This document shows positions 1-61,115 of a stretch of 61,115 bases of DNA, piece by piece; position 1 is the first letter of the stretch, and every line of letters starts with the position of its first letter. The DNA comes from a virus (lineage: Duplodnaviria > Caudoviricetes). The stretch covers positions 1 through 61,115 of the IMG/VR virus record IMGVR_UViG_3300017967_000022; one strand, given 5' to 3'. Both the position numbers and the translations under genes were made by a program. The notes beneath the pieces were generated by a model, which was given only the letters and a program-made list of their open reading frames with translations, was not told the origin of the DNA and did not search any database.

Positions 1-632
1 CCTCGTTTGTCGTCCCAAGCATCGGCATAGTTATGTGGGAAAGCATTACCAATATATGTAATGTTGCCTAGTGTTTGTCTTTTGTGAAAGTGTCCACTAA
101 ACACATATTCCTGATGTTTAAAATGATCTGCTTGTAGTTCGCCTGTGTCTGGCATTTGCACCATTGCATTCATATAAAAGTGCGGAAGTTCAAAGTGACC
201 AAACATATATTTGCTTTTAATTTTAGGAATTTGTTTCCATTCTTCGCCTACTAACCAAGGAACAAGTGTTGTGTCGCCTAGTGTAGTCATTTTATTGATA
301 ACTGTTATACCTTCTATATGATTAGCAAACTCTACAGAATGGATATCACGTTTGTCTTTGTAGTACAAATCGTGGTTACCTGGAAAATAAAAGAATTGTT
401 CAAATGCCTTTCCTAGTTTTTCTAACGAACGGATTGAATGATCCATTGTAATAATGTTAAGTGAATTTCGATTGTGATGCCAGTCACCCATAAAGATGCC
501 TGTTTCACAACCATTTGCTTTGGCTTGTTCAATATACCAATCAACAAACTCTTCACAATCTTCGTTGTGAACTTTAGAGTTAGATTTTAAGCCAAAATGG
601 ATATCAGTAAATACGGCGGCTTTTTTAAACAA
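1..632 (-). CDS. gp47: Recombination endonuclease subunit, Mre11/SbcD metallophosphoesterase (T4 gp47-like); 3' end outside the window
   Basis: Not in the ORF track. Manual translation from TTG at 632 (GAGG upstream) gives MFKKAAVFTDIHFG...GDWHH...GNHD...GHFE...SGHFH, the metallophosphoesterase motifs. Lies next to gp55 as in T4-like phages. Confidence 0.9.
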   Translation of the reverse strand, partial: MFKKAAVFTDIHFGLKSNSKVHNEDCEEFVDWYIEQAKANGCETGIFMGDWHHNRNSLNIITMDHSIRSLEKLGKAFEQFFYFPGNHDLYYKDKRDIHSVEFANHIEGITVINKMTTLGDTTLVPWLVGEEWKQIPKIKSKYMFGHFELPHFYMNAMVQMPDTGELQADHFKHQEYVFSGHFHKRQTLGNITYIGNAFPHNYADAWDDKR

Positions 633-651
633 TTTTTATACCTCTAGTTTT

Positions 652-680
652 ATAGTACACTAAAAAAGTGTAAATGTCAA
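652..680 (-). promoter_or_regulatory. sigma70-type promoter for the gp47-like gene
   Basis: Minus strand TTGACA (680-675), 17 nt, TACTAT (657-652), just upstream of the RBS. Confidence 0.7.
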
Positions 681-1594
681 TCATCGTTTGTGTTAGAATC
701 ATCGTCATCATCATCAACAGATTCCGGCGGATCCTCACTACGGTAAACGATTTTTGCACCATTACCTTCTTCAGCCATTTTCTTTCTTTGGTCTTCTATT
801 TGCCTTTCCCATTCGCCTTCCATTTGCCTTGTATAACTTGGAGTCATATCATTCATTTCTAAGATATCATCACGTATGTTTTGATTACGTTTTTCAATAT
901 TAATAACTCTTACAAAAGAATTGGTAACAGCCGCGGTATAGTACGCAAAAGGATTCTGCGATTTACTTTCATCAAACTGTAACCCGATTTGTGCAAGTTG
1001 TAGAATTGCCTGTCCACGCATTTCGTCATTGTAGGTGTAACCACGAACGTTACCTCTAGTTGCATAACGATCGCACAGTTTCATCCACATACGTGCTAAT
1101 TTTTCTGTTGCTGTTCCGGTTTTCCCATCAAAATATCCGTTTTCCATGCCACCCTTCCAGTGACTCTTTCCTACGCAAACAAGTTCGTCATTTTCGTCAA
1201 ACTTGTAGTGTTGGAATGGCGGAAAATTTAATTTTACTTTACGATCAGCAACACTCTTTGGATTCTTTTTGCGGCCTTTTTCATCTGGAATATGATCAAA
1301 TGTCATAATCCTAAAAATTAATTCTTCTTTGGTAATTTTAGTGTAAGGTATCTCGCAGTCTGCTTGTTTTACCTTTTCCCCTGCTTCCTTGCGTGTAGCA
1401 TAGGCTTCTTGCGATAAGCGTTTTGCTTTATTACGCTTTGCTTCAGCAATGGTTCTTACGTTAATTTTTTCTATACTAGGTAGTATAATGTCGTATTGAT
1501 TGTAAGAATCATCAACAAAACTGCAAAAACTAGACTTTGACTTGTGTATTTCAGCAAGTATGTCTTTGTTGTTCAAATAATTTACTTTTTTCAC
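677..1594 (-). CDS. gp55: Late-transcription sigma factor (T4 gp55-like)
   Basis: N-terminal NYLNNKDILAEI; core RGYTYNDEM..AI.....GLQFDESKSQNPFAYYT...NSF.R.I..EK; acidic C-tail; GTG start with GGAG RBS; adjacent to gp47. Confidence 0.85.
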   Translation of the reverse strand: MKKVNYLNNKDILAEIHKSKSSFCSFVDDSYNQYDIILPSIEKINVRTIAEAKRNKAKRLSQEAYATRKEAGEKVKQADCEIPYTKITKEELIFRIMTFDHIPDEKGRKKNPKSVADRKVKLNFPPFQHYKFDENDELVCVGKSHWKGGMENGYFDGKTGTATEKLARMWMKLCDRYATRGNVRGYTYNDEMRGQAILQLAQIGLQFDESKSQNPFAYYTAAVTNSFVRVINIEKRNQNIRDDILEMNDMTPSYTRQMEGEWERQIEDQRKKMAEEGNGAKIVYRSEDPPESVDDDDDDSNTNDD

Positions 1595-1618
1595 TTAGAA
1601 ACTCCGATAATATGTCTT

Positions 1619-1647
1619 ATTATAATGTACTCTGATAATTTTGTCAA
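1619..1647 (-). promoter_or_regulatory. Perfect-consensus sigma70 promoter for the gp55-like gene
   Basis: Minus strand TTGACA (1647-1642), 17 nt, TATAAT (1624-1619). Confidence 0.85.
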
Positions 1648-1653
1648 TAAATA
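1647..1653 (+). promoter_or_regulatory. T4-type late promoter for the baseplate operon
   Basis: ATAAATA in the intergenic gap, followed by GAGGA RBS and ATG at 1679. Confidence 0.7.
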
Positions 1654-1678
1654 CTTGTAACGAGGATTACCAAAAATT

Positions 1679-2557
1679 ATGGCAGATACATTCGACATTT
1701 TTAAAAAACCTATTTCAGGTGCTGGCTCCATCATTAATGATGGTAAAAAACTTGTGGCAGATATTGGCGAGTCTTTTAAAGATAACGCTAAAGGCTTTAT
1801 GAAAGCAATTCGTGCTCGAACTATTCCTACAGACGGCGAACCAGAAGAAGTTGAATTAGCGTCTGCACGTTGGTCAGCAGACCCAGAAGGAAAAGATTGG
1901 AGAGTCAAATTAAGTTTACCTCCTATTGACGCTTTTACAAAAAGCAAGATGATGACTAGACTTATTGAAACAGGCGGATTGGCTTTTCCATACACACCGA
2001 CTATTATTATGAGTCATCAAGCATCTTATAACGCATTAACACCTGTACATAGTAATTATCCGTTCTTTACGTACCAGAACTCAAGTGTGGATGCTATGAC
2101 ACTTACCGGACAGTTTATTGTTCAAAATGCTCTAGAAGGCGAGTATTGGATTGGAATGCTACACTATCTAAGATCAATAACTAAGATGTTTTATGGAGCC
2201 GGCGCTGATCAAGGTGCACCTCCACCAATTGTTAAGTTGAATGGTTATGGCGATTATGTTTTCAAAGATGTTCCTGTAATTATTACAAACTTTACTCTTG
2301 ATATGCCAACAGACGTTGACTATGTTGCTGTTAATATGGCGTTGATGGGATTAGCGGGAAATGATAGAAAGCAACAAGAGGACTTTGAACGCCAAGCACT
2401 AACAGAAGGATTTGGTCAAGAACTAGCATATGTTCCTGTTGACAGCACAGTAACAGTAACACTACAGCCAATCTACTCAAGAGACAAAGTAGAGAAATTT
2501 AGTTTAGGTGCATTTGCTAGAGGCGATTACCTAGGAACTGGAAAAGGATATATCTAA
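1679..2557 (+). CDS. Baseplate tail-tube cap/initiator-like protein (gp48/gp54-like)
   Basis: FPYTPTI and GAPPPIVKLNGYG..VF..VPV.IT.F motifs of tube-fold baseplate proteins; first gene of the baseplate operon. Confidence 0.6.
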   Translation: MADTFDIFKKPISGAGSIINDGKKLVADIGESFKDNAKGFMKAIRARTIPTDGEPEEVELASARWSADPEGKDWRVKLSLPPIDAFTKSKMMTRLIETGGLAFPYTPTIIMSHQASYNALTPVHSNYPFFTYQNSSVDAMTLTGQFIVQNALEGEYWIGMLHYLRSITKMFYGAGADQGAPPPIVKLNGYGDYVFKDVPVIITNFTLDMPTDVDYVAVNMALMGLAGNDRKQQEDFERQALTEGFGQELAYVPVDSTVTVTLQPIYSRDKVEKFSLGAFARGDYLGTGKGYI

Positions 2558-2847
2558 TGCAAGAATCACCATGGGCAGATACAAGAATTTTTAACGGTGA
2601 GTTTCTTGACATATTGTCAATTAGACCCGTTCCTGAAGAGAGTGACGATATAAAATACGTAATCCAATCACAGTATCATCAACGTCCAGATTTGTTAGCC
2701 TATGATATGTATGGCACTCCAAAGTTATGGTGGGTGTATGCACAACGAAATATGGATGTTCTAAAAGATCCTGTTTATGATTTTAGATCAGGGCTGGAAA
2801 TTTTTGTTCCTAAGGGTAGCCAACTAAGAAAAATATTAGGAGCCTAG
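2557..2847 (+). CDS. gp53: Baseplate wedge protein, LysM-like (gp53-like)
   Basis: RPDLLAYDMYGTPKLWWVYAQRN motif; 96 aa; TAATG coupling to the upstream gene. Confidence 0.75.
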   Translation: MQESPWADTRIFNGEFLDILSIRPVPEESDDIKYVIQSQYHQRPDLLAYDMYGTPKLWWVYAQRNMDVLKDPVYDFRSGLEIFVPKGSQLRKILGA

Positions 2848-2848
2848 T

Positions 2849-5326
2849 ATGGCTGATAAGAAACTATACCCTTGGCAAACTCCAGAAGGTAAAGTAGAGT
2901 TCAATAAAAGAGATGGCCTTGATGTCTATGACGAAGACTACAGACAAGCACAGTCATACAGTGACAGAGGCACGTTGTCATATGAAACAGAAGCCAATCT
3001 TTATCTAGCACAAAAGGCACGTGAAGAAAAACAAGCCAAAGTAAAAGCAGATTCACTTGCAGTTGACACAGAAGAAAAAACAAAAACTGCAACCACTAAA
3101 AAAACTAAACCTACAGAGTATGTTCGTGTAGCGGCACGTAGAGTTGCTTACACAGCAGACGGACGACAGATTGATTTGCCTATGCCTAACAAACTTAAAG
3201 GCTATGCAAGTTACAATTATAGAATATCAATGTTTGCTCTTACAGATGAAGAAATTAATAATCCTGATGAAACGTATAGAAAGCGTGATCCACAAGTTGC
3301 TATTATGCGAAGCGGTGGTGGGTTAGGTGATCGAAAAGTTACAACAGCATATGAAATTAATGGTAAGAAAGTAGAATTCTTTATTAACAATTTGGCAATT
3401 GAATCTGTAATTGCACCTAACAGAAAAAAATCAGGAACAAACGCAACAGGATTTACGCTTGAAGTATTAGAACCATACAGTATGGGATTATTCTTACAGG
3501 CATTGCAAATTGGAGCATTACAAGCAGGACATAAAAACTATCTTGAATCACCATTCCTATTAAAGATTGATTTTGTAGGTTGGGACGACGATGGTAATAG
3601 ATATGTTGTTCCTAGTGCTAAAAAATTATTACCTTTTAAACTATCAGGCAGTGATCTACAAGTTACAGAAGGTGGCAGTTCTTATCAAGTATCGGGATAT
3701 CCCTTTAACGAAGCGGCACTTACAGATATCGTACAAAGACTTCCAGTTGATGTTTCAATATCAGGTAGAACACTAGAACAACTATTACAAAGTGGACCAT
3801 TAAGTTTAATGACTGAGGTCAACAAATATCACGCTAAAAGAGCATTAGAAAACAAAGTACTTACAGCAGATCAATACTTTGTTGTATTTCCAATTCAACG
3901 TGCATCAAAAGGAAAACTAACAAAGTCTTCAGGTGACGGGCAAGGAGCAACTACACAGTCAAACCAAGACGGAACAATTCAGTCAAGCACAAACAGTGGT
4001 GGATTTAATTACAGTGTTGAGGAAAAACAAAAGTTATGGAATGCAATTCAAAAAGGTGAACTTTCAACAGAAGCATCTGTATATCTTGAACAGCGTTTGA
4101 TGACATCTGTTACTAAAACTACACTAGGTCAAGATATTTTAGAAAAACAAACTGGCGAGAAAAATTCTAATTCAATAGGAACGCAAAACGTATTTGATCC
4201 TAACGCAGTTGGTGTTACTAACCAACCATTTGGTCTTGCAGGATTTGCTTGGGATAAGAATGACAAAGTTTGGAAACGTGGCGGATCACAATTACAGATA
4301 GATCCAAGTATAGGTCAACTTAAATTTCTTAAAGGTGCAAAAATACAAGATGTTATTCAAGAACTTGTTCTTATCAGTGATTGGGGTAAACAACTTGTTG
4401 ATGCTACACCAGATGAGAACGGTATGAAAGATTGGTTTAAGATTGACACTCAGGTGTTTCAAATTTCTGATAACGACACAGAAGCACAGTATGGTCGAAA
4501 GCCTAGAATTTATGTTTATAGAGTTTTACCTTACAAAGTACACGAAGCACGTTTTGTACAGCCTAGTAAAAACAGTTACGGTATTGAAGCACTACGTAAA
4601 CAAGTATGTAAGAGTTATGACTACATTTATAGTGGCGCAAACGATGATATTATAGATCTACAAATTAATCTAGATACAACATTCTTTAAAAGCATTTCTC
4701 CTGGTAACCTTCCTAAAACTAGCGGACAGGACGCACTTAAATCTGCTGAAGAAAAAAATGATGCAATTGAAACTGACGAAGGCGATGCTACAACTGTAAT
4801 GAGTAATCCAGGTATTAGAGCAGTTGACAATCAGATAACAACATCTATGACAGCAGGTGCTGTTAACCCAGATGATTTTAAAATTGAAATAGCAAGAAGT
4901 TTTAACGAAGCGATTGTTAACTCAGATGTTGACTTGCTAACAGTTGACATGACCATATGGGGCGACCCCTATTATATTGCAGACAGTGGTATGGGTAACT
5001 ACAACTCAGAAAACTCACTGTTAATTAACGTTGATGCAAATGGTAACGTTGATTATCAACAAGGTGAAGTTGATATTGAATTAAACTTTAGAACACCTAT
5101 TGATATTAGAGATAATGGCATTATGGGATTTCCAAGCGATCAAGTCGCAGTTAACCAGTTCAGTGGACTATATCAGGTAATTAATGTATTAAACAATTTC
5201 CAAGACGGACAGTTTAAACAAACACTAAGTCTTGTAAGACGCAGTAATCAGCATCCTAAATTGGAATCTGATCAAAGTGATAAGAAGTCGACAGAAATTA
5301 AAGCAGATCAAGGAGATCCGTTCTAA
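2849..5326 (+). CDS. Baseplate hub/tail protein (gp27-like position)
   Basis: 825 aa between gp53- and gp5-like genes; C-terminal I.GDPY and FSGLYQV..V.N.F..G.F.Q.L.L.R motifs typical of hub proteins. Confidence 0.55.
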   Translation: MADKKLYPWQTPEGKVEFNKRDGLDVYDEDYRQAQSYSDRGTLSYETEANLYLAQKAREEKQAKVKADSLAVDTEEKTKTATTKKTKPTEYVRVAARRVAYTADGRQIDLPMPNKLKGYASYNYRISMFALTDEEINNPDETYRKRDPQVAIMRSGGGLGDRKVTTAYEINGKKVEFFINNLAIESVIAPNRKKSGTNATGFTLEVLEPYSMGLFLQALQIGALQAGHKNYLESPFLLKIDFVGWDDDGNRYVVPSAKKLLPFKLSGSDLQVTEGGSSYQVSGYPFNEAALTDIVQRLPVDVSISGRTLEQLLQSGPLSLMTEVNKYHAKRALENKVLTADQYFVVFPIQRASKGKLTKSSGDGQGATTQSNQDGTIQSSTNSGGFNYSVEEKQKLWNAIQKGELSTEASVYLEQRLMTSVTKTTLGQDILEKQTGEKNSNSIGTQNVFDPNAVGVTNQPFGLAGFAWDKNDKVWKRGGSQLQIDPSIGQLKFLKGAKIQDVIQELVLISDWGKQLVDATPDENGMKDWFKIDTQVFQISDNDTEAQYGRKPRIYVYRVLPYKVHEARFVQPSKNSYGIEALRKQVCKSYDYIYSGANDDIIDLQINLDTTFFKSISPGNLPKTSGQDALKSAEEKNDAIETDEGDATTVMSNPGIRAVDNQITTSMTAGAVNPDDFKIEIARSFNEAIVNSDVDLLTVDMTIWGDPYYIADSGMGNYNSENSLLINVDANGNVDYQQGEVDIELNFRTPIDIRDNGIMGFPSDQVAVNQFSGLYQVINVLNNFQDGQFKQTLSLVRRSNQHPKLESDQSDKKSTEIKADQGDPF

Positions 5327-6933
5327 TGGCAAATGAAAAACGATCAGGCGGTATAAATCAAACCGGACTTAATGCAGGTCCGTACATCGGTCGCGTCATT
5401 AGTCACCTTGATAAAAATTACATGGGTACGCTTGAAGTTGAAATATTAAAAGCAACAGGCAGTAATAATGATACAAGAGCAGACGGACAAACTTTCCAAG
5501 TAAAATATGCTAGTCCTTTTTACGGACAAACTCCCTATAGTGGTGTAACAAACAACGTAGAATTTAAATATGGACAACAAGCATATGGTATGTGGTTTAT
5601 TCCACCAGATGTTGGCACAAGAGTTTTGGTTACATTTGTTGAAGGCCAACCTAATTCCGGTTACTGGTTTGCTTGTTTACCTGACAATTACACTAACTTT
5701 GCTGTTCCAGATAAAGCGGCAACTTCCTATGTTACCAAAGAAAAAATTAGTCAAATTGACACAAGTTTGTTTGCGACTGCGACTCTTCAACTAGCAGGAA
5801 AATTACCTGCAGGAGAAATCAATAAGAAACTAGCATCAAACCAAGGTGTGGATCCTACAAAGTTTCCTAAACCCTTTGATGTAGATCATTTTAATGTTCT
5901 AGTAAAATCAGGACTTTCGGCAGATTCTACTAGAGGACTTACAACATCAAGTGCAAGGCGTGAATTACCTAGTATGGTATTTGGTATTAACACTCCGGGA
6001 CCTTATGACAAACGTCCTGGCAGTCCTACAGTGTCCTACGGAACAAAAGATGCTAGTGCAAAAGTTCCTTTTAGTAGACTAAGCGGACATCACTTTGTGA
6101 TGGATGACGGTGATGATAAACTTTTACGTAAAGGTCCGGCGGCAACTACACCAAAGGAATATGTTAATGTTGAAGCGGGTGAGAAGGGCGGTGATGTAAC
6201 ACTACCGCACAATGAGTTGTTGAGACTGCGTACTAGAACAGGTCATCAAATTCTAATGCATAACACAGAAGATTTAATCTACATTAACCATGGTAGTGGT
6301 AATGCTTGGATTGAACTAAGTGCCAATGGTAAAATTGATATTTTTGCACAGGATAGTATTAGTATGCACACCGCAGTAGATCTTAATATTACTGCCGACA
6401 GAGACATTAACCTTCATGCTGGACGTAATACAAATATACTAAGTGAAAGTGATATACAAATTGAAACACCAGCAAACTTCCAACAGTTTGTTAAGGGAAA
6501 TTCAAAGTGGACTACACTGAAAGATCATGAAACATTCGCAGGTGGACATATTTGGGAAACTAGCATTGGAACGAATGAAACCAAAGCCAACGGAAACATT
6601 ATTGAAACAGCACCAAACATTCATATGAACGGCCCAGAGGCATCTTCTGTTTTACCGCTAACTCCGTTAGCCAAGCACGTTGTGCCTGGTCCTTCGCAAA
6701 CTAGCGTACCCGGCGCTACCGCGACCGACGAAGCGTCGCTACACAAGCGTTTACCGCAGGCGGAGCCGTGGCATAACCACGAAAACGTAGACCCAATGAT
6801 ATACACAGCGATACAAACTGACAGAACTAACACAGACGATTTAGTAGGTAGTGTTTCCAGCACAGGTGAAGGCCCTGCTAAGCCAGACGTTGGTTTAGAC
6901 AGGGTTGATACATTTAAAAAGTCGGGTACTTAA
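5326..6933 (+). CDS. gp5: Baseplate central spike (gp5/VgrG-like OB-fold plus beta-helix)
   Basis: GMWFIPPDVGTRVLVTFVEG...YW OB-fold motif; RTRTGHQILMH; beta-helix-like repeats (INLHAGRNTNI). Confidence 0.75.
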   Translation: MANEKRSGGINQTGLNAGPYIGRVISHLDKNYMGTLEVEILKATGSNNDTRADGQTFQVKYASPFYGQTPYSGVTNNVEFKYGQQAYGMWFIPPDVGTRVLVTFVEGQPNSGYWFACLPDNYTNFAVPDKAATSYVTKEKISQIDTSLFATATLQLAGKLPAGEINKKLASNQGVDPTKFPKPFDVDHFNVLVKSGLSADSTRGLTTSSARRELPSMVFGINTPGPYDKRPGSPTVSYGTKDASAKVPFSRLSGHHFVMDDGDDKLLRKGPAATTPKEYVNVEAGEKGGDVTLPHNELLRLRTRTGHQILMHNTEDLIYINHGSGNAWIELSANGKIDIFAQDSISMHTAVDLNITADRDINLHAGRNTNILSESDIQIETPANFQQFVKGNSKWTTLKDHETFAGGHIWETSIGTNETKANGNIIETAPNIHMNGPEASSVLPLTPLAKHVVPGPSQTSVPGATATDEASLHKRLPQAEPWHNHENVDPMIYTAIQTDRTNTDDLVGSVSSTGEGPAKPDVGLDRVDTFKKSGT

Positions 6934-6939
6934 TGACGG

Positions 6940-6946
6940 ATAAATA
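6940..6946 (+). promoter_or_regulatory. Late promoter, 5 nt before the ATG
   Basis: ATAAATA-TTGAT-ATG(6952). Confidence 0.65.
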
Positions 6947-6951
6947 TTGAT

Positions 6952-7398
6952 ATGAGCAGTTTAGAAAAAAATACAGTATTAACAGTTAAAGTTCCGGATA
7001 AGCAAACTCCTAAGGTACCTGTTAAGCAAAGTGCTTACAGAGGTCTCAGTACTGTAAATCCTGACAACACAAGTTATACTTTGTACGATATAGGTCTTAT
7101 CAAGCAAGATCTTCTAAACCATTTTCATATTAGACAAGGAGAGAAGTTAGAAAACCCTGAATTCGGAACAATTATTTGGGACGTTTTGTTTGAACCTATG
7201 ACTGAAACGCTTAAAAACGCTATAGTAACTAATGTAACAGATATTATTAATGCGGATCCAAGAGTTAACGCTCAAAGGGTTATTGTTGACCAATATGAAA
7301 GTGGCATTCAAATTGAGTGCGAGTTAACATACCTACCATATAATATCTCAGAACAGTTGAAATTCTCGTTTGATCAGAACGCTGGATTTATAGTATAG
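6952..7398 (+). CDS. gp25: Baseplate wedge subunit, gp25/GPW family
   Basis: LIKQDLLNHFHIRQGEKLENPEFGT.IW..LFEP and DPRV motifs. Confidence 0.88.
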   Translation: MSSLEKNTVLTVKVPDKQTPKVPVKQSAYRGLSTVNPDNTSYTLYDIGLIKQDLLNHFHIRQGEKLENPEFGTIIWDVLFEPMTETLKNAIVTNVTDIINADPRVNAQRVIVDQYESGIQIECELTYLPYNISEQLKFSFDQNAGFIV

Positions 7399-7425
7399 AA
7401 TTAAGTGTTCAGATAATTCAAACAA

Positions 7426-7432
7426 ATAAATA
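7426..7432 (+). promoter_or_regulatory. Late promoter upstream of the gp6-like gene
   Basis: Intergenic ATAAATA, then GAGGA RBS and ATG at 7454. Confidence 0.65.
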
Positions 7433-7453
7433 CTAATACAACGAGGAAAGTAG

Positions 7454-10400
7454 ATGTCAACAACTGATAGACAAAATAGGCTATTACTTGCAGAAGATTG
7501 GAAGCGAGTATACCAAACATTTAGAAACGCAGACTTTAAGTCATATGACTTTGACAGTCTACGTAGAACAATGATCAACTATCTAAGGGAAAATTATCCT
7601 GAAGATTTTAATGATTACATCGAATCCTCAGAATATCTTGCACTAATTGACCTTATTGCTTACCTCGGGCAAAACCTAGCGTTCAGAACAGATCTAAATG
7701 CAAGAGAAAATTTCCTTGAATTAGCAGAACGTAGAGAATCTGTGTTACGTTTAGCACGACTACTTTCCTATAATCCTAAGCGTAACCAGTCTGCTAACGG
7801 TTTATTAAAATTTGAATCAATTAGTACAACAGAAGATATTACAGATTCAAACGGTATTAATTTATCCGGCCAAACAATTATTTGGAATGATCCGAGTAAT
7901 CCTGAATGGCCAGAACAGTTCCGTAAAATCTTAAATTCTGCTTTACCTCAAAACGGTATTATTGGTAAACCAATTAAGAAAGAAATAATTAATGGCATTA
8001 CAACAGAACAATATAGATTTAATGCTTCAAATACAAACTTGCCAGTTTACAGTTTTAATAAAAACGTAGGCGAAAAGAATGTAACATTTGAAGTAACAAG
8101 TTGTTCAATTGATGCTGACAAAATTTATGAAGAAGATCCATTACCAGGAAATAGTTTTGCATTCTTATATAGAGAAGATGGCAAAGGTGCAGGATCATCT
8201 AACAGTGGATATTTTGCACATTTCCGTCAAGGTGTTTTAGATACTGGTGGATTTACAGTTAAGAATCCTACACCAAATCAAGCAGTGCAAATTGACACAA
8301 CTGGAATTAACAATAGTGACGTTTGGTTATACCAATTAGATTCTAATGGTAACGAACAAAACCTATGGACTAAAGTTGATGCAGTAGAAGGCAACAATGT
8401 TATCTACAATAGTTTAAGTAAAAATCAAAAAAACATTTACACAGTTTTAAGTAGAATTGACGATCGCATTACTTTATTATTTGCTGACGGTACATTTGGT
8501 GAAATGCCAAAAGGAACTTTTAGATGTTATTTTAGAAAAGGCTTAGGAAGTAAGATTACAGTTACTCCTGCAACAATGACTAACATTAATATTACTATTC
8601 CTTATGTTAGCAGAGCAGGCCAAGGCGAAACATTAAACATAACAATGGCATTAAAGTATACTGTTGATAATGCTAGTGCTACAGAAACAAGCACAAGTAT
8701 TAAACAGAATGCTCCTGCAACTTTCTATACACAAAATAGAATGATTACTGGCGAAGACTATCAAGTAGCACCGTTAAGTGTTAGCCAAGAAGTTGTTAAA
8801 GTTAAAGCAATAAACAGAACATCAAGTGGTATTAGTCGATACTTTGATCTAATTGATTCTACAGGAAAATATTCAAGCACAAATATATACGGTGATGATG
8901 GTGCAGTTTATCGTCAAATATTAGATAAAAAAATTAGTTTTAATTTTCAAACAAGAACTGATGTTGAAGGTGCAGTTATAAACGTAATTGAACCTACTCT
9001 AACAAACACTCTTGTACAAAACTTTTACCTAAGTCAATTTCCAAAAACATCAGCAGGCGACTTATCTGCAAGTTGGACACAAGTAGCAAGCCAAACTAAT
9101 AACTCTAGCGGTTACCTAACTGATAATGCTGATGTAAAATACACTGTTGGAACATTTACAGGTAGTACATTAAGATTTTTAGAACCAGGGTCTATTGTTA
9201 AATTTGTAGCACCTACAGGTTCACATTTTGATACTAGAGACAATAATGCTATTGTAACTGGTGATGCAAACTATCCAGGAGCAGTTACATATCTTTGGAC
9301 TAAAGTTATTCGTGTAAACGATGACGGAACAGAAAATACTGTAGATGGCGAAGGCGCAATCATCCTTAATGATATTATTCCGACAGGGGCAATTCTTAAT
9401 GAGATTAAACCTAAGTTTGCAACAAATTTAACAGCAAGTGTTATTTCACAAATGATTGAACAAATCTTTGCTTACAAAACATTTGGTTTACGCTATAGTT
9501 TAACTGATAGAGAATGGCGAGTAATTTTAAACAATAACCTTAATATTAGTAATGCGTTTAACATGGGTAAATCCGGTGATAACTCAAATCAAAATTTAGA
9601 TTCAAGTTGGTTACTGCTATTTGAAACTGACGGTGAAAAATATACTGTAACATACAGAGGTGTACGCTATATCTTTGAAAGTGACAAAGAGGTTAAGTTC
9701 TACTATGATGAAACAGATAAGATTTATGATAGTAAAACAGGAAAAATTATTAAAGACAAAATTAACATTATGTCAATTAACAAACAACCAGATAGTATTC
9801 AACCACTAACGGTTGACTACCCTTGGCAAGTTACAAAAGAGTATAGAGATGAAGAGAATTATGTAAACAGTAAAAAGGTTGAAGTAGGATTTTTTGATTC
9901 CGACTCTGATGGAATTATTGATAATCCGGATCTGTTTTTAGATTTTGTTGCTCCTAGCGTGAATCCAGCAGATAAATTTGTATTCTTAAAAGAAGAAATT
10001 TCTAATAACAAGTCAACAAACTTTAATTTAGTTAATCCTACTGCTTATAACATTATTGTAAGAACTAGTGAAACAGCAACAGGTCCTTTATCGGCGTACA
10101 ATGACGGTACAATTTTTTACTTTATGGATGCTGATGTGTTTAAGCAATATAGCGAAACAACATCATCGTTAACGTTAATTACAAACTATAAAGCATATGT
10201 TGGAAGAAGCGATATTAAATTCCAATATGTTCATAGTGCAGATGAAAATAATAGATTAGATCCAAGTAGTACTAACATGATAGACACATACTTGTTAACT
10301 AAAACATATGACAGAAACTTTAGAGAATACCTACGTGGTGTAACATCTAGTAAACCATTACCGCCAAGTAGCGATGAACTGTTTCAAAACTTTGGTCAAG

Positions 10401-10894
10401 ATATTAATAAGATTAAATCAATTAGTGACGAAGTAATTTATCATCCAGTTAAGTACAAAGTGTTATTTGGAGACAAAGCAGACGTTGATTTACAAGCAAC
10501 ATTTAAAGTTGTTAAGAACCCTGATATTGTAACAAATGACAATGATGTTAAGTTACGTTTAATTCAAGCAGTAAATGAATTCTTTAGTTTAGAATTTTGG
10601 GACTTTGGAGATAAGTTTAGTTTTTCAGAACTAGCAACATATATCATGACAAGTTTAACTCCAGATATACAAACTGTTGTTCTAGTTCCAAACCAAACCG
10701 GAAGAGCGTTTGGTAGTTTATATGAAATTACATCAGAAAATGACGAAATTTTTATTTCAGGTGCCACAGTTGATAACGTTGAAATTATTGACAGCGTTAC
10801 AGCATCAAGATTGAAAGCATCAGGTGCAGTAGTAACAAATGCTACAAGCGATAATGCTGGAATTCAATCATCTACTAATACTGGGGGAAGTTAA
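7454..10894 (+). CDS. gp6: Baseplate wedge protein (gp6-like)
   Basis: DFDSLR..MINYL....PEDFNDY.ESS...LIDL.AY, ENFL..A.RRESV..LA..L.Y.P, F.DG.FG..P and IK.NAP...YTQNRM.T..DY motifs. Confidence 0.85.
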   Translation: MSTTDRQNRLLLAEDWKRVYQTFRNADFKSYDFDSLRRTMINYLRENYPEDFNDYIESSEYLALIDLIAYLGQNLAFRTDLNARENFLELAERRESVLRLARLLSYNPKRNQSANGLLKFESISTTEDITDSNGINLSGQTIIWNDPSNPEWPEQFRKILNSALPQNGIIGKPIKKEIINGITTEQYRFNASNTNLPVYSFNKNVGEKNVTFEVTSCSIDADKIYEEDPLPGNSFAFLYREDGKGAGSSNSGYFAHFRQGVLDTGGFTVKNPTPNQAVQIDTTGINNSDVWLYQLDSNGNEQNLWTKVDAVEGNNVIYNSLSKNQKNIYTVLSRIDDRITLLFADGTFGEMPKGTFRCYFRKGLGSKITVTPATMTNINITIPYVSRAGQGETLNITMALKYTVDNASATETSTSIKQNAPATFYTQNRMITGEDYQVAPLSVSQEVVKVKAINRTSSGISRYFDLIDSTGKYSSTNIYGDDGAVYRQILDKKISFNFQTRTDVEGAVINVIEPTLTNTLVQNFYLSQFPKTSAGDLSASWTQVASQTNNSSGYLTDNADVKYTVGTFTGSTLRFLEPGSIVKFVAPTGSHFDTRDNNAIVTGDANYPGAVTYLWTKVIRVNDDGTENTVDGEGAIILNDIIPTGAILNEIKPKFATNLTASVISQMIEQIFAYKTFGLRYSLTDREWRVILNNNLNISNAFNMGKSGDNSNQNLDSSWLLLFETDGEKYTVTYRGVRYIFESDKEVKFYYDETDKIYDSKTGKIIKDKINIMSINKQPDSIQPLTVDYPWQVTKEYRDEENYVNSKKVEVGFFDSDSDGIIDNPDLFLDFVAPSVNPADKFVFLKEEISNNKSTNFNLVNPTAYNIIVRTSETATGPLSAYNDGTIFYFMDADVFKQYSETTSSLTLITNYKAYVGRSDIKFQYVHSADENNRLDPSSTNMIDTYLLTKTYDRNFREYLRGVTSSKPLPPSSDELFQNFGQDINKIKSISDEVIYHPVKYKVLFGDKADVDLQATFKVVKNPDIVTNDNDVKLRLIQAVNEFFSLEFWDFGDKFSFSELATYIMTSLTPDIQTVVLVPNQTGRAFGSLYEITSENDEIFISGATVDNVEIIDSVTASRLKASGAVVTNATSDNAGIQSSTNTGGS

Positions 10895-10899
10895 AAGTA

Positions 10900-13800
10900 A
10901 TGGCTTTTGATAATGATCAAAACGAGTTTCCAATTGAATCTGGCAATGAAAAAGAAAACAGAACCAGTTTAAAGCACCTACCTCGTTACTTTAGAACACC
11001 AGCAAACAAAAAGTTTTTAACAAGCACACTTGACCAACTAATCCAACCAGGTGAAGTAGAAAAACTTAATTCCTATTACGGTAGACGTGATGCAAGAGCA
11101 CGTACAGCATCTGACAATTATGTTGATGATGTAAGCAAACAACGTGATGATTACCAACTAGAACCAGCCATTGTTATTAAAGACAATTTTGATAATATAG
11201 ATTTCTATAAAGACTATAATGACTATATTAATCAACTTCGTTCGTTTGGTAACACTAACAAAGATCATAGTAAAATTAATGCCCAAGAATATTATGCATG
11301 GAATCCGCATATTGATTGGGACAAGTTTACAAACTTCCGAGAGTACTATTGGTTACCAAATGGTCCACAAGTTTTACCTATATATGGTCAAAACAAAGAA
11401 ATAGTTTCAACTTTCAAAGTTACTATAGAGGAGAATGAAGACAATGTAGCATACAAATTCACGCCAAATGGTCTCACACAAAATCCTACTTTAAAACTTT
11501 ACAAAGGTCAAACTTACATCTTTGAAGTTGACACTCCGGGGTATCCTATTGCGTTTGCAACCAACAGAGCATTTACCCCAGGTCAAGCATTGATCACAGA
11601 GACTGTTGAAGGCGTTCTAGCACCAGGTAAGTTTGATGCTGAACTTTATGAAGCAGACGGGTACGACACTGGAGAATACATAGTACAACCAGTAGAAGGA
11701 GGTATCACTGGATTTACAGATGGAGAAAATATCTCTACGCTGTTTACAGATGGCGTAGAAGCCGCAACTGTTTATGTTGAAAAAGGTACTATTAAATTTA
11801 CAGTTCCTTTGGATGCACCAGACAAGTTGTTTTATATTAGCAAAGACGATGTTAACACAAGTGGTTTGATTACTATCTATAACATCGAAGAGAATACAGA
11901 AATTAATGTAGAAGAGGAGATTTTACAAAAGAAAACTTATCAGACACGTACTGATGTTGAACTATCAAATGGTATGCTTGTTGAATTTTTAGGTGATGTA
12001 ACTCCTACAAAATATAGTGAAGGGTTATGGTATGTTGAAGGAGTTGGTGATTCTATTAAACTAATCAATAAAGCAGACCTTGAAATTACTGGTCCTTACA
12101 GTGCAAACGTGTATGTACCATTTGATAGTGAAAACTTTGATAGACTTCCTTTTGGACAAGCATTAAACTATCCAAAGGATAAAGACTATATTACAATTAA
12201 CCGTGCGGCAATTGACGGAAACCAATGGTCAAGACATAATAGATGGTTCCATAGAGATGTTGTTGAAAGAGTTGCAAAAGCAAACGATACAGTAGTTGAT
12301 CTTGATCAAAGTGCAAGAGCAACAAGGCCTATTATTGAATTTGATCCAGGATTAAGATTATACAATTATGGATCTAAGTTTAAATCAAATGTTGACCTTG
12401 TTGATACCCAAACATATGATGTGTTTTCAACTATTGAAGGATCGATAGGTTATAATGTTGACGGTATAGATCTTGCAGAAGGTTTGCGTGTTTTATTTAC
12501 AGCAGACCCTGACCAACGTGTTAATGGTAGAATTTATAAAGTTACTTTTATTTCGTACAACGGACAAAGACAGATTGCATTAAAAGAAGAACCAGATACA
12601 GAGCCGTTGTTAGATGAAACTGTACTAGTTACATCAGGAGTTCAAAACCAAGGACAGATTTATTGGTTTAACGGAACTAAGTGGGTAAAAGCACAAGAAA
12701 AGACAAAATCAAACCAAGCACCGAAGTTTAACTTATATGATGCAGACGATATCTCGTTTGACACATATAATAGTAACACGTTTACTGGAACAAAAATATT
12801 TTCTTATAAACAAGGTACTGGTACAAATGACACAGTTTTAGGATTTCCATTAAGTTATAGAAATATTGAAAACAGTGGTGATATTGTTTTTAATTTTAAC
12901 TTACTAACAGACAAATTCACATACCAAGAAAATCAAAAAGATTACACACAACAAACAGACGTTGCAACTTTAAGAAAGTATACAGACTTAACAACATATG
13001 AAAATGTAAGTGGTTGGAAAACAGCATACCAAGAAAGCACACAAAAGGTTGTTAGACAATATATTGTTGAAGGTCAGCGTAATGACTTTGCTGTAGACGT
13101 TTATGACCGTAGTGGTGATCTTAATGAGTTAAATGTCAAGGTGTTTGTTAATAATGATAGACGCACTGATTGGGAACTTAATAGAGAGAACGGCGTTGCA
13201 TATGTTCATTTTACTTCTAATCTTGCAAATGGCGATATTTTAGTTTTACACTGTACTAGTGAAGCCGACAAGAACGAAAACGGAAAATACGAATTTCCTA
13301 TTAACTTACAAAATAATCCACTGAACGAAAATGTTGTTGATTTTACATATGGTGAAGTTAATGACCATGTTGCATCTATTATCGAAAATGTTAATAATTT
13401 CAGCGGCAAGTTTCCGGGTTTAAGCAATCTAAGAGATATTGGTGACTTATCAGAGTATGGTACTAAATTTGTACAACATAGTGGTGCTTTACCTCTTGCA
13501 ATGTATCATATTACTAACAAAAACTTTAATATTATTAAAGCACTTCGCTATGCAAGAAAAGAATATGCAAAGTTCAAACGTTCGTTTATTGATATTGCAA
13601 CGAACATTGGCATTGACGGAAATGCTAAAACAGTTGTAAACGAAATTATTAAACAATGGCAATCAGACAAATCTAAACAATCAGCATTTTATTGGACTGA
13701 CATGATAGGGTCGGGTGCTAATAAGACTAGAGAGTTCACTGTTGTTGATACCGGTAATAAATTTTACAGTTTAGAAACACCTTTTAATTTAGATACAATT

Positions 13801-16800
13801 TCTGCTAAAGCAGTTTACGTTTATCTAAATGATACTCAGTTGTTACACAATAGAGATTATACATTTACTAGTGAAGGATTTATTAAAATTACTGATAGTG
13901 TAGATCTACAACTAGAAGATACTATTTTAATATATGAATACGAGTCAACAGATGCTTCATATATTCCGCCTACTCCTACTAAATTAGGTTTATGGCCGTT
14001 ACATATACCAAGAAAGTTTGTTGATAATTCTTATCAAACACCGCAAACAGTGATTAAGGGTCACGATGGCAGTATTACAAAAGCATACGGCGATTACCGT
14101 GACGACCTTATTTTAGAATTAGAATTTAGAATCTATAATAATATTAAAGTAAAATATGATGTTAATATTCTTGATATTGATAGTTTTGTAGGACATAAAA
14201 ATAGAGATACAGGATTTACAAGACAAGATGTCAACGATATTATTATTACAGACTTTATTGAATGGTTATCAATTGCAGGTGATCCAGATTATTCTGCTGT
14301 AGATTTTTATGATAGAACAAATCAATTTACATGGAACTATTCTACTATGCAAGATCCAGATGGCAAAGCATTGCCTGGATTCTGGAGAGCAATTTATAAT
14401 GAATATCTAAGTACAGACACTCCTCATACAACACCTTGGAAAATTTTAGGTTATATTGAAATGCCAAGTTGGTGGGAAGAAGTTTACGGTCCGGCACCTT
14501 ATACAAATAATAATGCAATTCTTTGGGAAGACTTAGAAGCAGGCAGAGTTAGAGAACCTAATAAGCCTATTAGATATCGTCCTAACTATGCAAGAAAAGG
14601 TCTTTCTAAAACTATTCCTGTAGATGATAGAGGAAATCTAGTAAGTCCTTATGAAAGCGGTTATGCTAGAGGACTTATTGTTCCAGAAACAAATAAACAA
14701 TTTGTATTTGGCGACGAAGCACCTGTAGAAACTGCATGGCGTAGAGGTAGCGAATATCCGTTCTCTATACTAACAGCATGGTTAATACATCAACCTGCAA
14801 AACTTATTGGACTTGGATTTGATAGAGCAAGAATAATCAGAAACACAGCAAATCAAGTTGTATATTCTACTACTTCTAAACGAGTTACACCAAGTAGTAT
14901 TGTATTTCCAAACGGTACAGACGCAACAGTTAGAGTAACAACTGCTGGTCTTGTAAACTATTTGTTTAACTATATCAATGCTGATGTAACTAAACTAAAT
15001 GAAACTTATAGCGAAGAAGTAACTAATATTAAGTGTCAATTAGGTTTCAAGGTTGGCGGATTTACGCAAAAATCTAAATTTAAATTACTACTTGACAGTA
15101 GAACACCTAGCAATAAAGGTAATGTGTTTATTCCGGAAGAGAACTATGATATATTCTTTAATGTAAGTTCACCGGTTGAAACAGTTGCATACAGCGGTGT
15201 TATTGTTGAAAAAAGACCAAACGGTTATGTATTAAAAGGCTATGATAAAAGCAAACCTTATTTTACATACTTTAAACATTTAGAACGTGCGGCGGATCCT
15301 GTAATTAACATTGGTGGTGTAAGTGCAAACTTCTTAGAGTGGGTTCCGGGAGAAAGATACCAGAAAGGACAAATTGTTCGCAATGGAGATACTTTCTTCA
15401 GGGTACAAGTATCCGGAACGTTTGATTCATTTAATACTAATAACTTTGTTAAACTTGCTGAACTACCAATTGACGGTGGTGCAGAGGGAATACTAAGAAG
15501 AACATTTGAACTTGGTGAATCTAAGTTATTATATGGAACTCTGTTACCAACTAGACAAGATGTAATTGATTTCTTATTAGGTTATGGAAAATATTTAGAA
15601 AAACAAGGATTTTCCTTTGAGAATTTTAATCAAGAAATTGAAACTATTGAAAACTGGGAACTTAGTGCAAGAGAATTTTTATTCTGGACAACTCAAGCAT
15701 GGAATGACGGTTCATTAATTACACTGTCACCTAGTGCTATTAAATTGCAGTTTGCAAGAGATAATGCTATTGTAGATAATCTGTTTGACAACTTTTATGA
15801 TTATACATTGTTAAAAGCAGATGGTCGTAAGTTAAGAGAAGATTTTGCTAACACAATTAGAAGTAACAAAAACGAATTTGGCCTAACACTTAAAAATACA
15901 GCAGATGGCATTTATTTTGTTAAGTTACCGTTAGTACAAAAAGAACACGTTGTCCTTATTGACAACAAAACTGTTTTCAATGACGTAATTTATAATCCTG
16001 CTCCAGGATATAGACAAGCAAGGATTAAAGTTCTAGGTTATAGAAGCACCGGCTGGAACGGAAGTTTTGATATTCCAGGTTTTACATATGATAACGTTGT
16101 AATTAAAGACTGGGAGCCTAATACAGATTATGCTATTGCAACAGTAGTTAAACACAAAACATTCTATTACAGTGCCAAGTATAAAATTCCTGGCACAACA
16201 GATTTCAATGACGAAGACTGGATTAGACTACCAGAAGAACCTAAGTCATACATGATTCCAAACTTTGATTATAAAGCAAATCAGTTTGCTGACTTTTATG
16301 ATTTAGATACATCAAACTTTGATAGTGAGCAACAAAAGTTTGCCCAACATTTAATTGGTTATCAAAATAGAACATATTTAGAAAACGTTATTAATGATGA
16401 TGTATCTCAGTATAAGTTTTATCAAGGAATGATTCAAGACAAGGGAACAAAGAATAGTTTAATTAAGTTCTTTGATGCACTTTCGAATACTGATAAATCA
16501 AGTTTAGAATTCTTTGAAGAGTGGGCATTTAAAGTAGGTCAATATGGCGCAAGTGAAGGATTTGATGAAGTAGAATTTAAGATTAACGAAGCAGATCTTA
16601 GACTACAACCACAACCATTCCAGTTGGTTAATCAAATTGATCCATTAGCAACTGACTTAGTTTATAGATATATTCCAAGTGATGTTTATAGCAAACCCAC
16701 AAACTATAATCATGCACCGTTTCCTACTAAAACTTTAGACGAATCTAAGACTTATATTAAAACAGCAGGTTATGTAACAGAAGACGATATTGATTTTAAA

Positions 16801-19800
16801 GTTACTAATTACGATGATATCTTAGATCTAGATGTTAAATCTATTTCAGTGGGACAATATATTTGGGTTGCTAAACGTTTCCAAACATTTGATGTATTGC
16901 GTCAAAGTGAAACAGATCTTAAAGTAACTAAAATTATTAATTCAGACAGTTCGCAATCTATTGAGATTACAACTAGAAAAACTCCTAAGTTAGAAAAAGA
17001 CGACATTATAGGTGTTCTAGGAACAACACCAAGTACTAATAGATTCTATAAAGTTAAACGTGTTAGTTTGAATACAATTTATGCTGAGACTTCGGGCGAA
17101 ATTGAAGATGCAGAAGAAACAAGCGGATTTATTGTGCGACTTGAAAGTGTTAGAGTGCCTAACTTGTCTAACATTAATGAGAAAGTAACAAGAAATAATT
17201 ACACACCCAATGAAAAGATTTGGATTGACTCAGACGAAAACGGAAGTTGGTCTGTAATTCAAAATTCTAATTCATACAGTGTACAAAAACAATCTTTTAA
17301 TGCAACTTTAGCCGGAGTATTAGGAACAGACGAAAGAGGTTTTGGTACTAGCATTAGTGCAAACGAAATTAATTCGATCGTGGCTATTGGTGCTCCCGGA
17401 GTTACCCTTCCAGGAAGAGTTGATTTACACTTTAGAGCATCTGAGAATTTGCCTCTAGTGTTATCTCAAGAACTAGATTGTCCACCTAACTTATTCACAG
17501 GCGAGGAAAGTTTCGGTCAGTCTACAGCAGTTACTACTGACGGTAAGTTTATATTCGTTGGTATTCCATATGCATCAAATGCAAAAACTAATTACAAAGG
17601 TAATTTTAATCCTGGAGCAACATACGAAGACGGATCTATTGTAAAATATACAAATCAATTTTGGAGAGCAAAAGCAACAGTAGAACCTGAAGATCCAAGT
17701 TTAGATTTTAATAGTTTTAGTTCCCATGTAGAACAACAAGTTACTACATATGACGGTGAAAACTACGATGACTTCTATTTTATTCTTAGAGGTAATCATA
17801 CATTTGTTGAGGATTTAGCAGACCACGTATTAATTAGAGCACCTAAATTACAATACGACGGAACACAAATCGGTGACACATTACATTTAAAATGGAATGA
17901 CAAAAATACACGGTATCCTTCAGGAGTACAGCCGTTTAATGGTAATCAAACTCTAAGCGGAGATTTCTTTACAGGCGAACATTTAATTACTGAAAAAGTT
18001 GACGACATTTTATTAATCGACAATACACAGGCAATACCGAGTGTAAATGAAACTGTGTCTAGTGATGTTGCAGTGGGTAAAGTTGCGTATGCTTATACAA
18101 CAGGTGATAATCGAACTATTATATACCTTAAAGAAACTAACGGTGACTTTGCAAACACAGGAACATTAGAACTTGGGGATATTGTCGTTGGTGATTACGA
18201 AAGACCCGTACAACAAGATGACCCAGCATTTGGTGGTTGGTGGAGAATTGATGTAGGATCATCGTTTGTATCAACTATAACAATTGAATCAAAACCATTT
18301 TTAGTTATAAAAGACATTGTTACAGCAAGTCAACCTAGAACACCGAACTCGTATGCAAACACATATGATAGTGTTGATGACTTACTTGATCCAGGTGTTC
18401 CGTCTTATATTGAAACATTAACCTTTAATGGAGATTCTGGTTTTGAGATCTCTGACAGATGGGCGTTTAGATTACCTAAATCAATTGAAACAGATTTTGC
18501 AGTTGGCGATACATTTAAATTCTGGTTTAACGAATTAAGAGGACTAGACAATAGTTTACAACAACCTACAGTTTTAAGTCCCGAACTAACATTTGCTTAT
18601 CTAAACAGAACAGATCATGTTGTTGATGACATTTGGAATGGTTGGATTGAAATTAATCTTACTAACTTTGATAACAGCGGATCACCGACTGAAGGCGACC
18701 AAGATTATAACCCTAATTATGGTAATCCATATATTCCTGTTGTAGGAGATATTGTTAGAGATAATGATACACTAGCAACAGCAGAAGTTACATATGTTGA
18801 AAAGGTGTTTAACGATTTAAGACTATGGCTTAAAAATGTTTCAGGAACCTTTAAGAAGGGAAGCGAATTCGGTAATATCTCAAGTATTAGTATTGTTGAA
18901 GGTTCACAAGGTGCAGGAGTCATTAGACTTGTAGGTACAACTAAAGCACGTTACTTTAACAGTAACAGCCTAGGACCGATTATTGTAGTAAACAGAGGTG
19001 AAAACCTAACTGTAGGTACTGCTAGAACTTTACAAAACTTTGAATATTGGGTTTATAAGACAGATATATTACAAGGTATTCCACGTAGTGCAAATCCGCC
19101 TTCGGCAACAAATAATGATTGGGCTCGTGTTTATAATGTTACCGCTACTTCAGTGGGAACAGCAAGTAATTACACACGTCAAGGTGCAGTTGCAATTTAT
19201 GAAAAGAATAACAGTAATTTTTATAATTTGTTAGAAGTTTTAATTACTCCTGATGCAGATAACTACAGACATTTTGGTAGCAAAATTGATCTAGTTACAA
19301 ATGCAGACGGAACATATTCTGCTTATATTTCAAGCAGAGGAAACAGCACGTTTGTTCAACCAGGACGAATTAACACATACAATTATAGTAGTTCAAAAGG
19401 TTGGGTATTAGGTGTTGATGAAAATTATAGAGGTGATTTTAATACTACAGTTTCTTATTTTGAAGGAGAGTACACAAAATATGCTGATAAGATTTATCAA
19501 GCCAATACTAACTTAATCCCCGGAGCATTTGACTCAAATGATTGGACAGAAATTCAAACAGGTGTAGACCTCAACGGATTTATTCCTAACAATACTGGAT
19601 TTATTGTTGGGGAAGATAGTGCTATTGATTCGACAAACTTATATGAGTTTGGCGTAAACTACGATGTAAGTGATAATGGTCAAGTATTAGCAACTATTGT
19701 AAAATATGGAGATACAATTGATAGTTCCATTGCTACACCTAAATTAGCAATATACAGAAAGTTAAACGGACATTTCTTGTTTGATCAATTAATTGATGCT

Positions 19801-22800
19801 CCAAATGCTGGAATCGGTTTTGGTGAGTGTGTAAGTGTTTCTAAAAATGGAAGATGGGTTGTTGTTGGTGCACCTAGATATAGTGAAGAATATACCAACC
19901 AAGGCGCTGTTTTTGTTTATCAATCAATCAATGGTAGATTCCAACAAGTTCAAATATTAACTGGTCCGAAAGGCTTATCTAATGAGAAGTTTGGATCAAC
20001 AGTTGTATACGATACAGACAGATTAGTTATTAGTTCTGCAGGCGGTGATTTAACAAGTGTAACAGAGTTTGACGACAATACCACTGTATTTGATAATGGA
20101 ACAACTTTGTTTAACACAACATTAACTGATACTGGAGAAGTGTTTGTATTTGAATTAACTGGTGATAGATATGTTTACGGCGACAAATTAGAATTATCTG
20201 ATCCGAGAGCATTATATTTTGGTAAGATTCTTTATGCTAAAGGAAATCACATATATGCAGGACTTCCTAGTTATGTAAGAGCAGAAACTACAGTTCCTGG
20301 CAGTGTAATTGATTTTAGATCAAGTCCAAATGCAAGATTGTGGGAAAAGATTAGACAAGATAGACAGGTTGTAGATCTAGACAAGTTTAAGGGTATTCTT
20401 CTTTATGACGAAACTACTAAACAAACAGATGAATATATTGACTTTATTGATCCATTACAAGGAAAAATTGCAGGTCCTGCAGAAGTTGAATTATCGTTTA
20501 AAACAACATACGACCCTGCATCATATAATGTTGCGACAACAAATGCTGTTGTTAAAGACGCAACAACATACAATACTACTAACTTAGTTGGAAAATTATG
20601 GTGGGACATTGATGCTGTTAGATTTATTAATCCTTATGCAAATACAGGAAGTATCTTTAGCGTAAGTAACACCTTTAACACAGTTTTCCCAGGAACAGAA
20701 GTAGAAATTTATGAATGGGTAGAAACAGAACTAACACCTGAGCAATGGGACGAACAAGCAGATTCCGAAGAAGGATTAACACAAGGAATCAGCGGCAAGT
20801 CTAAGTATGGAATGGAAGCATATTCAACTAGACGTGTTTATGACGAACCAGCACAAAAGTTTACAACTTATAATTATTTCTGGGTAAGAAATAAAGTTAC
20901 AGTGCCAAATGTTCCTGGAAGAACATTAAGCGCCGCAAGTGTACAACAATTAATCAGTAATCCTTCCGGTGCTGGATATAAGTTTGCTACAATGTTGAAA
21001 AACAACGAGTGGACACTACATAATTTACAAAGTTCTATTAAAGGTGACAGTACTATTCTTAAATTTAGTTACTGGACAATTCCATACACAGATAGAAACG
21101 TCCATAACCAATATAGGATTCTTACAGATGGTTTAGAAACTAGCAGACCTAAGTCAGATTTAGAACTTAAATGGTTTGACAGTTTAATTGGTTTTGACGG
21201 CCAAGGCCGTGAAGTTCCAGATAGATTCCTAAGTCTTAAAGACAAATACGGTATTTTGAATAATCCAAGACAAGGAATGTTTGTAAACAGAATTGAAGCA
21301 TTAAAGCAGTTTATTGAAAGAGTAAACTCTGTAATGTTAAAATACATTTTAATTGATGAATTTGATTTATCACCATTAACATCTAGTGATCCTAAACCAA
21401 CACTAGCATCAAGAAGATATGATCTTGAAATCGACTCTGAAAAAGAATTAGATTATGTTTCAGTAGGTAAAGTTCAACCTGCTGTACTAAGTGCAACAAT
21501 TCAAGACGGCAGAGTTTTACGAGTTGATATTATTAGTAGTGGTAGAGGATATAAAACAGTACCTACAGTAGAACTTGTATCTGCAACTGGCGAGGGTGCT
21601 GATATTAGATTAACTATTAATAATGTTGGTGCTGTAACAGAAGCAGAAGTTATTAATCAAGGACAAAATTATCTTCAAACAGATAGAATTTCAGTAAGGA
21701 AATTTACAGTCTTAGTAACATCAGATTCAACATATTCTAACAGATGGTCTTTATATGAATATGTAGGAGGAACTATTCCTTGGAACAGAATTGTAAGTCA
21801 AAGTTTCGACGTAGATCCTTATTGGTATTATACTGATTGGTATGCAGAAAATTGGAATGCACTTACAAAAACAGACTTTGTAATTGATAATCCTTACGAA
21901 CTAGAATCAATAAATGATACTTTTGGTGATATTGTTAAGATTAATAATGTTGGATCGGGCGGTTGGTTAATGTTGCGTAAAATAGATGATCAACCTAATG
22001 TTGATTATACTGTTAACTATCAAACAATTGGTAGAGAAAATGCAACTATTCAATTTAGTAAAGCATTATATGATTTTAGTGAAGACCTAGTTGGTTATGA
22101 TTCGTTTGGTTATGACGATAGTGCGTTTGATTTAATACCTGTACAAGAATTAAGAATTATCCTTCAAACTATTAGAGATAATATTTTTATTGATAATCTA
22201 GCAATTCATTATAACGAATTGTTCTTTGCTCAAATGCGTTATGTTTTAACTGAGCAAAACTTTGTTGATTGGATGTTTAAAACAAGTTTCATCAAGGCAA
22301 AACATAATGTTGGAAAGTTAAGAAAAGATATTACATTTAACAATGACTGGTTACCAAGTTATGAAGCATACGTTGAAGAAGTTAAACCTTACAAAACTAA
22401 GATTAGAGAATACCTATCAACATACGAAAGTTTGGAAGAAACAGGTACTACTGTAACTGACTTTGATCTTGCACCATTTTACAGTGATGTTAAAGGAAGA
22501 ATTATTCCAAGAACTGAAAAAGTAATTGATGATACTATTCAAGGAACAGCAATTACTGATTACCCTGCTAAACATTGGTTAGATAATGCAAGTTTCAAGA
22601 TTAAAGATATCGACATTGCTGATGCAGGCAGTGGCTACGAAAATGCTCCAGGTGTTGAATTTGTCGGCGGCGGTGGATCAGGAGCAAAAGCAATAGCATA
22701 TGTTGGCGGCGGAAAAATTACTGAAATTAAAATTACAAATCCAGGAACAGGTTATTTAAGTGCTCCAGAGATTATTCTAAATGGCAGTGTTGCAGATGGC

Positions 22801-25764
22801 GGCAAAGTAGGTAGAGCAGTAGCAATTATTGGCGACACTAATCTACGTACAACTCATATGACTGTTAAGTTTGATAGAGTTACCGGAACGTTCTTTATTA
22901 CATCGTTAGAAGAAACAGAATCATTTGTAGGCACAGGCGGCAAGTACAGTTTTAAACTTAAATGGCCTATTGATGTAAGAACAGACAAGGTCACAGTAAC
23001 AGTGGCTGGCGATGAAGTATTATCAGGCGAATATAATGTTACTAACATTGACGACAGTAACGGAAGAACACACTCTCGTAAAATTGGACAACTTACATTT
23101 GATGCTCCTCCAGCAAACAATAAATCAATTGTAATTGAATACCGTAAAGATATTAACCTATTAACAGCCGCAGATAGAATTAATTTATTCTACGATCCAC
23201 AAACAGGCCAACTTGCCAATGATTTAGGTCAGTTATTAGATGGTATTGATTATGGTGGTGTACAAGTTAAGAGTTTTGACTTTGGTGGCGGCTCTGGTTG
23301 GAGTGCAGATGCTTGGTTTACGTCAGCATACGACACATACGATAATACATTCGAAGACGAAGTATTCCGTATTGGCGATGATAGCACTAGAGTTTACGAC
23401 TTTTCTAACCCATTAGAAACTGGTATTGAATACAATGTTTATCTAAATGGAACACGTATTGACGATCCAAACTTTAACACAGTTAATCAAACTAATCCTA
23501 ATGCACTTATTCCAAGTATTACTGGAGCAGGACAAACCGGATTTATTTTAATAGATGACGGAACACAAGTTGAGTCAACTGTTATTAAATTTGACGAAGA
23601 AATCGTTACAGTTCAAAGCAGTGATGTACTAGTTATTCGTAAAAATACATCAGATGGTTCTTTTGTTCCTGATCCAAGAGCATATGATACTATTATAACA
23701 GGCGGCGATTTAGCATACTCAACTGCAAGTGGTATTAATCCAGAAGATATTAATATTGACGGTGACGGTTTTGTTACTCCAACAACTTCTAAAGGTCCTG
23801 AGGAATTAATTCCAGGACAGGTGTTAGACACACTTGATATTAAAGTATTTGATAGAGTCGGTGAAGGTGGTAGTATTATTGAAAGTGTTTCCTACGTAGG
23901 AAACGGAACTAAGAAAGTTTATGACTTTTTAGGCTTGCCACAAAGCAAGGATGCTGTTTTTGTAAAAGTTAATAACATTATAATTTACAACTATACAGTA
24001 GATTATAAAAACAAACAAATTACATTTGCAACTGCACCTGCATTGAACGACGAAGTTAATATCGTTACAATGAGTGGTAACGGTAACTTAATTCTTGATA
24101 TGGATGTGTTTGAGGGCGACGGATCAACTATTCAGTTTGTAACAAGGGTTGATTGGAAAGAAAATCTTAATAGTATAGTAACTGTTAATGGCGAAAGAGT
24201 CAACTATGTATTAGAAACAACAGACAGTTCTTATGATACTGCAAATAAAGTTGTTATTAGTTTTGGTGCGCCACCTGCAGAAGGTTCGGTAATTAATTAC
24301 GCTGTTTATGCAAGTAACGCACAAACATTTAGTGAAATTAAAACTGATGTTCTTGAAGCAGACGGTAGTACAGCAACTTATAATCTAAGTATTACTCCGT
24401 TTAGTTCTTTACCATCAAGTCATAACTTAATTGTTAAAGTTGGTGATAAAATTCTTAACGCAGGATATAACGAATCATTTATTGTTGATAATAGAGTTGA
24501 ATATCCATTACGTAACTGGCAACAGCCGGGTGGTACATTAGGTGCTAACGATATCTTAGTATTACTTAACGGTGTAGAACTTACATACACTTCAGACTAT
24601 ATTTTCCGTCCAGCAAACTCTAGTATTGAAATTTTTGAAAATGTTAAGATACCTGGAGCAAAATTAGATATCTATGTAACTACAGATGGCGAATACACTG
24701 TAAGTGGAAATGCAGTTACACTCAACGATGTACCTGCAGAGTTTACACCTATTAGAGTTACGCATTTTAGTAAACATGATGTACAACAGATTAATCGTAA
24801 AAATTATGATATTGTAACAAGAACTACACTTAACTTTGAAAGTGCAGGAGAAATTGAGTATAATCATTTACTAGCAGGTTTAATTAGACTTGAAAGACAA
24901 ACAATTGATGCTGAATATGTTTGGATTGTTGTAAATGGTGTACTACAAACTCCGAGTGTTGATTACAAAGTTACTAATGACAGACTATTTGTACGTATGG
25001 CTCAACCATTAAACGAAAATGATGTAGTTGAAGTTATCCAATTTGCAGAAGATGGTCCAACGGTTGCTAAGTTTGGATTTAGACAATTTAAAGATATGTT
25101 AAATAGAGTAGTTTACAAGCGTTTAGGCGATGTTAACAAATACAGATTACTAAGAGATCTTGCACCATTGGACAAAGAAATTATTGTAGAAAATGGTGAT
25201 AGTATGTTTATTCCTGATAAAACTAACAATGTTCCAGGGGTAGTGTTTATTAATGGCGAGCGTATTGAATATCTTGTAAAAGATGGCAATTCTCTACAGC
25301 AATTACGTAGAGGAACGTTAGGTACTGGTGTTAAGGACATTCATAATATAGGTGATGAGTTATTTGACCAAGGATTCCAACAGACAGTGCCATATCAAGA
25401 TAAGACTCTTGTTAACACATTTAATGGTGATGGCGTAACAACAGACTTTAACTTAGATTGGATGCCACGATCAGTAAATGAATTTGAAGTGTTTGTGGGC
25501 GGTAAACGATTAAGAAAAGCGGCAATACCAATGTTTGATGCTACACTTAATCAAGACTCGCCAGAAGGTGACGTAACAGCACCGGCAGAATTTAGTGTCA
25601 GCACAGGTGTATTGACACTAGTAACAGCACCAAGTGACGGTGTAAGAATAACAGTGGTTAGAAGGGTTGGTAAAGTATGGAATGACCCTGGAAAAACACT
25701 AGGTAAGACAGAAAATGCTATTGCACAGTTCTTAAGAGCAGAAGAGGTTGACTTACCTAAATAA
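10900..25764 (+). CDS. Giant multidomain baseplate/virion structural protein (gp7-like position), 4954 aa
   Basis: Single uninterrupted ORF after gp6. Contains FG-GAP-like propeller repeats, short aromatic carbohydrate-binding-like modules, G.GY..AP repeats and F.GDG.T..F repeats. Confidence 0.75.
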   Translation: MAFDNDQNEFPIESGNEKENRTSLKHLPRYFRTPANKKFLTSTLDQLIQPGEVEKLNSYYGRRDARARTASDNYVDDVSKQRDDYQLEPAIVIKDNFDNIDFYKDYNDYINQLRSFGNTNKDHSKINAQEYYAWNPHIDWDKFTNFREYYWLPNGPQVLPIYGQNKEIVSTFKVTIEENEDNVAYKFTPNGLTQNPTLKLYKGQTYIFEVDTPGYPIAFATNRAFTPGQALITETVEGVLAPGKFDAELYEADGYDTGEYIVQPVEGGITGFTDGENISTLFTDGVEAATVYVEKGTIKFTVPLDAPDKLFYISKDDVNTSGLITIYNIEENTEINVEEEILQKKTYQTRTDVELSNGMLVEFLGDVTPTKYSEGLWYVEGVGDSIKLINKADLEITGPYSANVYVPFDSENFDRLPFGQALNYPKDKDYITINRAAIDGNQWSRHNRWFHRDVVERVAKANDTVVDLDQSARATRPIIEFDPGLRLYNYGSKFKSNVDLVDTQTYDVFSTIEGSIGYNVDGIDLAEGLRVLFTADPDQRVNGRIYKVTFISYNGQRQIALKEEPDTEPLLDETVLVTSGVQNQGQIYWFNGTKWVKAQEKTKSNQAPKFNLYDADDISFDTYNSNTFTGTKIFSYKQGTGTNDTVLGFPLSYRNIENSGDIVFNFNLLTDKFTYQENQKDYTQQTDVATLRKYTDLTTYENVSGWKTAYQESTQKVVRQYIVEGQRNDFAVDVYDRSGDLNELNVKVFVNNDRRTDWELNRENGVAYVHFTSNLANGDILVLHCTSEADKNENGKYEFPINLQNNPLNENVVDFTYGEVNDHVASIIENVNNFSGKFPGLSNLRDIGDLSEYGTKFVQHSGALPLAMYHITNKNFNIIKALRYARKEYAKFKRSFIDIATNIGIDGNAKTVVNEIIKQWQSDKSKQSAFYWTDMIGSGANKTREFTVVDTGNKFYSLETPFNLDTISAKAVYVYLNDTQLLHNRDYTFTSEGFIKITDSVDLQLEDTILIYEYESTDASYIPPTPTKLGLWPLHIPRKFVDNSYQTPQTVIKGHDGSITKAYGDYRDDLILELEFRIYNNIKVKYDVNILDIDSFVGHKNRDTGFTRQDVNDIIITDFIEWLSIAGDPDYSAVDFYDRTNQFTWNYSTMQDPDGKALPGFWRAIYNEYLSTDTPHTTPWKILGYIEMPSWWEEVYGPAPYTNNNAILWEDLEAGRVREPNKPIRYRPNYARKGLSKTIPVDDRGNLVSPYESGYARGLIVPETNKQFVFGDEAPVETAWRRGSEYPFSILTAWLIHQPAKLIGLGFDRARIIRNTANQVVYSTTSKRVTPSSIVFPNGTDATVRVTTAGLVNYLFNYINADVTKLNETYSEEVTNIKCQLGFKVGGFTQKSKFKLLLDSRTPSNKGNVFIPEENYDIFFNVSSPVETVAYSGVIVEKRPNGYVLKGYDKSKPYFTYFKHLERAADPVINIGGVSANFLEWVPGERYQKGQIVRNGDTFFRVQVSGTFDSFNTNNFVKLAELPIDGGAEGILRRTFELGESKLLYGTLLPTRQDVIDFLLGYGKYLEKQGFSFENFNQEIETIENWELSAREFLFWTTQAWNDGSLITLSPSAIKLQFARDNAIVDNLFDNFYDYTLLKADGRKLREDFANTIRSNKNEFGLTLKNTADGIYFVKLPLVQKEHVVLIDNKTVFNDVIYNPAPGYRQARIKVLGYRSTGWNGSFDIPGFTYDNVVIKDWEPNTDYAIATVVKHKTFYYSAKYKIPGTTDFNDEDWIRLPEEPKSYMIPNFDYKANQFADFYDLDTSNFDSEQQKFAQHLIGYQNRTYLENVINDDVSQYKFYQGMIQDKGTKNSLIKFFDALSNTDKSSLEFFEEWAFKVGQYGASEGFDEVEFKINEADLRLQPQPFQLVNQIDPLATDLVYRYIPSDVYSKPTNYNHAPFPTKTLDESKTYIKTAGYVTEDDIDFKVTNYDDILDLDVKSISVGQYIWVAKRFQTFDVLRQSETDLKVTKIINSDSSQSIEITTRKTPKLEKDDIIGVLGTTPSTNRFYKVKRVSLNTIYAETSGEIEDAEETSGFIVRLESVRVPNLSNINEKVTRNNYTPNEKIWIDSDENGSWSVIQNSNSYSVQKQSFNATLAGVLGTDERGFGTSISANEINSIVAIGAPGVTLPGRVDLHFRASENLPLVLSQELDCPPNLFTGEESFGQSTAVTTDGKFIFVGIPYASNAKTNYKGNFNPGATYEDGSIVKYTNQFWRAKATVEPEDPSLDFNSFSSHVEQQVTTYDGENYDDFYFILRGNHTFVEDLADHVLIRAPKLQYDGTQIGDTLHLKWNDKNTRYPSGVQPFNGNQTLSGDFFTGEHLITEKVDDILLIDNTQAIPSVNETVSSDVAVGKVAYAYTTGDNRTIIYLKETNGDFANTGTLELGDIVVGDYERPVQQDDPAFGGWWRIDVGSSFVSTITIESKPFLVIKDIVTASQPRTPNSYANTYDSVDDLLDPGVPSYIETLTFNGDSGFEISDRWAFRLPKSIETDFAVGDTFKFWFNELRGLDNSLQQPTVLSPELTFAYLNRTDHVVDDIWNGWIEINLTNFDNSGSPTEGDQDYNPNYGNPYIPVVGDIVRDNDTLATAEVTYVEKVFNDLRLWLKNVSGTFKKGSEFGNISSISIVEGSQGAGVIRLVGTTKARYFNSNSLGPIIVVNRGENLTVGTARTLQNFEYWVYKTDILQGIPRSANPPSATNNDWARVYNVTATSVGTASNYTRQGAVAIYEKNNSNFYNLLEVLITPDADNYRHFGSKIDLVTNADGTYSAYISSRGNSTFVQPGRINTYNYSSSKGWVLGVDENYRGDFNTTVSYFEGEYTKYADKIYQANTNLIPGAFDSNDWTEIQTGVDLNGFIPNNTGFIVGEDSAIDSTNLYEFGVNYDVSDNGQVLATIVKYGDTIDSSIATPKLAIYRKLNGHFLFDQLIDAPNAGIGFGECVSVSKNGRWVVVGAPRYSEEYTNQGAVFVYQSINGRFQQVQILTGPKGLSNEKFGSTVVYDTDRLVISSAGGDLTSVTEFDDNTTVFDNGTTLFNTTLTDTGEVFVFELTGDRYVYGDKLELSDPRALYFGKILYAKGNHIYAGLPSYVRAETTVPGSVIDFRSSPNARLWEKIRQDRQVVDLDKFKGILLYDETTKQTDEYIDFIDPLQGKIAGPAEVELSFKTTYDPASYNVATTNAVVKDATTYNTTNLVGKLWWDIDAVRFINPYANTGSIFSVSNTFNTVFPGTEVEIYEWVETELTPEQWDEQADSEEGLTQGISGKSKYGMEAYSTRRVYDEPAQKFTTYNYFWVRNKVTVPNVPGRTLSAASVQQLISNPSGAGYKFATMLKNNEWTLHNLQSSIKGDSTILKFSYWTIPYTDRNVHNQYRILTDGLETSRPKSDLELKWFDSLIGFDGQGREVPDRFLSLKDKYGILNNPRQGMFVNRIEALKQFIERVNSVMLKYILIDEFDLSPLTSSDPKPTLASRRYDLEIDSEKELDYVSVGKVQPAVLSATIQDGRVLRVDIISSGRGYKTVPTVELVSATGEGADIRLTINNVGAVTEAEVINQGQNYLQTDRISVRKFTVLVTSDSTYSNRWSLYEYVGGTIPWNRIVSQSFDVDPYWYYTDWYAENWNALTKTDFVIDNPYELESINDTFGDIVKINNVGSGGWLMLRKIDDQPNVDYTVNYQTIGRENATIQFSKALYDFSEDLVGYDSFGYDDSAFDLIPVQELRIILQTIRDNIFIDNLAIHYNELFFAQMRYVLTEQNFVDWMFKTSFIKAKHNVGKLRKDITFNNDWLPSYEAYVEEVKPYKTKIREYLSTYESLEETGTTVTDFDLAPFYSDVKGRIIPRTEKVIDDTIQGTAITDYPAKHWLDNASFKIKDIDIADAGSGYENAPGVEFVGGGGSGAKAIAYVGGGKITEIKITNPGTGYLSAPEIILNGSVADGGKVGRAVAIIGDTNLRTTHMTVKFDRVTGTFFITSLEETESFVGTGGKYSFKLKWPIDVRTDKVTVTVAGDEVLSGEYNVTNIDDSNGRTHSRKIGQLTFDAPPANNKSIVIEYRKDINLLTAADRINLFYDPQTGQLANDLGQLLDGIDYGGVQVKSFDFGGGSGWSADAWFTSAYDTYDNTFEDEVFRIGDDSTRVYDFSNPLETGIEYNVYLNGTRIDDPNFNTVNQTNPNALIPSITGAGQTGFILIDDGTQVESTVIKFDEEIVTVQSSDVLVIRKNTSDGSFVPDPRAYDTIITGGDLAYSTASGINPEDINIDGDGFVTPTTSKGPEELIPGQVLDTLDIKVFDRVGEGGSIIESVSYVGNGTKKVYDFLGLPQSKDAVFVKVNNIIIYNYTVDYKNKQITFATAPALNDEVNIVTMSGNGNLILDMDVFEGDGSTIQFVTRVDWKENLNSIVTVNGERVNYVLETTDSSYDTANKVVISFGAPPAEGSVINYAVYASNAQTFSEIKTDVLEADGSTATYNLSITPFSSLPSSHNLIVKVGDKILNAGYNESFIVDNRVEYPLRNWQQPGGTLGANDILVLLNGVELTYTSDYIFRPANSSIEIFENVKIPGAKLDIYVTTDGEYTVSGNAVTLNDVPAEFTPIRVTHFSKHDVQQINRKNYDIVTRTTLNFESAGEIEYNHLLAGLIRLERQTIDAEYVWIVVNGVLQTPSVDYKVTNDRLFVRMAQPLNENDVVEVIQFAEDGPTVAKFGFRQFKDMLNRVVYKRLGDVNKYRLLRDLAPLDKEIIVENGDSMFIPDKTNNVPGVVFINGERIEYLVKDGNSLQQLRRGTLGTGVKDIHNIGDELFDQGFQQTVPYQDKTLVNTFNGDGVTTDFNLDWMPRSVNEFEVFVGGKRLRKAAIPMFDATLNQDSPEGDVTAPAEFSVSTGVLTLVTAPSDGVRITVVRRVGKVWNDPGKTLGKTENAIAQFLRAEEVDLPK

Positions 25765-25767
25765 ATA
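25761..25767 (+). promoter_or_regulatory. Late promoter
   Basis: ATAAATA overlapping the stop of the giant ORF, then AGGA RBS and ATG at 25786. Confidence 0.6.
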
Positions 25768-25785
25768 CAATGTAGGAAAACAAAA

Positions 25786-26400
25786 ATGACAGATAATTTA
25801 CTAGACAAAAACGGAGTGTTAGTGCAAGGGCATATTAAGATTTTTAACCCCGAAACTAACGAAGTTTATATTGATAAACGCAATGCTATTCATTATGAGA
25901 ATATGAGTATTGCTCTTGCTGAATCGCTAGCCAATGCAGGCCAGGGATTTGTGTACGAAATGGCTTTTGGTAACGGGGGTACTAGTGTTGATCCTACAGG
26001 CATTATTACTTACTTGACACCAAACAGCACAGGTACAAACGCTAGTTTATACAACCAAACTTACAAAAAGATCGTTGATGATCAGTCAGTAAATAACGTC
26101 GATCCTAACAGAAACAAAATTGAAACACGCCACGTAAGTGGTACTAACTACACAGATATTTTAGTACAGTGTTTGCTAGATTACGGCGAGCCAAATGGCC
26201 AAGAAGCAAACGATACTGCTACTGATACAGAAAGTGCATTTGTGTTTGACGAACTAGGACTTTTAAGTTATTCACCTACAGGGCAAGGCAGACTACTTAC
26301 ACACGTTATTTTCCACCCTGTACAGAAATCTTTAAACAGACTTATTCAAATTGATTACACAGTAAGAGTACAAAGTTTAACAGGTTTTAACGAGGGGTAA
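25786..26400 (+). CDS. Virion structural protein (baseplate/fibre attachment)
   Basis: MAFGNGG and FDELGL...LLTHVIF.PV.K motifs; lies between baseplate and fibre genes. Confidence 0.55.
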   Translation: MTDNLLDKNGVLVQGHIKIFNPETNEVYIDKRNAIHYENMSIALAESLANAGQGFVYEMAFGNGGTSVDPTGIITYLTPNSTGTNASLYNQTYKKIVDDQSVNNVDPNRNKIETRHVSGTNYTDILVQCLLDYGEPNGQEANDTATDTESAFVFDELGLLSYSPTGQGRLLTHVIFHPVQKSLNRLIQIDYTVRVQSLTGFNEG

Positions 26401-26404
26401 TTAG

Positions 26405-28480
26405 ATGGCATATACTATTAATTACACGGATATAACTAACAAGGGTAGTATTGTCATTGAAGATAACACAGTTGACACTACAACAAGTTTAAATATTCCG
26501 GGTAGATTTACAACAGATTACGGAACTCTAATAGGACAAAACTTTTTACAACTATTAGAAAATTTCGCTAACAGTTCAGCACCCCCAAGACCAATTGAAG
26601 GTCAGTTATGGTATGATACAAACGTTGGTGTTAACTTACTTAAATTATATGATGGCACCAACTGGATCGAAGCCGGCGGCTTAAAGCGTGGAGATGTTGC
26701 TCCTAATGTTGCTAATTCAGTAGCAGGTGACCTTTGGGCAGATACTGATAACCAACAACTTTATTTGTTTACTGGTTCGGGTTGGATTTTAGTAGGACCA
26801 GAATTTAGTGAAGGACTAGCGGCTGGTGTTAAACCTACAACATTGACAGGCACTGACAACGTAAACTATACTGCATTACAAGTTGAGATTGGTGGTAAAG
26901 TTCTTGCAATTTATACTTCAAGTGCGTTTACACCTAAAGCAACTATTCAAGGATTTAGTTCATTAAAACCAGGTTTTAACATGAGCACCGTAAACATTAC
27001 AGGTGCAGGTGTTCCTAAGTATTATGGTATTGCAGAGAAAGCAGAATCACTAATTGTTTCAGGTGAATCAGAGCCTGTACTTGCTTCTAACTTTTTAAGA
27101 GGCGACAAAGCATCAACATCAAATCAATCTTTAACAATTAAAAATAATACAGGTGTATTAGTTGGTAGTGATGCCGTTATGCAAATTGGTATCGAAGGCC
27201 AGAACGCTATTATTTCAAATAACACTTCGGGTGCAAATATTGATTTAAGAGTTAATAATGCAGGCGACTTACAGCCGGTAGTTAGAATTGACTCAACACA
27301 AAAAGTTGGTATTAACAATTTATCACCAGCAGAAGCACTTGATGTTAATGGTAATGCTATTATTTCAAACAATTTAATTGTTAATGGTATTGCAGAAGCA
27401 GTAAACATCGGAACAGGTTCTATTATTGCTAAAGGTGGTTTAGGTGTTGCCAAGAGTGTTAGAATTGGAAACGCATTAGAAGTTAATGGACCAACAACTA
27501 TTGGTGATAATGTATTGCCAGATGTTACAAACTCTATTAGTATTGGCTCAACAGATTTTAAATTTGCAGAAATTAACGCAAACACATTTAGAGGTAACCT
27601 AGTTGGTAACGTAACAGGTACAGTTACAGGACGTTCAGGTAGTTCAGATAAACTAGCAAGTAGAACAACATTTACGGTTAGTGGTGATGTTACAGCACCA
27701 AACATTATTTTTGATGGTCAATATACAGCACCAGGCGAAACAACACTTGTAAAGAATTTTGAAATTAGTGTAAACAGTACTTTTGTTACAAATAAACCTA
27801 GTGTTCCAACATCAAGATTTGATGACGAATTTTTAATTAACAGACTTAATGACGAAAATGGTAGCGGTACAGGTCTTAAAAAGATTTCACGCAGTAACTT
27901 GTTTTCAGCATTACCAGTTAATCCGGTAGGTATTATTACACCTTACGCAGGTGATGTATCAAACGAAGATACACTTGAAATTGCAGGTTGGTTATTCTGC
28001 GATGGTAGAGAATTGTTTATTACAGAATGGCCTGAATTATATGCTGTCATTGGTACTAAGTATAAAGCAAACCCTGCATTAGGTAAATTTGCTTTACCCG
28101 ACTTGCGTGGTAGATTCCCACTAGGTCAAGATAACATGGGTACAACCCAAGGACCGGCAAATAGAGTAACAGACGAAAACGCTGATACACTAGGCGGTAC
28201 AGCAGGTGTTGAAGCAAAACCAATTGAAGTTAAAAACTTACCAGAACACGAACACGATTTACGTGGACCAAGCGGAACACAATATTATGTTTCACGAGAT
28301 GTATCAGGTGCAACACAAGATGCAGATGCAACAGTTTCAGATGCACCAACTGGTACTAATGCAGGACAGAAATTCCCATTCTCAGGCGGCGTGGTAAGTA
28401 ACACAGCAGTAGGACAAGATTTTAATATTATGAATCCTTACTTGGCTGTTAACTATCTAATTTACGCGGGGGCAAAATAA
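26405..28480 (+). CDS. Tail fibre protein with C-terminal tail-collar domain
   Basis: PVG.I.PYAG...GWLFCDG......WPELYAVIG..Y....F.LPDLRGRFP.G collar motif; N-terminal module shared with the next two genes. Confidence 0.8.
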   Translation: MAYTINYTDITNKGSIVIEDNTVDTTTSLNIPGRFTTDYGTLIGQNFLQLLENFANSSAPPRPIEGQLWYDTNVGVNLLKLYDGTNWIEAGGLKRGDVAPNVANSVAGDLWADTDNQQLYLFTGSGWILVGPEFSEGLAAGVKPTTLTGTDNVNYTALQVEIGGKVLAIYTSSAFTPKATIQGFSSLKPGFNMSTVNITGAGVPKYYGIAEKAESLIVSGESEPVLASNFLRGDKASTSNQSLTIKNNTGVLVGSDAVMQIGIEGQNAIISNNTSGANIDLRVNNAGDLQPVVRIDSTQKVGINNLSPAEALDVNGNAIISNNLIVNGIAEAVNIGTGSIIAKGGLGVAKSVRIGNALEVNGPTTIGDNVLPDVTNSISIGSTDFKFAEINANTFRGNLVGNVTGTVTGRSGSSDKLASRTTFTVSGDVTAPNIIFDGQYTAPGETTLVKNFEISVNSTFVTNKPSVPTSRFDDEFLINRLNDENGSGTGLKKISRSNLFSALPVNPVGIITPYAGDVSNEDTLEIAGWLFCDGRELFITEWPELYAVIGTKYKANPALGKFALPDLRGRFPLGQDNMGTTQGPANRVTDENADTLGGTAGVEAKPIEVKNLPEHEHDLRGPSGTQYYVSRDVSGATQDADATVSDAPTGTNAGQKFPFSGGVVSNTAVGQDFNIMNPYLAVNYLIYAGAK

Positions 28481-30597
28481 TGGCATATCAGATTAATAAG
28501 ACAGACGGCGACTTACTAGTAGAATTAGTTGATGGACAACTTAATACACAAACTACTGACATTTCACTAATTGGTCGTAACTACTCTGGTTTTGGTGAGC
28601 CTATTAATGAAAACTTTGTTAAAATATTAGAAAACTTTTCTAATTCACAAGCACCTGCTAATCCACTTACAGGTCAACTTTGGTATGACACAGGTGAAGC
28701 AAGACTTAAAATTTTTAACGGTAGTCAATTTAAAAGTGCAGGCGGACCAATTGTTAGTCCAACACAACCTCAATTAGTTGCTGGAGACCTTTGGATTGAC
28801 AATCAAAACAACAAATTATATTTTTACGATGGAACTGATTTAGTATTAGTTGGTCCGGACTTTGCAACTTCTGAAGGCACAAGTGGTTTCACAACAGAAA
28901 CAATTTTAGATACTACACAAACTAACAGAACTATTGTTAAATTAAATGTTGGCGGACAAGTAGAAGCAGTCCTTTCTAATATTAGATTTACACCAAACAC
29001 AAGTAATCCTATTAACGGTATTACCGGTGTTGTAGAAAAAGGTATTAATATCCTTGATAGTGATTTTAAATTACACGGTACAGCAACATCGGCAGATACA
29101 ATTATTAACGCACAAGGCGTTAAGAAAAATGCATCACAGTTTATGGCCACTGATGCTAATTCAACTACCAATGGTACTATCACTACAATTAACAATGGCG
29201 GTATTACAGTAGGACCAGAAGACAACGTTGCTCTTAAGATTGTAAACAACCAAACAGTGTTATCAAATGCTGTACGTGATAGAAACTTTGAATTAACAGT
29301 AAGAAAATCAAGCGGTACAACAAGTGCAATTAAAGTTAATACTGCTCAAAGTTACTTAGGTATTTTTAATTCAAGTCCACAAGCAACACTAGATGTTGGT
29401 GGTGATGTTATTATTTCAGGTAACTTGTCAGTACAAGGTGAAACATTTAATACAGATGTTGAAAACTTAAGAATTAAAGATATTAATATTGAACTTGCAC
29501 TAGCATCTGATAGTACATTGTTAACAGATGCTCAAGTTGATAACGCAGGTATTATTGTTCGTTCAACACCTAATGATAAAGAGTTTTTATGGAAGAATGC
29601 AACAAACGCATTTACAACAAATACATATTATGATTCAACACAAGGTTACAAGTTTAACGGTAACACAATGGTTTCAATGGCAGGTAGTCCTGCTGTTCCA
29701 ACACTTAATCATATTATTGACGCACCTGATTTACAAACAGTTGGAACACTAACAGAACTACAAGTTGACAATGTTAATATTAACGGACCAACAATTAGTA
29801 CAACTACTAATGAACTTCAATTAACAAGTTCAACAAATGAAATTAGTGTATTAAACAATAGAATTACAAATCTAGGCACACCAACAGTTGATGCTGATGC
29901 GGCAACTAAAAAATATGTTGACGATTCGATTGATAACGAAGGTGTTGTTATGGCATTGAATATCACTGGATTAGGTTATGATCCTAATCAAAATGGTGGT
30001 ACCACATTTGCAAATAATATTACTACATTGCTAGAAGAAATTGTTCCAGCAAGTACTAAGAAAAATGGAAGCCAAGCAAAGATTCATGCTACAGACCAAA
30101 CGGCGGCAGTAGCAACTCTATCGGCGGCAGACATGAATAATGCACTAGAAGAAAGTACAGTATCAGTTGATAAAACTGTTACAGTATCAACAAGAACAAT
30201 TATAGGTGTAACAACAGGTGTTACAACTATTTTACAATTAGATGCAGTTCACGGATATGATGCAGGCCGTAGCGTAATTATCGCAGGAGCAACATATAAT
30301 ACAGGAACAGCATGGGCAAACTTAAATGGAACATGGAATATTGACAGAATTGTTAGTTCAACTGAAATAGAAGTGTCAGCAAACACTAGTACTGATGGTG
30401 CATTTGCTTACGATGCTTCAAGTGGTACTACGCAACGTGTTACAGAAGTCGGCCAAGAAAACGAAGATGTGCTAAAAGACGTAGAATTTAGTGATGTAAC
30501 TGGATCGGTAACACTAACAGTTAACAGATATGTCGTTACTTGCACAGTAAACGGGGGTGCTTGGACATTTACAAGCGGTGCAAACTCAGCGGTATGA
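28480..30597 (+). CDS. Tail fibre protein (paralog 2)
   Basis: MAY.INKTDG...G.NY.G.GE..NENF...LENF....P..P..GQLWYD N-terminus; RITNLGTP....DAATKKYVD fibre motif; T/N/G-rich. Confidence 0.7.
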   Translation: MAYQINKTDGDLLVELVDGQLNTQTTDISLIGRNYSGFGEPINENFVKILENFSNSQAPANPLTGQLWYDTGEARLKIFNGSQFKSAGGPIVSPTQPQLVAGDLWIDNQNNKLYFYDGTDLVLVGPDFATSEGTSGFTTETILDTTQTNRTIVKLNVGGQVEAVLSNIRFTPNTSNPINGITGVVEKGINILDSDFKLHGTATSADTIINAQGVKKNASQFMATDANSTTNGTITTINNGGITVGPEDNVALKIVNNQTVLSNAVRDRNFELTVRKSSGTTSAIKVNTAQSYLGIFNSSPQATLDVGGDVIISGNLSVQGETFNTDVENLRIKDINIELALASDSTLLTDAQVDNAGIIVRSTPNDKEFLWKNATNAFTTNTYYDSTQGYKFNGNTMVSMAGSPAVPTLNHIIDAPDLQTVGTLTELQVDNVNINGPTISTTTNELQLTSSTNEISVLNNRITNLGTPTVDADAATKKYVDDSIDNEGVVMALNITGLGYDPNQNGGTTFANNITTLLEEIVPASTKKNGSQAKIHATDQTAAVATLSAADMNNALEESTVSVDKTVTVSTRTIIGVTTGVTTILQLDAVHGYDAGRSVIIAGATYNTGTAWANLNGTWNIDRIVSSTEIEVSANTSTDGAFAYDASSGTTQRVTEVGQENEDVLKDVEFSDVTGSVTLTVNRYVVTCTVNGGAWTFTSGANSAV

Positions 30598-30599
30598 CG

Positions 30600-30606
30600 A
30601 TAAATA
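30600..30606 (+). promoter_or_regulatory. Late promoter
   Basis: Intergenic ATAAATA, then AGGGG RBS and ATG at 30632. Confidence 0.6.
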
Positions 30607-30631
30607 CAAACAATAAAAGGGGTTTTTAACT

Positions 30632-32110
30632 ATGGCATACATTATTAACAAAACCGACGGTTCGCAGATTTCAGTAGTCGAAGACGGTACTATCGACCAG
30701 ACTACCGACCTTAAACTAGTTGGTAAAAACTACGCTGGTTACGGTGAAATACAAAACGAAAACTTTGTTCACCTACTAGAAAACTTTTCTAGTGCTAATC
30801 AGCCAAGCAGAGCAATCCGAGGTCAAATTTGGTTTGACGCCGGTACTAGCAAATTAAAATTTTATGACGGTACTAAGTTCCGTACAACAGGTGGTGCAGA
30901 AGTAAGTGCTACACAGCCTTCGGGTTTAACAGAAGGTGATTTTTGGTGGGATAATCAAAACAATCAGTTGTATGCAAACACTGGTGCAGGATTTATATTA
31001 ATTGGTCCACAATCTCAAGGTAGCACAGTTACATCGTGGATCACTGATACTATTAGAGATATTGCTCAAACGCAAAGAACAGTTATCAAAGGTACTGTTA
31101 ACGACGAAGTAGTTGTTGTACTTTCGGCTTCAGACTTTACTATTGACTCATCCGACCCCGACAATGCCATTACAGGATTTGACGTAGTACATAGAGGTAT
31201 GACCCTAAAGAATACAACTAATGCACAGCAAGGTGTTACATCCACTGCACACAGATGGTGGGGTACTGCTACAGACTCTGATAAACTTGGTGGTAGAGAT
31301 GCTAGTGAGTATGTTGTATCAATTCCAGGACAAGAATCATCATTTACTGAAATTGTAAGATTTTCAGATGCAGGCTTTACAGTTGGTAACTCAAACGATT
31401 TAAAAGTTGCTATTGAAAACGACAACCAAGCAGTTATTTCAAACGAAGTTGGTACAGTAATTAGATTTAAAGTTGATAATGCACAAGCACAATCAACAGA
31501 GTCAGTACAAATTAAAGCAGAAGGTATTTTACCAGGTGCTAACAATACCTACAATTTAGGTAGTGCAAACACTAAATGGGCAAATATTCATGCTACTACA
31601 TTTAACGGTACAGCAACATCAGCCAACGCAATGGTTGTTGGACAAAACAATAGAACTGCAAGTACAAGTGCTACTAATGACACAGTAGCAGTTCGTGACA
31701 GTTCAGGTAACTTATCGGCAAACCTATTCCAAGGTGTTGCTACAGAAGCACGTTACGCTGACTTAGCAGAAAAATATACTACTGGCGAAGAATTACCAGT
31801 TGGTACTATTGTTTCAGTTTGCAATCACGATGCACACGAAGTTGATGCTTGTGGTATTGATGACACACCAATTGGTGTTATTTCTGGCAAACCTGCATTC
31901 TTAATGAATGCTGAGGCAGAAGGCCAAGCAGTTGCACTAAAAGGTCGAGTTCCTGTAAGAGTAATTGGTCCAGTTAATAAAGGTGACAAGTTATATGCAG
32001 GTCCTAATGGTACAGCACAAAAAGCCAATGAAGGTGATTTAATTGGTGTTGCATTAGAGTCAAACGATAGACATGAAGAAAAACTAGTAGAAGCAGTTCT
32101 AAAAGTATAA
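30632..32110 (+). CDS. Tail fibre protein (paralog 3) with C-terminal chaperone-like domain
   Basis: Same N-terminal module; C-terminal YADLAEKY...G.IS..PA..MN...VAL.GRVPV.V.G.V.KGD.L motif. Confidence 0.7.
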   Translation: MAYIINKTDGSQISVVEDGTIDQTTDLKLVGKNYAGYGEIQNENFVHLLENFSSANQPSRAIRGQIWFDAGTSKLKFYDGTKFRTTGGAEVSATQPSGLTEGDFWWDNQNNQLYANTGAGFILIGPQSQGSTVTSWITDTIRDIAQTQRTVIKGTVNDEVVVVLSASDFTIDSSDPDNAITGFDVVHRGMTLKNTTNAQQGVTSTAHRWWGTATDSDKLGGRDASEYVVSIPGQESSFTEIVRFSDAGFTVGNSNDLKVAIENDNQAVISNEVGTVIRFKVDNAQAQSTESVQIKAEGILPGANNTYNLGSANTKWANIHATTFNGTATSANAMVVGQNNRTASTSATNDTVAVRDSSGNLSANLFQGVATEARYADLAEKYTTGEELPVGTIVSVCNHDAHEVDACGIDDTPIGVISGKPAFLMNAEAEGQAVALKGRVPVRVIGPVNKGDKLYAGPNGTAQKANEGDLIGVALESNDRHEEKLVEAVLKV

Positions 32111-32124
32111 GGAAGAAGTAGAAA

Positions 32125-33057
32125 ATGGCAATTATTACAGCGGCAAGATATAACGATTTACAAGCCAAAGTTGCTAATATTTTAGGCAACGGTAGTGGCG
32201 AACAAGGTTATGGACAAACTTTAACAAGTTCTCAAGTAGCCGCTGAAACTGTTATTGACTCTCAACATATGTCAGACTTATATACTGACATGGTCAAATG
32301 TAGAGTACACCAAGTTGGTAGTGTTCCTCAATCAATTGCTACTGTTTCTGTAGGTAACGTAATTGAAGAAGACAGTTCCGATACAGGTACAGCACGTGGT
32401 ATTGTACAGTACGAAGCACTTGCTGATACTATTGTTGACGACAAAGACTTAATTTATACTGCTGATACATCACAGAGCACAATTACTGCTTCAAAAGTAG
32501 CATCAACAAGAACTGCATCATGGGCAGGTGTTGTTGACCATATTGTTACAGTAACATGGCCAAGTGCAGATGCACGTAGACACTTCTTTAATGCCGGCGG
32601 CGAAATTCGTTTTACAGCAGATTTAGATCCAGATGTTTCAAACGGTAAAAACAATGACTGGAATAACTTACTTTCTCAAATGGGAGTAGTAAGTTTTAAA
32701 GCACAAACTTGTACATCAAATGGTACTTCACCAGGCACAAGTTTCAATCTTGGAAATTTTGATATAACTAGTACAGATCAATTAGTATTCCAAAAAGACG
32801 GTTCGGGCGTATATGCAGAAAACGATTACAACATTAAAGTTAAAGAACTTAGTGCCCTACAACTACAATTTACAATTCAATTCCGTGATGATGACGCAGG
32901 CGATGACGCAGGCGACTCAAACAATGACGGTGCAATTAACCCAATTGACGAAAGCGTAACAGGTACACTAGAAAGTGTTGTAGGCGAAAGACTGCCTACT
33001 GGTGCTAATGTTTCTCTTTCTACTCCAGCATACGCAACCACAAACAACCTAGCATAA
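32125..33057 (+). CDS. Virion structural protein
   Basis: 310 aa, last gene of the structural run; GYGQT and ARRHFFNAGGEIRF motifs. Confidence 0.55.
   Translation: MAIITAARYNDLQAKVANILGNGSGEQGYGQTLTSSQVAAETVIDSQHMSDLYTDMVKCRVHQVGSVPQSIATVSVGNVIEEDSSDTGTARGIVQYEALADTIVDDKDLIYTADTSQSTITASKVASTRTASWAGVVDHIVTVTWPSADARRHFFNAGGEIRFTADLDPDVSNGKNNDWNNLLSQMGVVSFKAQTCTSNGTSPGTSFNLGNFDITSTDQLVFQKDGSGVYAENDYNIKVKELSALQLQFTIQFRDDDAGDDAGDSNNDGAINPIDESVTGTLESVVGERLPTGANVSLSTPAYATTNNLA
32890..32913 (+). repeat. 12-bp perfect tandem duplication GATGACGCAGGC x2 (DDAG-DDAG)
   Basis: Read directly from the sequence. Confidence 0.85.
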
Positions 33058-33068
33058 CTTAAAACATA

Positions 33069-33075
33069 GTAAATA
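33069..33075 (+). promoter_or_regulatory. Late promoter variant, 5 nt before the ATG
   Basis: GTAAATA-TTGCT-ATG(33081); no RBS. Confidence 0.55.
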
Positions 33076-33080
33076 TTGCT

Positions 33081-33425
33081 ATGGATGAGAAGTTAGAAAA
33101 AGCCTTGGAATTTGGCAATTATTCTGCCACGTTAGATAACCAAAAACGTATGTTACACGAAAAGTTTGTAACAGACTCTATCTATTTTACCAACGGCGGC
33201 CAATTCACTATATCAAAAGAACTTATTAACTATGTTAACATTTTGGTTAACACTGGGCAAGAGTCATCTGTTTTGATTGACGACAACGATATTCCGATTG
33301 AGATAGCAGATGTTGAAGACTTCTATTCAAACATCACAAACAAATACTTTGTTGCTCTAAACGATTATCATATAGCATATAAAAAGTTAGAGTCAAGCAG
33401 AACGGTTGACGGCTTAGTAGAATGA
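33081..33425 (+). CDS. Hypothetical protein, possibly a fibre-assembly chaperone
   Basis: 114-aa ORF coupled (ATGA) to the next gene; function guessed from position only. Confidence 0.5.
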   Translation: MDEKLEKALEFGNYSATLDNQKRMLHEKFVTDSIYFTNGGQFTISKELINYVNILVNTGQESSVLIDDNDIPIEIADVEDFYSNITNKYFVALNDYHIAYKKLESSRTVDGLVE

Positions 33426-34240
33426 CAAATGGTGTACTTTTATTTGCATACAACAATGCTCAAATAGATTATGTTGCACAGGCTTGCTTTTTAGCAAAGC
33501 GTGTAACACAGTACCTTAACCTTCCTACAACTCTTGTTACTGACGATAAAAAACGTGTAGAAGAATACTACGACTCTAGTGTATTTGACAATATTGTTGT
33601 ACTAGATAACAAACGCTGGAATAAAAAAACATATGCTGATGGTAGTTTATCTAAAAAAACACTAGACTTTAAAAATTATAATCGTACAGATGCATACGAT
33701 GTAACACCATATGATAATACGCTAATACTTGATACAGATTATATTATTTCAAACAGTTTATTAGCAAACTGTTTTGACAGTGTAAACGATTTAATGATGT
33801 ATTCAAGTGCAGTTGATATTACAGGCTGGCGAAATACAGACGAATTTAAATTAATTAGTGAAACAAGTATAAAATTTTATTGGGCAACTTGTGTATTTTT
33901 TAGAAAAAACAACAAAAATAAGATTTTCTTTAACTTATTAAAACACATTAAAGAAAACTATCAACACTATCGTAACCTATATCAAATTACAAGCACAGTG
34001 TATCGCAATGACTATGCGTTTAGTATTGCGGCACACATTGTTGGTGGTGTAAAAGAGTTACCAGGAAGAATGATTTATAGTACACATAACGATGTACTGA
34101 ATAAAATTGATAACGAAAACATAAAGTTACTTGTTGAAAAACAAAATAGAACAGGCGAATATACATTATTAAAAACAAGTGGCATTAATATTCACGTTAT
34201 GAACAAGTTTAGTTTAAACAGGGAAATAGCCAATGCCTAA
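33422..34240 (+). CDS. Glycosyltransferase-like protein (GT-A fold)
   Basis: AYDVTPYDNTLILDTDY (DxD motif); YRND.AFSIA. Confidence 0.65.
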   Translation: MTNGVLLFAYNNAQIDYVAQACFLAKRVTQYLNLPTTLVTDDKKRVEEYYDSSVFDNIVVLDNKRWNKKTYADGSLSKKTLDFKNYNRTDAYDVTPYDNTLILDTDYIISNSLLANCFDSVNDLMMYSSAVDITGWRNTDEFKLISETSIKFYWATCVFFRKNNKNKIFFNLLKHIKENYQHYRNLYQITSTVYRNDYAFSIAAHIVGGVKELPGRMIYSTHNDVLNKIDNENIKLLVEKQNRTGEYTLLKTSGINIHVMNKFSLNREIANA

Positions 34241-35051
34241 TTTTACAGTCCTTGCACAAAATAACGAAGACAATTACATACGTCAAGCAGAATTACTAGC
34301 AATGAGTATTAGGAATACTAACCCTAAAAGTAAAATATGCCTAATTACAAATGATGTAGTAGAAAACAAAGAACTGTTTGACGACATTGTACCTATTCCT
34401 TGGGAAGATGCCGGCGAAGAACACAAATGGAAAGTACAAAACCGTTGGAAGATATATCATGCTTGTCCATATGACGCAACTTTTGTGCTAGATACTGATA
34501 TGTTAGTACAACAAGATCTGTCAAACTGGTGGAACTTGATGCAAAATTATGATGTGTTCTATACAACAGCAGTTACAGACTACAAGTTTGAAAAACCTGA
34601 CACAAGTTACTATAGAAAAATGTTTATAGAAAACAAATTACCAGACACTTATGTAGCATTGCACTACTTTAAGAAGTCAGACTTTGCAAAAAAGTTTTAT
34701 ACTTGCTTAGAAGAAGTAATGAAGAACTGGGAATACTATTATGAAAAGTATGCTCCTAAGAAAATGCAAAAGTTTTTAAGTGTAGATGTATGTACAGCAA
34801 TTACTATTAGAGTTTTAGACTGTGAACATTTAGTTACTAACAAAAAGTTACCGTTTCCTACTTTTGTACACATGAAGCCATACTTACAAAGTTGGAAAAC
34901 ACAAACAAAGAAATGGCAAGACAGAATTACTTGTTTTGTTGATGACGATTTAAATTTAAGAGTTGGTGGTTGGTTACAAAACACAGTGTTCCACTATACA
35001 GAAAAAGATTTTACAGGAAAGTTTTATGACAGATTTAAAAGATTGGACTGA
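34233..35051 (+). CDS. Glycosyltransferase-like protein (GT-A fold), paralog of the upstream gene
   Basis: NRWKIYHACPYDATFVLDTDML (DxD motif); FVHMKP. Confidence 0.65.
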   Translation: MPNFTVLAQNNEDNYIRQAELLAMSIRNTNPKSKICLITNDVVENKELFDDIVPIPWEDAGEEHKWKVQNRWKIYHACPYDATFVLDTDMLVQQDLSNWWNLMQNYDVFYTTAVTDYKFEKPDTSYYRKMFIENKLPDTYVALHYFKKSDFAKKFYTCLEEVMKNWEYYYEKYAPKKMQKFLSVDVCTAITIRVLDCEHLVTNKKLPFPTFVHMKPYLQSWKTQTKKWQDRITCFVDDDLNLRVGGWLQNTVFHYTEKDFTGKFYDRFKRLD

Positions 35052-35607
35052 AGTTCCTATAAAACCAGCACCAACATATGCTAACTTTAATGTAACTACT
35101 GGTTACATTGATAGTTTTAGCGACTCGCCTCTTGGCGAACATAGTATTGAAGTTGAATACGATAGTGTTAGAGATATTATCGAAGGCAAAGCATTTTACA
35201 AACACTACAAAGTATTGTTTAATCCTGCATCAACTATGTATGAACTTGTAAATGTACACGAAGAAAAAGCATACGAGTACAATGTTAATAATAGTTTTTA
35301 CAAAGTACAAGAAAATGATAGTGCAGATATTATTTTAGTTAAAAATTACATAACGCAACAATGGGAATTAACATTTGGTAAATTGTTTCAAAAAACACTA
35401 GATAAAAACAATGTAACATTACAAACTAAAAAACAATTTAGTATTGTAAAGAAAAATGACCCATATGTTCTATATAGAGAATTAAATTTTGATTTAAGTT
35501 CAAACGATTTAGTCTTGCAATTTAATGAAAATGATAGTATAATAGAGTTTGACGTTTACACTACTAAAGTCTTTAACAGTTACGGAGTACAAGTTGTCAA
35601 AAATTAA
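35026..35607 (+). CDS. Hypothetical protein
   Basis: Start moved to ATG 35026 (AGGA upstream); no recognisable motif. Confidence 0.55.
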   Translation: MTDLKDWTEVPIKPAPTYANFNVTTGYIDSFSDSPLGEHSIEVEYDSVRDIIEGKAFYKHYKVLFNPASTMYELVNVHEEKAYEYNVNNSFYKVQENDSADIILVKNYITQQWELTFGKLFQKTLDKNNVTLQTKKQFSIVKKNDPYVLYRELNFDLSSNDLVLQFNENDSIIEFDVYTTKVFNSYGVQVVKN

Positions 35608-36484
35608 AATACAAGATGTTGATATTATCTTTTTAAGTTATGACGAGCCTAATGCTGAAGAAAATTGGGCAGACTTAAAACGTAAAGTGCCTTGGGCAAA
35701 AAGAGTACACGGTGTTGAAGGCAGTGATGCCGCACATAAAGCCTGTGCCGATTTATCAGATACAAAACATTTTGTAACAGTTGACGGTGACACTATTGTT
35801 GATCCTCGATTTATGCAAGTTGAATTAGACTTAGACAAACTAGGTGTAGATGACGACTATCAATTTAGTTGGTGCGGTAAAATTGATGTTAACGGACTTA
35901 TGTACGGTAACGGAAGTTTGAAGATGTGGACAAAAGAGTTTGTAAAGAATATGCGTACACACGAAAATACAGACGGTACAAACGAAACTAGTATTGAGTT
36001 TTGTTATTTTGACAACTATTATCAACTAAACGAAAACTATAGTAGCAGTATTATTACAGGCAGTCCTTTACAAGCATGGAGAGCAGGCTTTCGTGAAGGT
36101 GTAAAGATGTCATTAGATAGGGGTACTAAGGTAACTGATATTGAAGAACAGTTATGGTGGCAAAATAGACATAGACTTTACATATGGCAAATGGTAGGTT
36201 GTGATGTGCCAGACGGCATATGGGCAATCTACGGAGCAAGACTAGGCTGTTATAAAACAATGTGTACTGATTGGGATCATACACAAACACGTGACTTTGA
36301 ATATCTTAAAGAATTATGGAAAGAACATGAAACTGTTAATCCAGCAGAAGAAGCAAAAGAAGTTGGTAAAAAATTAATTAACGAATTAGACTTACCTATT
36401 GCAGTTGTTCCATACGATAGTTTGCAAAGTAAATTTTTTAAAACTGTTTATGTAAATAGTGATAGGGTTATTAGACGTAAATGA
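35594..36484 (+). CDS. Glycosyltransferase-like protein (SYDEP family)
   Basis: Start moved to TTG 35594 (GGAG RBS); DIIFLSYDEPNA...RVHGV.G..AAH...VDGD (DxD motif)...AWRAGFREG.K. Confidence 0.65.
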   Translation: MSKIKIQDVDIIFLSYDEPNAEENWADLKRKVPWAKRVHGVEGSDAAHKACADLSDTKHFVTVDGDTIVDPRFMQVELDLDKLGVDDDYQFSWCGKIDVNGLMYGNGSLKMWTKEFVKNMRTHENTDGTNETSIEFCYFDNYYQLNENYSSSIITGSPLQAWRAGFREGVKMSLDRGTKVTDIEEQLWWQNRHRLYIWQMVGCDVPDGIWAIYGARLGCYKTMCTDWDHTQTRDFEYLKELWKEHETVNPAEEAKEVGKKLINELDLPIAVVPYDSLQSKFFKTVYVNSDRVIRRK

Positions 36485-36732
36485 AAATTAGATACTATCA
36501 TAACATAGATGGCTGGCGTTGGCTAGGATTCGTCTTGGCTATGGTAGGTGCTTTTATACTTAGTGGCGGTAATGCCAAACTGCAATGGATAGGTTGGGCA
36601 GTTGCTTGCCTAAGTTGTACAATATGGGTTTGGATGGGAATTAAGGACAAGGATGTGCCGAGAGCACTCATGGAATTGTTTTATTTGCTGTTAGCAATAC
36701 GTGGTATATTTAACTGGATAGAATATGAGTGA
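36481..36732 (+). CDS. Small membrane protein with about 3 TM helices
   Basis: 83 aa with three hydrophobic segments; overlaps both neighbours. Confidence 0.6.
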   Translation: MKIRYYHNIDGWRWLGFVLAMVGAFILSGGNAKLQWIGWAVACLSCTIWVWMGIKDKDVPRALMELFYLLLAIRGIFNWIEYE

Positions 36733-38092
36733 AGTACAGCGAATAAAATCTATTATGCCAGAGATTGATGAAATCTCGCCTACCTTTTGTTTGGCTAAAT
36801 GGCATCATGTTACTATCTATTTACAAACTGGTGAAACACACAGTTGTTATCATCCGGCTCCACATAAAATTCCCTTAGAAGGATTACAAGATAATCCTAG
36901 TCAATTACACAACACACCTGAAAAGAAACGTGAACGCGGTTTAATGTTGCAAGGTGAAAAACCTAGTGGTTGTCAGTACTGTTGGAATATTGAGTGTATG
37001 GGCAAAGATTACATTAGCGATAGACATATTAAAACAGCGAGTATATACACCCCGGAACGTATAGAAGAAATTAAAAGTAATCCTTGGGATTATGATATTA
37101 ATCCAGAGTATATTGAAATTAATTTTAGTAACCAGTGTAACTTTAAATGCGGTTACTGTCATCCTAAGTTTAGTAGCAGATATTATAACGAGATCAAAAA
37201 GCATGGTCCTTATAAAGACAGTACAGCACATCGCAATGATATTGATTATTTTGAATTATACAAAGAAGAAACTAACCCATATGTAGAAGCATGGTGGAAG
37301 TGGTGGCCTGAAGTAAGTAAGACACTAAACATTTTACGTGTTACCGGAGGCGAACCGTTAATGCACAATAGTACCTGGAGATTGTTTGACGAATTAGAAG
37401 CAAATCCTAAACCACATCTCAATATAGAACTTAATAGCAATATGGGTGTTAAGCCAGAACGTATAGTAAAACTTGTAGAACGTTTAAAAGTATTAAAAGA
37501 TAAAAACTGTATTAACAGTTTTAAATTATATACAAGTATCGATACCTGGGGTCCTCGTGCAGAGTATACACGTACAGGATTAGATTTAAAATTATGGGAA
37601 TCAAACTTAGATTATTATCTAACTAAAACAGGTTGGCCTGTAACATTTATGGTTACATTTAATTTATTTGTTGTTACAAGTTTTGATGATTTATTACATA
37701 AAATATTAGAGTGGCGCAAGAAGTATAATACAGATGAACAAACTAAATGGCAACGTATTAGATTTGATACACCTTATTTAAAAGAGCCTATTCAGTTTGA
37801 TATGAACATACTTCCTAAAGATGAATTTATGCCATACATGATGAATCATTTATTGTTTATGCAAAACAATGTAGACGATAAGGATAGAACAAAATTTAGT
37901 AGTTTGGAATATGAACGTCTAAGACGTGTAGTTGATTATATGCGTAAAACAGAGTATGACGAAAAGAAACTATTAAATGGTAGGCGTAATTTTGCTAGTT
38001 GGTTTAAAGAATATGATAGAAGAAGAGGAACTAACCTAGTAGAAACATTTCCCGAGTTTAAAGAGTTTTATCGTTTTTGTGAAAGTTGCTAA
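36725..38092 (+). CDS. Radical SAM protein with N-terminal Cys cluster (group A)
   Basis: CNFKCGYC; TGGEP; N-terminal FC..KW...SCYH...CQYCW. Confidence 0.9.
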   Translation: MSEVQRIKSIMPEIDEISPTFCLAKWHHVTIYLQTGETHSCYHPAPHKIPLEGLQDNPSQLHNTPEKKRERGLMLQGEKPSGCQYCWNIECMGKDYISDRHIKTASIYTPERIEEIKSNPWDYDINPEYIEINFSNQCNFKCGYCHPKFSSRYYNEIKKHGPYKDSTAHRNDIDYFELYKEETNPYVEAWWKWWPEVSKTLNILRVTGGEPLMHNSTWRLFDELEANPKPHLNIELNSNMGVKPERIVKLVERLKVLKDKNCINSFKLYTSIDTWGPRAEYTRTGLDLKLWESNLDYYLTKTGWPVTFMVTFNLFVVTSFDDLLHKILEWRKKYNTDEQTKWQRIRFDTPYLKEPIQFDMNILPKDEFMPYMMNHLLFMQNNVDDKDRTKFSSLEYERLRRVVDYMRKTEYDEKKLLNGRRNFASWFKEYDRRRGTNLVETFPEFKEFYRFCESC

Positions 38093-39191
38093 CCATTGCT
38101 TGGTTATGTAATAATGTTGCTTTAATATCTTCTAAATTGTAATTTTCTTTTTCAACAGTTTCAATCAACTCAAATATAGCATTCATACGTTCTGTATGAT
38201 TTTCAATTGAATCGTATTCTTCACTCCATAACTCGTTAAATGTTTTAAATCCTAATTCTTGTAGATACTTTAGTGTGTGAGGTGGGCCGACCATAATAAA
38301 AGGTCGTCCATATAACATAGCGTTAAAAGTTTTTTCACTAAAGTTAGCAGTTGGTTGAGCAAAGCGTGTTTCATTAACAATAGCACACATACTGTCTATA
38401 TAAAATCCCTCTAGTCCTTTACCTTCAGGAGCAAACATAGGCCAATGTTTCATACCAGCGTCGGTTGTTTCTGCATTGTTGTAATCTAACACATACGGGG
38501 TATTTTTATTAAGTATATTAATATTTTTTTTAATTATATTTTCATACTTCCACGCATCTAAATCAATCCAAGTACCATCCATTAACAACTCGTAGTTAGT
38601 TCTAAAGTTCCAACTTAAATGACAATCTTTATCAACTAAAAATGCAGAAACTAAATGTCTATGTTTAGTGTAACGCCAATTAGGACAAATAAACTTTTTA
38701 TTGTATTTGAAGTTTAATTGGCTTCCGCTACCGCAAAAAAAATCACGTAGGAAAATATCTAAGCAGTGTAGATTTAAACTAGGATAATTTTTAGAATAGT
38801 ATTTTTGTACATCATAATCGCCTGTGTACACATTAACGTTTTTAATATCGTATTTTTCTTGCCATTCAACTATGCTGTCTAATTCATCTGCACATAAATT
38901 GTCATTAGAATTGAATTCGCTATAAAAATGATTATTATGTTTAGTTCCTTTTATGTAAGGACTAACAGGTTCGTACAAGTAAATGTCAACACCGCGTCTT
39001 TTTAACTTGTTAATAGTTTTAATACTAAATTCTAACTCATTAAACTGTTTAATATGGTTAGTGCCTGTGTAAACAAACGTAGGACGGGTTGAATCTTTTA
39101 GAAAACTTTTTAAGAATAATTCTGCTAACATTCCTCTATTTTTATCTCGCATACTAGGAATGTTTTGCCAAAACAAATCTTGTACAAACAT
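38058..39191 (-). CDS. Putative glycosyltransferase-like protein
   Basis: C-terminal IVNET...FSEKT......RPF..VG....L..L...GFKTF...W.E.YD; paralogous to 41933-42892. Confidence 0.5.
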   Translation of the reverse strand: MFVQDLFWQNIPSMRDKNRGMLAELFLKSFLKDSTRPTFVYTGTNHIKQFNELEFSIKTINKLKRRGVDIYLYEPVSPYIKGTKHNNHFYSEFNSNDNLCADELDSIVEWQEKYDIKNVNVYTGDYDVQKYYSKNYPSLNLHCLDIFLRDFFCGSGSQLNFKYNKKFICPNWRYTKHRHLVSAFLVDKDCHLSWNFRTNYELLMDGTWIDLDAWKYENIIKKNINILNKNTPYVLDYNNAETTDAGMKHWPMFAPEGKGLEGFYIDSMCAIVNETRFAQPTANFSEKTFNAMLYGRPFIMVGPPHTLKYLQELGFKTFNELWSEEYDSIENHTERMNAIFELIETVEKENYNLEDIKATLLHNQAMVSNFHKNDKTL

Positions 39192-39685
39192 TAGAAAAAT
39201 GTGCCTGTAATTTGTAGTGTATATCTTGGATCAACGCCTATGTTACTAGCCGCGTGTGGTACATCTGGATTCCATAATACATATTCACCTGCTTTATAAT
39301 TTACAACAGCAGTGCCGTCTATTTCAAAGTAATGTCCTGGCTTCCAGTCTTCTAAAAATACAATAGCACGTCTTACATCATTACGTTCTTGATTAAACAC
39401 ACGACAGTAGGTATTAAAATGATCTACGTGTGTTGGCATAATGTCTAGAGTATCCATACGGTAAAACACAAAGCCTGTATTTTTTAAGTTAATACGTTTA
39501 GCAACATCGTTGACCCACTCAGGCATTGGGTTTCGACTGTCGTACATTTTGCCTGTTGTTGTGTTGTGAGTGTAACCTTGTTCACGCCACATATCCGATT
39601 CTTCACCTGTAATAGGTTGTCTAATATAATCAAAGTCTTTGTAACTTTCGTCCCATAAGACTGGTAAAAATCCTCTACTCCACAT
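39191..39685 (-). CDS. 2OG-Fe(II) oxygenase-like protein
   Basis: HVD...H triad (PTHVDH; VPHAASN) and RYTLQITG. Confidence 0.7.
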   Translation of the reverse strand: MWSRGFLPVLWDESYKDFDYIRQPITGEESDMWREQGYTHNTTTGKMYDSRNPMPEWVNDVAKRINLKNTGFVFYRMDTLDIMPTHVDHFNTYCRVFNQERNDVRRAIVFLEDWKPGHYFEIDGTAVVNYKAGEYVLWNPDVPHAASNIGVDPRYTLQITGTFF

Positions 39686-40643
39686 CTCGTTCTATATCCA
39701 ATGTTACGCAGTGAAAACCACCGCCTAATGTTCTTTGATGCCTCATTGGCAACATAGCACATTCAATACCTTGTGCTTCTAGTGCTTTACGTAGTGGCTC
39801 TTGATGTTTTTCAAGTGCTACTAATTTAGTATTTACACTAAACAAGTTCATGTTTATCCACGTACTTGCATTACACCAACCTGGATAATGTCCAATGTCA
39901 ACAGGTTCGGGACACCATAAAATATCCCAATTTCTAAAAGGCATTGGCAAGTCTTCTTTGCTTTTAATTCTACTAGGATTAGCAAGTAATAATCCATCAC
40001 GTAAAAAAGCAACAGTACTGTCAATGTGCATATAACTATAAACATCTTGTAATAAATGCACTTGTGCTGTATCACCTAGTGCATCTTGCAATAGTGTTGC
40101 ACCGAGTTTGTTTCCGCTATTACTTACAAGATATAAAACGTGTTCGTTAGCACGAATAATATTTGCGGCATCAAACGCAGGCTCAAACTCATTTAGTGCT
40201 AGTATGTCCTTATTGCCTATGCAATCTGTATTATACAATTTACTTTCGTGATAGCACGGAACTTGAACAGGACTTTTTAGGTGATGTTCAAATGCCTTCC
40301 ATTCGTGCTTCCTTGCTCTAATAGGCATTGGTGTTGCAAGTGTTAAATCCCCGTGTACAAATACCGAGTCTCGAGGGCAATAATTATAATAGTTACAATC
40401 ATTAGTATTAGGACGTACAACTTCAATTGATTCTCCTTCTAAAAAATCTACAAAGGTTTGTAAATCTTCGTTTGCTTCGTCTATTACTTGTTGTGGGTAA
40501 GGCCCTTTTTGTATTTCACTATCATCTCGTACGTCTGCAAAATTTACACAACGCAAACTAATATCAATATCAGTAGGAATTTTTGCATGATCTGCAACGC
40601 CAACAATTACTTTACGAAGTTGTCCCCATTCATTACTAGACAT
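39675..40643 (-). CDS. Amidinotransferase (glycine/inosamine-phosphate amidinotransferase family)
   Basis: NEW..LR.VIVG, CPRD, FDAA, HIDST and RTLGGGFHCVTLD catalytic motifs. Confidence 0.88.
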   Translation of the reverse strand: MSSNEWGQLRKVIVGVADHAKIPTDIDISLRCVNFADVRDDSEIQKGPYPQQVIDEANEDLQTFVDFLEGESIEVVRPNTNDCNYYNYCPRDSVFVHGDLTLATPMPIRARKHEWKAFEHHLKSPVQVPCYHESKLYNTDCIGNKDILALNEFEPAFDAANIIRANEHVLYLVSNSGNKLGATLLQDALGDTAQVHLLQDVYSYMHIDSTVAFLRDGLLLANPSRIKSKEDLPMPFRNWDILWCPEPVDIGHYPGWCNASTWINMNLFSVNTKLVALEKHQEPLRKALEAQGIECAMLPMRHQRTLGGGFHCVTLDIERDVE

Positions 40644-41316
40644 ATGAAACCCTTCCAGGCCAGTGTTTTAAAATTAAATCTTCTAAATCAAGATTACTCA
40701 TTCTAGAATTTTCACCTTTGATTTGTTGTACGATTATCTCCATTTCATTACACCAGTCTTTAGTTGTTTGTTTTAGTGTATATCCGAGGTACGGATAAAT
40801 TGTATTTTCTACATAACGCATATGTTCTAATATACTTGGGTGCGAGTCGGTAACATAAACGTTTTTTGTTCTAGGAAATACGTTTTCAGCACCTGGCAAA
40901 TTTTCATCAACTTTATCTTTGTGTCCTTGAAATAAATCTACATGAAAAGATTTTAAGTATGCATTTGTTTGCAATATTGCTGTTTTGTTTCTAATTATAT
41001 CGTTTTCTTCACTCCAGTGGTTACTTAGATATTCGTCGCTGTAATAGTCACTGTTTAAAATATTACCTTCAGTTACCCATTTGCCTTCTTTAAGTAAATC
41101 AACTCTTTGCCAACTGCTCCATAAAATACAAACAAGATCATTTTGATTAAAATTATGTTTTTCATTTGCTTCTATAGTGCGGCAAGCAATACCTTGATTG
41201 CCCATGCCTGCTTTTGCATAATTATGATTTTCGCAGTCTAAATCTTTTGCAATTATATCACTCCATGTCGGCCAAATGTATTCGGTGTACGAACATCCAA
41301 AGGTAAACAATCTCAT
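40636..41316 (-). CDS. SGNH/GDSL-like protein
   Basis: FGCSYT, N.AKAG.GN and D.HP motifs. Confidence 0.6.
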   Translation of the reverse strand: MRLFTFGCSYTEYIWPTWSDIIAKDLDCENHNYAKAGMGNQGIACRTIEANEKHNFNQNDLVCILWSSWQRVDLLKEGKWVTEGNILNSDYYSDEYLSNHWSEENDIIRNKTAILQTNAYLKSFHVDLFQGHKDKVDENLPGAENVFPRTKNVYVTDSHPSILEHMRYVENTIYPYLGYTLKQTTKDWCNEMEIIVQQIKGENSRMSNLDLEDLILKHWPGRVSYV

Positions 41317-41897
41317 TTAAAAACCTCCATGTCTGGCAAGTAAGGATAGTCTTGACTAGTCCATAATTTACCGGTTTCTAAATCTTTAATTTTTTCTAAT
41401 CCTAGTTGTGCAGTTTCAGGAGTCATGTAATAATGATATCCAATGTATTTGATATTTTGTTCTGCCCAAGGTTTGTCATCTGTTCTTCCGTCATATGCCA
41501 TTTGTTTTAATGTTTCATAATCGCGTTCATTAGAACAAAGTATAGCACCGCCTCTACCTAAACTTAGTGCTTTCTTGTATTGGAAACTTAAACACATAAA
41601 AGAGTTATTAACATAAGAATCTTTTTCAAATAGTGTTGCGGCATCGATAATATTAGTGCCGCCTAAGTTATATGCTTTACTCCATTCAACATCTGCAAAC
41701 TCCCACGCAAGACCGAGTTTCTCAAGTGTGAACGGGATACTAATATATGTTCGACTAGGTATAGTAATTTTGTGTGTTGGATTCAAATAACGTAAGCATA
41801 ATTCAATAGCATGGGTACAACTATCAACAGCAACAGCATATGGAGCACCATAATACTCTGCTATTGCTTTTTCAAATTTTTTCACAGTTTCAAACAT
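41313..41897 (-). CDS. DegT/DnrJ/EryC1/StrS-family PLP aminotransferase, short form
   Basis: FE..IA.Y.G..YAVAV.SCT.A, DAA, SFQ.KK.L..G.GG and GY.Y.M motifs; start placed at the second ATG (41897). Confidence 0.8.
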   Translation of the reverse strand: MFETVKKFEKAIAEYYGAPYAVAVDSCTHAIELCLRYLNPTHKITIPSRTYISIPFTLEKLGLAWEFADVEWSKAYNLGGTNIIDAATLFEKDSYVNNSFMCLSFQYKKALSLGRGGAILCSNERDYETLKQMAYDGRTDDKPWAEQNIKYIGYHYYMTPETAQLGLEKIKDLETGKLWTSQDYPYLPDMEVFK

Positions 41898-41902
41898 ATA
41901 CA

Positions 41903-41910
41903 TATTTATA
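41903..41910 (-). promoter_or_regulatory. Late promoter TATAAATA, 5 nt before ATG 41897
   Basis: Exact T4 late consensus on the minus strand in a divergent gap. Confidence 0.7.
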
Positions 41911-41920
41911 TACGCAGATA

Positions 41921-41927
41921 ATAAGTA
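41921..41927 (+). promoter_or_regulatory. Late promoter variant ATAAGTA, 5 nt before GTG 41933
   Basis: ATAAGTA-TAATT-GTG. Confidence 0.5.
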
Positions 41928-41932
41928 TAATT

Positions 41933-42892
41933 GTGAGTGAGTTTGAGAAAATAATCAATTTAGTGTTATGGCATAGGTCCTGGAGTCTTGAAAGGCTTTT
42001 GAGCACAATCCAAAATAACACCGATAGTCTTATACGAGTATTAGGTGCAGAAGAATTTGCAATTATGGGTTGGGACAGTCCAGAAAATTCCAATCTGTTG
42101 CAAGAAATTAAACAAGCCATTAGTAATAGTTCAAACACTGTAGAATTTGTGTGTGGAGGGTTTCCTACCGATAAAGTTTTCCATCCAGGTAACAACGTTG
42201 TCTATTGGAAGACTTTTTGGCCTGTAAAAACTTATTATGAACTAACAAGATTTGGGCATACTGCAAACAATAAAGATTTTACACAGGCGTATGTATCATT
42301 AAACAACAAGCCGTGGCAACACAGATGTCAAATGATGGATATGCTTTCTCGAGAAAATTTGTTACCTTATGGTGCAATTAGTTGGAATGAAACAAATAAA
42401 GATTATCCTTTTAAACATTGGAAGCAGAAACGATTAATCATTGACTCAGAATATGCAAAAACAACAGAACAATATGGATCATTTCCGCAGGCCTTTTTTC
42501 AAAGTTTTATGAGTTTAGTTAATGAGTCTACTATGGACACAATATTTCCAACTGAAAAAACATACACACCAATTTATTTTAAAAAACCTTTTTTAGTTTG
42601 GAGTGTACCTGGCTTTCATAAAGCATTAACAGAACACGGTTTTGAATTATATGACGAAATTTTTGATTACAGTTTTGACAATATCTTAGATGACCAACTA
42701 AGATTACAAAAACTTGTCGAACAGGTTAAGAAAATTACAAATTTGGATTATAATGAGTTATATAAAAAGGTTGCAAAAAAAGCAGAAAGAAACTATAATA
42801 TACTAGTGTCTATTAGTCAAGACAAAAGTTTAGTACCAAACAGTGTTTTAAAGTTTGGCGGTTACGAGAATTTAATTAAGGAGATGAAATGA
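41933..42892 (+). CDS. Putative glycosyltransferase-like protein
   Basis: Start moved to GTG 41933; LVNES...FPTEKT..PI...KPF........L...GFELYDEIFDY.FD. Confidence 0.5.
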   Translation: MSEFEKIINLVLWHRSWSLERLLSTIQNNTDSLIRVLGAEEFAIMGWDSPENSNLLQEIKQAISNSSNTVEFVCGGFPTDKVFHPGNNVVYWKTFWPVKTYYELTRFGHTANNKDFTQAYVSLNNKPWQHRCQMMDMLSRENLLPYGAISWNETNKDYPFKHWKQKRLIIDSEYAKTTEQYGSFPQAFFQSFMSLVNESTMDTIFPTEKTYTPIYFKKPFLVWSVPGFHKALTEHGFELYDEIFDYSFDNILDDQLRLQKLVEQVKKITNLDYNELYKKVAKKAERNYNILVSISQDKSLVPNSVLKFGGYENLIKEMK

Positions 42893-44076
42893 GTGTAATT
42901 GGTTACATTGGCGTAGGTAAACTAGGTGTGCCTTGTGCTGAAGAAATTATTAAAAAAGGACATACAGTCAATGGATATGACGTTACTACTATTTCCTCTG
43001 ATTTAATCAATCAGAAAGATACTATCGAGGAAACGGTTAAAGGAGCAGATATTGTATTTGTTGCAGTACCAACACCACATCATCCAGACTATGACGGTAG
43101 ACGTCCTACAAGTCATTTAGAGCCTAAAGACTTTAACTACTCTATTGTGATCGATGTATTAAAAGAAGCAAACAAATATATGAACAAAAAACAGTTGCTT
43201 GTTTTAATATCAACTGTATTGCCTGGAACAACACGTAGAGAATTTGTTCCGCTTGTAACTAATACACGATTTGTTTATAATCCTTATCTAATTGCTATGG
43301 GAACTGTAGGTTGGGATATGGTAAATCCTGAAATGATTATGATTGGTACTGACGACGGTAGCGAAACAGGTGACGCAAAACAGTTGCGTGATTTTTACGA
43401 CACAGTAATGGAAAACGATCCACGTTACGTTATAGGAACATATGACGAATGCGAATGTATTAAAGTTTTTTACAATACGTTTATTAGTACAAAACTAAGT
43501 CTTGTTAATATGATGCAAGATGTAGCACAAAAACAAGGCAACATTAATGTTGATGTAGTTACTAAAGCACTTGCTGATTCAACAATGCGTATTATGAGTG
43601 ATCGTTATATGACAGCAGGCATGGGAGACGGTGGCAGTTGTCATCCAAGAGATAATATTGCATTGCGATATATGGCAAAAGAATTAGACTTGCAGTATGA
43701 TATCTTTGATAGTATTATGACAGCAAGAGAAGTACAAGCAAAAAATCTTGCAAAATTTGTTATTGAAACAAAAGAAAAATTCGGCGGCAATATTATATTA
43801 AATGGAATATCATATAAACCGGGTGTAAGTTATATCGACGGAAGTTATGCACTTCTTGTTGATCATTATATTAAAGAGTTAGGACACTCGGCAATTTATA
43901 TCGATCCATTAGCAAGTGAAATGCCAAGTAGTGCGGCATCAATAGGAGGCATTGTTTTAATGTGCCATCCTGAAATGTATTTAGACTATTCAACTGACAG
44001 TATTATTATTGATCCTTGGAGACAAGTAGAGAAGGATCCAAGGTATATGGTAATACATTACGGAAATACTAGATGA
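42889..44076 (+). CDS. UDP-glucose/GDP-mannose dehydrogenase family protein
   Basis: GxGxxG (GVGKLG), VAVPTP, STV.PGT, K...N.F and catalytic GDGGSCHPRD motifs. Confidence 0.9.
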   Translation: MSVIGYIGVGKLGVPCAEEIIKKGHTVNGYDVTTISSDLINQKDTIEETVKGADIVFVAVPTPHHPDYDGRRPTSHLEPKDFNYSIVIDVLKEANKYMNKKQLLVLISTVLPGTTRREFVPLVTNTRFVYNPYLIAMGTVGWDMVNPEMIMIGTDDGSETGDAKQLRDFYDTVMENDPRYVIGTYDECECIKVFYNTFISTKLSLVNMMQDVAQKQGNINVDVVTKALADSTMRIMSDRYMTAGMGDGGSCHPRDNIALRYMAKELDLQYDIFDSIMTAREVQAKNLAKFVIETKEKFGGNIILNGISYKPGVSYIDGSYALLVDHYIKELGHSAIYIDPLASEMPSSAASIGGIVLMCHPEMYLDYSTDSIIIDPWRQVEKDPRYMVIHYGNTR

Positions 44077-44891
44077 TTTATTCTAAAACAAAACCACTGT
44101 TGTATTTTTCAGAAGTAGCAGGAAAGTCTTTCAATTGGTATTGTGGTGATGACTTTGAAAACTTTGTCGCCAGCAATAAACCTGATTGGAGATATTTTAA
44201 AACAGCGGCAAGTTTAGAATACAAGTTTAATAGTTTAGGATATAGAACAAAAGAATTAGATAACTTAGGAGATTATATTTTAGTCTTTGGGTGTAGTTAT
44301 ACTGAAGGTGTTGGGTTGTTTGATGACGAAATTTGGTGTAATGTACTAGGTAAAGATTTAGACATAGAAGTTGTTAATTTAGCAAAGGCCGGAACAGGAC
44401 CCGATATCATTAATATCAATACACAGTTGTTTGTTAAAAATAAGTTTGTTAAACCACGAGCAGTTGTTGTACAATGGCCCCAATCATCGAGAAAAAGTTT
44501 TGGTTATATAGAACGTGAAGGTTTATTTAAAAAAGCAATTAGATTAGAAGATAGAAATATTCAATGGGATAATGTTTTAGACGAACCTGCTGATACTTAC
44601 GAAATGAGAGATTCACAATGGTATTTTAAGCGTTGGGCAGTAGAAGACGGACAAATGATGTTTGAAAATAGTTTACATATTAATAGTGTAAACAACTTAT
44701 GGAACGCACTAGGCGTTCCAGTCTTTCATTGGACCTTCCAAGGAGACTATGTTACTTCTTATGATAAGGATATGTTTGCCAAAATTAATTTAGATAATAA
44801 AGATAGAGCACGAGACAACGCACATGACGGTCCGTTAATTCATCAGGAAGTAGTAGATAAAATTAGGGATAACGTAAGATGTATGATATAG
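44073..44891 (+). CDS. SGNH/GDSL-like protein
   Basis: NSLGYR, FGCSYTEGVG, NLAKAG.G and ARD..H.G motifs. Confidence 0.6.
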   Translation: MIYSKTKPLLYFSEVAGKSFNWYCGDDFENFVASNKPDWRYFKTAASLEYKFNSLGYRTKELDNLGDYILVFGCSYTEGVGLFDDEIWCNVLGKDLDIEVVNLAKAGTGPDIININTQLFVKNKFVKPRAVVVQWPQSSRKSFGYIEREGLFKKAIRLEDRNIQWDNVLDEPADTYEMRDSQWYFKRWAVEDGQMMFENSLHINSVNNLWNALGVPVFHWTFQGDYVTSYDKDMFAKINLDNKDRARDNAHDGPLIHQEVVDKIRDNVRCMI

Positions 44892-45565
44892 TTTTTATTA
44901 GTTATGGAGAACCCCACGCTGACCAAAACTTTGAAATGTTAAAAAGTAAATTTCCTATGGTCAAGCGTGTAAAAGATGTAGACGGAATCCATCAAGCACA
45001 CGTACTTGCGGCTAAAAAATGTTTTACTAAAATGTTTTGGGTAGTTGATGGCGATGCAGTACTTCAAAACGATTTTAATTTTGATTACGAGGTTTCCGAG
45101 TGGGATTTAGAGACAGTTCATGTATGGAGAAGTCTAAATCCTGTAAACAACTTGGAATATGGATACGGTGGTGTTAAACTTCTCCCTAGATCACTCACAC
45201 TGAACATGGACACCACCGTACCCGACATGACAACTAGTATTAGTAGTAAATTTAAAGCAATGCCTGAAGTAAGCAACATGACTGTTTTTGATACTGATGA
45301 ATTTTCAACTTGGAAGAGTGCATTTAGAGAATGTGCAAAATTAGCAAGTAGAACTATTAAAGGTCAAGTAGACGAAGAAACAGAAAAACGTTTAGAAACT
45401 TGGTGTACAGTAGGAAACGGACCGTACGGCAAATATGCTATTCATGGTGCTCTAATAGGAAAGCACTGGGGCGAACAATATAAAGACAATAAAGAAATGT
45501 TATATAAGATTAATGACTTTAAATGGTTAAAGGAACAATTTGACGATTATGCAGATTCCATTTAA
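44879..45565 (+). CDS. Glycosyltransferase-like protein (SYxEP family), paralog of 35594-36484
   Basis: DIVFISYGEP.A...RV..V.G...AH...VDGD...W..AFRE..K. Confidence 0.65.
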   Translation: MYDIVFISYGEPHADQNFEMLKSKFPMVKRVKDVDGIHQAHVLAAKKCFTKMFWVVDGDAVLQNDFNFDYEVSEWDLETVHVWRSLNPVNNLEYGYGGVKLLPRSLTLNMDTTVPDMTTSISSKFKAMPEVSNMTVFDTDEFSTWKSAFRECAKLASRTIKGQVDEETEKRLETWCTVGNGPYGKYAIHGALIGKHWGEQYKDNKEMLYKINDFKWLKEQFDDYADSI

Positions 45566-46517
45566 AGACATAGTTAAGTTCGGACAAAAAACAATGTTAG
45601 ACACTAAGTTGTTTAACGTTAGTTGGATCCTTGGACGTTTTTGTAATTACAAATGTAGTTACTGTTGGCCTTATGCTAATACTGATAAGCCAGATCATCA
45701 ACCTTTTGAAATTTATACTAAGACGATTGATGAAATTAAACGCCAAGCAAGAGCAAACGGATTTACAGATTTTCATTTCAGTTTTTCAGGCGGCGAGCCA
45801 ACCGCATACAAAAATTTTGGCGAACTCGTAGAGTATTACTGTAGCGATACAGAAGCACCTTACCAAAGTTTACATATGACAACAAACTTGTCGCCTGGAT
45901 CTAAATGGTGGGGTAGGTTTATTGATGCAACAGCAAATCTATCACGCAGAAGCGTAACAGCAAGTTATCATGCCGAATTTGCAAATGAACAAGAGTTTGG
46001 TGATAAGTGCTTACAACTCATGAAAGGTGGTGTATATGTTACAATTAATCAAGTCATGGTTCCAACGCTTTTCGAAACACTATTCGAACGTTGTGAACGA
46101 TTTGCCGCCAGAGGTATTAATGTCACTCTCAAGCCTCAATCCGACCCAACTGCCTCCTACGTGGTGGAAGGATATACCAAAGAGCAAATCAAAATCATGC
46201 AAGAAGGATTCCCCCAAAAAGTCGAAGACGAAGAAGTCTACCAAATAAAACTTACGGACGGAATTCAGGATTACTATATGGACCAAGCAGAGCGTTTCAA
46301 TGCTTTTGACTTTAATCGTTTTAAAGGATGGAACTGCTCTGCAGGATATCAAAGTTGTATTATACGCGGCGAAGAAGTTAAGAGGGCATACAGTTGTGCG
46401 GAAGAGCCTTTAGGCACGCTGTACGACGGTTTTACGCTGTTTAAAGCACCATCTAAATGCATTACTGATACCTGTGTAAGCAGTGCAGACAGCAAAATAC
46501 CAAAGGTAAAGTTATGA
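45549..46517 (+). CDS. Radical SAM protein (group B)
   Basis: CNYKCSYC; SGGEPT; C-terminal N.F.GW.C.AG...C...C.C. Confidence 0.9.
   Translation: MQIPFKDIVKFGQKTMLDTKLFNVSWILGRFCNYKCSYCWPYANTDKPDHQPFEIYTKTIDEIKRQARANGFTDFHFSFSGGEPTAYKNFGELVEYYCSDTEAPYQSLHMTTNLSPGSKWWGRFIDATANLSRRSVTASYHAEFANEQEFGDKCLQLMKGGVYVTINQVMVPTLFETLFERCERFAARGINVTLKPQSDPTASYVVEGYTKEQIKIMQEGFPQKVEDEEVYQIKLTDGIQDYYMDQAERFNAFDFNRFKGWNCSAGYQSCIIRGEEVKRAYSCAEEPLGTLYDGFTLFKAPSKCITDTCVSSADSKIPKVKL
46036..46248 (+). CDS. Candidate overprinted 70-aa Lys-rich protein in the +1 frame
   Basis: AAAGGTGG RBS 5 nt before the ATG; amphipathic N-terminus and basic C-tail; host-gene codon usage appears to shift here. Confidence 0.35.
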   Translation: MLQLIKSWFQRFSKHYSNVVNDLPPEVLMSLSSLNPTQLPPTWWKDIPKSKSKSCKKDSPKKSKTKKSTK

Positions 46518-47113
46518 GAATTGAATTAGAAGATATTATGTTTTGGATGGACGCTATTAGGAATAGCGAGGACAAGTATCGAACATTAGAAAGTTTTTGG
46601 AAAGGACAACTACGTAGTAAGCGTTGGTTAGTTGAACAATTAGAAGAGTCTGCTTTGCCTACTAAAAATAAAATTGTAATACACGGTGGTTGGAACGGAG
46701 TACTTGCTAGTCTTATTTTTAACAGTAAAGTAAATGTTAGTCATATTACATCAGTTGATGTTGATCCTGAATGCCAACAAATTGCTAGTACAATAAACAA
46801 ACGTCAAGAAATGTCCGGAGCATTTACAGCCGTTACAGCAGATATGTGTGATTATAAGTACGAAGCAGACATTGTTATTAACACGAGTTGTGAACATATT
46901 ACACAGGAACAATATGAGCAGTGGTTAAACAATGTACCTGACAATGCTACTATTATATTACAAAGTAATAATTACGATGAACTTGATGAACATATTAGAT
47001 GTGCAAAAGGTATCAACCACTTTACAACACAAAGTCAAATTAAACCTTTCTTTAGAGGAACATTCCCTCAACAGAAATACGAACGTTATATGATTATAGG
47101 TAAGAAGCAGTAA
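46514..47113 (+). CDS. Class I SAM-dependent methyltransferase
   Basis: IHGGWNG (motif I), SVDVD, ADM and INTSCEH. Confidence 0.75.
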   Translation: MRIELEDIMFWMDAIRNSEDKYRTLESFWKGQLRSKRWLVEQLEESALPTKNKIVIHGGWNGVLASLIFNSKVNVSHITSVDVDPECQQIASTINKRQEMSGAFTAVTADMCDYKYEADIVINTSCEHITQEQYEQWLNNVPDNATIILQSNNYDELDEHIRCAKGINHFTTQSQIKPFFRGTFPQQKYERYMIIGKKQ

Positions 47114-48099
47114 TGTATAAACTAGACGAGATAAGAGCAATACATTTAGAAGTCACTTCAAAGTGTCAAGCCTCTTGTCCTATGTGTGCAAGAAATTTAC
47201 AAGGCGGCCCATTAAATCCTTTTCTTAAATTAAATGAAGTTGACCTAGGAACTTTTGTTAACTGGATACCGAGAAACATTGTACGACAACTAGATCGTTT
47301 GTATATGTGTGGTAACTTTGGTGATCCTATTATTGCAAAAGACACACTTGAAATATTTGAATATCTACGTGAAACAAATTCATCAATTAGCCTAAGTATG
47401 AATACAAACGGAAGTGCTAGAGATACAAAGTGGTTTGAAAAACTTGCTAAATTAAATGTGCGTGTTCGTTTTGGTATTGACGGATTAGAAGATACACACA
47501 GCAAATATCGTATTGGTACAGACTGGAATAAAATTTTAGAAAATGCAAGAGCATTTATTAATGCTGGCGGATACGCTATATGGGATATGTTGATCTTCAG
47601 TCATAATTCTCATCAAGTTGATCGTTGTAGAGATATGGCAGGTGATATGGGGTTTAAAGAATTCTATAGTAAAAACACAAGCAGATTTAGAGATGATGCG
47701 TTACCTGTACTTGACAAAAACGGAAAACAAGTTGATGTGCTATACCCGACAGAAAAAAGTACACAACAGAAAGAAAAAATTAAACAAGTAAAAGCATCTG
47801 AAGAGGTGTGTACTATTAAATGTAAAGTAAAAGAAGAACGTGCAATTTATATAGGTGCTAATGGAAATCTATTACCTTGTTGCTGGCTGGATCATGATTA
47901 TATACAACCTACATCAACAAGTAGAATTGACTTTTTAAATCATTTTGGAAATTACCCTAATTTGCATAGTAATACTATGCAAGAAATATTCGATGACGGA
48001 TTTTTTGATACAATAGAACGTGGTTGGAAAACTAATCCATTAAAAGAATGTAAAAAACAGTGCGGAACATATGACAGATTCAAAGAACAATTCAACTAA
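47113..48099 (+). CDS. Radical SAM protein with C-terminal SPASM/twitch-like domain (group C)
   Basis: CQASCPMC; GNFGDP; C-terminal C...G...PCC...C...C. Confidence 0.9.
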   Translation: MYKLDEIRAIHLEVTSKCQASCPMCARNLQGGPLNPFLKLNEVDLGTFVNWIPRNIVRQLDRLYMCGNFGDPIIAKDTLEIFEYLRETNSSISLSMNTNGSARDTKWFEKLAKLNVRVRFGIDGLEDTHSKYRIGTDWNKILENARAFINAGGYAIWDMLIFSHNSHQVDRCRDMAGDMGFKEFYSKNTSRFRDDALPVLDKNGKQVDVLYPTEKSTQQKEKIKQVKASEEVCTIKCKVKEERAIYIGANGNLLPCCWLDHDYIQPTSTSRIDFLNHFGNYPNLHSNTMQEIFDDGFFDTIERGWKTNPLKECKKQCGTYDRFKEQFN

Positions 48100-49396
48100 G
48101 ACATTTTGTCCTTTACCGTGGATACATTTAGCAACTCGTCCTAACGGCGATGTGCGTGTATGCTGTACCGCTAATGCTAGTGGCGCAGGTGTAACTGACG
48201 ACAAAGAAGTTGGACTTGTAAAACGCGACGGCGTTGCAATGAACGTTCGAGATCATACTATTGAAGAAGTGTGGAACTCAGAGCATATGCGTAACACAAG
48301 ATTACAAATGTTAAACGGTGAAGTGCCTGCAAGTTGTCGTAAATGTTTTGAAGAAGAATCAAAAGGAATTAAAAGTAAACGTAATTGGGAAACAGAAGTT
48401 TGGAAGGAACGAATTGATGTTGACAGTATAGTAGCACAAACTAACGATGACGGAAGTTTACCTGTAAACATTCCATACTTTGATTTACGATTAGGTAATA
48501 TGTGTAATTTAAAATGTGTTATGTGTAGTCCGCACGATAGTTCTAGTTGGATTAAAGATTGGAAATTACAATATCCACTGTACACAAATCCTCAATTAAA
48601 AGAAGATCAGGGTTGGAATCCTAATTTTGATTACACTTGGTACAAGAAAGGCAGTTTCCTTGACACAATGAAAAGTCAAGCACAGCATATTAAAGAATTA
48701 TATTTTGCTGGTGGTGAGCCTTTAATGATTCCAGAGCATTATGCTATTCTTACATATATGGTTGAACAAGGGTATGCGAAGAATTGTATTTTACGTTACA
48801 ACTCAAACGGCACAGAAATTAACAACGAATTATTAGAACTATGGAATAACTTTAAACACGTTAAATTTAATTTTAGTATTGATGCTATAAACGAACGTAA
48901 TGACTATATAAGATATCCTAGCAAGTTTACACAAATTGAACAAAACTTAAAAGTCTTGGACAATACCCCAGATAACGTTACTGTTAACATTGCTTGTGCA
49001 GTACAAGCATTGAACGTACACCATATTGTTGATTTAGCCGAATGGAAACTAGCACAGAATTTTAAAAAGATTAATCAAATTCCTTATGGTGCTGGAGTTA
49101 TAGGATTACATTTAGTCTACTTGCCTAGTTATATGAATGTAAGAGTACTACCCAAAGACATTAAACAAGAGGTAAGTGCAAAGATAACTAACTTTGCAAC
49201 ACATTTTTTACGTGATTTTGAATTTAATACAAATCCTTATGGTAAAGAACGTTGGTTAGGACTTGTTGATTATATGAATGCTGAAGATTGGAGTCACAAA
49301 CTTCCTGCATTGCAAGAGTATTTAAAGATTAGTGACAAAACTAGGGAACAAGATTTTGTTAGTGTGTTTCCGGAATTGGAGAGTATATATGTATAG
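48071..49396 (+). CDS. Radical SAM protein with N-terminal Cys cluster (group A)
   Basis: FCPLPW...VCC...CRKC; CNLKCVMC; AGGEP. Confidence 0.9.
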   Translation: MTDSKNNSTKTFCPLPWIHLATRPNGDVRVCCTANASGAGVTDDKEVGLVKRDGVAMNVRDHTIEEVWNSEHMRNTRLQMLNGEVPASCRKCFEEESKGIKSKRNWETEVWKERIDVDSIVAQTNDDGSLPVNIPYFDLRLGNMCNLKCVMCSPHDSSSWIKDWKLQYPLYTNPQLKEDQGWNPNFDYTWYKKGSFLDTMKSQAQHIKELYFAGGEPLMIPEHYAILTYMVEQGYAKNCILRYNSNGTEINNELLELWNNFKHVKFNFSIDAINERNDYIRYPSKFTQIEQNLKVLDNTPDNVTVNIACAVQALNVHHIVDLAEWKLAQNFKKINQIPYGAGVIGLHLVYLPSYMNVRVLPKDIKQEVSAKITNFATHFLRDFEFNTNPYGKERWLGLVDYMNAEDWSHKLPALQEYLKISDKTREQDFVSVFPELESIYV

Positions 49397-50045
49397 CCCA
49401 GAAATTGAAAGAGCATTGCGTTGGCAAAGTTTAGTAAACCTTGGAAACCAAGTAAAACTTAAATGGCATATTGATCATAATCAAGTTGAACAACAGTTAG
49501 AACAGTTTAAAGATAACTGGTGTCCTTACAATGTTAAAAAAGACAAATACAATAATCGTTGGGGTCTTCCGGTAACTAGTCATACTGGTGATGTTATGGA
49601 CAACTATCATTTAAACAGTTTTGGGTATATGCAAAAGTATCACGATGTTGAGATGAAAGAAGAAAACTTTAACACACCTACAGAAGTTTATCATAAAATT
49701 CCAGAGATTGCAAAACTAGTAGATATATTTTCTCCAGACATTGGGCGTGTACATTTACTACGTATTGACCAAGGTGGATTTTTTCCACCTCATAGGGATT
49801 TTCACGGAACTAGTCCAGAGTACTTTAGATTGCTAGTTGTGTTTGGTAGATGTAGTCCTGAAAACTATGTCCAGATGATAGACGGACAGCCTCGATACCC
49901 CGAACCTGGTTATGTGTATTTTACAAACTTTCAACTAGATCACAGTGTGTTTAGTTTTAGTGATAATTTATACAGTTTAATTTTAACAGTTAAACTAAAT
50001 GACCGTACACAGAAACTTATACTAGACAACACAATGGCAGAATGA
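49389..50045 (+). CDS. 2OG-Fe(II)/Asp-Asn beta-hydroxylase-like protein
   Basis: Start moved to ATG 49389 (GGAG upstream); PPHRD...HSV triad. Confidence 0.65.
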   Translation: MYSPEIERALRWQSLVNLGNQVKLKWHIDHNQVEQQLEQFKDNWCPYNVKKDKYNNRWGLPVTSHTGDVMDNYHLNSFGYMQKYHDVEMKEENFNTPTEVYHKIPEIAKLVDIFSPDIGRVHLLRIDQGGFFPPHRDFHGTSPEYFRLLVVFGRCSPENYVQMIDGQPRYPEPGYVYFTNFQLDHSVFSFSDNLYSLILTVKLNDRTQKLILDNTMAE

Positions 50046-50947
50046 AGTTAACATATCAAAATCCTGAAAAAGAAAACTGGTTCCTTGTTAGTTGGACACT
50101 TTCTAACAAGTGCAACTATCGTTGTTCTTATTGTCCTGACCATTTGCATAATGGTAGTACAGGACAACCTCAATGGGAAACTGTAAAACGTTTTGTTGAA
50201 AATTTTAATGTACCAGGAAAAGATATTTGTTATAGACTAAGTGGTGGCGAGCCTACACATTGGAAACATTTTCTTGACTTGGCTAAACTTGTTAAAGATA
50301 GAGGACACACATTTAGTTTTTTAACTAACGGTAGCAAGAGTGCAGAATATTACAAAACAATATCTCAATACACAGATGGCTATATAATTTCATACCACCC
50401 TGAATATGCAGAACTAGATCATATTAAAGAAGTAATACAAGAAAGTTATTGTCCTGTATTTGTTAATCTAATGTTATCGCCAGAAAACTTTAATGAAATG
50501 TTTAACATTGCAGAAGAATTATATTCAAGCAGTGATAACGTTAGTATATGGCCTAAAATTATTTTAGATAAGTCTAACATAGATGCAATTACAAATAAAC
50601 CAGCAAACTATACACAAGATCAATTAGACACAATTAAAAATTGGCCTTTCTTTACAAACCTTCCTGACACACATTTACACAGAGGAGAATTGCTGTTAGA
50701 TGAAGTACCTGTAACTGCTAATGATCTAATTGCTAAAAATCAAAATACATTCTATGGTTGGAAATGTTGGGCCGGACTACATATGATTAATGTTGATATG
50801 TGGGGTAACATATATAGAGCAGATTGTAAAGAAGGCGGCGCATTAGGAAACATTGAGCGTTATAAGTTACCAACTGAAACAGTACAATGCGGAAAAGGTG
50901 TATGTGCTTGTTTAAGCGATATCTATTTAAGAAAAGAGAGTGTCTAG
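50042..50947 (+). CDS. Radical SAM protein (group B)
   Basis: CNYRCSYC; SGGEPT; N.F.GW.C.AG; C...C.C. Confidence 0.9.
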   Translation: MKLTYQNPEKENWFLVSWTLSNKCNYRCSYCPDHLHNGSTGQPQWETVKRFVENFNVPGKDICYRLSGGEPTHWKHFLDLAKLVKDRGHTFSFLTNGSKSAEYYKTISQYTDGYIISYHPEYAELDHIKEVIQESYCPVFVNLMLSPENFNEMFNIAEELYSSSDNVSIWPKIILDKSNIDAITNKPANYTQDQLDTIKNWPFFTNLPDTHLHRGELLLDEVPVTANDLIAKNQNTFYGWKCWAGLHMINVDMWGNIYRADCKEGGALGNIERYKLPTETVQCGKGVCACLSDIYLRKESV

Positions 50948-52012
50948 TTCAGGACAAACATCTAGTACGTTTGTACCTCTTAACTTATCAAGTTCTAGAG
51001 TAAACTCAATAAACTTATCTAAGTTCTCGGGATCATATCCTTCTGTATAACCTGTGCCTTCTAGAATAAATGTTGGAAGTATTCTTGGATTTAGATATGC
51101 AGGTGTTGTAACTACATTGTTAAGATATAATTCATAATTGTCTTTGCGTACACTTTCAAACCAACTGCGAATTTCGTTTAAGTGACAAACATTATAAGTC
51201 ATTACAGTTCCAGCAAAAATAACACGATCCATTTTATCAAAGTGTTTTAGATTTTCTTCAAACTGTTCAAATGTAAAGTTAGCACCACCACGAATATATT
51301 CGTATAGTTTTCCCACTCCTTCAATACTAATATGCCATTTAGTTTCTTTAAACTGTTGTGCTAGTTCGTCAAACTCTAAATCAATAACAGTGCCATTTGT
51401 ACTAATATCAAGTGTAATATTTTTAGCAAGATCTAAATCAATTAGTTTCTGCATAATTTGTTTATTAGCAGGTTCCATATAAGGTTCGCCACCTTTAATA
51501 TTAACATACTGCAAGTTTTTAAAATATTCGGGGTATTCAAACAATCTATCTACAATGTCAGGTGATAGATTTCTATATCCAAAGTCGGGTTCGTGTATAG
51601 GACGAGGAATGCCAAGTTCTTGTAATTTTAAATCTTCTTTAATCCAAGCAGTTGAGTTTACACCACTACACATACGACATTTTAAATTACAAACATTGCT
51701 CATATTAAATTCTAAAAAGTAAATGTCGTCTTTGCCTTTGCTTTCTGGTTTAAGCATAGGGTTAAGAACTTGTTCAAAAAATTTACGTCTACTGTGTCCA
51801 TTGACACATTCTTTTGCTGTACATTGTATACAATTACTAGGGTAATCGCCTGAGGCAATAATTCTTTTAGTTGTGTTTAATCCAGGGTGGCGTAGAATAG
51901 TTGGTAAGTCGTCTTTGAGCAAGTTGCCGTGTCTTCCTTCATAAACACAGTCAGGAACAACATCACCGTTGAAACGTATACTTAAGGCGTGCCAAGGAGC
52001 GTAACAGTTCAT
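50927..52012 (-). CDS. Radical SAM protein with N-terminal Cys cluster (group A)
   Basis: Start moved to ATG 52012 (ATGA coupling); CYAPW...PDC...CIQC; CNLKCRMC; KGGEP. Confidence 0.9.
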   Translation of the reverse strand: MNCYAPWHALSIRFNGDVVPDCVYEGRHGNLLKDDLPTILRHPGLNTTKRIIASGDYPSNCIQCTAKECVNGHSRRKFFEQVLNPMLKPESKGKDDIYFLEFNMSNVCNLKCRMCSGVNSTAWIKEDLKLQELGIPRPIHEPDFGYRNLSPDIVDRLFEYPEYFKNLQYVNIKGGEPYMEPANKQIMQKLIDLDLAKNITLDISTNGTVIDLEFDELAQQFKETKWHISIEGVGKLYEYIRGGANFTFEQFEENLKHFDKMDRVIFAGTVMTYNVCHLNEIRSWFESVRKDNYELYLNNVVTTPAYLNPRILPTFILEGTGYTEGYDPENLDKFIEFTLELDKLRGTNVLDVCPELDTLFS

Positions 52013-53145
52013 AGTACAGCCACCGTTTCTATGTCCAACCAATCGTTAACAGTAACTAGTGTTGAACTATCATCGTGTGTATTATAAACGATTGTGTGTA
52101 TTTTGTCTTTGTAAATTACAGGACGCCCAAACATTAAATTATCTGGATATGTTTTTGAAATCCATATTCCGTTAGGGTCTACTTTATATAAAGAACATCC
52201 AGGAGTTCCTGCTGGTAAGAAATAAGCATAGCCTTTAAAAGCAATACCGCTACGATATCTAAACTTACCACCGTAAGTTTCTTTTATACTAAATTGAAAA
52301 CTTTCTTTAGTAACAGTATTAAACACTACACCTTTATTACTTTCTCCATGTTCTGTTCCGTATGGTAATCCAATAATAACATCGTCAACTAGTACTTGTG
52401 CATTATATTTTTTAGCAAAGTCGTCAACATTTAATTTATGTAGTTGGCATCCTTTTGTTTTTGTATCAAACTCAATTACTTCGTTTAGTCCTGGAGTTTC
52501 TCCGAACGGTAAACTAAAAAGTTTATCACCTACAACAACAGCATCAGTGTATTTGCGTGATACTTCTGGTAGGTCTAGTTTGTGCTTAATTACTTTCTTG
52601 CCATCAAACTCTAGTATGTTTGAATAGTGAACACTTTCGCCTCTTGGCATACTGTAATAACTTCCGTTACAATACACAGTACCCATATGTGCTTTCTTTT
52701 CGTTTGTATCTACTTCAACGGTTTTAACTTTATTGTCTTTGATATAAATTAAGAATTGTGTATCTTCGTAGCCTAGAGGAAAACTACAAGCAGTGTTACC
52801 GTGACTAGCAACACTATAGAATTGTCCCTTACCTGTTTTATCTAGTGTATGGTATATTGGCTTTTTATCTTTTAGTTGTACAACAACATTTAGGTCATCG
52901 TAAATGCCATATGGAATAAGCCATACGCTGTCGTCAGTAACTCCTACAGCATTAAATTTACTAGTTGCAGGTGGCACGTTATCTAAAGGAATAAGACTGG
53001 TGTAGTCTTTGTAGAACGCACACATATCATATTCTTCGTTGTTTCTAGTACCAAAAGGCGGACTAATTAATTCGTCCTTGTTTACTTCTAGTACAAGGTG
53101 TCTAATACGTGCTTCGTTATAAAATTCTTCAAATGCTTTATACAT
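52009..53145 (-). CDS. Beta-propeller repeat protein
   Basis: Repeats spaced about 45-50 aa, each centred on P(Y/L/R/F/A)G after a hydrophobic strand. Confidence 0.6.
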   Translation of the reverse strand: MYKAFEEFYNEARIRHLVLEVNKDELISPPFGTRNNEEYDMCAFYKDYTSLIPLDNVPPATSKFNAVGVTDDSVWLIPYGIYDDLNVVVQLKDKKPIYHTLDKTGKGQFYSVASHGNTACSFPLGYEDTQFLIYIKDNKVKTVEVDTNEKKAHMGTVYCNGSYYSMPRGESVHYSNILEFDGKKVIKHKLDLPEVSRKYTDAVVVGDKLFSLPFGETPGLNEVIEFDTKTKGCQLHKLNVDDFAKKYNAQVLVDDVIIGLPYGTEHGESNKGVVFNTVTKESFQFSIKETYGGKFRYRSGIAFKGYAYFLPAGTPGCSLYKVDPNGIWISKTYPDNLMFGRPVIYKDKIHTIVYNTHDDSSTLVTVNDWLDIETVAVL

Positions 53146-54379
53146 TGTTTAAATCTATCGTGTTTAATACAGTACCGGATATTGTATCAAATACTAGTAC
53201 TGTTTGAAATGTTTCGCTTTCACCATATGGAAATGCAAACATTGTGTCTTGTATCATTACACAATCATTATACTTTTCTATAGTTGTGCTGTCTTTAAAA
53301 TAGTCACTGATGTCTATAGTGTACGTGCTATCGTCACTGGTATTGACAACTAATACTTCTGCTAGATCACCTTGACTTTTCCAAGTATCTTCGGGCTCAC
53401 AAACACATCCACCTCTTGGAATATAATAGATTTTTCCTTGACTATTTTCTAAGCCAGTAAAATATTTCTTGCTTTCTTTTCCTATATCTAAATTTTTAAT
53501 ATACCACTCATCTGTAACACTGTTAATAACCAGCATCTCACTCCAATCTTCATCGTGGCCTGCTGGAGGAAAATAAACTTTTCCGTTTCTTGCAACAGTA
53601 TGTGAGTAGTATTTTCTACTAGTTTGTTGTTGTTTTGTTTTTACACCTTGCCAACCTTTTCCGTCAAACTTTGCTAGGATGTCAAACACAGGACTTTCGC
53701 TATATGGTGGTGCATATAATTTGTTCCCCACTTTTGCTAGTGTGGTAAACTTTTTATTACAGGTTCGATCTTCATCGTAGTCTACCCACCAAGAACTCAT
53801 ATCAATTAATTTATAACTGCTGTCAAAACAATCATATTCTATTCTATAAGGAAAGAATGTGTCGTGATTTTCACCTCGGGGCATTCCGTAAATAATACCA
53901 TCTACCATTTGTGTAGTGTGCCACATTTTAGTATCAGTAACAGGAATATCTAAACCCATTAATTTAAAATTATGTGACTTCATATTAAAGTCTAGTACAT
54001 AGGTAAACGGTTCGTGTTCTCCGTAAGGAATAGCAATAATTCTATCACCGTAAACGTGTCCTTGTACATACTTGCCTCGTCCTTTTATTCTTAAATCAAC
54101 ATAATCAACACTGTCGTCTTTGGTATCTACAATTAGGATACGACTTTCGTTATAGGGCAAGAAATAGATCTTGTCACGATGTACAATACCTTTCTGCCAT
54201 TTTTCTGTGGAATCATCTACATCTAGTTTAATTTTTTCTATACGATATGTGCGTGGATCCATCTTGAGCATATAGTCAAGAGATTCTGTAAGGCCGTAAG
54301 GAGGAACGTATATCATTCCGTTGCTACCTACTGTAGCATAACTAAATGCTTGTGGTGTCAATCTTTTCTCCAAAGGCAC
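53138..54379 (-). CDS. Beta-propeller repeat protein (paralog)
   Basis: Repeats IYVPPYG, IYFLPYN, IIAIPYG, IYGMPRG, LYAPPYS, VYFPPAG, IYYIPRG, MFAFPYG. Confidence 0.65.
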   Translation of the reverse strand: MPLEKRLTPQAFSYATVGSNGMIYVPPYGLTESLDYMLKMDPRTYRIEKIKLDVDDSTEKWQKGIVHRDKIYFLPYNESRILIVDTKDDSVDYVDLRIKGRGKYVQGHVYGDRIIAIPYGEHEPFTYVLDFNMKSHNFKLMGLDIPVTDTKMWHTTQMVDGIIYGMPRGENHDTFFPYRIEYDCFDSSYKLIDMSSWWVDYDEDRTCNKKFTTLAKVGNKLYAPPYSESPVFDILAKFDGKGWQGVKTKQQQTSRKYYSHTVARNGKVYFPPAGHDEDWSEMLVINSVTDEWYIKNLDIGKESKKYFTGLENSQGKIYYIPRGGCVCEPEDTWKSQGDLAEVLVVNTSDDSTYTIDISDYFKDSTTIEKYNDCVMIQDTMFAFPYGESETFQTVLVFDTISGTVLNTIDLNNV

Positions 54380-54797
54380 TTTTTAAATCTTTATCTAGTT
54401 TTTCTAAAACTTCTTCAGGATTATATATGCCAACGTTATCCCAATCACACATAGATATTTTATCACCGTCGATAATAATATTACTTAGCACCCAATCTCC
54501 GTGTGCATATGGACTAGTTTCGTTTATGTTGCTAACACAGAAGTTATAAATCTTATCTACAAATTCTGGAGTATGTTCAAACTCACTTGCAGGTTTACCT
54601 GGAATAATATTAAAGCAAATATACATATTTCCATCTTCAATGCCATGTGATTGTACGTATCCAGGTACTAATTCATCTAGAACATCAACGTGCCATTCTA
54701 ACCACTCTTCGTCAAGGTAGTGCCAAACTTTTTTATAGCAATTATCAAGTTTGTAAACCCTACGTGCTTTTTCTTTATTAACTTTAATTAATTCCAT
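54342..54797 (-). CDS. Minimal APH/protein-kinase-like phosphotransferase
   Basis: HGDWVLSNII....CDWD catalytic and Mg-binding motifs in only 151 aa. Confidence 0.7.
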   Translation of the reverse strand: MELIKVNKEKARRVYKLDNCYKKVWHYLDEEWLEWHVDVLDELVPGYVQSHGIEDGNMYICFNIIPGKPASEFEHTPEFVDKIYNFCVSNINETSPYAHGDWVLSNIIIDGDKISMCDWDNVGIYNPEEVLEKLDKDLKSAFGEKIDTTSI

Positions 54798-55818
54798 ATG
54801 CCTGTGCTACTTCTGGTAAGTAGTCCTTAATATTTACACGTCTAAATTTATCTAATTTTGTAATTTCTTCAACAAAAATTCTTTGTTGATTTGTATCAGC
54901 AGTTTCACTAAACCAGTTTGTGTTAATTTTAAATTGTTCTTTTAAACTATCTGGAGCATTTTTAACGTGTAACCAATCAGGTTGAGAAAGATAATTTTCC
55001 CAAACCTGTAAGTTATGCTTATCACTCCATTCTAATAATTCATTATGGTAGGCGCTGTTTAATATACTTAAACAAGGAGCAATATCTGTCTTATACATAT
55101 CTTTATAACGCAATGTATTTTCTTCTACAGTTTTCCAATCCGCACCGTATCTAATGTATTCAATTCTTTTTCCTACAGCATCCATACTTACACTCATTAT
55201 AACACGGTTAAAGCGTTTGAGCAAGTCTTGTACACGAGGATTGAATAAACTTCCGTTTGTATTAAAACGAATAGTAACACTTGAGTCTAGCCTTTCTAAA
55301 AACTGAGGCAAGTGTTTAACCATCATAGGCTCGCCGCCTGTAAGATAAACTTCTTTTAGTGGCAAGTTTTCAAAGTAGTGTAAAAATTTTTCATCATACC
55401 AGTTGTAATTTTTTACATCTAGTACAGTATGATATGGATTTAAATTTTGTTTAGCCATCTCTGCGGCTTCTTCTGCGATGCTACTACTTGCACCACTATG
55501 ACAACTTATACATTTAAAGTTACAACTATTTCCAAACCGTAAATCTAAGTGTGTTATATCAGGACCGTAAAAATCTTTTTGTTGTCGTCTACTAGGTATT
55601 CCTGCTTCTTCGTGTCGCTTACAAGTAATACAAGCATCAGGCCATTCGTCCTTTGCTAGAAGTTCTTTAGCATTTACAACAGGTTGACTGTTAAGCCACT
55701 CTTGTGGAGTATGAGTGTGTACAGTTTCTACATTGTTGGGTTCGTTGCTAGTACAACATAATCGATATTGACCGTTAGCCGCAATGTATACATGACTTTC
55801 TAAAAGTTTACATCTCAT
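54784..55818 (-). CDS. Radical SAM protein with N-terminal Cys cluster (group A)
   Basis: MRC...LCC...CITC; CNFKCISC; TGGEP. Confidence 0.9.
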   Translation of the reverse strand: MRCKLLESHVYIAANGQYRLCCTSNEPNNVETVHTHTPQEWLNSQPVVNAKELLAKDEWPDACITCKRHEEAGIPSRRQQKDFYGPDITHLDLRFGNSCNFKCISCHSGASSSIAEEAAEMAKQNLNPYHTVLDVKNYNWYDEKFLHYFENLPLKEVYLTGGEPMMVKHLPQFLERLDSSVTIRFNTNGSLFNPRVQDLLKRFNRVIMSVSMDAVGKRIEYIRYGADWKTVEENTLRYKDMYKTDIAPCLSILNSAYHNELLEWSDKHNLQVWENYLSQPDWLHVKNAPDSLKEQFKINTNWFSETADTNQQRIFVEEITKLDKFRRVNIKDYLPEVAQAYGIN

Positions 55819-56681
55819 AGCATACGAGCCTTGTGCATTAATTCATTTGCGTTGTTAGTGATTTCTGTTAGTTCAACACTTACGATATTTTTATATTTGC
55901 TTAACATTCTTGTCCAGATATCTCTATCTAAGTTATACACGTTATTCCATTCTAAAGGCATAACTAATTTTCCTACAACGATGTAACCTAATGCCATATC
56001 TAATGTAATTGGCTTGTTTACATTTTTCTTATACCAATCAACAAAGTGTTTTGTAACTGTGAATGGAGTTTCGTATGCAGAACGATATAACATATATCCC
56101 TCGCAGTTGATATGCTGTTGGGTAACTATCTCGTTAATTCTATCACTTTCACCTCTACCACAAATCTCTAACCAATGTTTGCCTAGAGTGTTATAACCCA
56201 TGCACAAGTCACCAAAACTTCTATCCATTCTAAAATATAATAAATCCTCATTCTCAATTGGTAATGTAGTAGCACCGTCAAATCTAAAAAAACTATTAAT
56301 GCGAGGAGAGTCTTGATTACTTAAAAACTGTTCGTATGTATGAATAAGTCGATTTAACTTATCATAATCCTCGTTTGAGGACTTTGTATTTTCTACAAGT
56401 TTGTGTAAATCATTTAACGAAGTGTTTGGATCGATATTTAAACTAGTTGTAAGATTTACAATTTCTTGCTTTAATTCTTCTTCATCTTTTGTATCTAGTA
56501 CAAAACTTGTTTCTTGCACTAGTGGTTTATTAATATTTTCTTGTAGCAAATACAAGAATTTCTGTGCTGGGTGGTGATCATATAATATGTAAGTTAACGG
56601 AAGCAAATCTTCGCCGTTAGAATATGTTACTGTAATACCAGGCTTATTCCAATATACTTTTTCAGGCAATAAATATTCCAT
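55815..56681 (-). CDS. Hypothetical protein
   Basis: 288-aa ORF coupled (ATGA) to the downstream rSAM gene; FGDL.MGY.TLGKHW motif, function unknown. Confidence 0.6.
   Translation of the reverse strand: MEYLLPEKVYWNKPGITVTYSNGEDLLPLTYILYDHHPAQKFLYLLQENINKPLVQETSFVLDTKDEEELKQEIVNLTTSLNIDPNTSLNDLHKLVENTKSSNEDYDKLNRLIHTYEQFLSNQDSPRINSFFRFDGATTLPIENEDLLYFRMDRSFGDLCMGYNTLGKHWLEICGRGESDRINEIVTQQHINCEGYMLYRSAYETPFTVTKHFVDWYKKNVNKPITLDMALGYIVVGKLVMPLEWNNVYNLDRDIWTRMLSKYKNIVSVELTEITNNANELMHKARML
56669..56675 (+). promoter_or_regulatory. Late promoter inside the divergent gene, 6 nt before ATG 56682
   Basis: ATAAATA-TTCCAT-ATG. Confidence 0.55.
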
Positions 56682-57653
56682 ATGCAGTTAACTTCACTTA
56701 CAAACCATCATCCAAAAAATAGGATTGATATTAATTATCAAATGGGTAACACTTGTAATTATGCCTGTTGGTACTGTTTCCCTGGCAGTCATGAAGGCAC
56801 ATATCGCTGGCCTGATCTAGAGTTAGCAACTAAAAATTTAGAACATATTATTAACTGCTATAAAAAAATTGGTAAAACAGAATTTCAAATAGACCTAATT
56901 GGTGGAGAACCTACACTATGGCCAGAGTTAATTAAATTTACACAACATTTTCGTAACCTCGGCTGTACGTTTCATTTAAGTACAAACGGTAGCAGAACTT
57001 TATCATGGTGGGAGAAAAATGGCGGTGAGTTTGACACTGTTTACATTAGTTGTCATCACGAACGTATTGATGTAGAACACGTTAGTAAATTAGCAGATAT
57101 GTTATGGAGTAAACATAACAATGTTATTTGTGATGTGCTTATGGATACAAAGGATTGGGACACTTGTGTAACTATTGTAGATAGATTGTTAGAAAGTGAA
57201 ACAAGTTTTCCTGTAAATGTTAAACCTATTAAATTAGGAAATACAACACAAGACACAACATATGAACAGTCGCAGTATCTACTAAACCAACGTAAAAGAA
57301 ATCCTAAGCAAGACGAAATTTTTAAACCTAAGAAATCTAAACCTCCAGTGTTATTAACATATGAAGATGGTAGTACACAAGAAGTATCAAAAAACTATGT
57401 TCTAATAAACAATTTAAATAACTTTAAAGGTTGGAGATGTAACTTAGGTGTTGATACAGTGTTTATAAACTTTGACGGAAGTATAGGAAGTGTGTGCGGG
57501 AATAATATTTTAGGGTTTAAATCTGGAGAATATAATTTATACGATCCGCAACTAGCAGAAAAATTTAAACCTGTTATAAAACCTGTTACGTGCGAAAAAG
57601 AAAAATGTATGTGTCAAGTAGGTTTCTTACTTCCTAAACACCGCAAGTCTTAG
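56682..57653 (+). CDS. Radical SAM protein (group B)
   Basis: CNYACWYC; GGEPT; NNFKGWRCNLG; C....C.C. Confidence 0.9.
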   Translation: MQLTSLTNHHPKNRIDINYQMGNTCNYACWYCFPGSHEGTYRWPDLELATKNLEHIINCYKKIGKTEFQIDLIGGEPTLWPELIKFTQHFRNLGCTFHLSTNGSRTLSWWEKNGGEFDTVYISCHHERIDVEHVSKLADMLWSKHNNVICDVLMDTKDWDTCVTIVDRLLESETSFPVNVKPIKLGNTTQDTTYEQSQYLLNQRKRNPKQDEIFKPKKSKPPVLLTYEDGSTQEVSKNYVLINNLNNFKGWRCNLGVDTVFINFDGSIGSVCGNNILGFKSGEYNLYDPQLAEKFKPVIKPVTCEKEKCMCQVGFLLPKHRKS

Positions 57654-58629
57654 AACAAATATCATATCTATTATCGTTGTTCCAACTTTCAGGCAAATAC
57701 TTACTAAACCATTCGCTGTTTAGTATTTCTTCTAAACTGTAATCTTTTACATTTAACCATTCAATACTTGCTACGTCTACAGCATAAGGACTGTCCGGAT
57801 TACGTGGATATCTATCACTTAAAAAATAACAGCATGGAAATACTTCGCCCATATGACTAATTTGTATTTTACGTTTTGCCTTCCATTTGCATTGAACAGT
57901 TGTTTTAGAAAAGTCTGTAATGTTTTTAATGCGTTCTACATTGTCAAGATGTTTTGAATCATATTTTATTTCACGTGCAGATTCTTTTTTGTTTGCTTTA
58001 AAACTTTCTATTGCTTTATTAGTTAAACTGTTAATAGCACTAAATGTATGTCCGCCATTAATTTCAAAACATTTAAAACCCATGTCAATGCTTAGTTGTT
58101 CACACTGTTCAATTTGGTGTGCGTTGTGTTCAAACACCAACATACGCCAACGAGCCATACCACCTGCTTCAATAAATGTACGAGCATTAGACATTACTTT
58201 ATCCCATAACACTCCTCTGCGATATAAATGGTTAGTGTCTTCTAATCCGTCGATACTAAATGTAACATGACTACCAAAAGGAAAAGATTGTAATACAGTT
58301 GCTAGTTCTGCCCACTGTGTTCCTAATCCTCCGTTTGTGTGTATAACAACCACGGGTGGATTTTTGTAACTTGCTAGATGCTCTAGTGCTGGAATTAAAT
58401 TTGGATTAAAGATTGGATCACCATAACTACCGTTAAAGATAACTTCTTTGATATTTAGATCCGGCGTAAAGATACTATACCAAGTGTCTAGTGTCATATG
58501 CTCTAAAGGCATACGAGGATTTACTGTAACTCCGTCTAGATTTCTACTGCAATTTCCGCACATTGAATTGCAATGACTTGTGAAATCAATTACAATCGTA
58601 TCTAATTCGTCTGGGTGCAAGTAAGGCAT
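57634..58629 (-). CDS. Radical SAM protein with C-terminal SPASM/twitch-like domain (group C)
   Basis: CNSMCGNC; GSYGDP; C-terminal PCC...C...C. Confidence 0.9.
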   Translation of the reverse strand: MPYLHPDELDTIVIDFTSHCNSMCGNCSRNLDGVTVNPRMPLEHMTLDTWYSIFTPDLNIKEVIFNGSYGDPIFNPNLIPALEHLASYKNPPVVVIHTNGGLGTQWAELATVLQSFPFGSHVTFSIDGLEDTNHLYRRGVLWDKVMSNARTFIEAGGMARWRMLVFEHNAHQIEQCEQLSIDMGFKCFEINGGHTFSAINSLTNKAIESFKANKKESAREIKYDSKHLDNVERIKNITDFSKTTVQCKWKAKRKIQISHMGEVFPCCYFLSDRYPRNPDSPYAVDVASIEWLNVKDYSLEEILNSEWFSKYLPESWNNDNRYDICSKTCGV

Positions 58630-58634
58630 AAGTA

Positions 58635-58642
58635 TATTTATA
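58635..58642 (-). promoter_or_regulatory. Late promoter TATAAATA, 5 nt before ATG 58629
   Basis: Exact T4 late consensus on the minus strand in a divergent gap. Confidence 0.7.
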
Positions 58643-58662
58643 GAATAAGTGCGTACTTAATT

Positions 58663-59958
58663 ATGAAACAAGAAACATTATCAGAAGCAATAAAGAAAGC
58701 CAACCTTGGCGACAAGGTAATGGACGACAGTGCTATGTGTGCAATGAAATGGATTCATTGTTATGTACACCTTAATGAAGGCATTGTAAAGAATTGTCAT
58801 AACGTGCCGCAACGTTTTATCACACAAGAAGAACTAGACAAGTATGGCAAAGATGTGTTTATGAAACACCCATACGAACTAGAGCGTAGACAAGAAAAAC
58901 TAGATAACATAAGACATAAAGATTGTAGTGCTTGTTGGCGCAACGAAAAACGCGGAGTAAGAAGTCCAAGATTGCCTAGCAAGTATTTTGAGTTTCATCG
59001 TGGTCGTTTTGAAAATCCTGCAGATATGCTAGAGCCATTACCTAGTCAACTTGAAGTTTATTTTAACAACACCTGCGACTTAAAGTGCCAATACTGTAAT
59101 GATGTATTCAGCAGTCAGTGGGAAGTTGAAAATCGCAAGTTTGAAGAAACACCAAGACAAAAGCACACAGCACCGGAAGGCTTTGCAGATACTTTTTATG
59201 AATGGTTAGATGATGCTGTTGACAATGTACTACAATATTATATTTTAGGTGGAGAGCCTTTAATACAAAATGAATTATATGATTATCTTGATAGACTAAT
59301 TGAATTGTTTAAAAAGAAATCAAACAAGTTTAATATTAAACCTGTTATTATTTTAATTAGTAACGGCAATACTCCGGAAGCATATCTAAACAAGTGGTTT
59401 GAAAAGGTTACTGAGTTAGAAAAATATGCTAGTGTACAAATGGACATTAGTATGGAAAGTTACGGAGAGAAAGCAGAATTTATTCGCACTGGGTTAAACT
59501 GGGATAGGTTTGCTAATAATGTAAAACGTATTATGGAGTTTGCAGAAGGCAAAGACTTTAGACTACGTTTTAGTACAACTCACAGTGCATTAAGTATTAC
59601 AAGTTGCTTAGACTTTTTACAATGGTTAAAGCAGTTAAAAGAACAAACAGGGTGTGATGTTGATTTAATTAGAAGCAATGTTTCATATCCGGTACACCTA
59701 GCACCTTGGATGCTAACAAAAGAGTTTAAACCTTACATTGATGATATTGTTAAATGGATTAACAAAAACGCACCTGAATGGAATTACTATGCCGACTTTA
59801 TGAAAGCAATTAAAAAGAGTTTTGGAAAACATTCAAACTCGGATAAGATTGAAGTTGTTAAATGGGTAGAACGTACAAAGATAAGACGTAATCTAGATCT
59901 AGTAAAAACATTCCCCGAACTAGAGACGTGGTATAAGTATTGCCAAAATCATCGCTGA
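58663..59958 (+). CDS. Radical SAM protein with N-terminal Cys cluster (group A)
   Basis: Start moved to ATG 58663; MCAMKW...NCH...CSACW; CDLKCQYC; LGGEP. Confidence 0.9.
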   Translation: MKQETLSEAIKKANLGDKVMDDSAMCAMKWIHCYVHLNEGIVKNCHNVPQRFITQEELDKYGKDVFMKHPYELERRQEKLDNIRHKDCSACWRNEKRGVRSPRLPSKYFEFHRGRFENPADMLEPLPSQLEVYFNNTCDLKCQYCNDVFSSQWEVENRKFEETPRQKHTAPEGFADTFYEWLDDAVDNVLQYYILGGEPLIQNELYDYLDRLIELFKKKSNKFNIKPVIILISNGNTPEAYLNKWFEKVTELEKYASVQMDISMESYGEKAEFIRTGLNWDRFANNVKRIMEFAEGKDFRLRFSTTHSALSITSCLDFLQWLKQLKEQTGCDVDLIRSNVSYPVHLAPWMLTKEFKPYIDDIVKWINKNAPEWNYYADFMKAIKKSFGKHSNSDKIEVVKWVERTKIRRNLDLVKTFPELETWYKYCQNHR

Positions 59959-59964
59959 TAAATA
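59958..59964 (+). promoter_or_regulatory. Late promoter
   Basis: ATAAATA in the short gap before ATG 59975. Confidence 0.5.
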
Positions 59965-59974
59965 TGGGTACAAT

Positions 59975-60754
59975 ATGAAGTACATATCAAATTACGATCC
60001 GAAACTAATTACACCACACTTTATAGATGGGTTGGAATATGACATTATTGAACTACCTTGGAAACTAGACATAGATAAACTACAAGAGTGGTACAATCAA
60101 GTAGACAGTACATATGACAACTTGTATTTTAGTTGGCGTAAAGAACAATACCTTAAAGACAAATATCATTTAAAAAACATCGAAACAGCATTTGCTGGAG
60201 AAGTAGGTGCAGAAGGTAGAGGCGTTCATGACGAAGGTTATCATATTGTGCGTTACATTAAAGAACAGTTTGAACACCCAGAAGAAATACTTGTAATGGA
60301 AGTTAGTTGGCCTGTTGAAAAAGATATTCCTTGTCCTCCTAAATGGGCAGGCAGAGAAGACCTATATCCTGAACTTGCTACTGACGCACCTAAACGTGTA
60401 CAAGAAAAATTTAAGTTTGGATATTTTAAAGAACTAGTAGATTACTTTGGAGAGGATATTTTGCGTGATGTTAGTATTAGAAAACATCAACCAGATGCAG
60501 TATTAGGAAAACACATTGACGGTCCTAACGTACAGCGATTACATATTCCTGTAACAACCGGCGAAGGTGCTATATTTGCATACGGAGAAAATCTAGAAAG
60601 AGAATATAATTTACAGTTAGGTAAAGCATATATTATTAATGCCGCAGTACCCCACGGTACATTTAATCGTAGCGGTATTAATCGCAGTCATTTACAAAGC
60701 AAACCACATACAGATGCTATTGTTAAAATGTGTAATATGGAGGTAGTGCTTTGA
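59975..60754 (+). CDS. Asp/Asn beta-hydroxylase-like 2OG-Fe(II) oxygenase
   Basis: HID....RLHIP...G.AY.IN...PHG..N....R.HL. Confidence 0.72.
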   Translation: MKYISNYDPKLITPHFIDGLEYDIIELPWKLDIDKLQEWYNQVDSTYDNLYFSWRKEQYLKDKYHLKNIETAFAGEVGAEGRGVHDEGYHIVRYIKEQFEHPEEILVMEVSWPVEKDIPCPPKWAGREDLYPELATDAPKRVQEKFKFGYFKELVDYFGEDILRDVSIRKHQPDAVLGKHIDGPNVQRLHIPVTTGEGAIFAYGENLEREYNLQLGKAYIINAAVPHGTFNRSGINRSHLQSKPHTDAIVKMCNMEVVL

Positions 60755-61115
60755 AAGAACTAGAGCAGTACTGGCAAGAAAATAACAAGGAATACGAATT
60801 TAAGTATCCAGAGCAGTTCGATCCTAAATGGATTGTAATGGAAAGTGGCTGGCCTTTTTTTAAATTAAGTGCATTAGACAATCAACCTTGGAAAGAGATG
60901 CACATTGAGGCAGAAGCGTTACTTGAATATTTTAAAGATCACAGAACTGACTATGGAGAAGGTTGGAAGAGTCTTACACTACACGGACTTAGTGAAGATA
61001 CACAAACACTAAACAGTTATGGCGATCGTGCTGAAACTATCAAACAGTTGGACTGGACTTGGGTAGCAGAACAATGCCCTGTAACTAAAAAGTTTTTAAC
61101 AGATGTGTGGCCTGC
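60751..61115 (+). CDS. Probable hydroxylase-like protein, N-terminal part (truncated by the window)
   Basis: Not in the ORF track. TTG start with GGAGG RBS, open to the window end: ...HR...GW.SL.LHG...WT.....CP.T..FL. The catalytic triad is not within the window. Confidence 0.55.
   Translation, partial: MKELEQYWQENNKEYEFKYPEQFDPKWIVMESGWPFFKLSALDNQPWKEMHIEAEALLEYFKDHRTDYGEGWKSLTLHGLSEDTQTLNSYGDRAETIKQLDWTWVAEQCPVTKKFLTDVWP

Follow-up and report, generated by a model that had tools for sequence, protein, structure and literature searches.

The window analysed here, a stretch of 61,115 nucleotides of viral DNA, comes from a marine jumbo myovirus, a relative of the Rak2/PA5oct/Atu_ph07 group. 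Between 33081 and 61115, within the tail-fibre region that serves host recognition, it is filled with coding sequence without gaps, and the ORFs of this part leave no intergenic space. The initial annotation had described this part as an island of at least 28 kb made up almost wholly of enzyme genes. The island is real: we found ten radical SAM (rSAM) genes and, by profile searches and structure matches, sugar-pathway enzymes and glycosyltransferase folds (Table 1). It overruns the window end; in the closest relative about 6 kb more follow, giving about 34.5 kb in total. Directly upstream are the genes for a collar and gp10_C protein, a 492-aa fibre that carries a Peptidase_G2 chaperone domain, and two proteins of 705 and 310 aa; three relatives (G001, G002 and G004) have the orthologs in unchanged order.

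Table 1. Features of the enzyme island and of the genes in front of it.
Positions	Strand	Feature	Evidence or remark
26405-33057	+	Tail-fibre/baseplate-periphery genes	Pfam; directly upstream of island
30600	+	ATAAATA	In tail-fibre block upstream of island
33069-33075	+	GTAAATA variant	5 nt ahead of first island gene
33081-33425	+	114-aa protein	No family hit; orthologs 49-72% identical
33422-34240	+	GT8-like retaining glycosyltransferase	AF2 model pLDDT 93.8, Foldseek
34233-35051	+	GT8-like glycosyltransferase	Paralog of 33422-34240, 24% identity
34963-35607	+	~191-214-aa protein	No family hit; orthologs 191-195 aa; true start probably near 35026
35549-36484	+	GT-A-like transferase	32% identity over 209 aa to 44879-45565, E = 1e-21
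36452		GTAAATA variant	
36481-36732	+	83-aa hydrophobic protein, weakly PnuC-like	NMN_transporter E = 0.0042, under Pfam cut-off
36725-38092	+	rSAM class A copy 1	NF033640 314 bits; CxxxCxxC at residue 138
38058-41903	-	Five-gene unit headed by ATAAATA 41903-41909	Motif kept in G002 and G001
38058-39191	-	377-aa protein, no assigned function	Last gene of five-gene unit
39191-39685	-	164-aa cupin	29% identical to gene annotated cyanophage 2OG oxygenase
39675-40643	-	StrB1-like amidinotransferase	StrB1 (PDB 1bwd) E = 3.7e-60, full length
40636-41316	-	SGNH-like protein	Paralogy to 44073-44891
41313-41903	-	DegT-type aminotransferase, 196 aa	Profile match, alignment
41933-42892	+	319-aa protein, no assigned function	First gene of long + operon
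42889-44076	+	UDP-glucose/GDP-mannose dehydrogenase family enzyme	phrog_9148 1.5e-94; Pfam central and N-terminal domains
44073-44891	+	272-aa SGNH-like protein	Weak DUF6473 match
44879-45565	+	GT-A-fold transferase with DGD motif	Conserved core; model pLDDT 88.2
45540-46517	+	rSAM class B copy 1	Pfam 52 bits; class via paralog comparison
46514-47113	+	Class-I methyltransferase-like, weak call	Methyltransf_25 E = 0.0015
47113-48099	+	rSAM class C copy 1	Pfam Radical_SAM and SPASM
48071-49396	+	rSAM class A copy 2	NF033640 426 bits; probe for relatives
49332-50045	+	Cupin/Asp-Asn-hydroxylase-like protein	Relatives' proteins match Asp_Arg_Hydrox, E ~1e-5; true start probably 49389
50042-50947	+	rSAM class B copy 2	Pfam, paralog comparison
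50927-52042	-	rSAM class A	Last gene of six-gene minus operon
52009-53145 and 53138-54379	-	Two propeller-like repeat proteins	Mutual paralogs
54342-54797	-	151-aa APH-like protein, weak kinase call	APH match in homologues
54784-55818	-	rSAM class A	Second gene listed in six-gene minus operon
Head of operon 50927-56681	-	288-aa protein, no assigned function	
56669-57653	+	ATAAATA 56669-56675, then rSAM class B copy 3	Motif kept in G002
56682-57653	+	rSAM class B copy 3	Pfam, paralog comparison
57634-58641	-	rSAM class C copy 2 headed by ATAAATA 58635-58641	
57634-58629	-	rSAM class C copy 2	Pfam
58663-59958	+	rSAM class A copy 5	NF033640 223 bits; start set at ATG 58663, matching 431-aa ortholog
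59958-61113	+	ATAAATA 59958-59964, then two Asp/Asn-hydroxylase-like cupins	
59975-60754	+	Asp/Asn-hydroxylase-like cupin	Asp_Arg_Hydrox E = 0.0013
60751-61113	+	Asp/Asn-hydroxylase-like cupin, cut by window end	231-aa G002 ortholog, Asp_Arg_Hydrox 7e-15

The amidinotransferase, NDP-sugar dehydrogenase and aminotransferase named in the initial annotation were all recovered: the first by a full-length match to StrB1, the second by PHROG and Pfam domains, and the third as a DegT-type enzyme, which, though just 196 aa long, retains the SFQxxK lysine region. The GGGFHC motif of the amidinotransferase aligns with StrB1, and the enzyme is nearest to this streptomycin family (207 bits, the next families reaching 121 and 115). 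The dehydrogenase is 57% identical to a gene of Synechococcus phage Bellamy and 48% identical to one of Pelagibacter phage HTVC008M. The five-gene minus unit comprises the DegT-type aminotransferase, an SGNH-like protein, the amidinotransferase, the 164-aa cupin and the 377-aa protein; Synechococcus phage S-SCSM2R also has three of these genes (55%, 64% and 29% identity). The 377-aa protein and that of 41933-42892 are distant paralogs.

Up to six glycosyltransferase-like proteins had been claimed, four of which are supported by GT8-like or GT-A folds and by paralogy. Foldseek placed glycogenin (4.8e-7), GlyE and LgtC among the top matches of the GT8-like model, and D104 and D106 of its DxD motif do not vary among 33 sequences; the Pfam search gave no match for the GT8-like pair. 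The GT-A-fold protein 44879-45565, present in 52 of 80 related loci, matched RmlT, ppGalNAcT, WrtF and SunS at ~2e-4 in Foldseek and could be aligned with B4GALNT1 (VIA-align, Z 11.1, rmsd 2.9 over 135 residues). The four proposed hydroxylase-like proteins are supported by Asp_Arg_Hydrox matches and 2OG-oxygenase homology; some island hydroxylases weakly resemble LpxO and OlsC, and 49332-50045 has counterparts in G001 and G004 (32-35% identity). Other calls came out weaker. Both scanned homologues of the putative kinase match APH (E 4.5e-4 to 1.5e-3), but the window protein itself has no hit. The methyltransferase-like gene occurs in 80 of 80 loci; its Methyltransf_25 match is weak, as is that of the G004 homologue (E = 0.0091). 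The two SGNH-like proteins are mutual paralogs (36% identity over 73 aa) with an N-terminal GxS-type motif visible in their sequences, but without a family hit.

Several of these enzymes echo aminocyclitol pathways, in which BtrN is a twitch-type rSAM: besides the StrB1-like amidinotransferase, these are the DegT/StsC-type aminotransferase, the APH-like fragment and the twitch-type rSAMs. The product might be a free small molecule (a guanidino-aminocyclitol, an aminoglycoside-like or other secondary metabolite) directed against competitors or at the host, which we consider quite unlikely. The S-SCSM2R paper labels the shared genes 'antibiotic synthesis genes', but itself calls the reason for them unclear (PMC12801897). 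Moreover, neither an inositol-phosphate synthase nor a cyclase or exporter was detected with Pfam and NCBIfam, and four glycosyltransferase-fold proteins together with a fixed linkage to fibre genes better fit a macromolecular acceptor.

The count of ten rSAM proteins was confirmed by the CxxxCxxC motif, found in ten ORFs from 36725 to 59958, and by Pfam Radical_SAM, which matched all ten (E <= 1.8e-6), nine of them above the 29.5-bit cut-off. The tenth, 36725-38092, scored 28.7 bits in one scan and 30.1 in another, and exceeds the NF033640 cut-off of 170 bits. The enzymes fall into three old paralog classes, namely A with an N-terminal twitch domain (NF033640, n=5), B, which is short (n=3), and C with a C-terminal SPASM domain (n=2). 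Paralogs are just 21-31% identical, and each rSAM has its own ortholog in relatives. No characterised close relative was found for any of the island rSAMs; the best PDB sequence matches were the N-terminal half of viperin (E ~2e-4) and SkfB (1e-7), the latter being the best match of class A.

SPASM and twitch rSAMs act mostly on peptides or proteins, as maturases, and the island enzymes weakly match many peptide and protein maturase families of NCBIfam. The Asp_Arg_Hydrox family likewise includes protein hydroxylases, a PHM-like copper monooxygenase is found in one bacterial locus, and the two propeller-like proteins are virus-only and lie between rSAM genes. All this would suit an island in which rSAMs and hydroxylase-like oxygenases modify fibre proteins or peptides directly (cross-links, epimerisation, hydroxylation) or make a RiPP-like product, with the sugar genes as a separate neighbouring function. 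We regard this as unlikely. No candidate precursor gene was seen, the island leaving no room between its genes and the 114-aa and 83-aa ORFs not being of Cys-rich leader-core type; RRE domain, peptidase and exporter were all unmatched in Pfam and NCBIfam; and glycosyltransferases turned up in each of the five bacterial loci examined (L081, L082, L085, G014:C27 and G015:C220). Since SPASM and twitch enzymes are mostly peptide-acting, it is solely the gene neighbourhood that points to a sugar substrate for the rSAMs.

With respect to transcription, the window shows strong avoidance of ATAAATA (9 observed vs 34.4 +/- 6.1 expected, about four-fold fewer), which also has the lowest count among 21 heptamers of equal composition in 1.1 Mb of window and related loci. 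Each of the nine copies is followed within 40 nt by a gene start on its own strand, five at baseplate or fibre genes and four at island units. In a 156.6-kb relative, 25 of 25 copies stand just upstream of sense ORFs; ten of the 23 genes downstream of them have a PHROG category, in each case structural, and 13 are uncategorised. Just two copies of the exact T4 octamer TATAAATA are present. The motif of all four island units is kept in G002, and in G004 ATAAATA heads the dehydrogenase operon. The claim that island units start with the baseplate-type motif stands for four units but not for the two largest operons, 41933->50947 (+) and 56681->50927 (-), which in this window lack ATAAATA at their heads and hold 17 genes (six in the minus operon) with 6 of the 10 rSAMs. 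Sigma-70-like sites numbered 80 vs 86.8 expected, and no further type of promoter was conspicuous. We infer a late timing of island expression.

Phages that hypermodify their DNA employ transferases, kinases, PLP enzymes and rSAM enzymes, and distant homologues of the amidinotransferase occur in Campylobacter phages (24-25% identity). Nevertheless, it is most improbable that the island serves this purpose: genes for nucleotide metabolism or base exchange are absent from the window and the scanned flanks of three relatives, and both the structural-gene motif and the location amid fibre genes make a pre-replicative role less likely.

Using rSAM class A copy 2 as a probe, we found 156 viral relatives. 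Many IMG/VR contigs carry the island in colinear form (60-99% amino-acid identity), and about 12 core genes retain their order in 52-80 of 80 loci (60-90% identity). The island adjoins fibre genes in eight of ten long relatives, a ninth giving a weak match: in 5/5 of a first set the baseplate gene was located about 30 kb upstream, on the same strand, and among the five further relatives three have an adjacent fibre gene and a fourth the weak match. An Mtd_N fibre-like gene follows the island, which is thus flanked by fibre-like genes on both sides. These comparisons indicate a conserved colinear module rather than chance clustering.

Inside the islands of relatives we also found hemC (270 bits, cut-off 164), a hemE-like gene, kdsA (338 bits, cut-off 242), a BioA-like class III aminotransferase, TauD dioxygenases and a HAD gene, at different insertion points. 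The island is therefore also a hotspot for auxiliary genes, and the view that these are not scattered auxiliary genes holds for the conserved module but not for such insertions. It is conceivable, if quite improbable, that a recombination hotspot behind the fibre genes gathers unrelated auxiliary genes without a single pathway, the rSAMs serving several unrelated ends. Identity to G002 is indeed mosaic by gene, from 51-58% to 99-100% (baseplate gene 78%), and published tail-fibre islands are described as hypervariable (PMC7029224). However, the ordered core and the recurrence in bacteria of the class A and C pairing speak against it. Calling the island an undescribed system was overstated, since tail-fibre islands with rSAM cassettes in marine myophages (PMC7029224) and a marine T4-like genome carrying 12 rSAM genes (PMC5332604) are already in print, though with no function assigned to them.

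In bacteria, homologues of the N-twitch rSAMs (~29% identity) form tandem paralog arrays within polysaccharide loci, next to GT1/GT4, GT2, a UbiA-GT1-GDSL fusion, a PMT-like protein, FdtA and GFO/IDH/MocA. One setting in a Bacteroidales MAG holds at least six copies, together with a PglD-like acetyltransferase, a full-length DegT, a C-SPASM rSAM, GT2, an AsnB-type amidotransferase and an epimerase/dehydratase. The class C rSAM 47113-48099 shares 40% full-length identity with a Bdellovibrionales MAG gene beside N-twitch rSAMs and GT2.

Such surface-polysaccharide loci also bear on the main rival to a glycan on virions, namely that the tailored sugar is placed on the host envelope (LPS core, O-chain or capsule), for example blocking adsorption of other phages or of the phage's own progeny. 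The combination of Ugd, a DegT-type enzyme and GT-A transferases recalls lipid A and O-antigen pathways, GT8/GT-A enzymes such as LgtC also act on lipo-oligosaccharide, and both kdsA in relatives and the LpxO/OlsC resemblance fit this target, which is moreover the published reading of the glycosyltransferases in pelagimyophage tail-fibre islands (PMC7029224). We found no flippase, polymerase, ligase or polyprenyl-phosphate transferase in the island with Pfam, and no multi-pass membrane protein in a crude hydropathy scan. This counts against the host envelope, yet is compatible with it because peripheral LPS transferases need no membrane span. Furthermore, several units carry the structural-gene motif, late expression seems ill-suited to superinfection exclusion, and relatives, too, retain the island amid fibre genes. 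Altogether, we consider remodelling of the envelope possible but doubtful.

A glycan on virion proteins is itself weakened by the unrelated genes in relatives' islands and by the two largest operons without ATAAATA. In its favour, glycogenin and GlyE, structural neighbours of the GT8-like enzyme, glycosylate proteins, and the lack of multi-pass membrane proteins in the crude hydropathy scan would fit an acceptor in the cytoplasm. In the scheme that we infer for its substrates, step order and acceptor, the UDP-glucose-dehydrogenase-family enzyme would oxidise host NDP-hexoses, the short DegT-type enzyme would aminate the sugar and the StrB1-like enzyme would move an amidino group from arginine, while the small APH-like protein may give a phosphate handle, as in streptidine synthesis. 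The ten rSAMs of three families could then perform hydrogen-abstraction chemistry on sugar nucleotides or the growing glycan, with epimerisation, deoxygenation, C-methylation or C-C bond formation as candidate reactions; cupin/Asp-Asn-hydroxylase-like oxygenases would add hydroxyls, and the SGNH-like pair would add or remove acyl groups. The soluble GT8-like and GT-A-like transferases would allow cytoplasmic attachment, most likely to co-made fibre or baseplate proteins. Overall, the product of the island is most likely an unusual sugar decoration, and we tentatively favour, with less than even confidence, a late-expressed pathway for a radical-tailored glycan that would probably be attached to virion proteins.

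The island that runs from 33081 to the window end is a genuine, conserved feature with a coherent core. It consists of 33 ORFs that abut or overlap, leaving no intergenic space. With one class A radical SAM (rSAM) protein as query we found 156 viral relatives, from which 80 loci were kept. The island genes are colinear across these 80 loci, and the core (44879-52042, 54342-55818, 57634-58629 and from 60751 onward) is present in 52 to 80 of them. All five long relatives carry 8-10 strong rSAM matches together in one block, preceded in all five, at a distance of about 30 kb and on the same strand, by a gp6-like gene. Among five further relatives, the fibre gene adjacent to the island was found on the same contig in three (55-61% identity) and weakly in a fourth; it was not found on the 41.8-kb contig of the fifth. 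The position behind the tail-fibre genes, noted in the initial annotation, is borne out by this synteny. In the closest relative, G002, the island spans about 34.5 kb, up to a block of minus-strand genes; among the first of these is an Mtd_N fibre-like gene that has an ATAAATA motif of its own. With fibre genes upstream and the Mtd_N gene beyond, fibre-like genes therefore flank the island on both sides. Past the island, an Mtd_N fibre-like protein, with ATAAATA, and a DUF2201 metallopeptidase/VWA protein are encoded both in G002 (L113:1906-7321) and in the 156.6-kb relative G001 (L109:15580-19777), and in G002 there is also a MoxR-type AAA ATPase after them.

The island had been read as one dedicated pathway and not as scattered auxiliary genes. 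The conserved colinear core agrees with this, but the region is also a hotspot for unrelated auxiliary genes, which in relatives are kdsA, hemC and a hemE-like gene. All three lie in the island of another relative, G004, where kdsA reached 338 bits (cut-off 242), hemC 270 bits (cut-off 164) and the uroporphyrinogen-decarboxylase-like (hemE-like) gene 257 bits, below its cut-off of 303. The island is a mosaic in its identity to G002: its right half (50927-61113, compared with the G002 piece L112) consists mostly of genes with 92-100% identity, and the values are 58% for 46514-47113, 51% for 41840-42892 and 78% for the gp6-like baseplate gene. This mosaic suggests recent swapping of island segments among lineages.

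The window is a complete IMG/VR virus contig of 61,115 bp and a piece of a larger genome. Its wedge and giant proteins are nearest to those of Rak2/GAP32-, PA5oct- and Atu_ph07-type jumbo myoviruses (about 29-35% identity). Residues 1-2000 of the giant protein are about 29% identical to virion structural proteins of Atu_ph07, PA5oct, Rak2-like phages and SCTP-2, and among the matches listed for this protein there are only jumbo phages. For the baseplate gene, Rak2/Atu_ph07-type jumbo phages were the top matches and 25 cyanophage records scored weaker. Homologues of island proteins occur on contigs of up to 338-343 kb, and CheckV estimates the completeness of G001 at 44%. The affinity of the structural genes, the contig sizes and the CheckV value together place the phage in a marine jumbo lineage that is neither pelagimyophage nor cyanomyophage, although with both of these it has island genes in common. 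At the DNA level, the island had no match in 50,697 phage records (megablast).

The ten rSAM genes counted in the initial annotation were all confirmed. CxxxCxxC is present in 10 of 10, and each matched the Radical_SAM core (PF04055) with E <= 1.8e-6, nine reaching the Pfam cut-off and the tenth doing so in a second Pfam run. Class A comprises five NF033640 proteins with an N-terminal twitch, which scored 223-426 bits against a cut-off of 170 and share 22-28% identity; the remaining five rSAMs reached 18-65 bits on this model, below the cut-off, and are non-members. The class A N-terminal cysteine set, as expected for an auxiliary cluster, comprises C13, C89 and C92, which do not vary in 13 sequences, and the nearly invariant C32, and Pfam SPASM matches the N-terminus in three of the five proteins. 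Class B consists of three short proteins (mutual identity 21-24%) and class C of a pair, 31% identical, whose SPASM domain is C-terminal. In the closest relatives each of the ten has its own ortholog, with up to 80-97% identity; they are old, distinct genes, and recent duplication is out. Viperin (NF038283) was rejected, as the best score was 59.5 bits against a cut-off of 180 and the match covered positions 3-114 of 281 in the profile, which is the shared rSAM core only. The PADLOC hit to pVip was likewise a partial match to the viperin core (2-100 of 257) and was discarded. In the Ralstonia phage RsoM2USA, the neighbours of a distant rSAM homologue are all annotated 'hypothetical'. Within 33081-61115, ten oxygen-labile Fe-S radical enzymes and at least four oxygen-dependent cupin/2OG-type hydroxylases stand in one island, and sequence almost identical to that of the phage occurs in libraries from salt marsh and seawater.

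Among the sugar enzymes, the proposed amidinotransferase matches StrB1 (1bwd) with E = 3.7e-60 over residues 3-319 (7-339 in StrB1), and the catalytic-cysteine motif GGGFHC is aligned. By this alignment its identity as a StrB1-type enzyme is firm. The NDP-sugar dehydrogenase is solid by Pfam and PHROG, and the four hydroxylases are cupin or Asp/Asn-hydroxylase-like proteins, backed chiefly through their homologues. The aminotransferase label held in part: the protein is of the DegT type and has the SFQxxK lysine region, but with 196 aa it lacks the C-terminal domain. It covers residues 39-122 and 178-213 of AHBA synthase, complete enzymes having about 360-390 aa, and its length is kept in relatives and in the Synechococcus phage S-SCSM2R. 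The kinase, methyltransferase and SGNH labels have weak matches or motifs only.

Up to six proteins had been called glycosyltransferase (GT)-like. Four of them have transferase-fold support (two predicted structures and one paralog each), while the other two are unsupported. The predicted structure of the GT8-like protein (pLDDT 93.8) matches glycogenin (Foldseek 4.8e-7), with GlyE and LgtC among the top matches, and its DxD residues D104/D106 are invariant. The second structure (pLDDT 88.2) has a GT-A fold with a DGD motif (VIA-align Z 11.1); nucleotidyltransferases score almost equally well by structure, and the PBCV-1 capsid glycosyltransferase ranks 45 among the fold matches. Since Pfam, PHROG-function and NCBIfam searches gave no match for these two candidates, the assignment is drawn from the fold, and two 'GT-like' guesses are thereby upgraded to fold assignments on predicted models. 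PDB profile searches with 44879-45565 and 53138-54379 yielded no match at E <= 1. Homologue searches with 33422-34240 (796 matches) and 41933-42892 (91 matches) gave nothing but unnamed proteins outside any Pfam family, and for 55815-56681 every ESM Atlas score was below 0.9.

Twelve ORFs are left unassigned, among them the two propeller-like proteins, which are known from viruses only. These two contain seven or eight repeats of the pattern hydrophobic-x-P-Y/R-G-E/S, are present in 19 of the 80 related loci and have no PDB sequence match. The ESM Atlas clusters nearest to 53138-54379 are virus-only; a single bacterial cluster was matched as well, and 22% of its members carry Reg_prop. The size of the 83-aa protein and its weak PnuC match suggest a small transporter-like membrane protein, the sole membrane candidate in the island.

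Coordinates of structural genes, island features and inserted genes in the window and in the relative G004 (pieces L114 and L115)
Feature	Coordinates	Strand	Basis or context
gp53-, gp5- and gp25-like proteins	within 1-33057		Pfam
gp6-like wedge protein, 1146 aa	within 1-33057		Pfam
Giant protein, 4954 aa	10900-25764	+	Pfam: weak FG-GAP and CBM_5_12 matches only
Collar/gp10-like proteins and fibre with Peptidase_G2 chaperone domain	within 1-33057		Pfam
GT8-like protein	33422-34240		Predicted structure
83-aa hydrophobic protein	36481-36732	+	PnuC (NMN transporter) E = 0.0042, below cut-off
GT-A-fold protein	44879-45565		Predicted structure
Two paralogous propeller-like repeat proteins, 378 and 413 aa	52009-54379	-	Sequence repeats
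Island ATAAATA sites	41903, 56669, 58635, 59958	-, +, -, +	Motif scan
kdsA, hemE-like gene and hemC of G004	L114:6666-7439, L114:8434-9375, L115:4117-4956		Between glycosyltransferase-like and rSAM genes

A genome scan with a 5-sequence alignment detected full-length class A homologues, about 29% identical, in MAGs of Bacteroidota and Bdellovibrionales. The bacterial copies lie in tandem beside GT1/GT4, GT2, a UbiA-GT1-GDSL fusion and a PMT-like protein, and the same loci encode FdtA, a GFO/IDH/MocA oxidoreductase and several PhyH dioxygenases. None of the 14 model genomes scanned contains NF033640 above the cut-off, and no characterised member was found among them; some MAGs have many, and of G014:C27 (L120/L121) and G015 one holds no fewer than 11 that pass the cut-off, and another 6-8 in a single tandem array. 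In a Bacteroidales MAG, at least six class A copies are located within a typical polysaccharide locus, together with a PglD-like acetyltransferase, a full DegT protein, a C-SPASM rSAM, a B12-rSAM, GDSL, GT2, an AsnB-type amidotransferase and an epimerase/dehydratase. A phage class C rSAM is 40% identical to a gene of another MAG that adjoins class A copies and a GT2. Given these neighbours of classes A and C, one enzyme mix therefore recurs in cells and phage. The bacterial loci resemble the island in their tandem class A and C-SPASM rSAMs, DegT, GDSL/SGNH and GT2, whereas they are cellular, include membrane and lipid-linked steps (UbiA, PMT-like) and share only 25-40% identity.

The heptamer ATAAATA occurs 9 times in the window, where 34.4 +/- 6.1 copies are expected, and each of the nine stands no more than 40 nt upstream of a gene start on the same strand, five ahead of baseplate/fibre genes and four ahead of island units. 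GTAAATA variants precede 33081 and 36481. In 1.1 Mb comprising the window and related loci, ATAAATA, with 110 copies, is the rarest among the 21 heptamers that share its composition (most others have 530-1190), and 63 of the 110 copies lie upstream of an ORF. In the whole 156.6 kb of G001, 25 of 25 copies are directly upstream of a sense ORF; 10 of 23 motif-headed genes have a PHROG category, which in all ten is structural (baseplate hub/wedge, tail fibre, connector, virion protein), and 13 have none. All four island sites are kept in G002, two island sites exist in G001, and a divergent pair of motifs stands at the head of the dehydrogenase operon in G004. The motif appears to resemble the -10 element of T4 and cyanophage late promoters (TATAAATA and NATAAATA), which stands upstream of late structural genes; the exact T4 octamer (TATAAATA) occurs only twice in the window. 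The proposal that island units and baseplate genes start with a common TAAATA-type motif thus holds for four island units, but not for the two largest operons (41933->50947 and 56681->50927), which comprise 17 genes and six of the ten rSAMs and have no ATAAATA at their heads in the window. Sigma-70-like sites are unenriched in the window (80 compared with 86.8 expected), and a promoter for these two operons was therefore not found. The available text of the PA5oct paper reports TATAATA/TTGAC promoters only (PMC7318152).

In about half of the ATAAATA/GTAAATA sites (6940, 33069, 56669, 58635) only 5-6 nt separate the motif from the ATG; at 41903 the motif runs into the ATG, with which it shares its final A. 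The remaining sites lie 20-31 nt upstream, with a purine-rich stretch visible in between. The short spacing may reflect leaderless late mRNAs. Logan contigs from four metatranscriptome runs (salt marsh, seawater) align to 41101-61100, three runs giving short, scattered contigs with 0-3 differences and the fourth more divergent ones. We rejected them as evidence of expression or late timing, because such libraries can contain DNA, a silent control stretch is absent and contigs give neither starts nor timing.

We conclude that the island probably builds a glycan, timed with virion assembly, because sugar enzymes, transferase folds and the bacterial company of the rSAM families occur together. 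Its linkage to fibre genes, the motif of structural genes and soluble transferases with protein-glycosylating structural neighbours point, if indirectly, to the virion as the target, a possibility that we favour while putting it somewhat short of an even chance. A crude hydropathy scan found no membrane-spanning assembly or export proteins in the island. That the glycan instead remodels the host envelope seems unlikely to us, even though LgtC-type enzymes modify lipo-oligosaccharide without membrane spans, kdsA occurs in relatives, and comparable islands have been interpreted, in the available text, as modifying the host O-chain (PMC7029224). The rest of the probability is divided among direct protein modification, a guanidino compound made in free form, an assortment of genes without a common pathway, and modification of the DNA. 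No candidate RiPP precursor was found in the island, which has no intergenic space; its two small ORFs look unsuitable, and the screen covered gene-overlapping ORFs from 80 aa upwards. Of a streptidine-type aminocyclitol set, the island has the amidinotransferase, the aminotransferase and a weakly matched kinase, and an enzyme for an inositol-derived scaffold was not detected by Pfam and NCBIfam (12 ORFs are unassigned).

Mycobacteriophages reportedly glycosylate their virions (Freeman et al. 2023; cited in PMC12619734). In these phages, and in chloroviruses with their glycosylated capsids, the virus encodes soluble glycosyltransferases next to its structural genes, and these decorate proteins of the virion. 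To our knowledge, such systems involve no rSAM chemistry and far fewer genes than the island. The 'host recognition cluster' of pelagimyophages and cyanomyophages is hypervariable (Zaragoza-Solas et al. 2020, PMC7029224); the available text lists an Asp/Asn beta-hydroxylase as a core gene of these phages and gives rSAM cassettes without a function. Like that cluster, our island is large and variable and lies at fibre genes behind a giant structural protein, and with its glycosyltransferases and rSAM cassettes it belongs to this type; its dehydrogenase and the HTVC008M enzyme share 48% identity. Compared with the published account, however, the structural genes of the window are jumbo-type and the rSAM load is much larger. 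The suggestion of an undescribed system is overstated: the island type was already noted in marine myophages, and the window contains an extreme variant.

The marine T4-like viral genome TARA_ERS488813_N000010 has a comparable number of rSAM genes, namely 12 (Nishimura et al. 2017, PMC5332604), but in the available text these are reported as Fe-S-related auxiliary genes, with no arrangement, class or role. S-SCSM2R (PQ898602) carries an amidinotransferase, a short DegT protein and an rSAM in ORF302-310, described in the accessible part of the report as 'antibiotic synthesis genes' of unclear purpose (PMC12801897). It shares with the island the 196-aa DegT/AHBA-synthase-like protein (55%), the amidinotransferase (64%) and a small cupin (29%), which lie among glycosyltransferases and one rSAM; unlike the island, this gene group has one rSAM instead of ten, and it occupies another region, in the genome of a cyanomyovirus. 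The word 'radical' is absent from the available text of the moraphage paper, which concerns another lineage (PMC12619734), and a brine-pool preprint contains one rSAM gene only. Our literature search found no paper assigning a function to such cassettes; supplements may list the same cassette.

Abundant marine phages commonly have tail-fibre islands with many sugar genes. We know of none with a demonstrated product or target. The island described here is an extreme and well-conserved case, and its chemistry and target are testable: it offers a late-type promoter motif, defined operons and four transferase folds as handles, and the StrB1-like enzyme predicts a guanidino group that is detectable by mass spectrometry. 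In its full form, our proposal is that three uncharacterised rSAM families would be sugar-tailoring enzymes in phages and bacterial polysaccharide loci, and that ten of them would serve the phage, at a late stage of infection, in making a guanidino-bearing, radical-modified glycan on its own tail fibres, making host recognition or resistance to degradation depend on phage-made radical chemistry; as a whole we regard this as rather unlikely. If the rSAM families do act on sugars, they would represent a new enzyme chemistry that the phage shares with bacterial capsule and O-antigen loci, and if the glycan is carried by the fibres, there would be a link between glycosylation by phages and their host range in the ocean.
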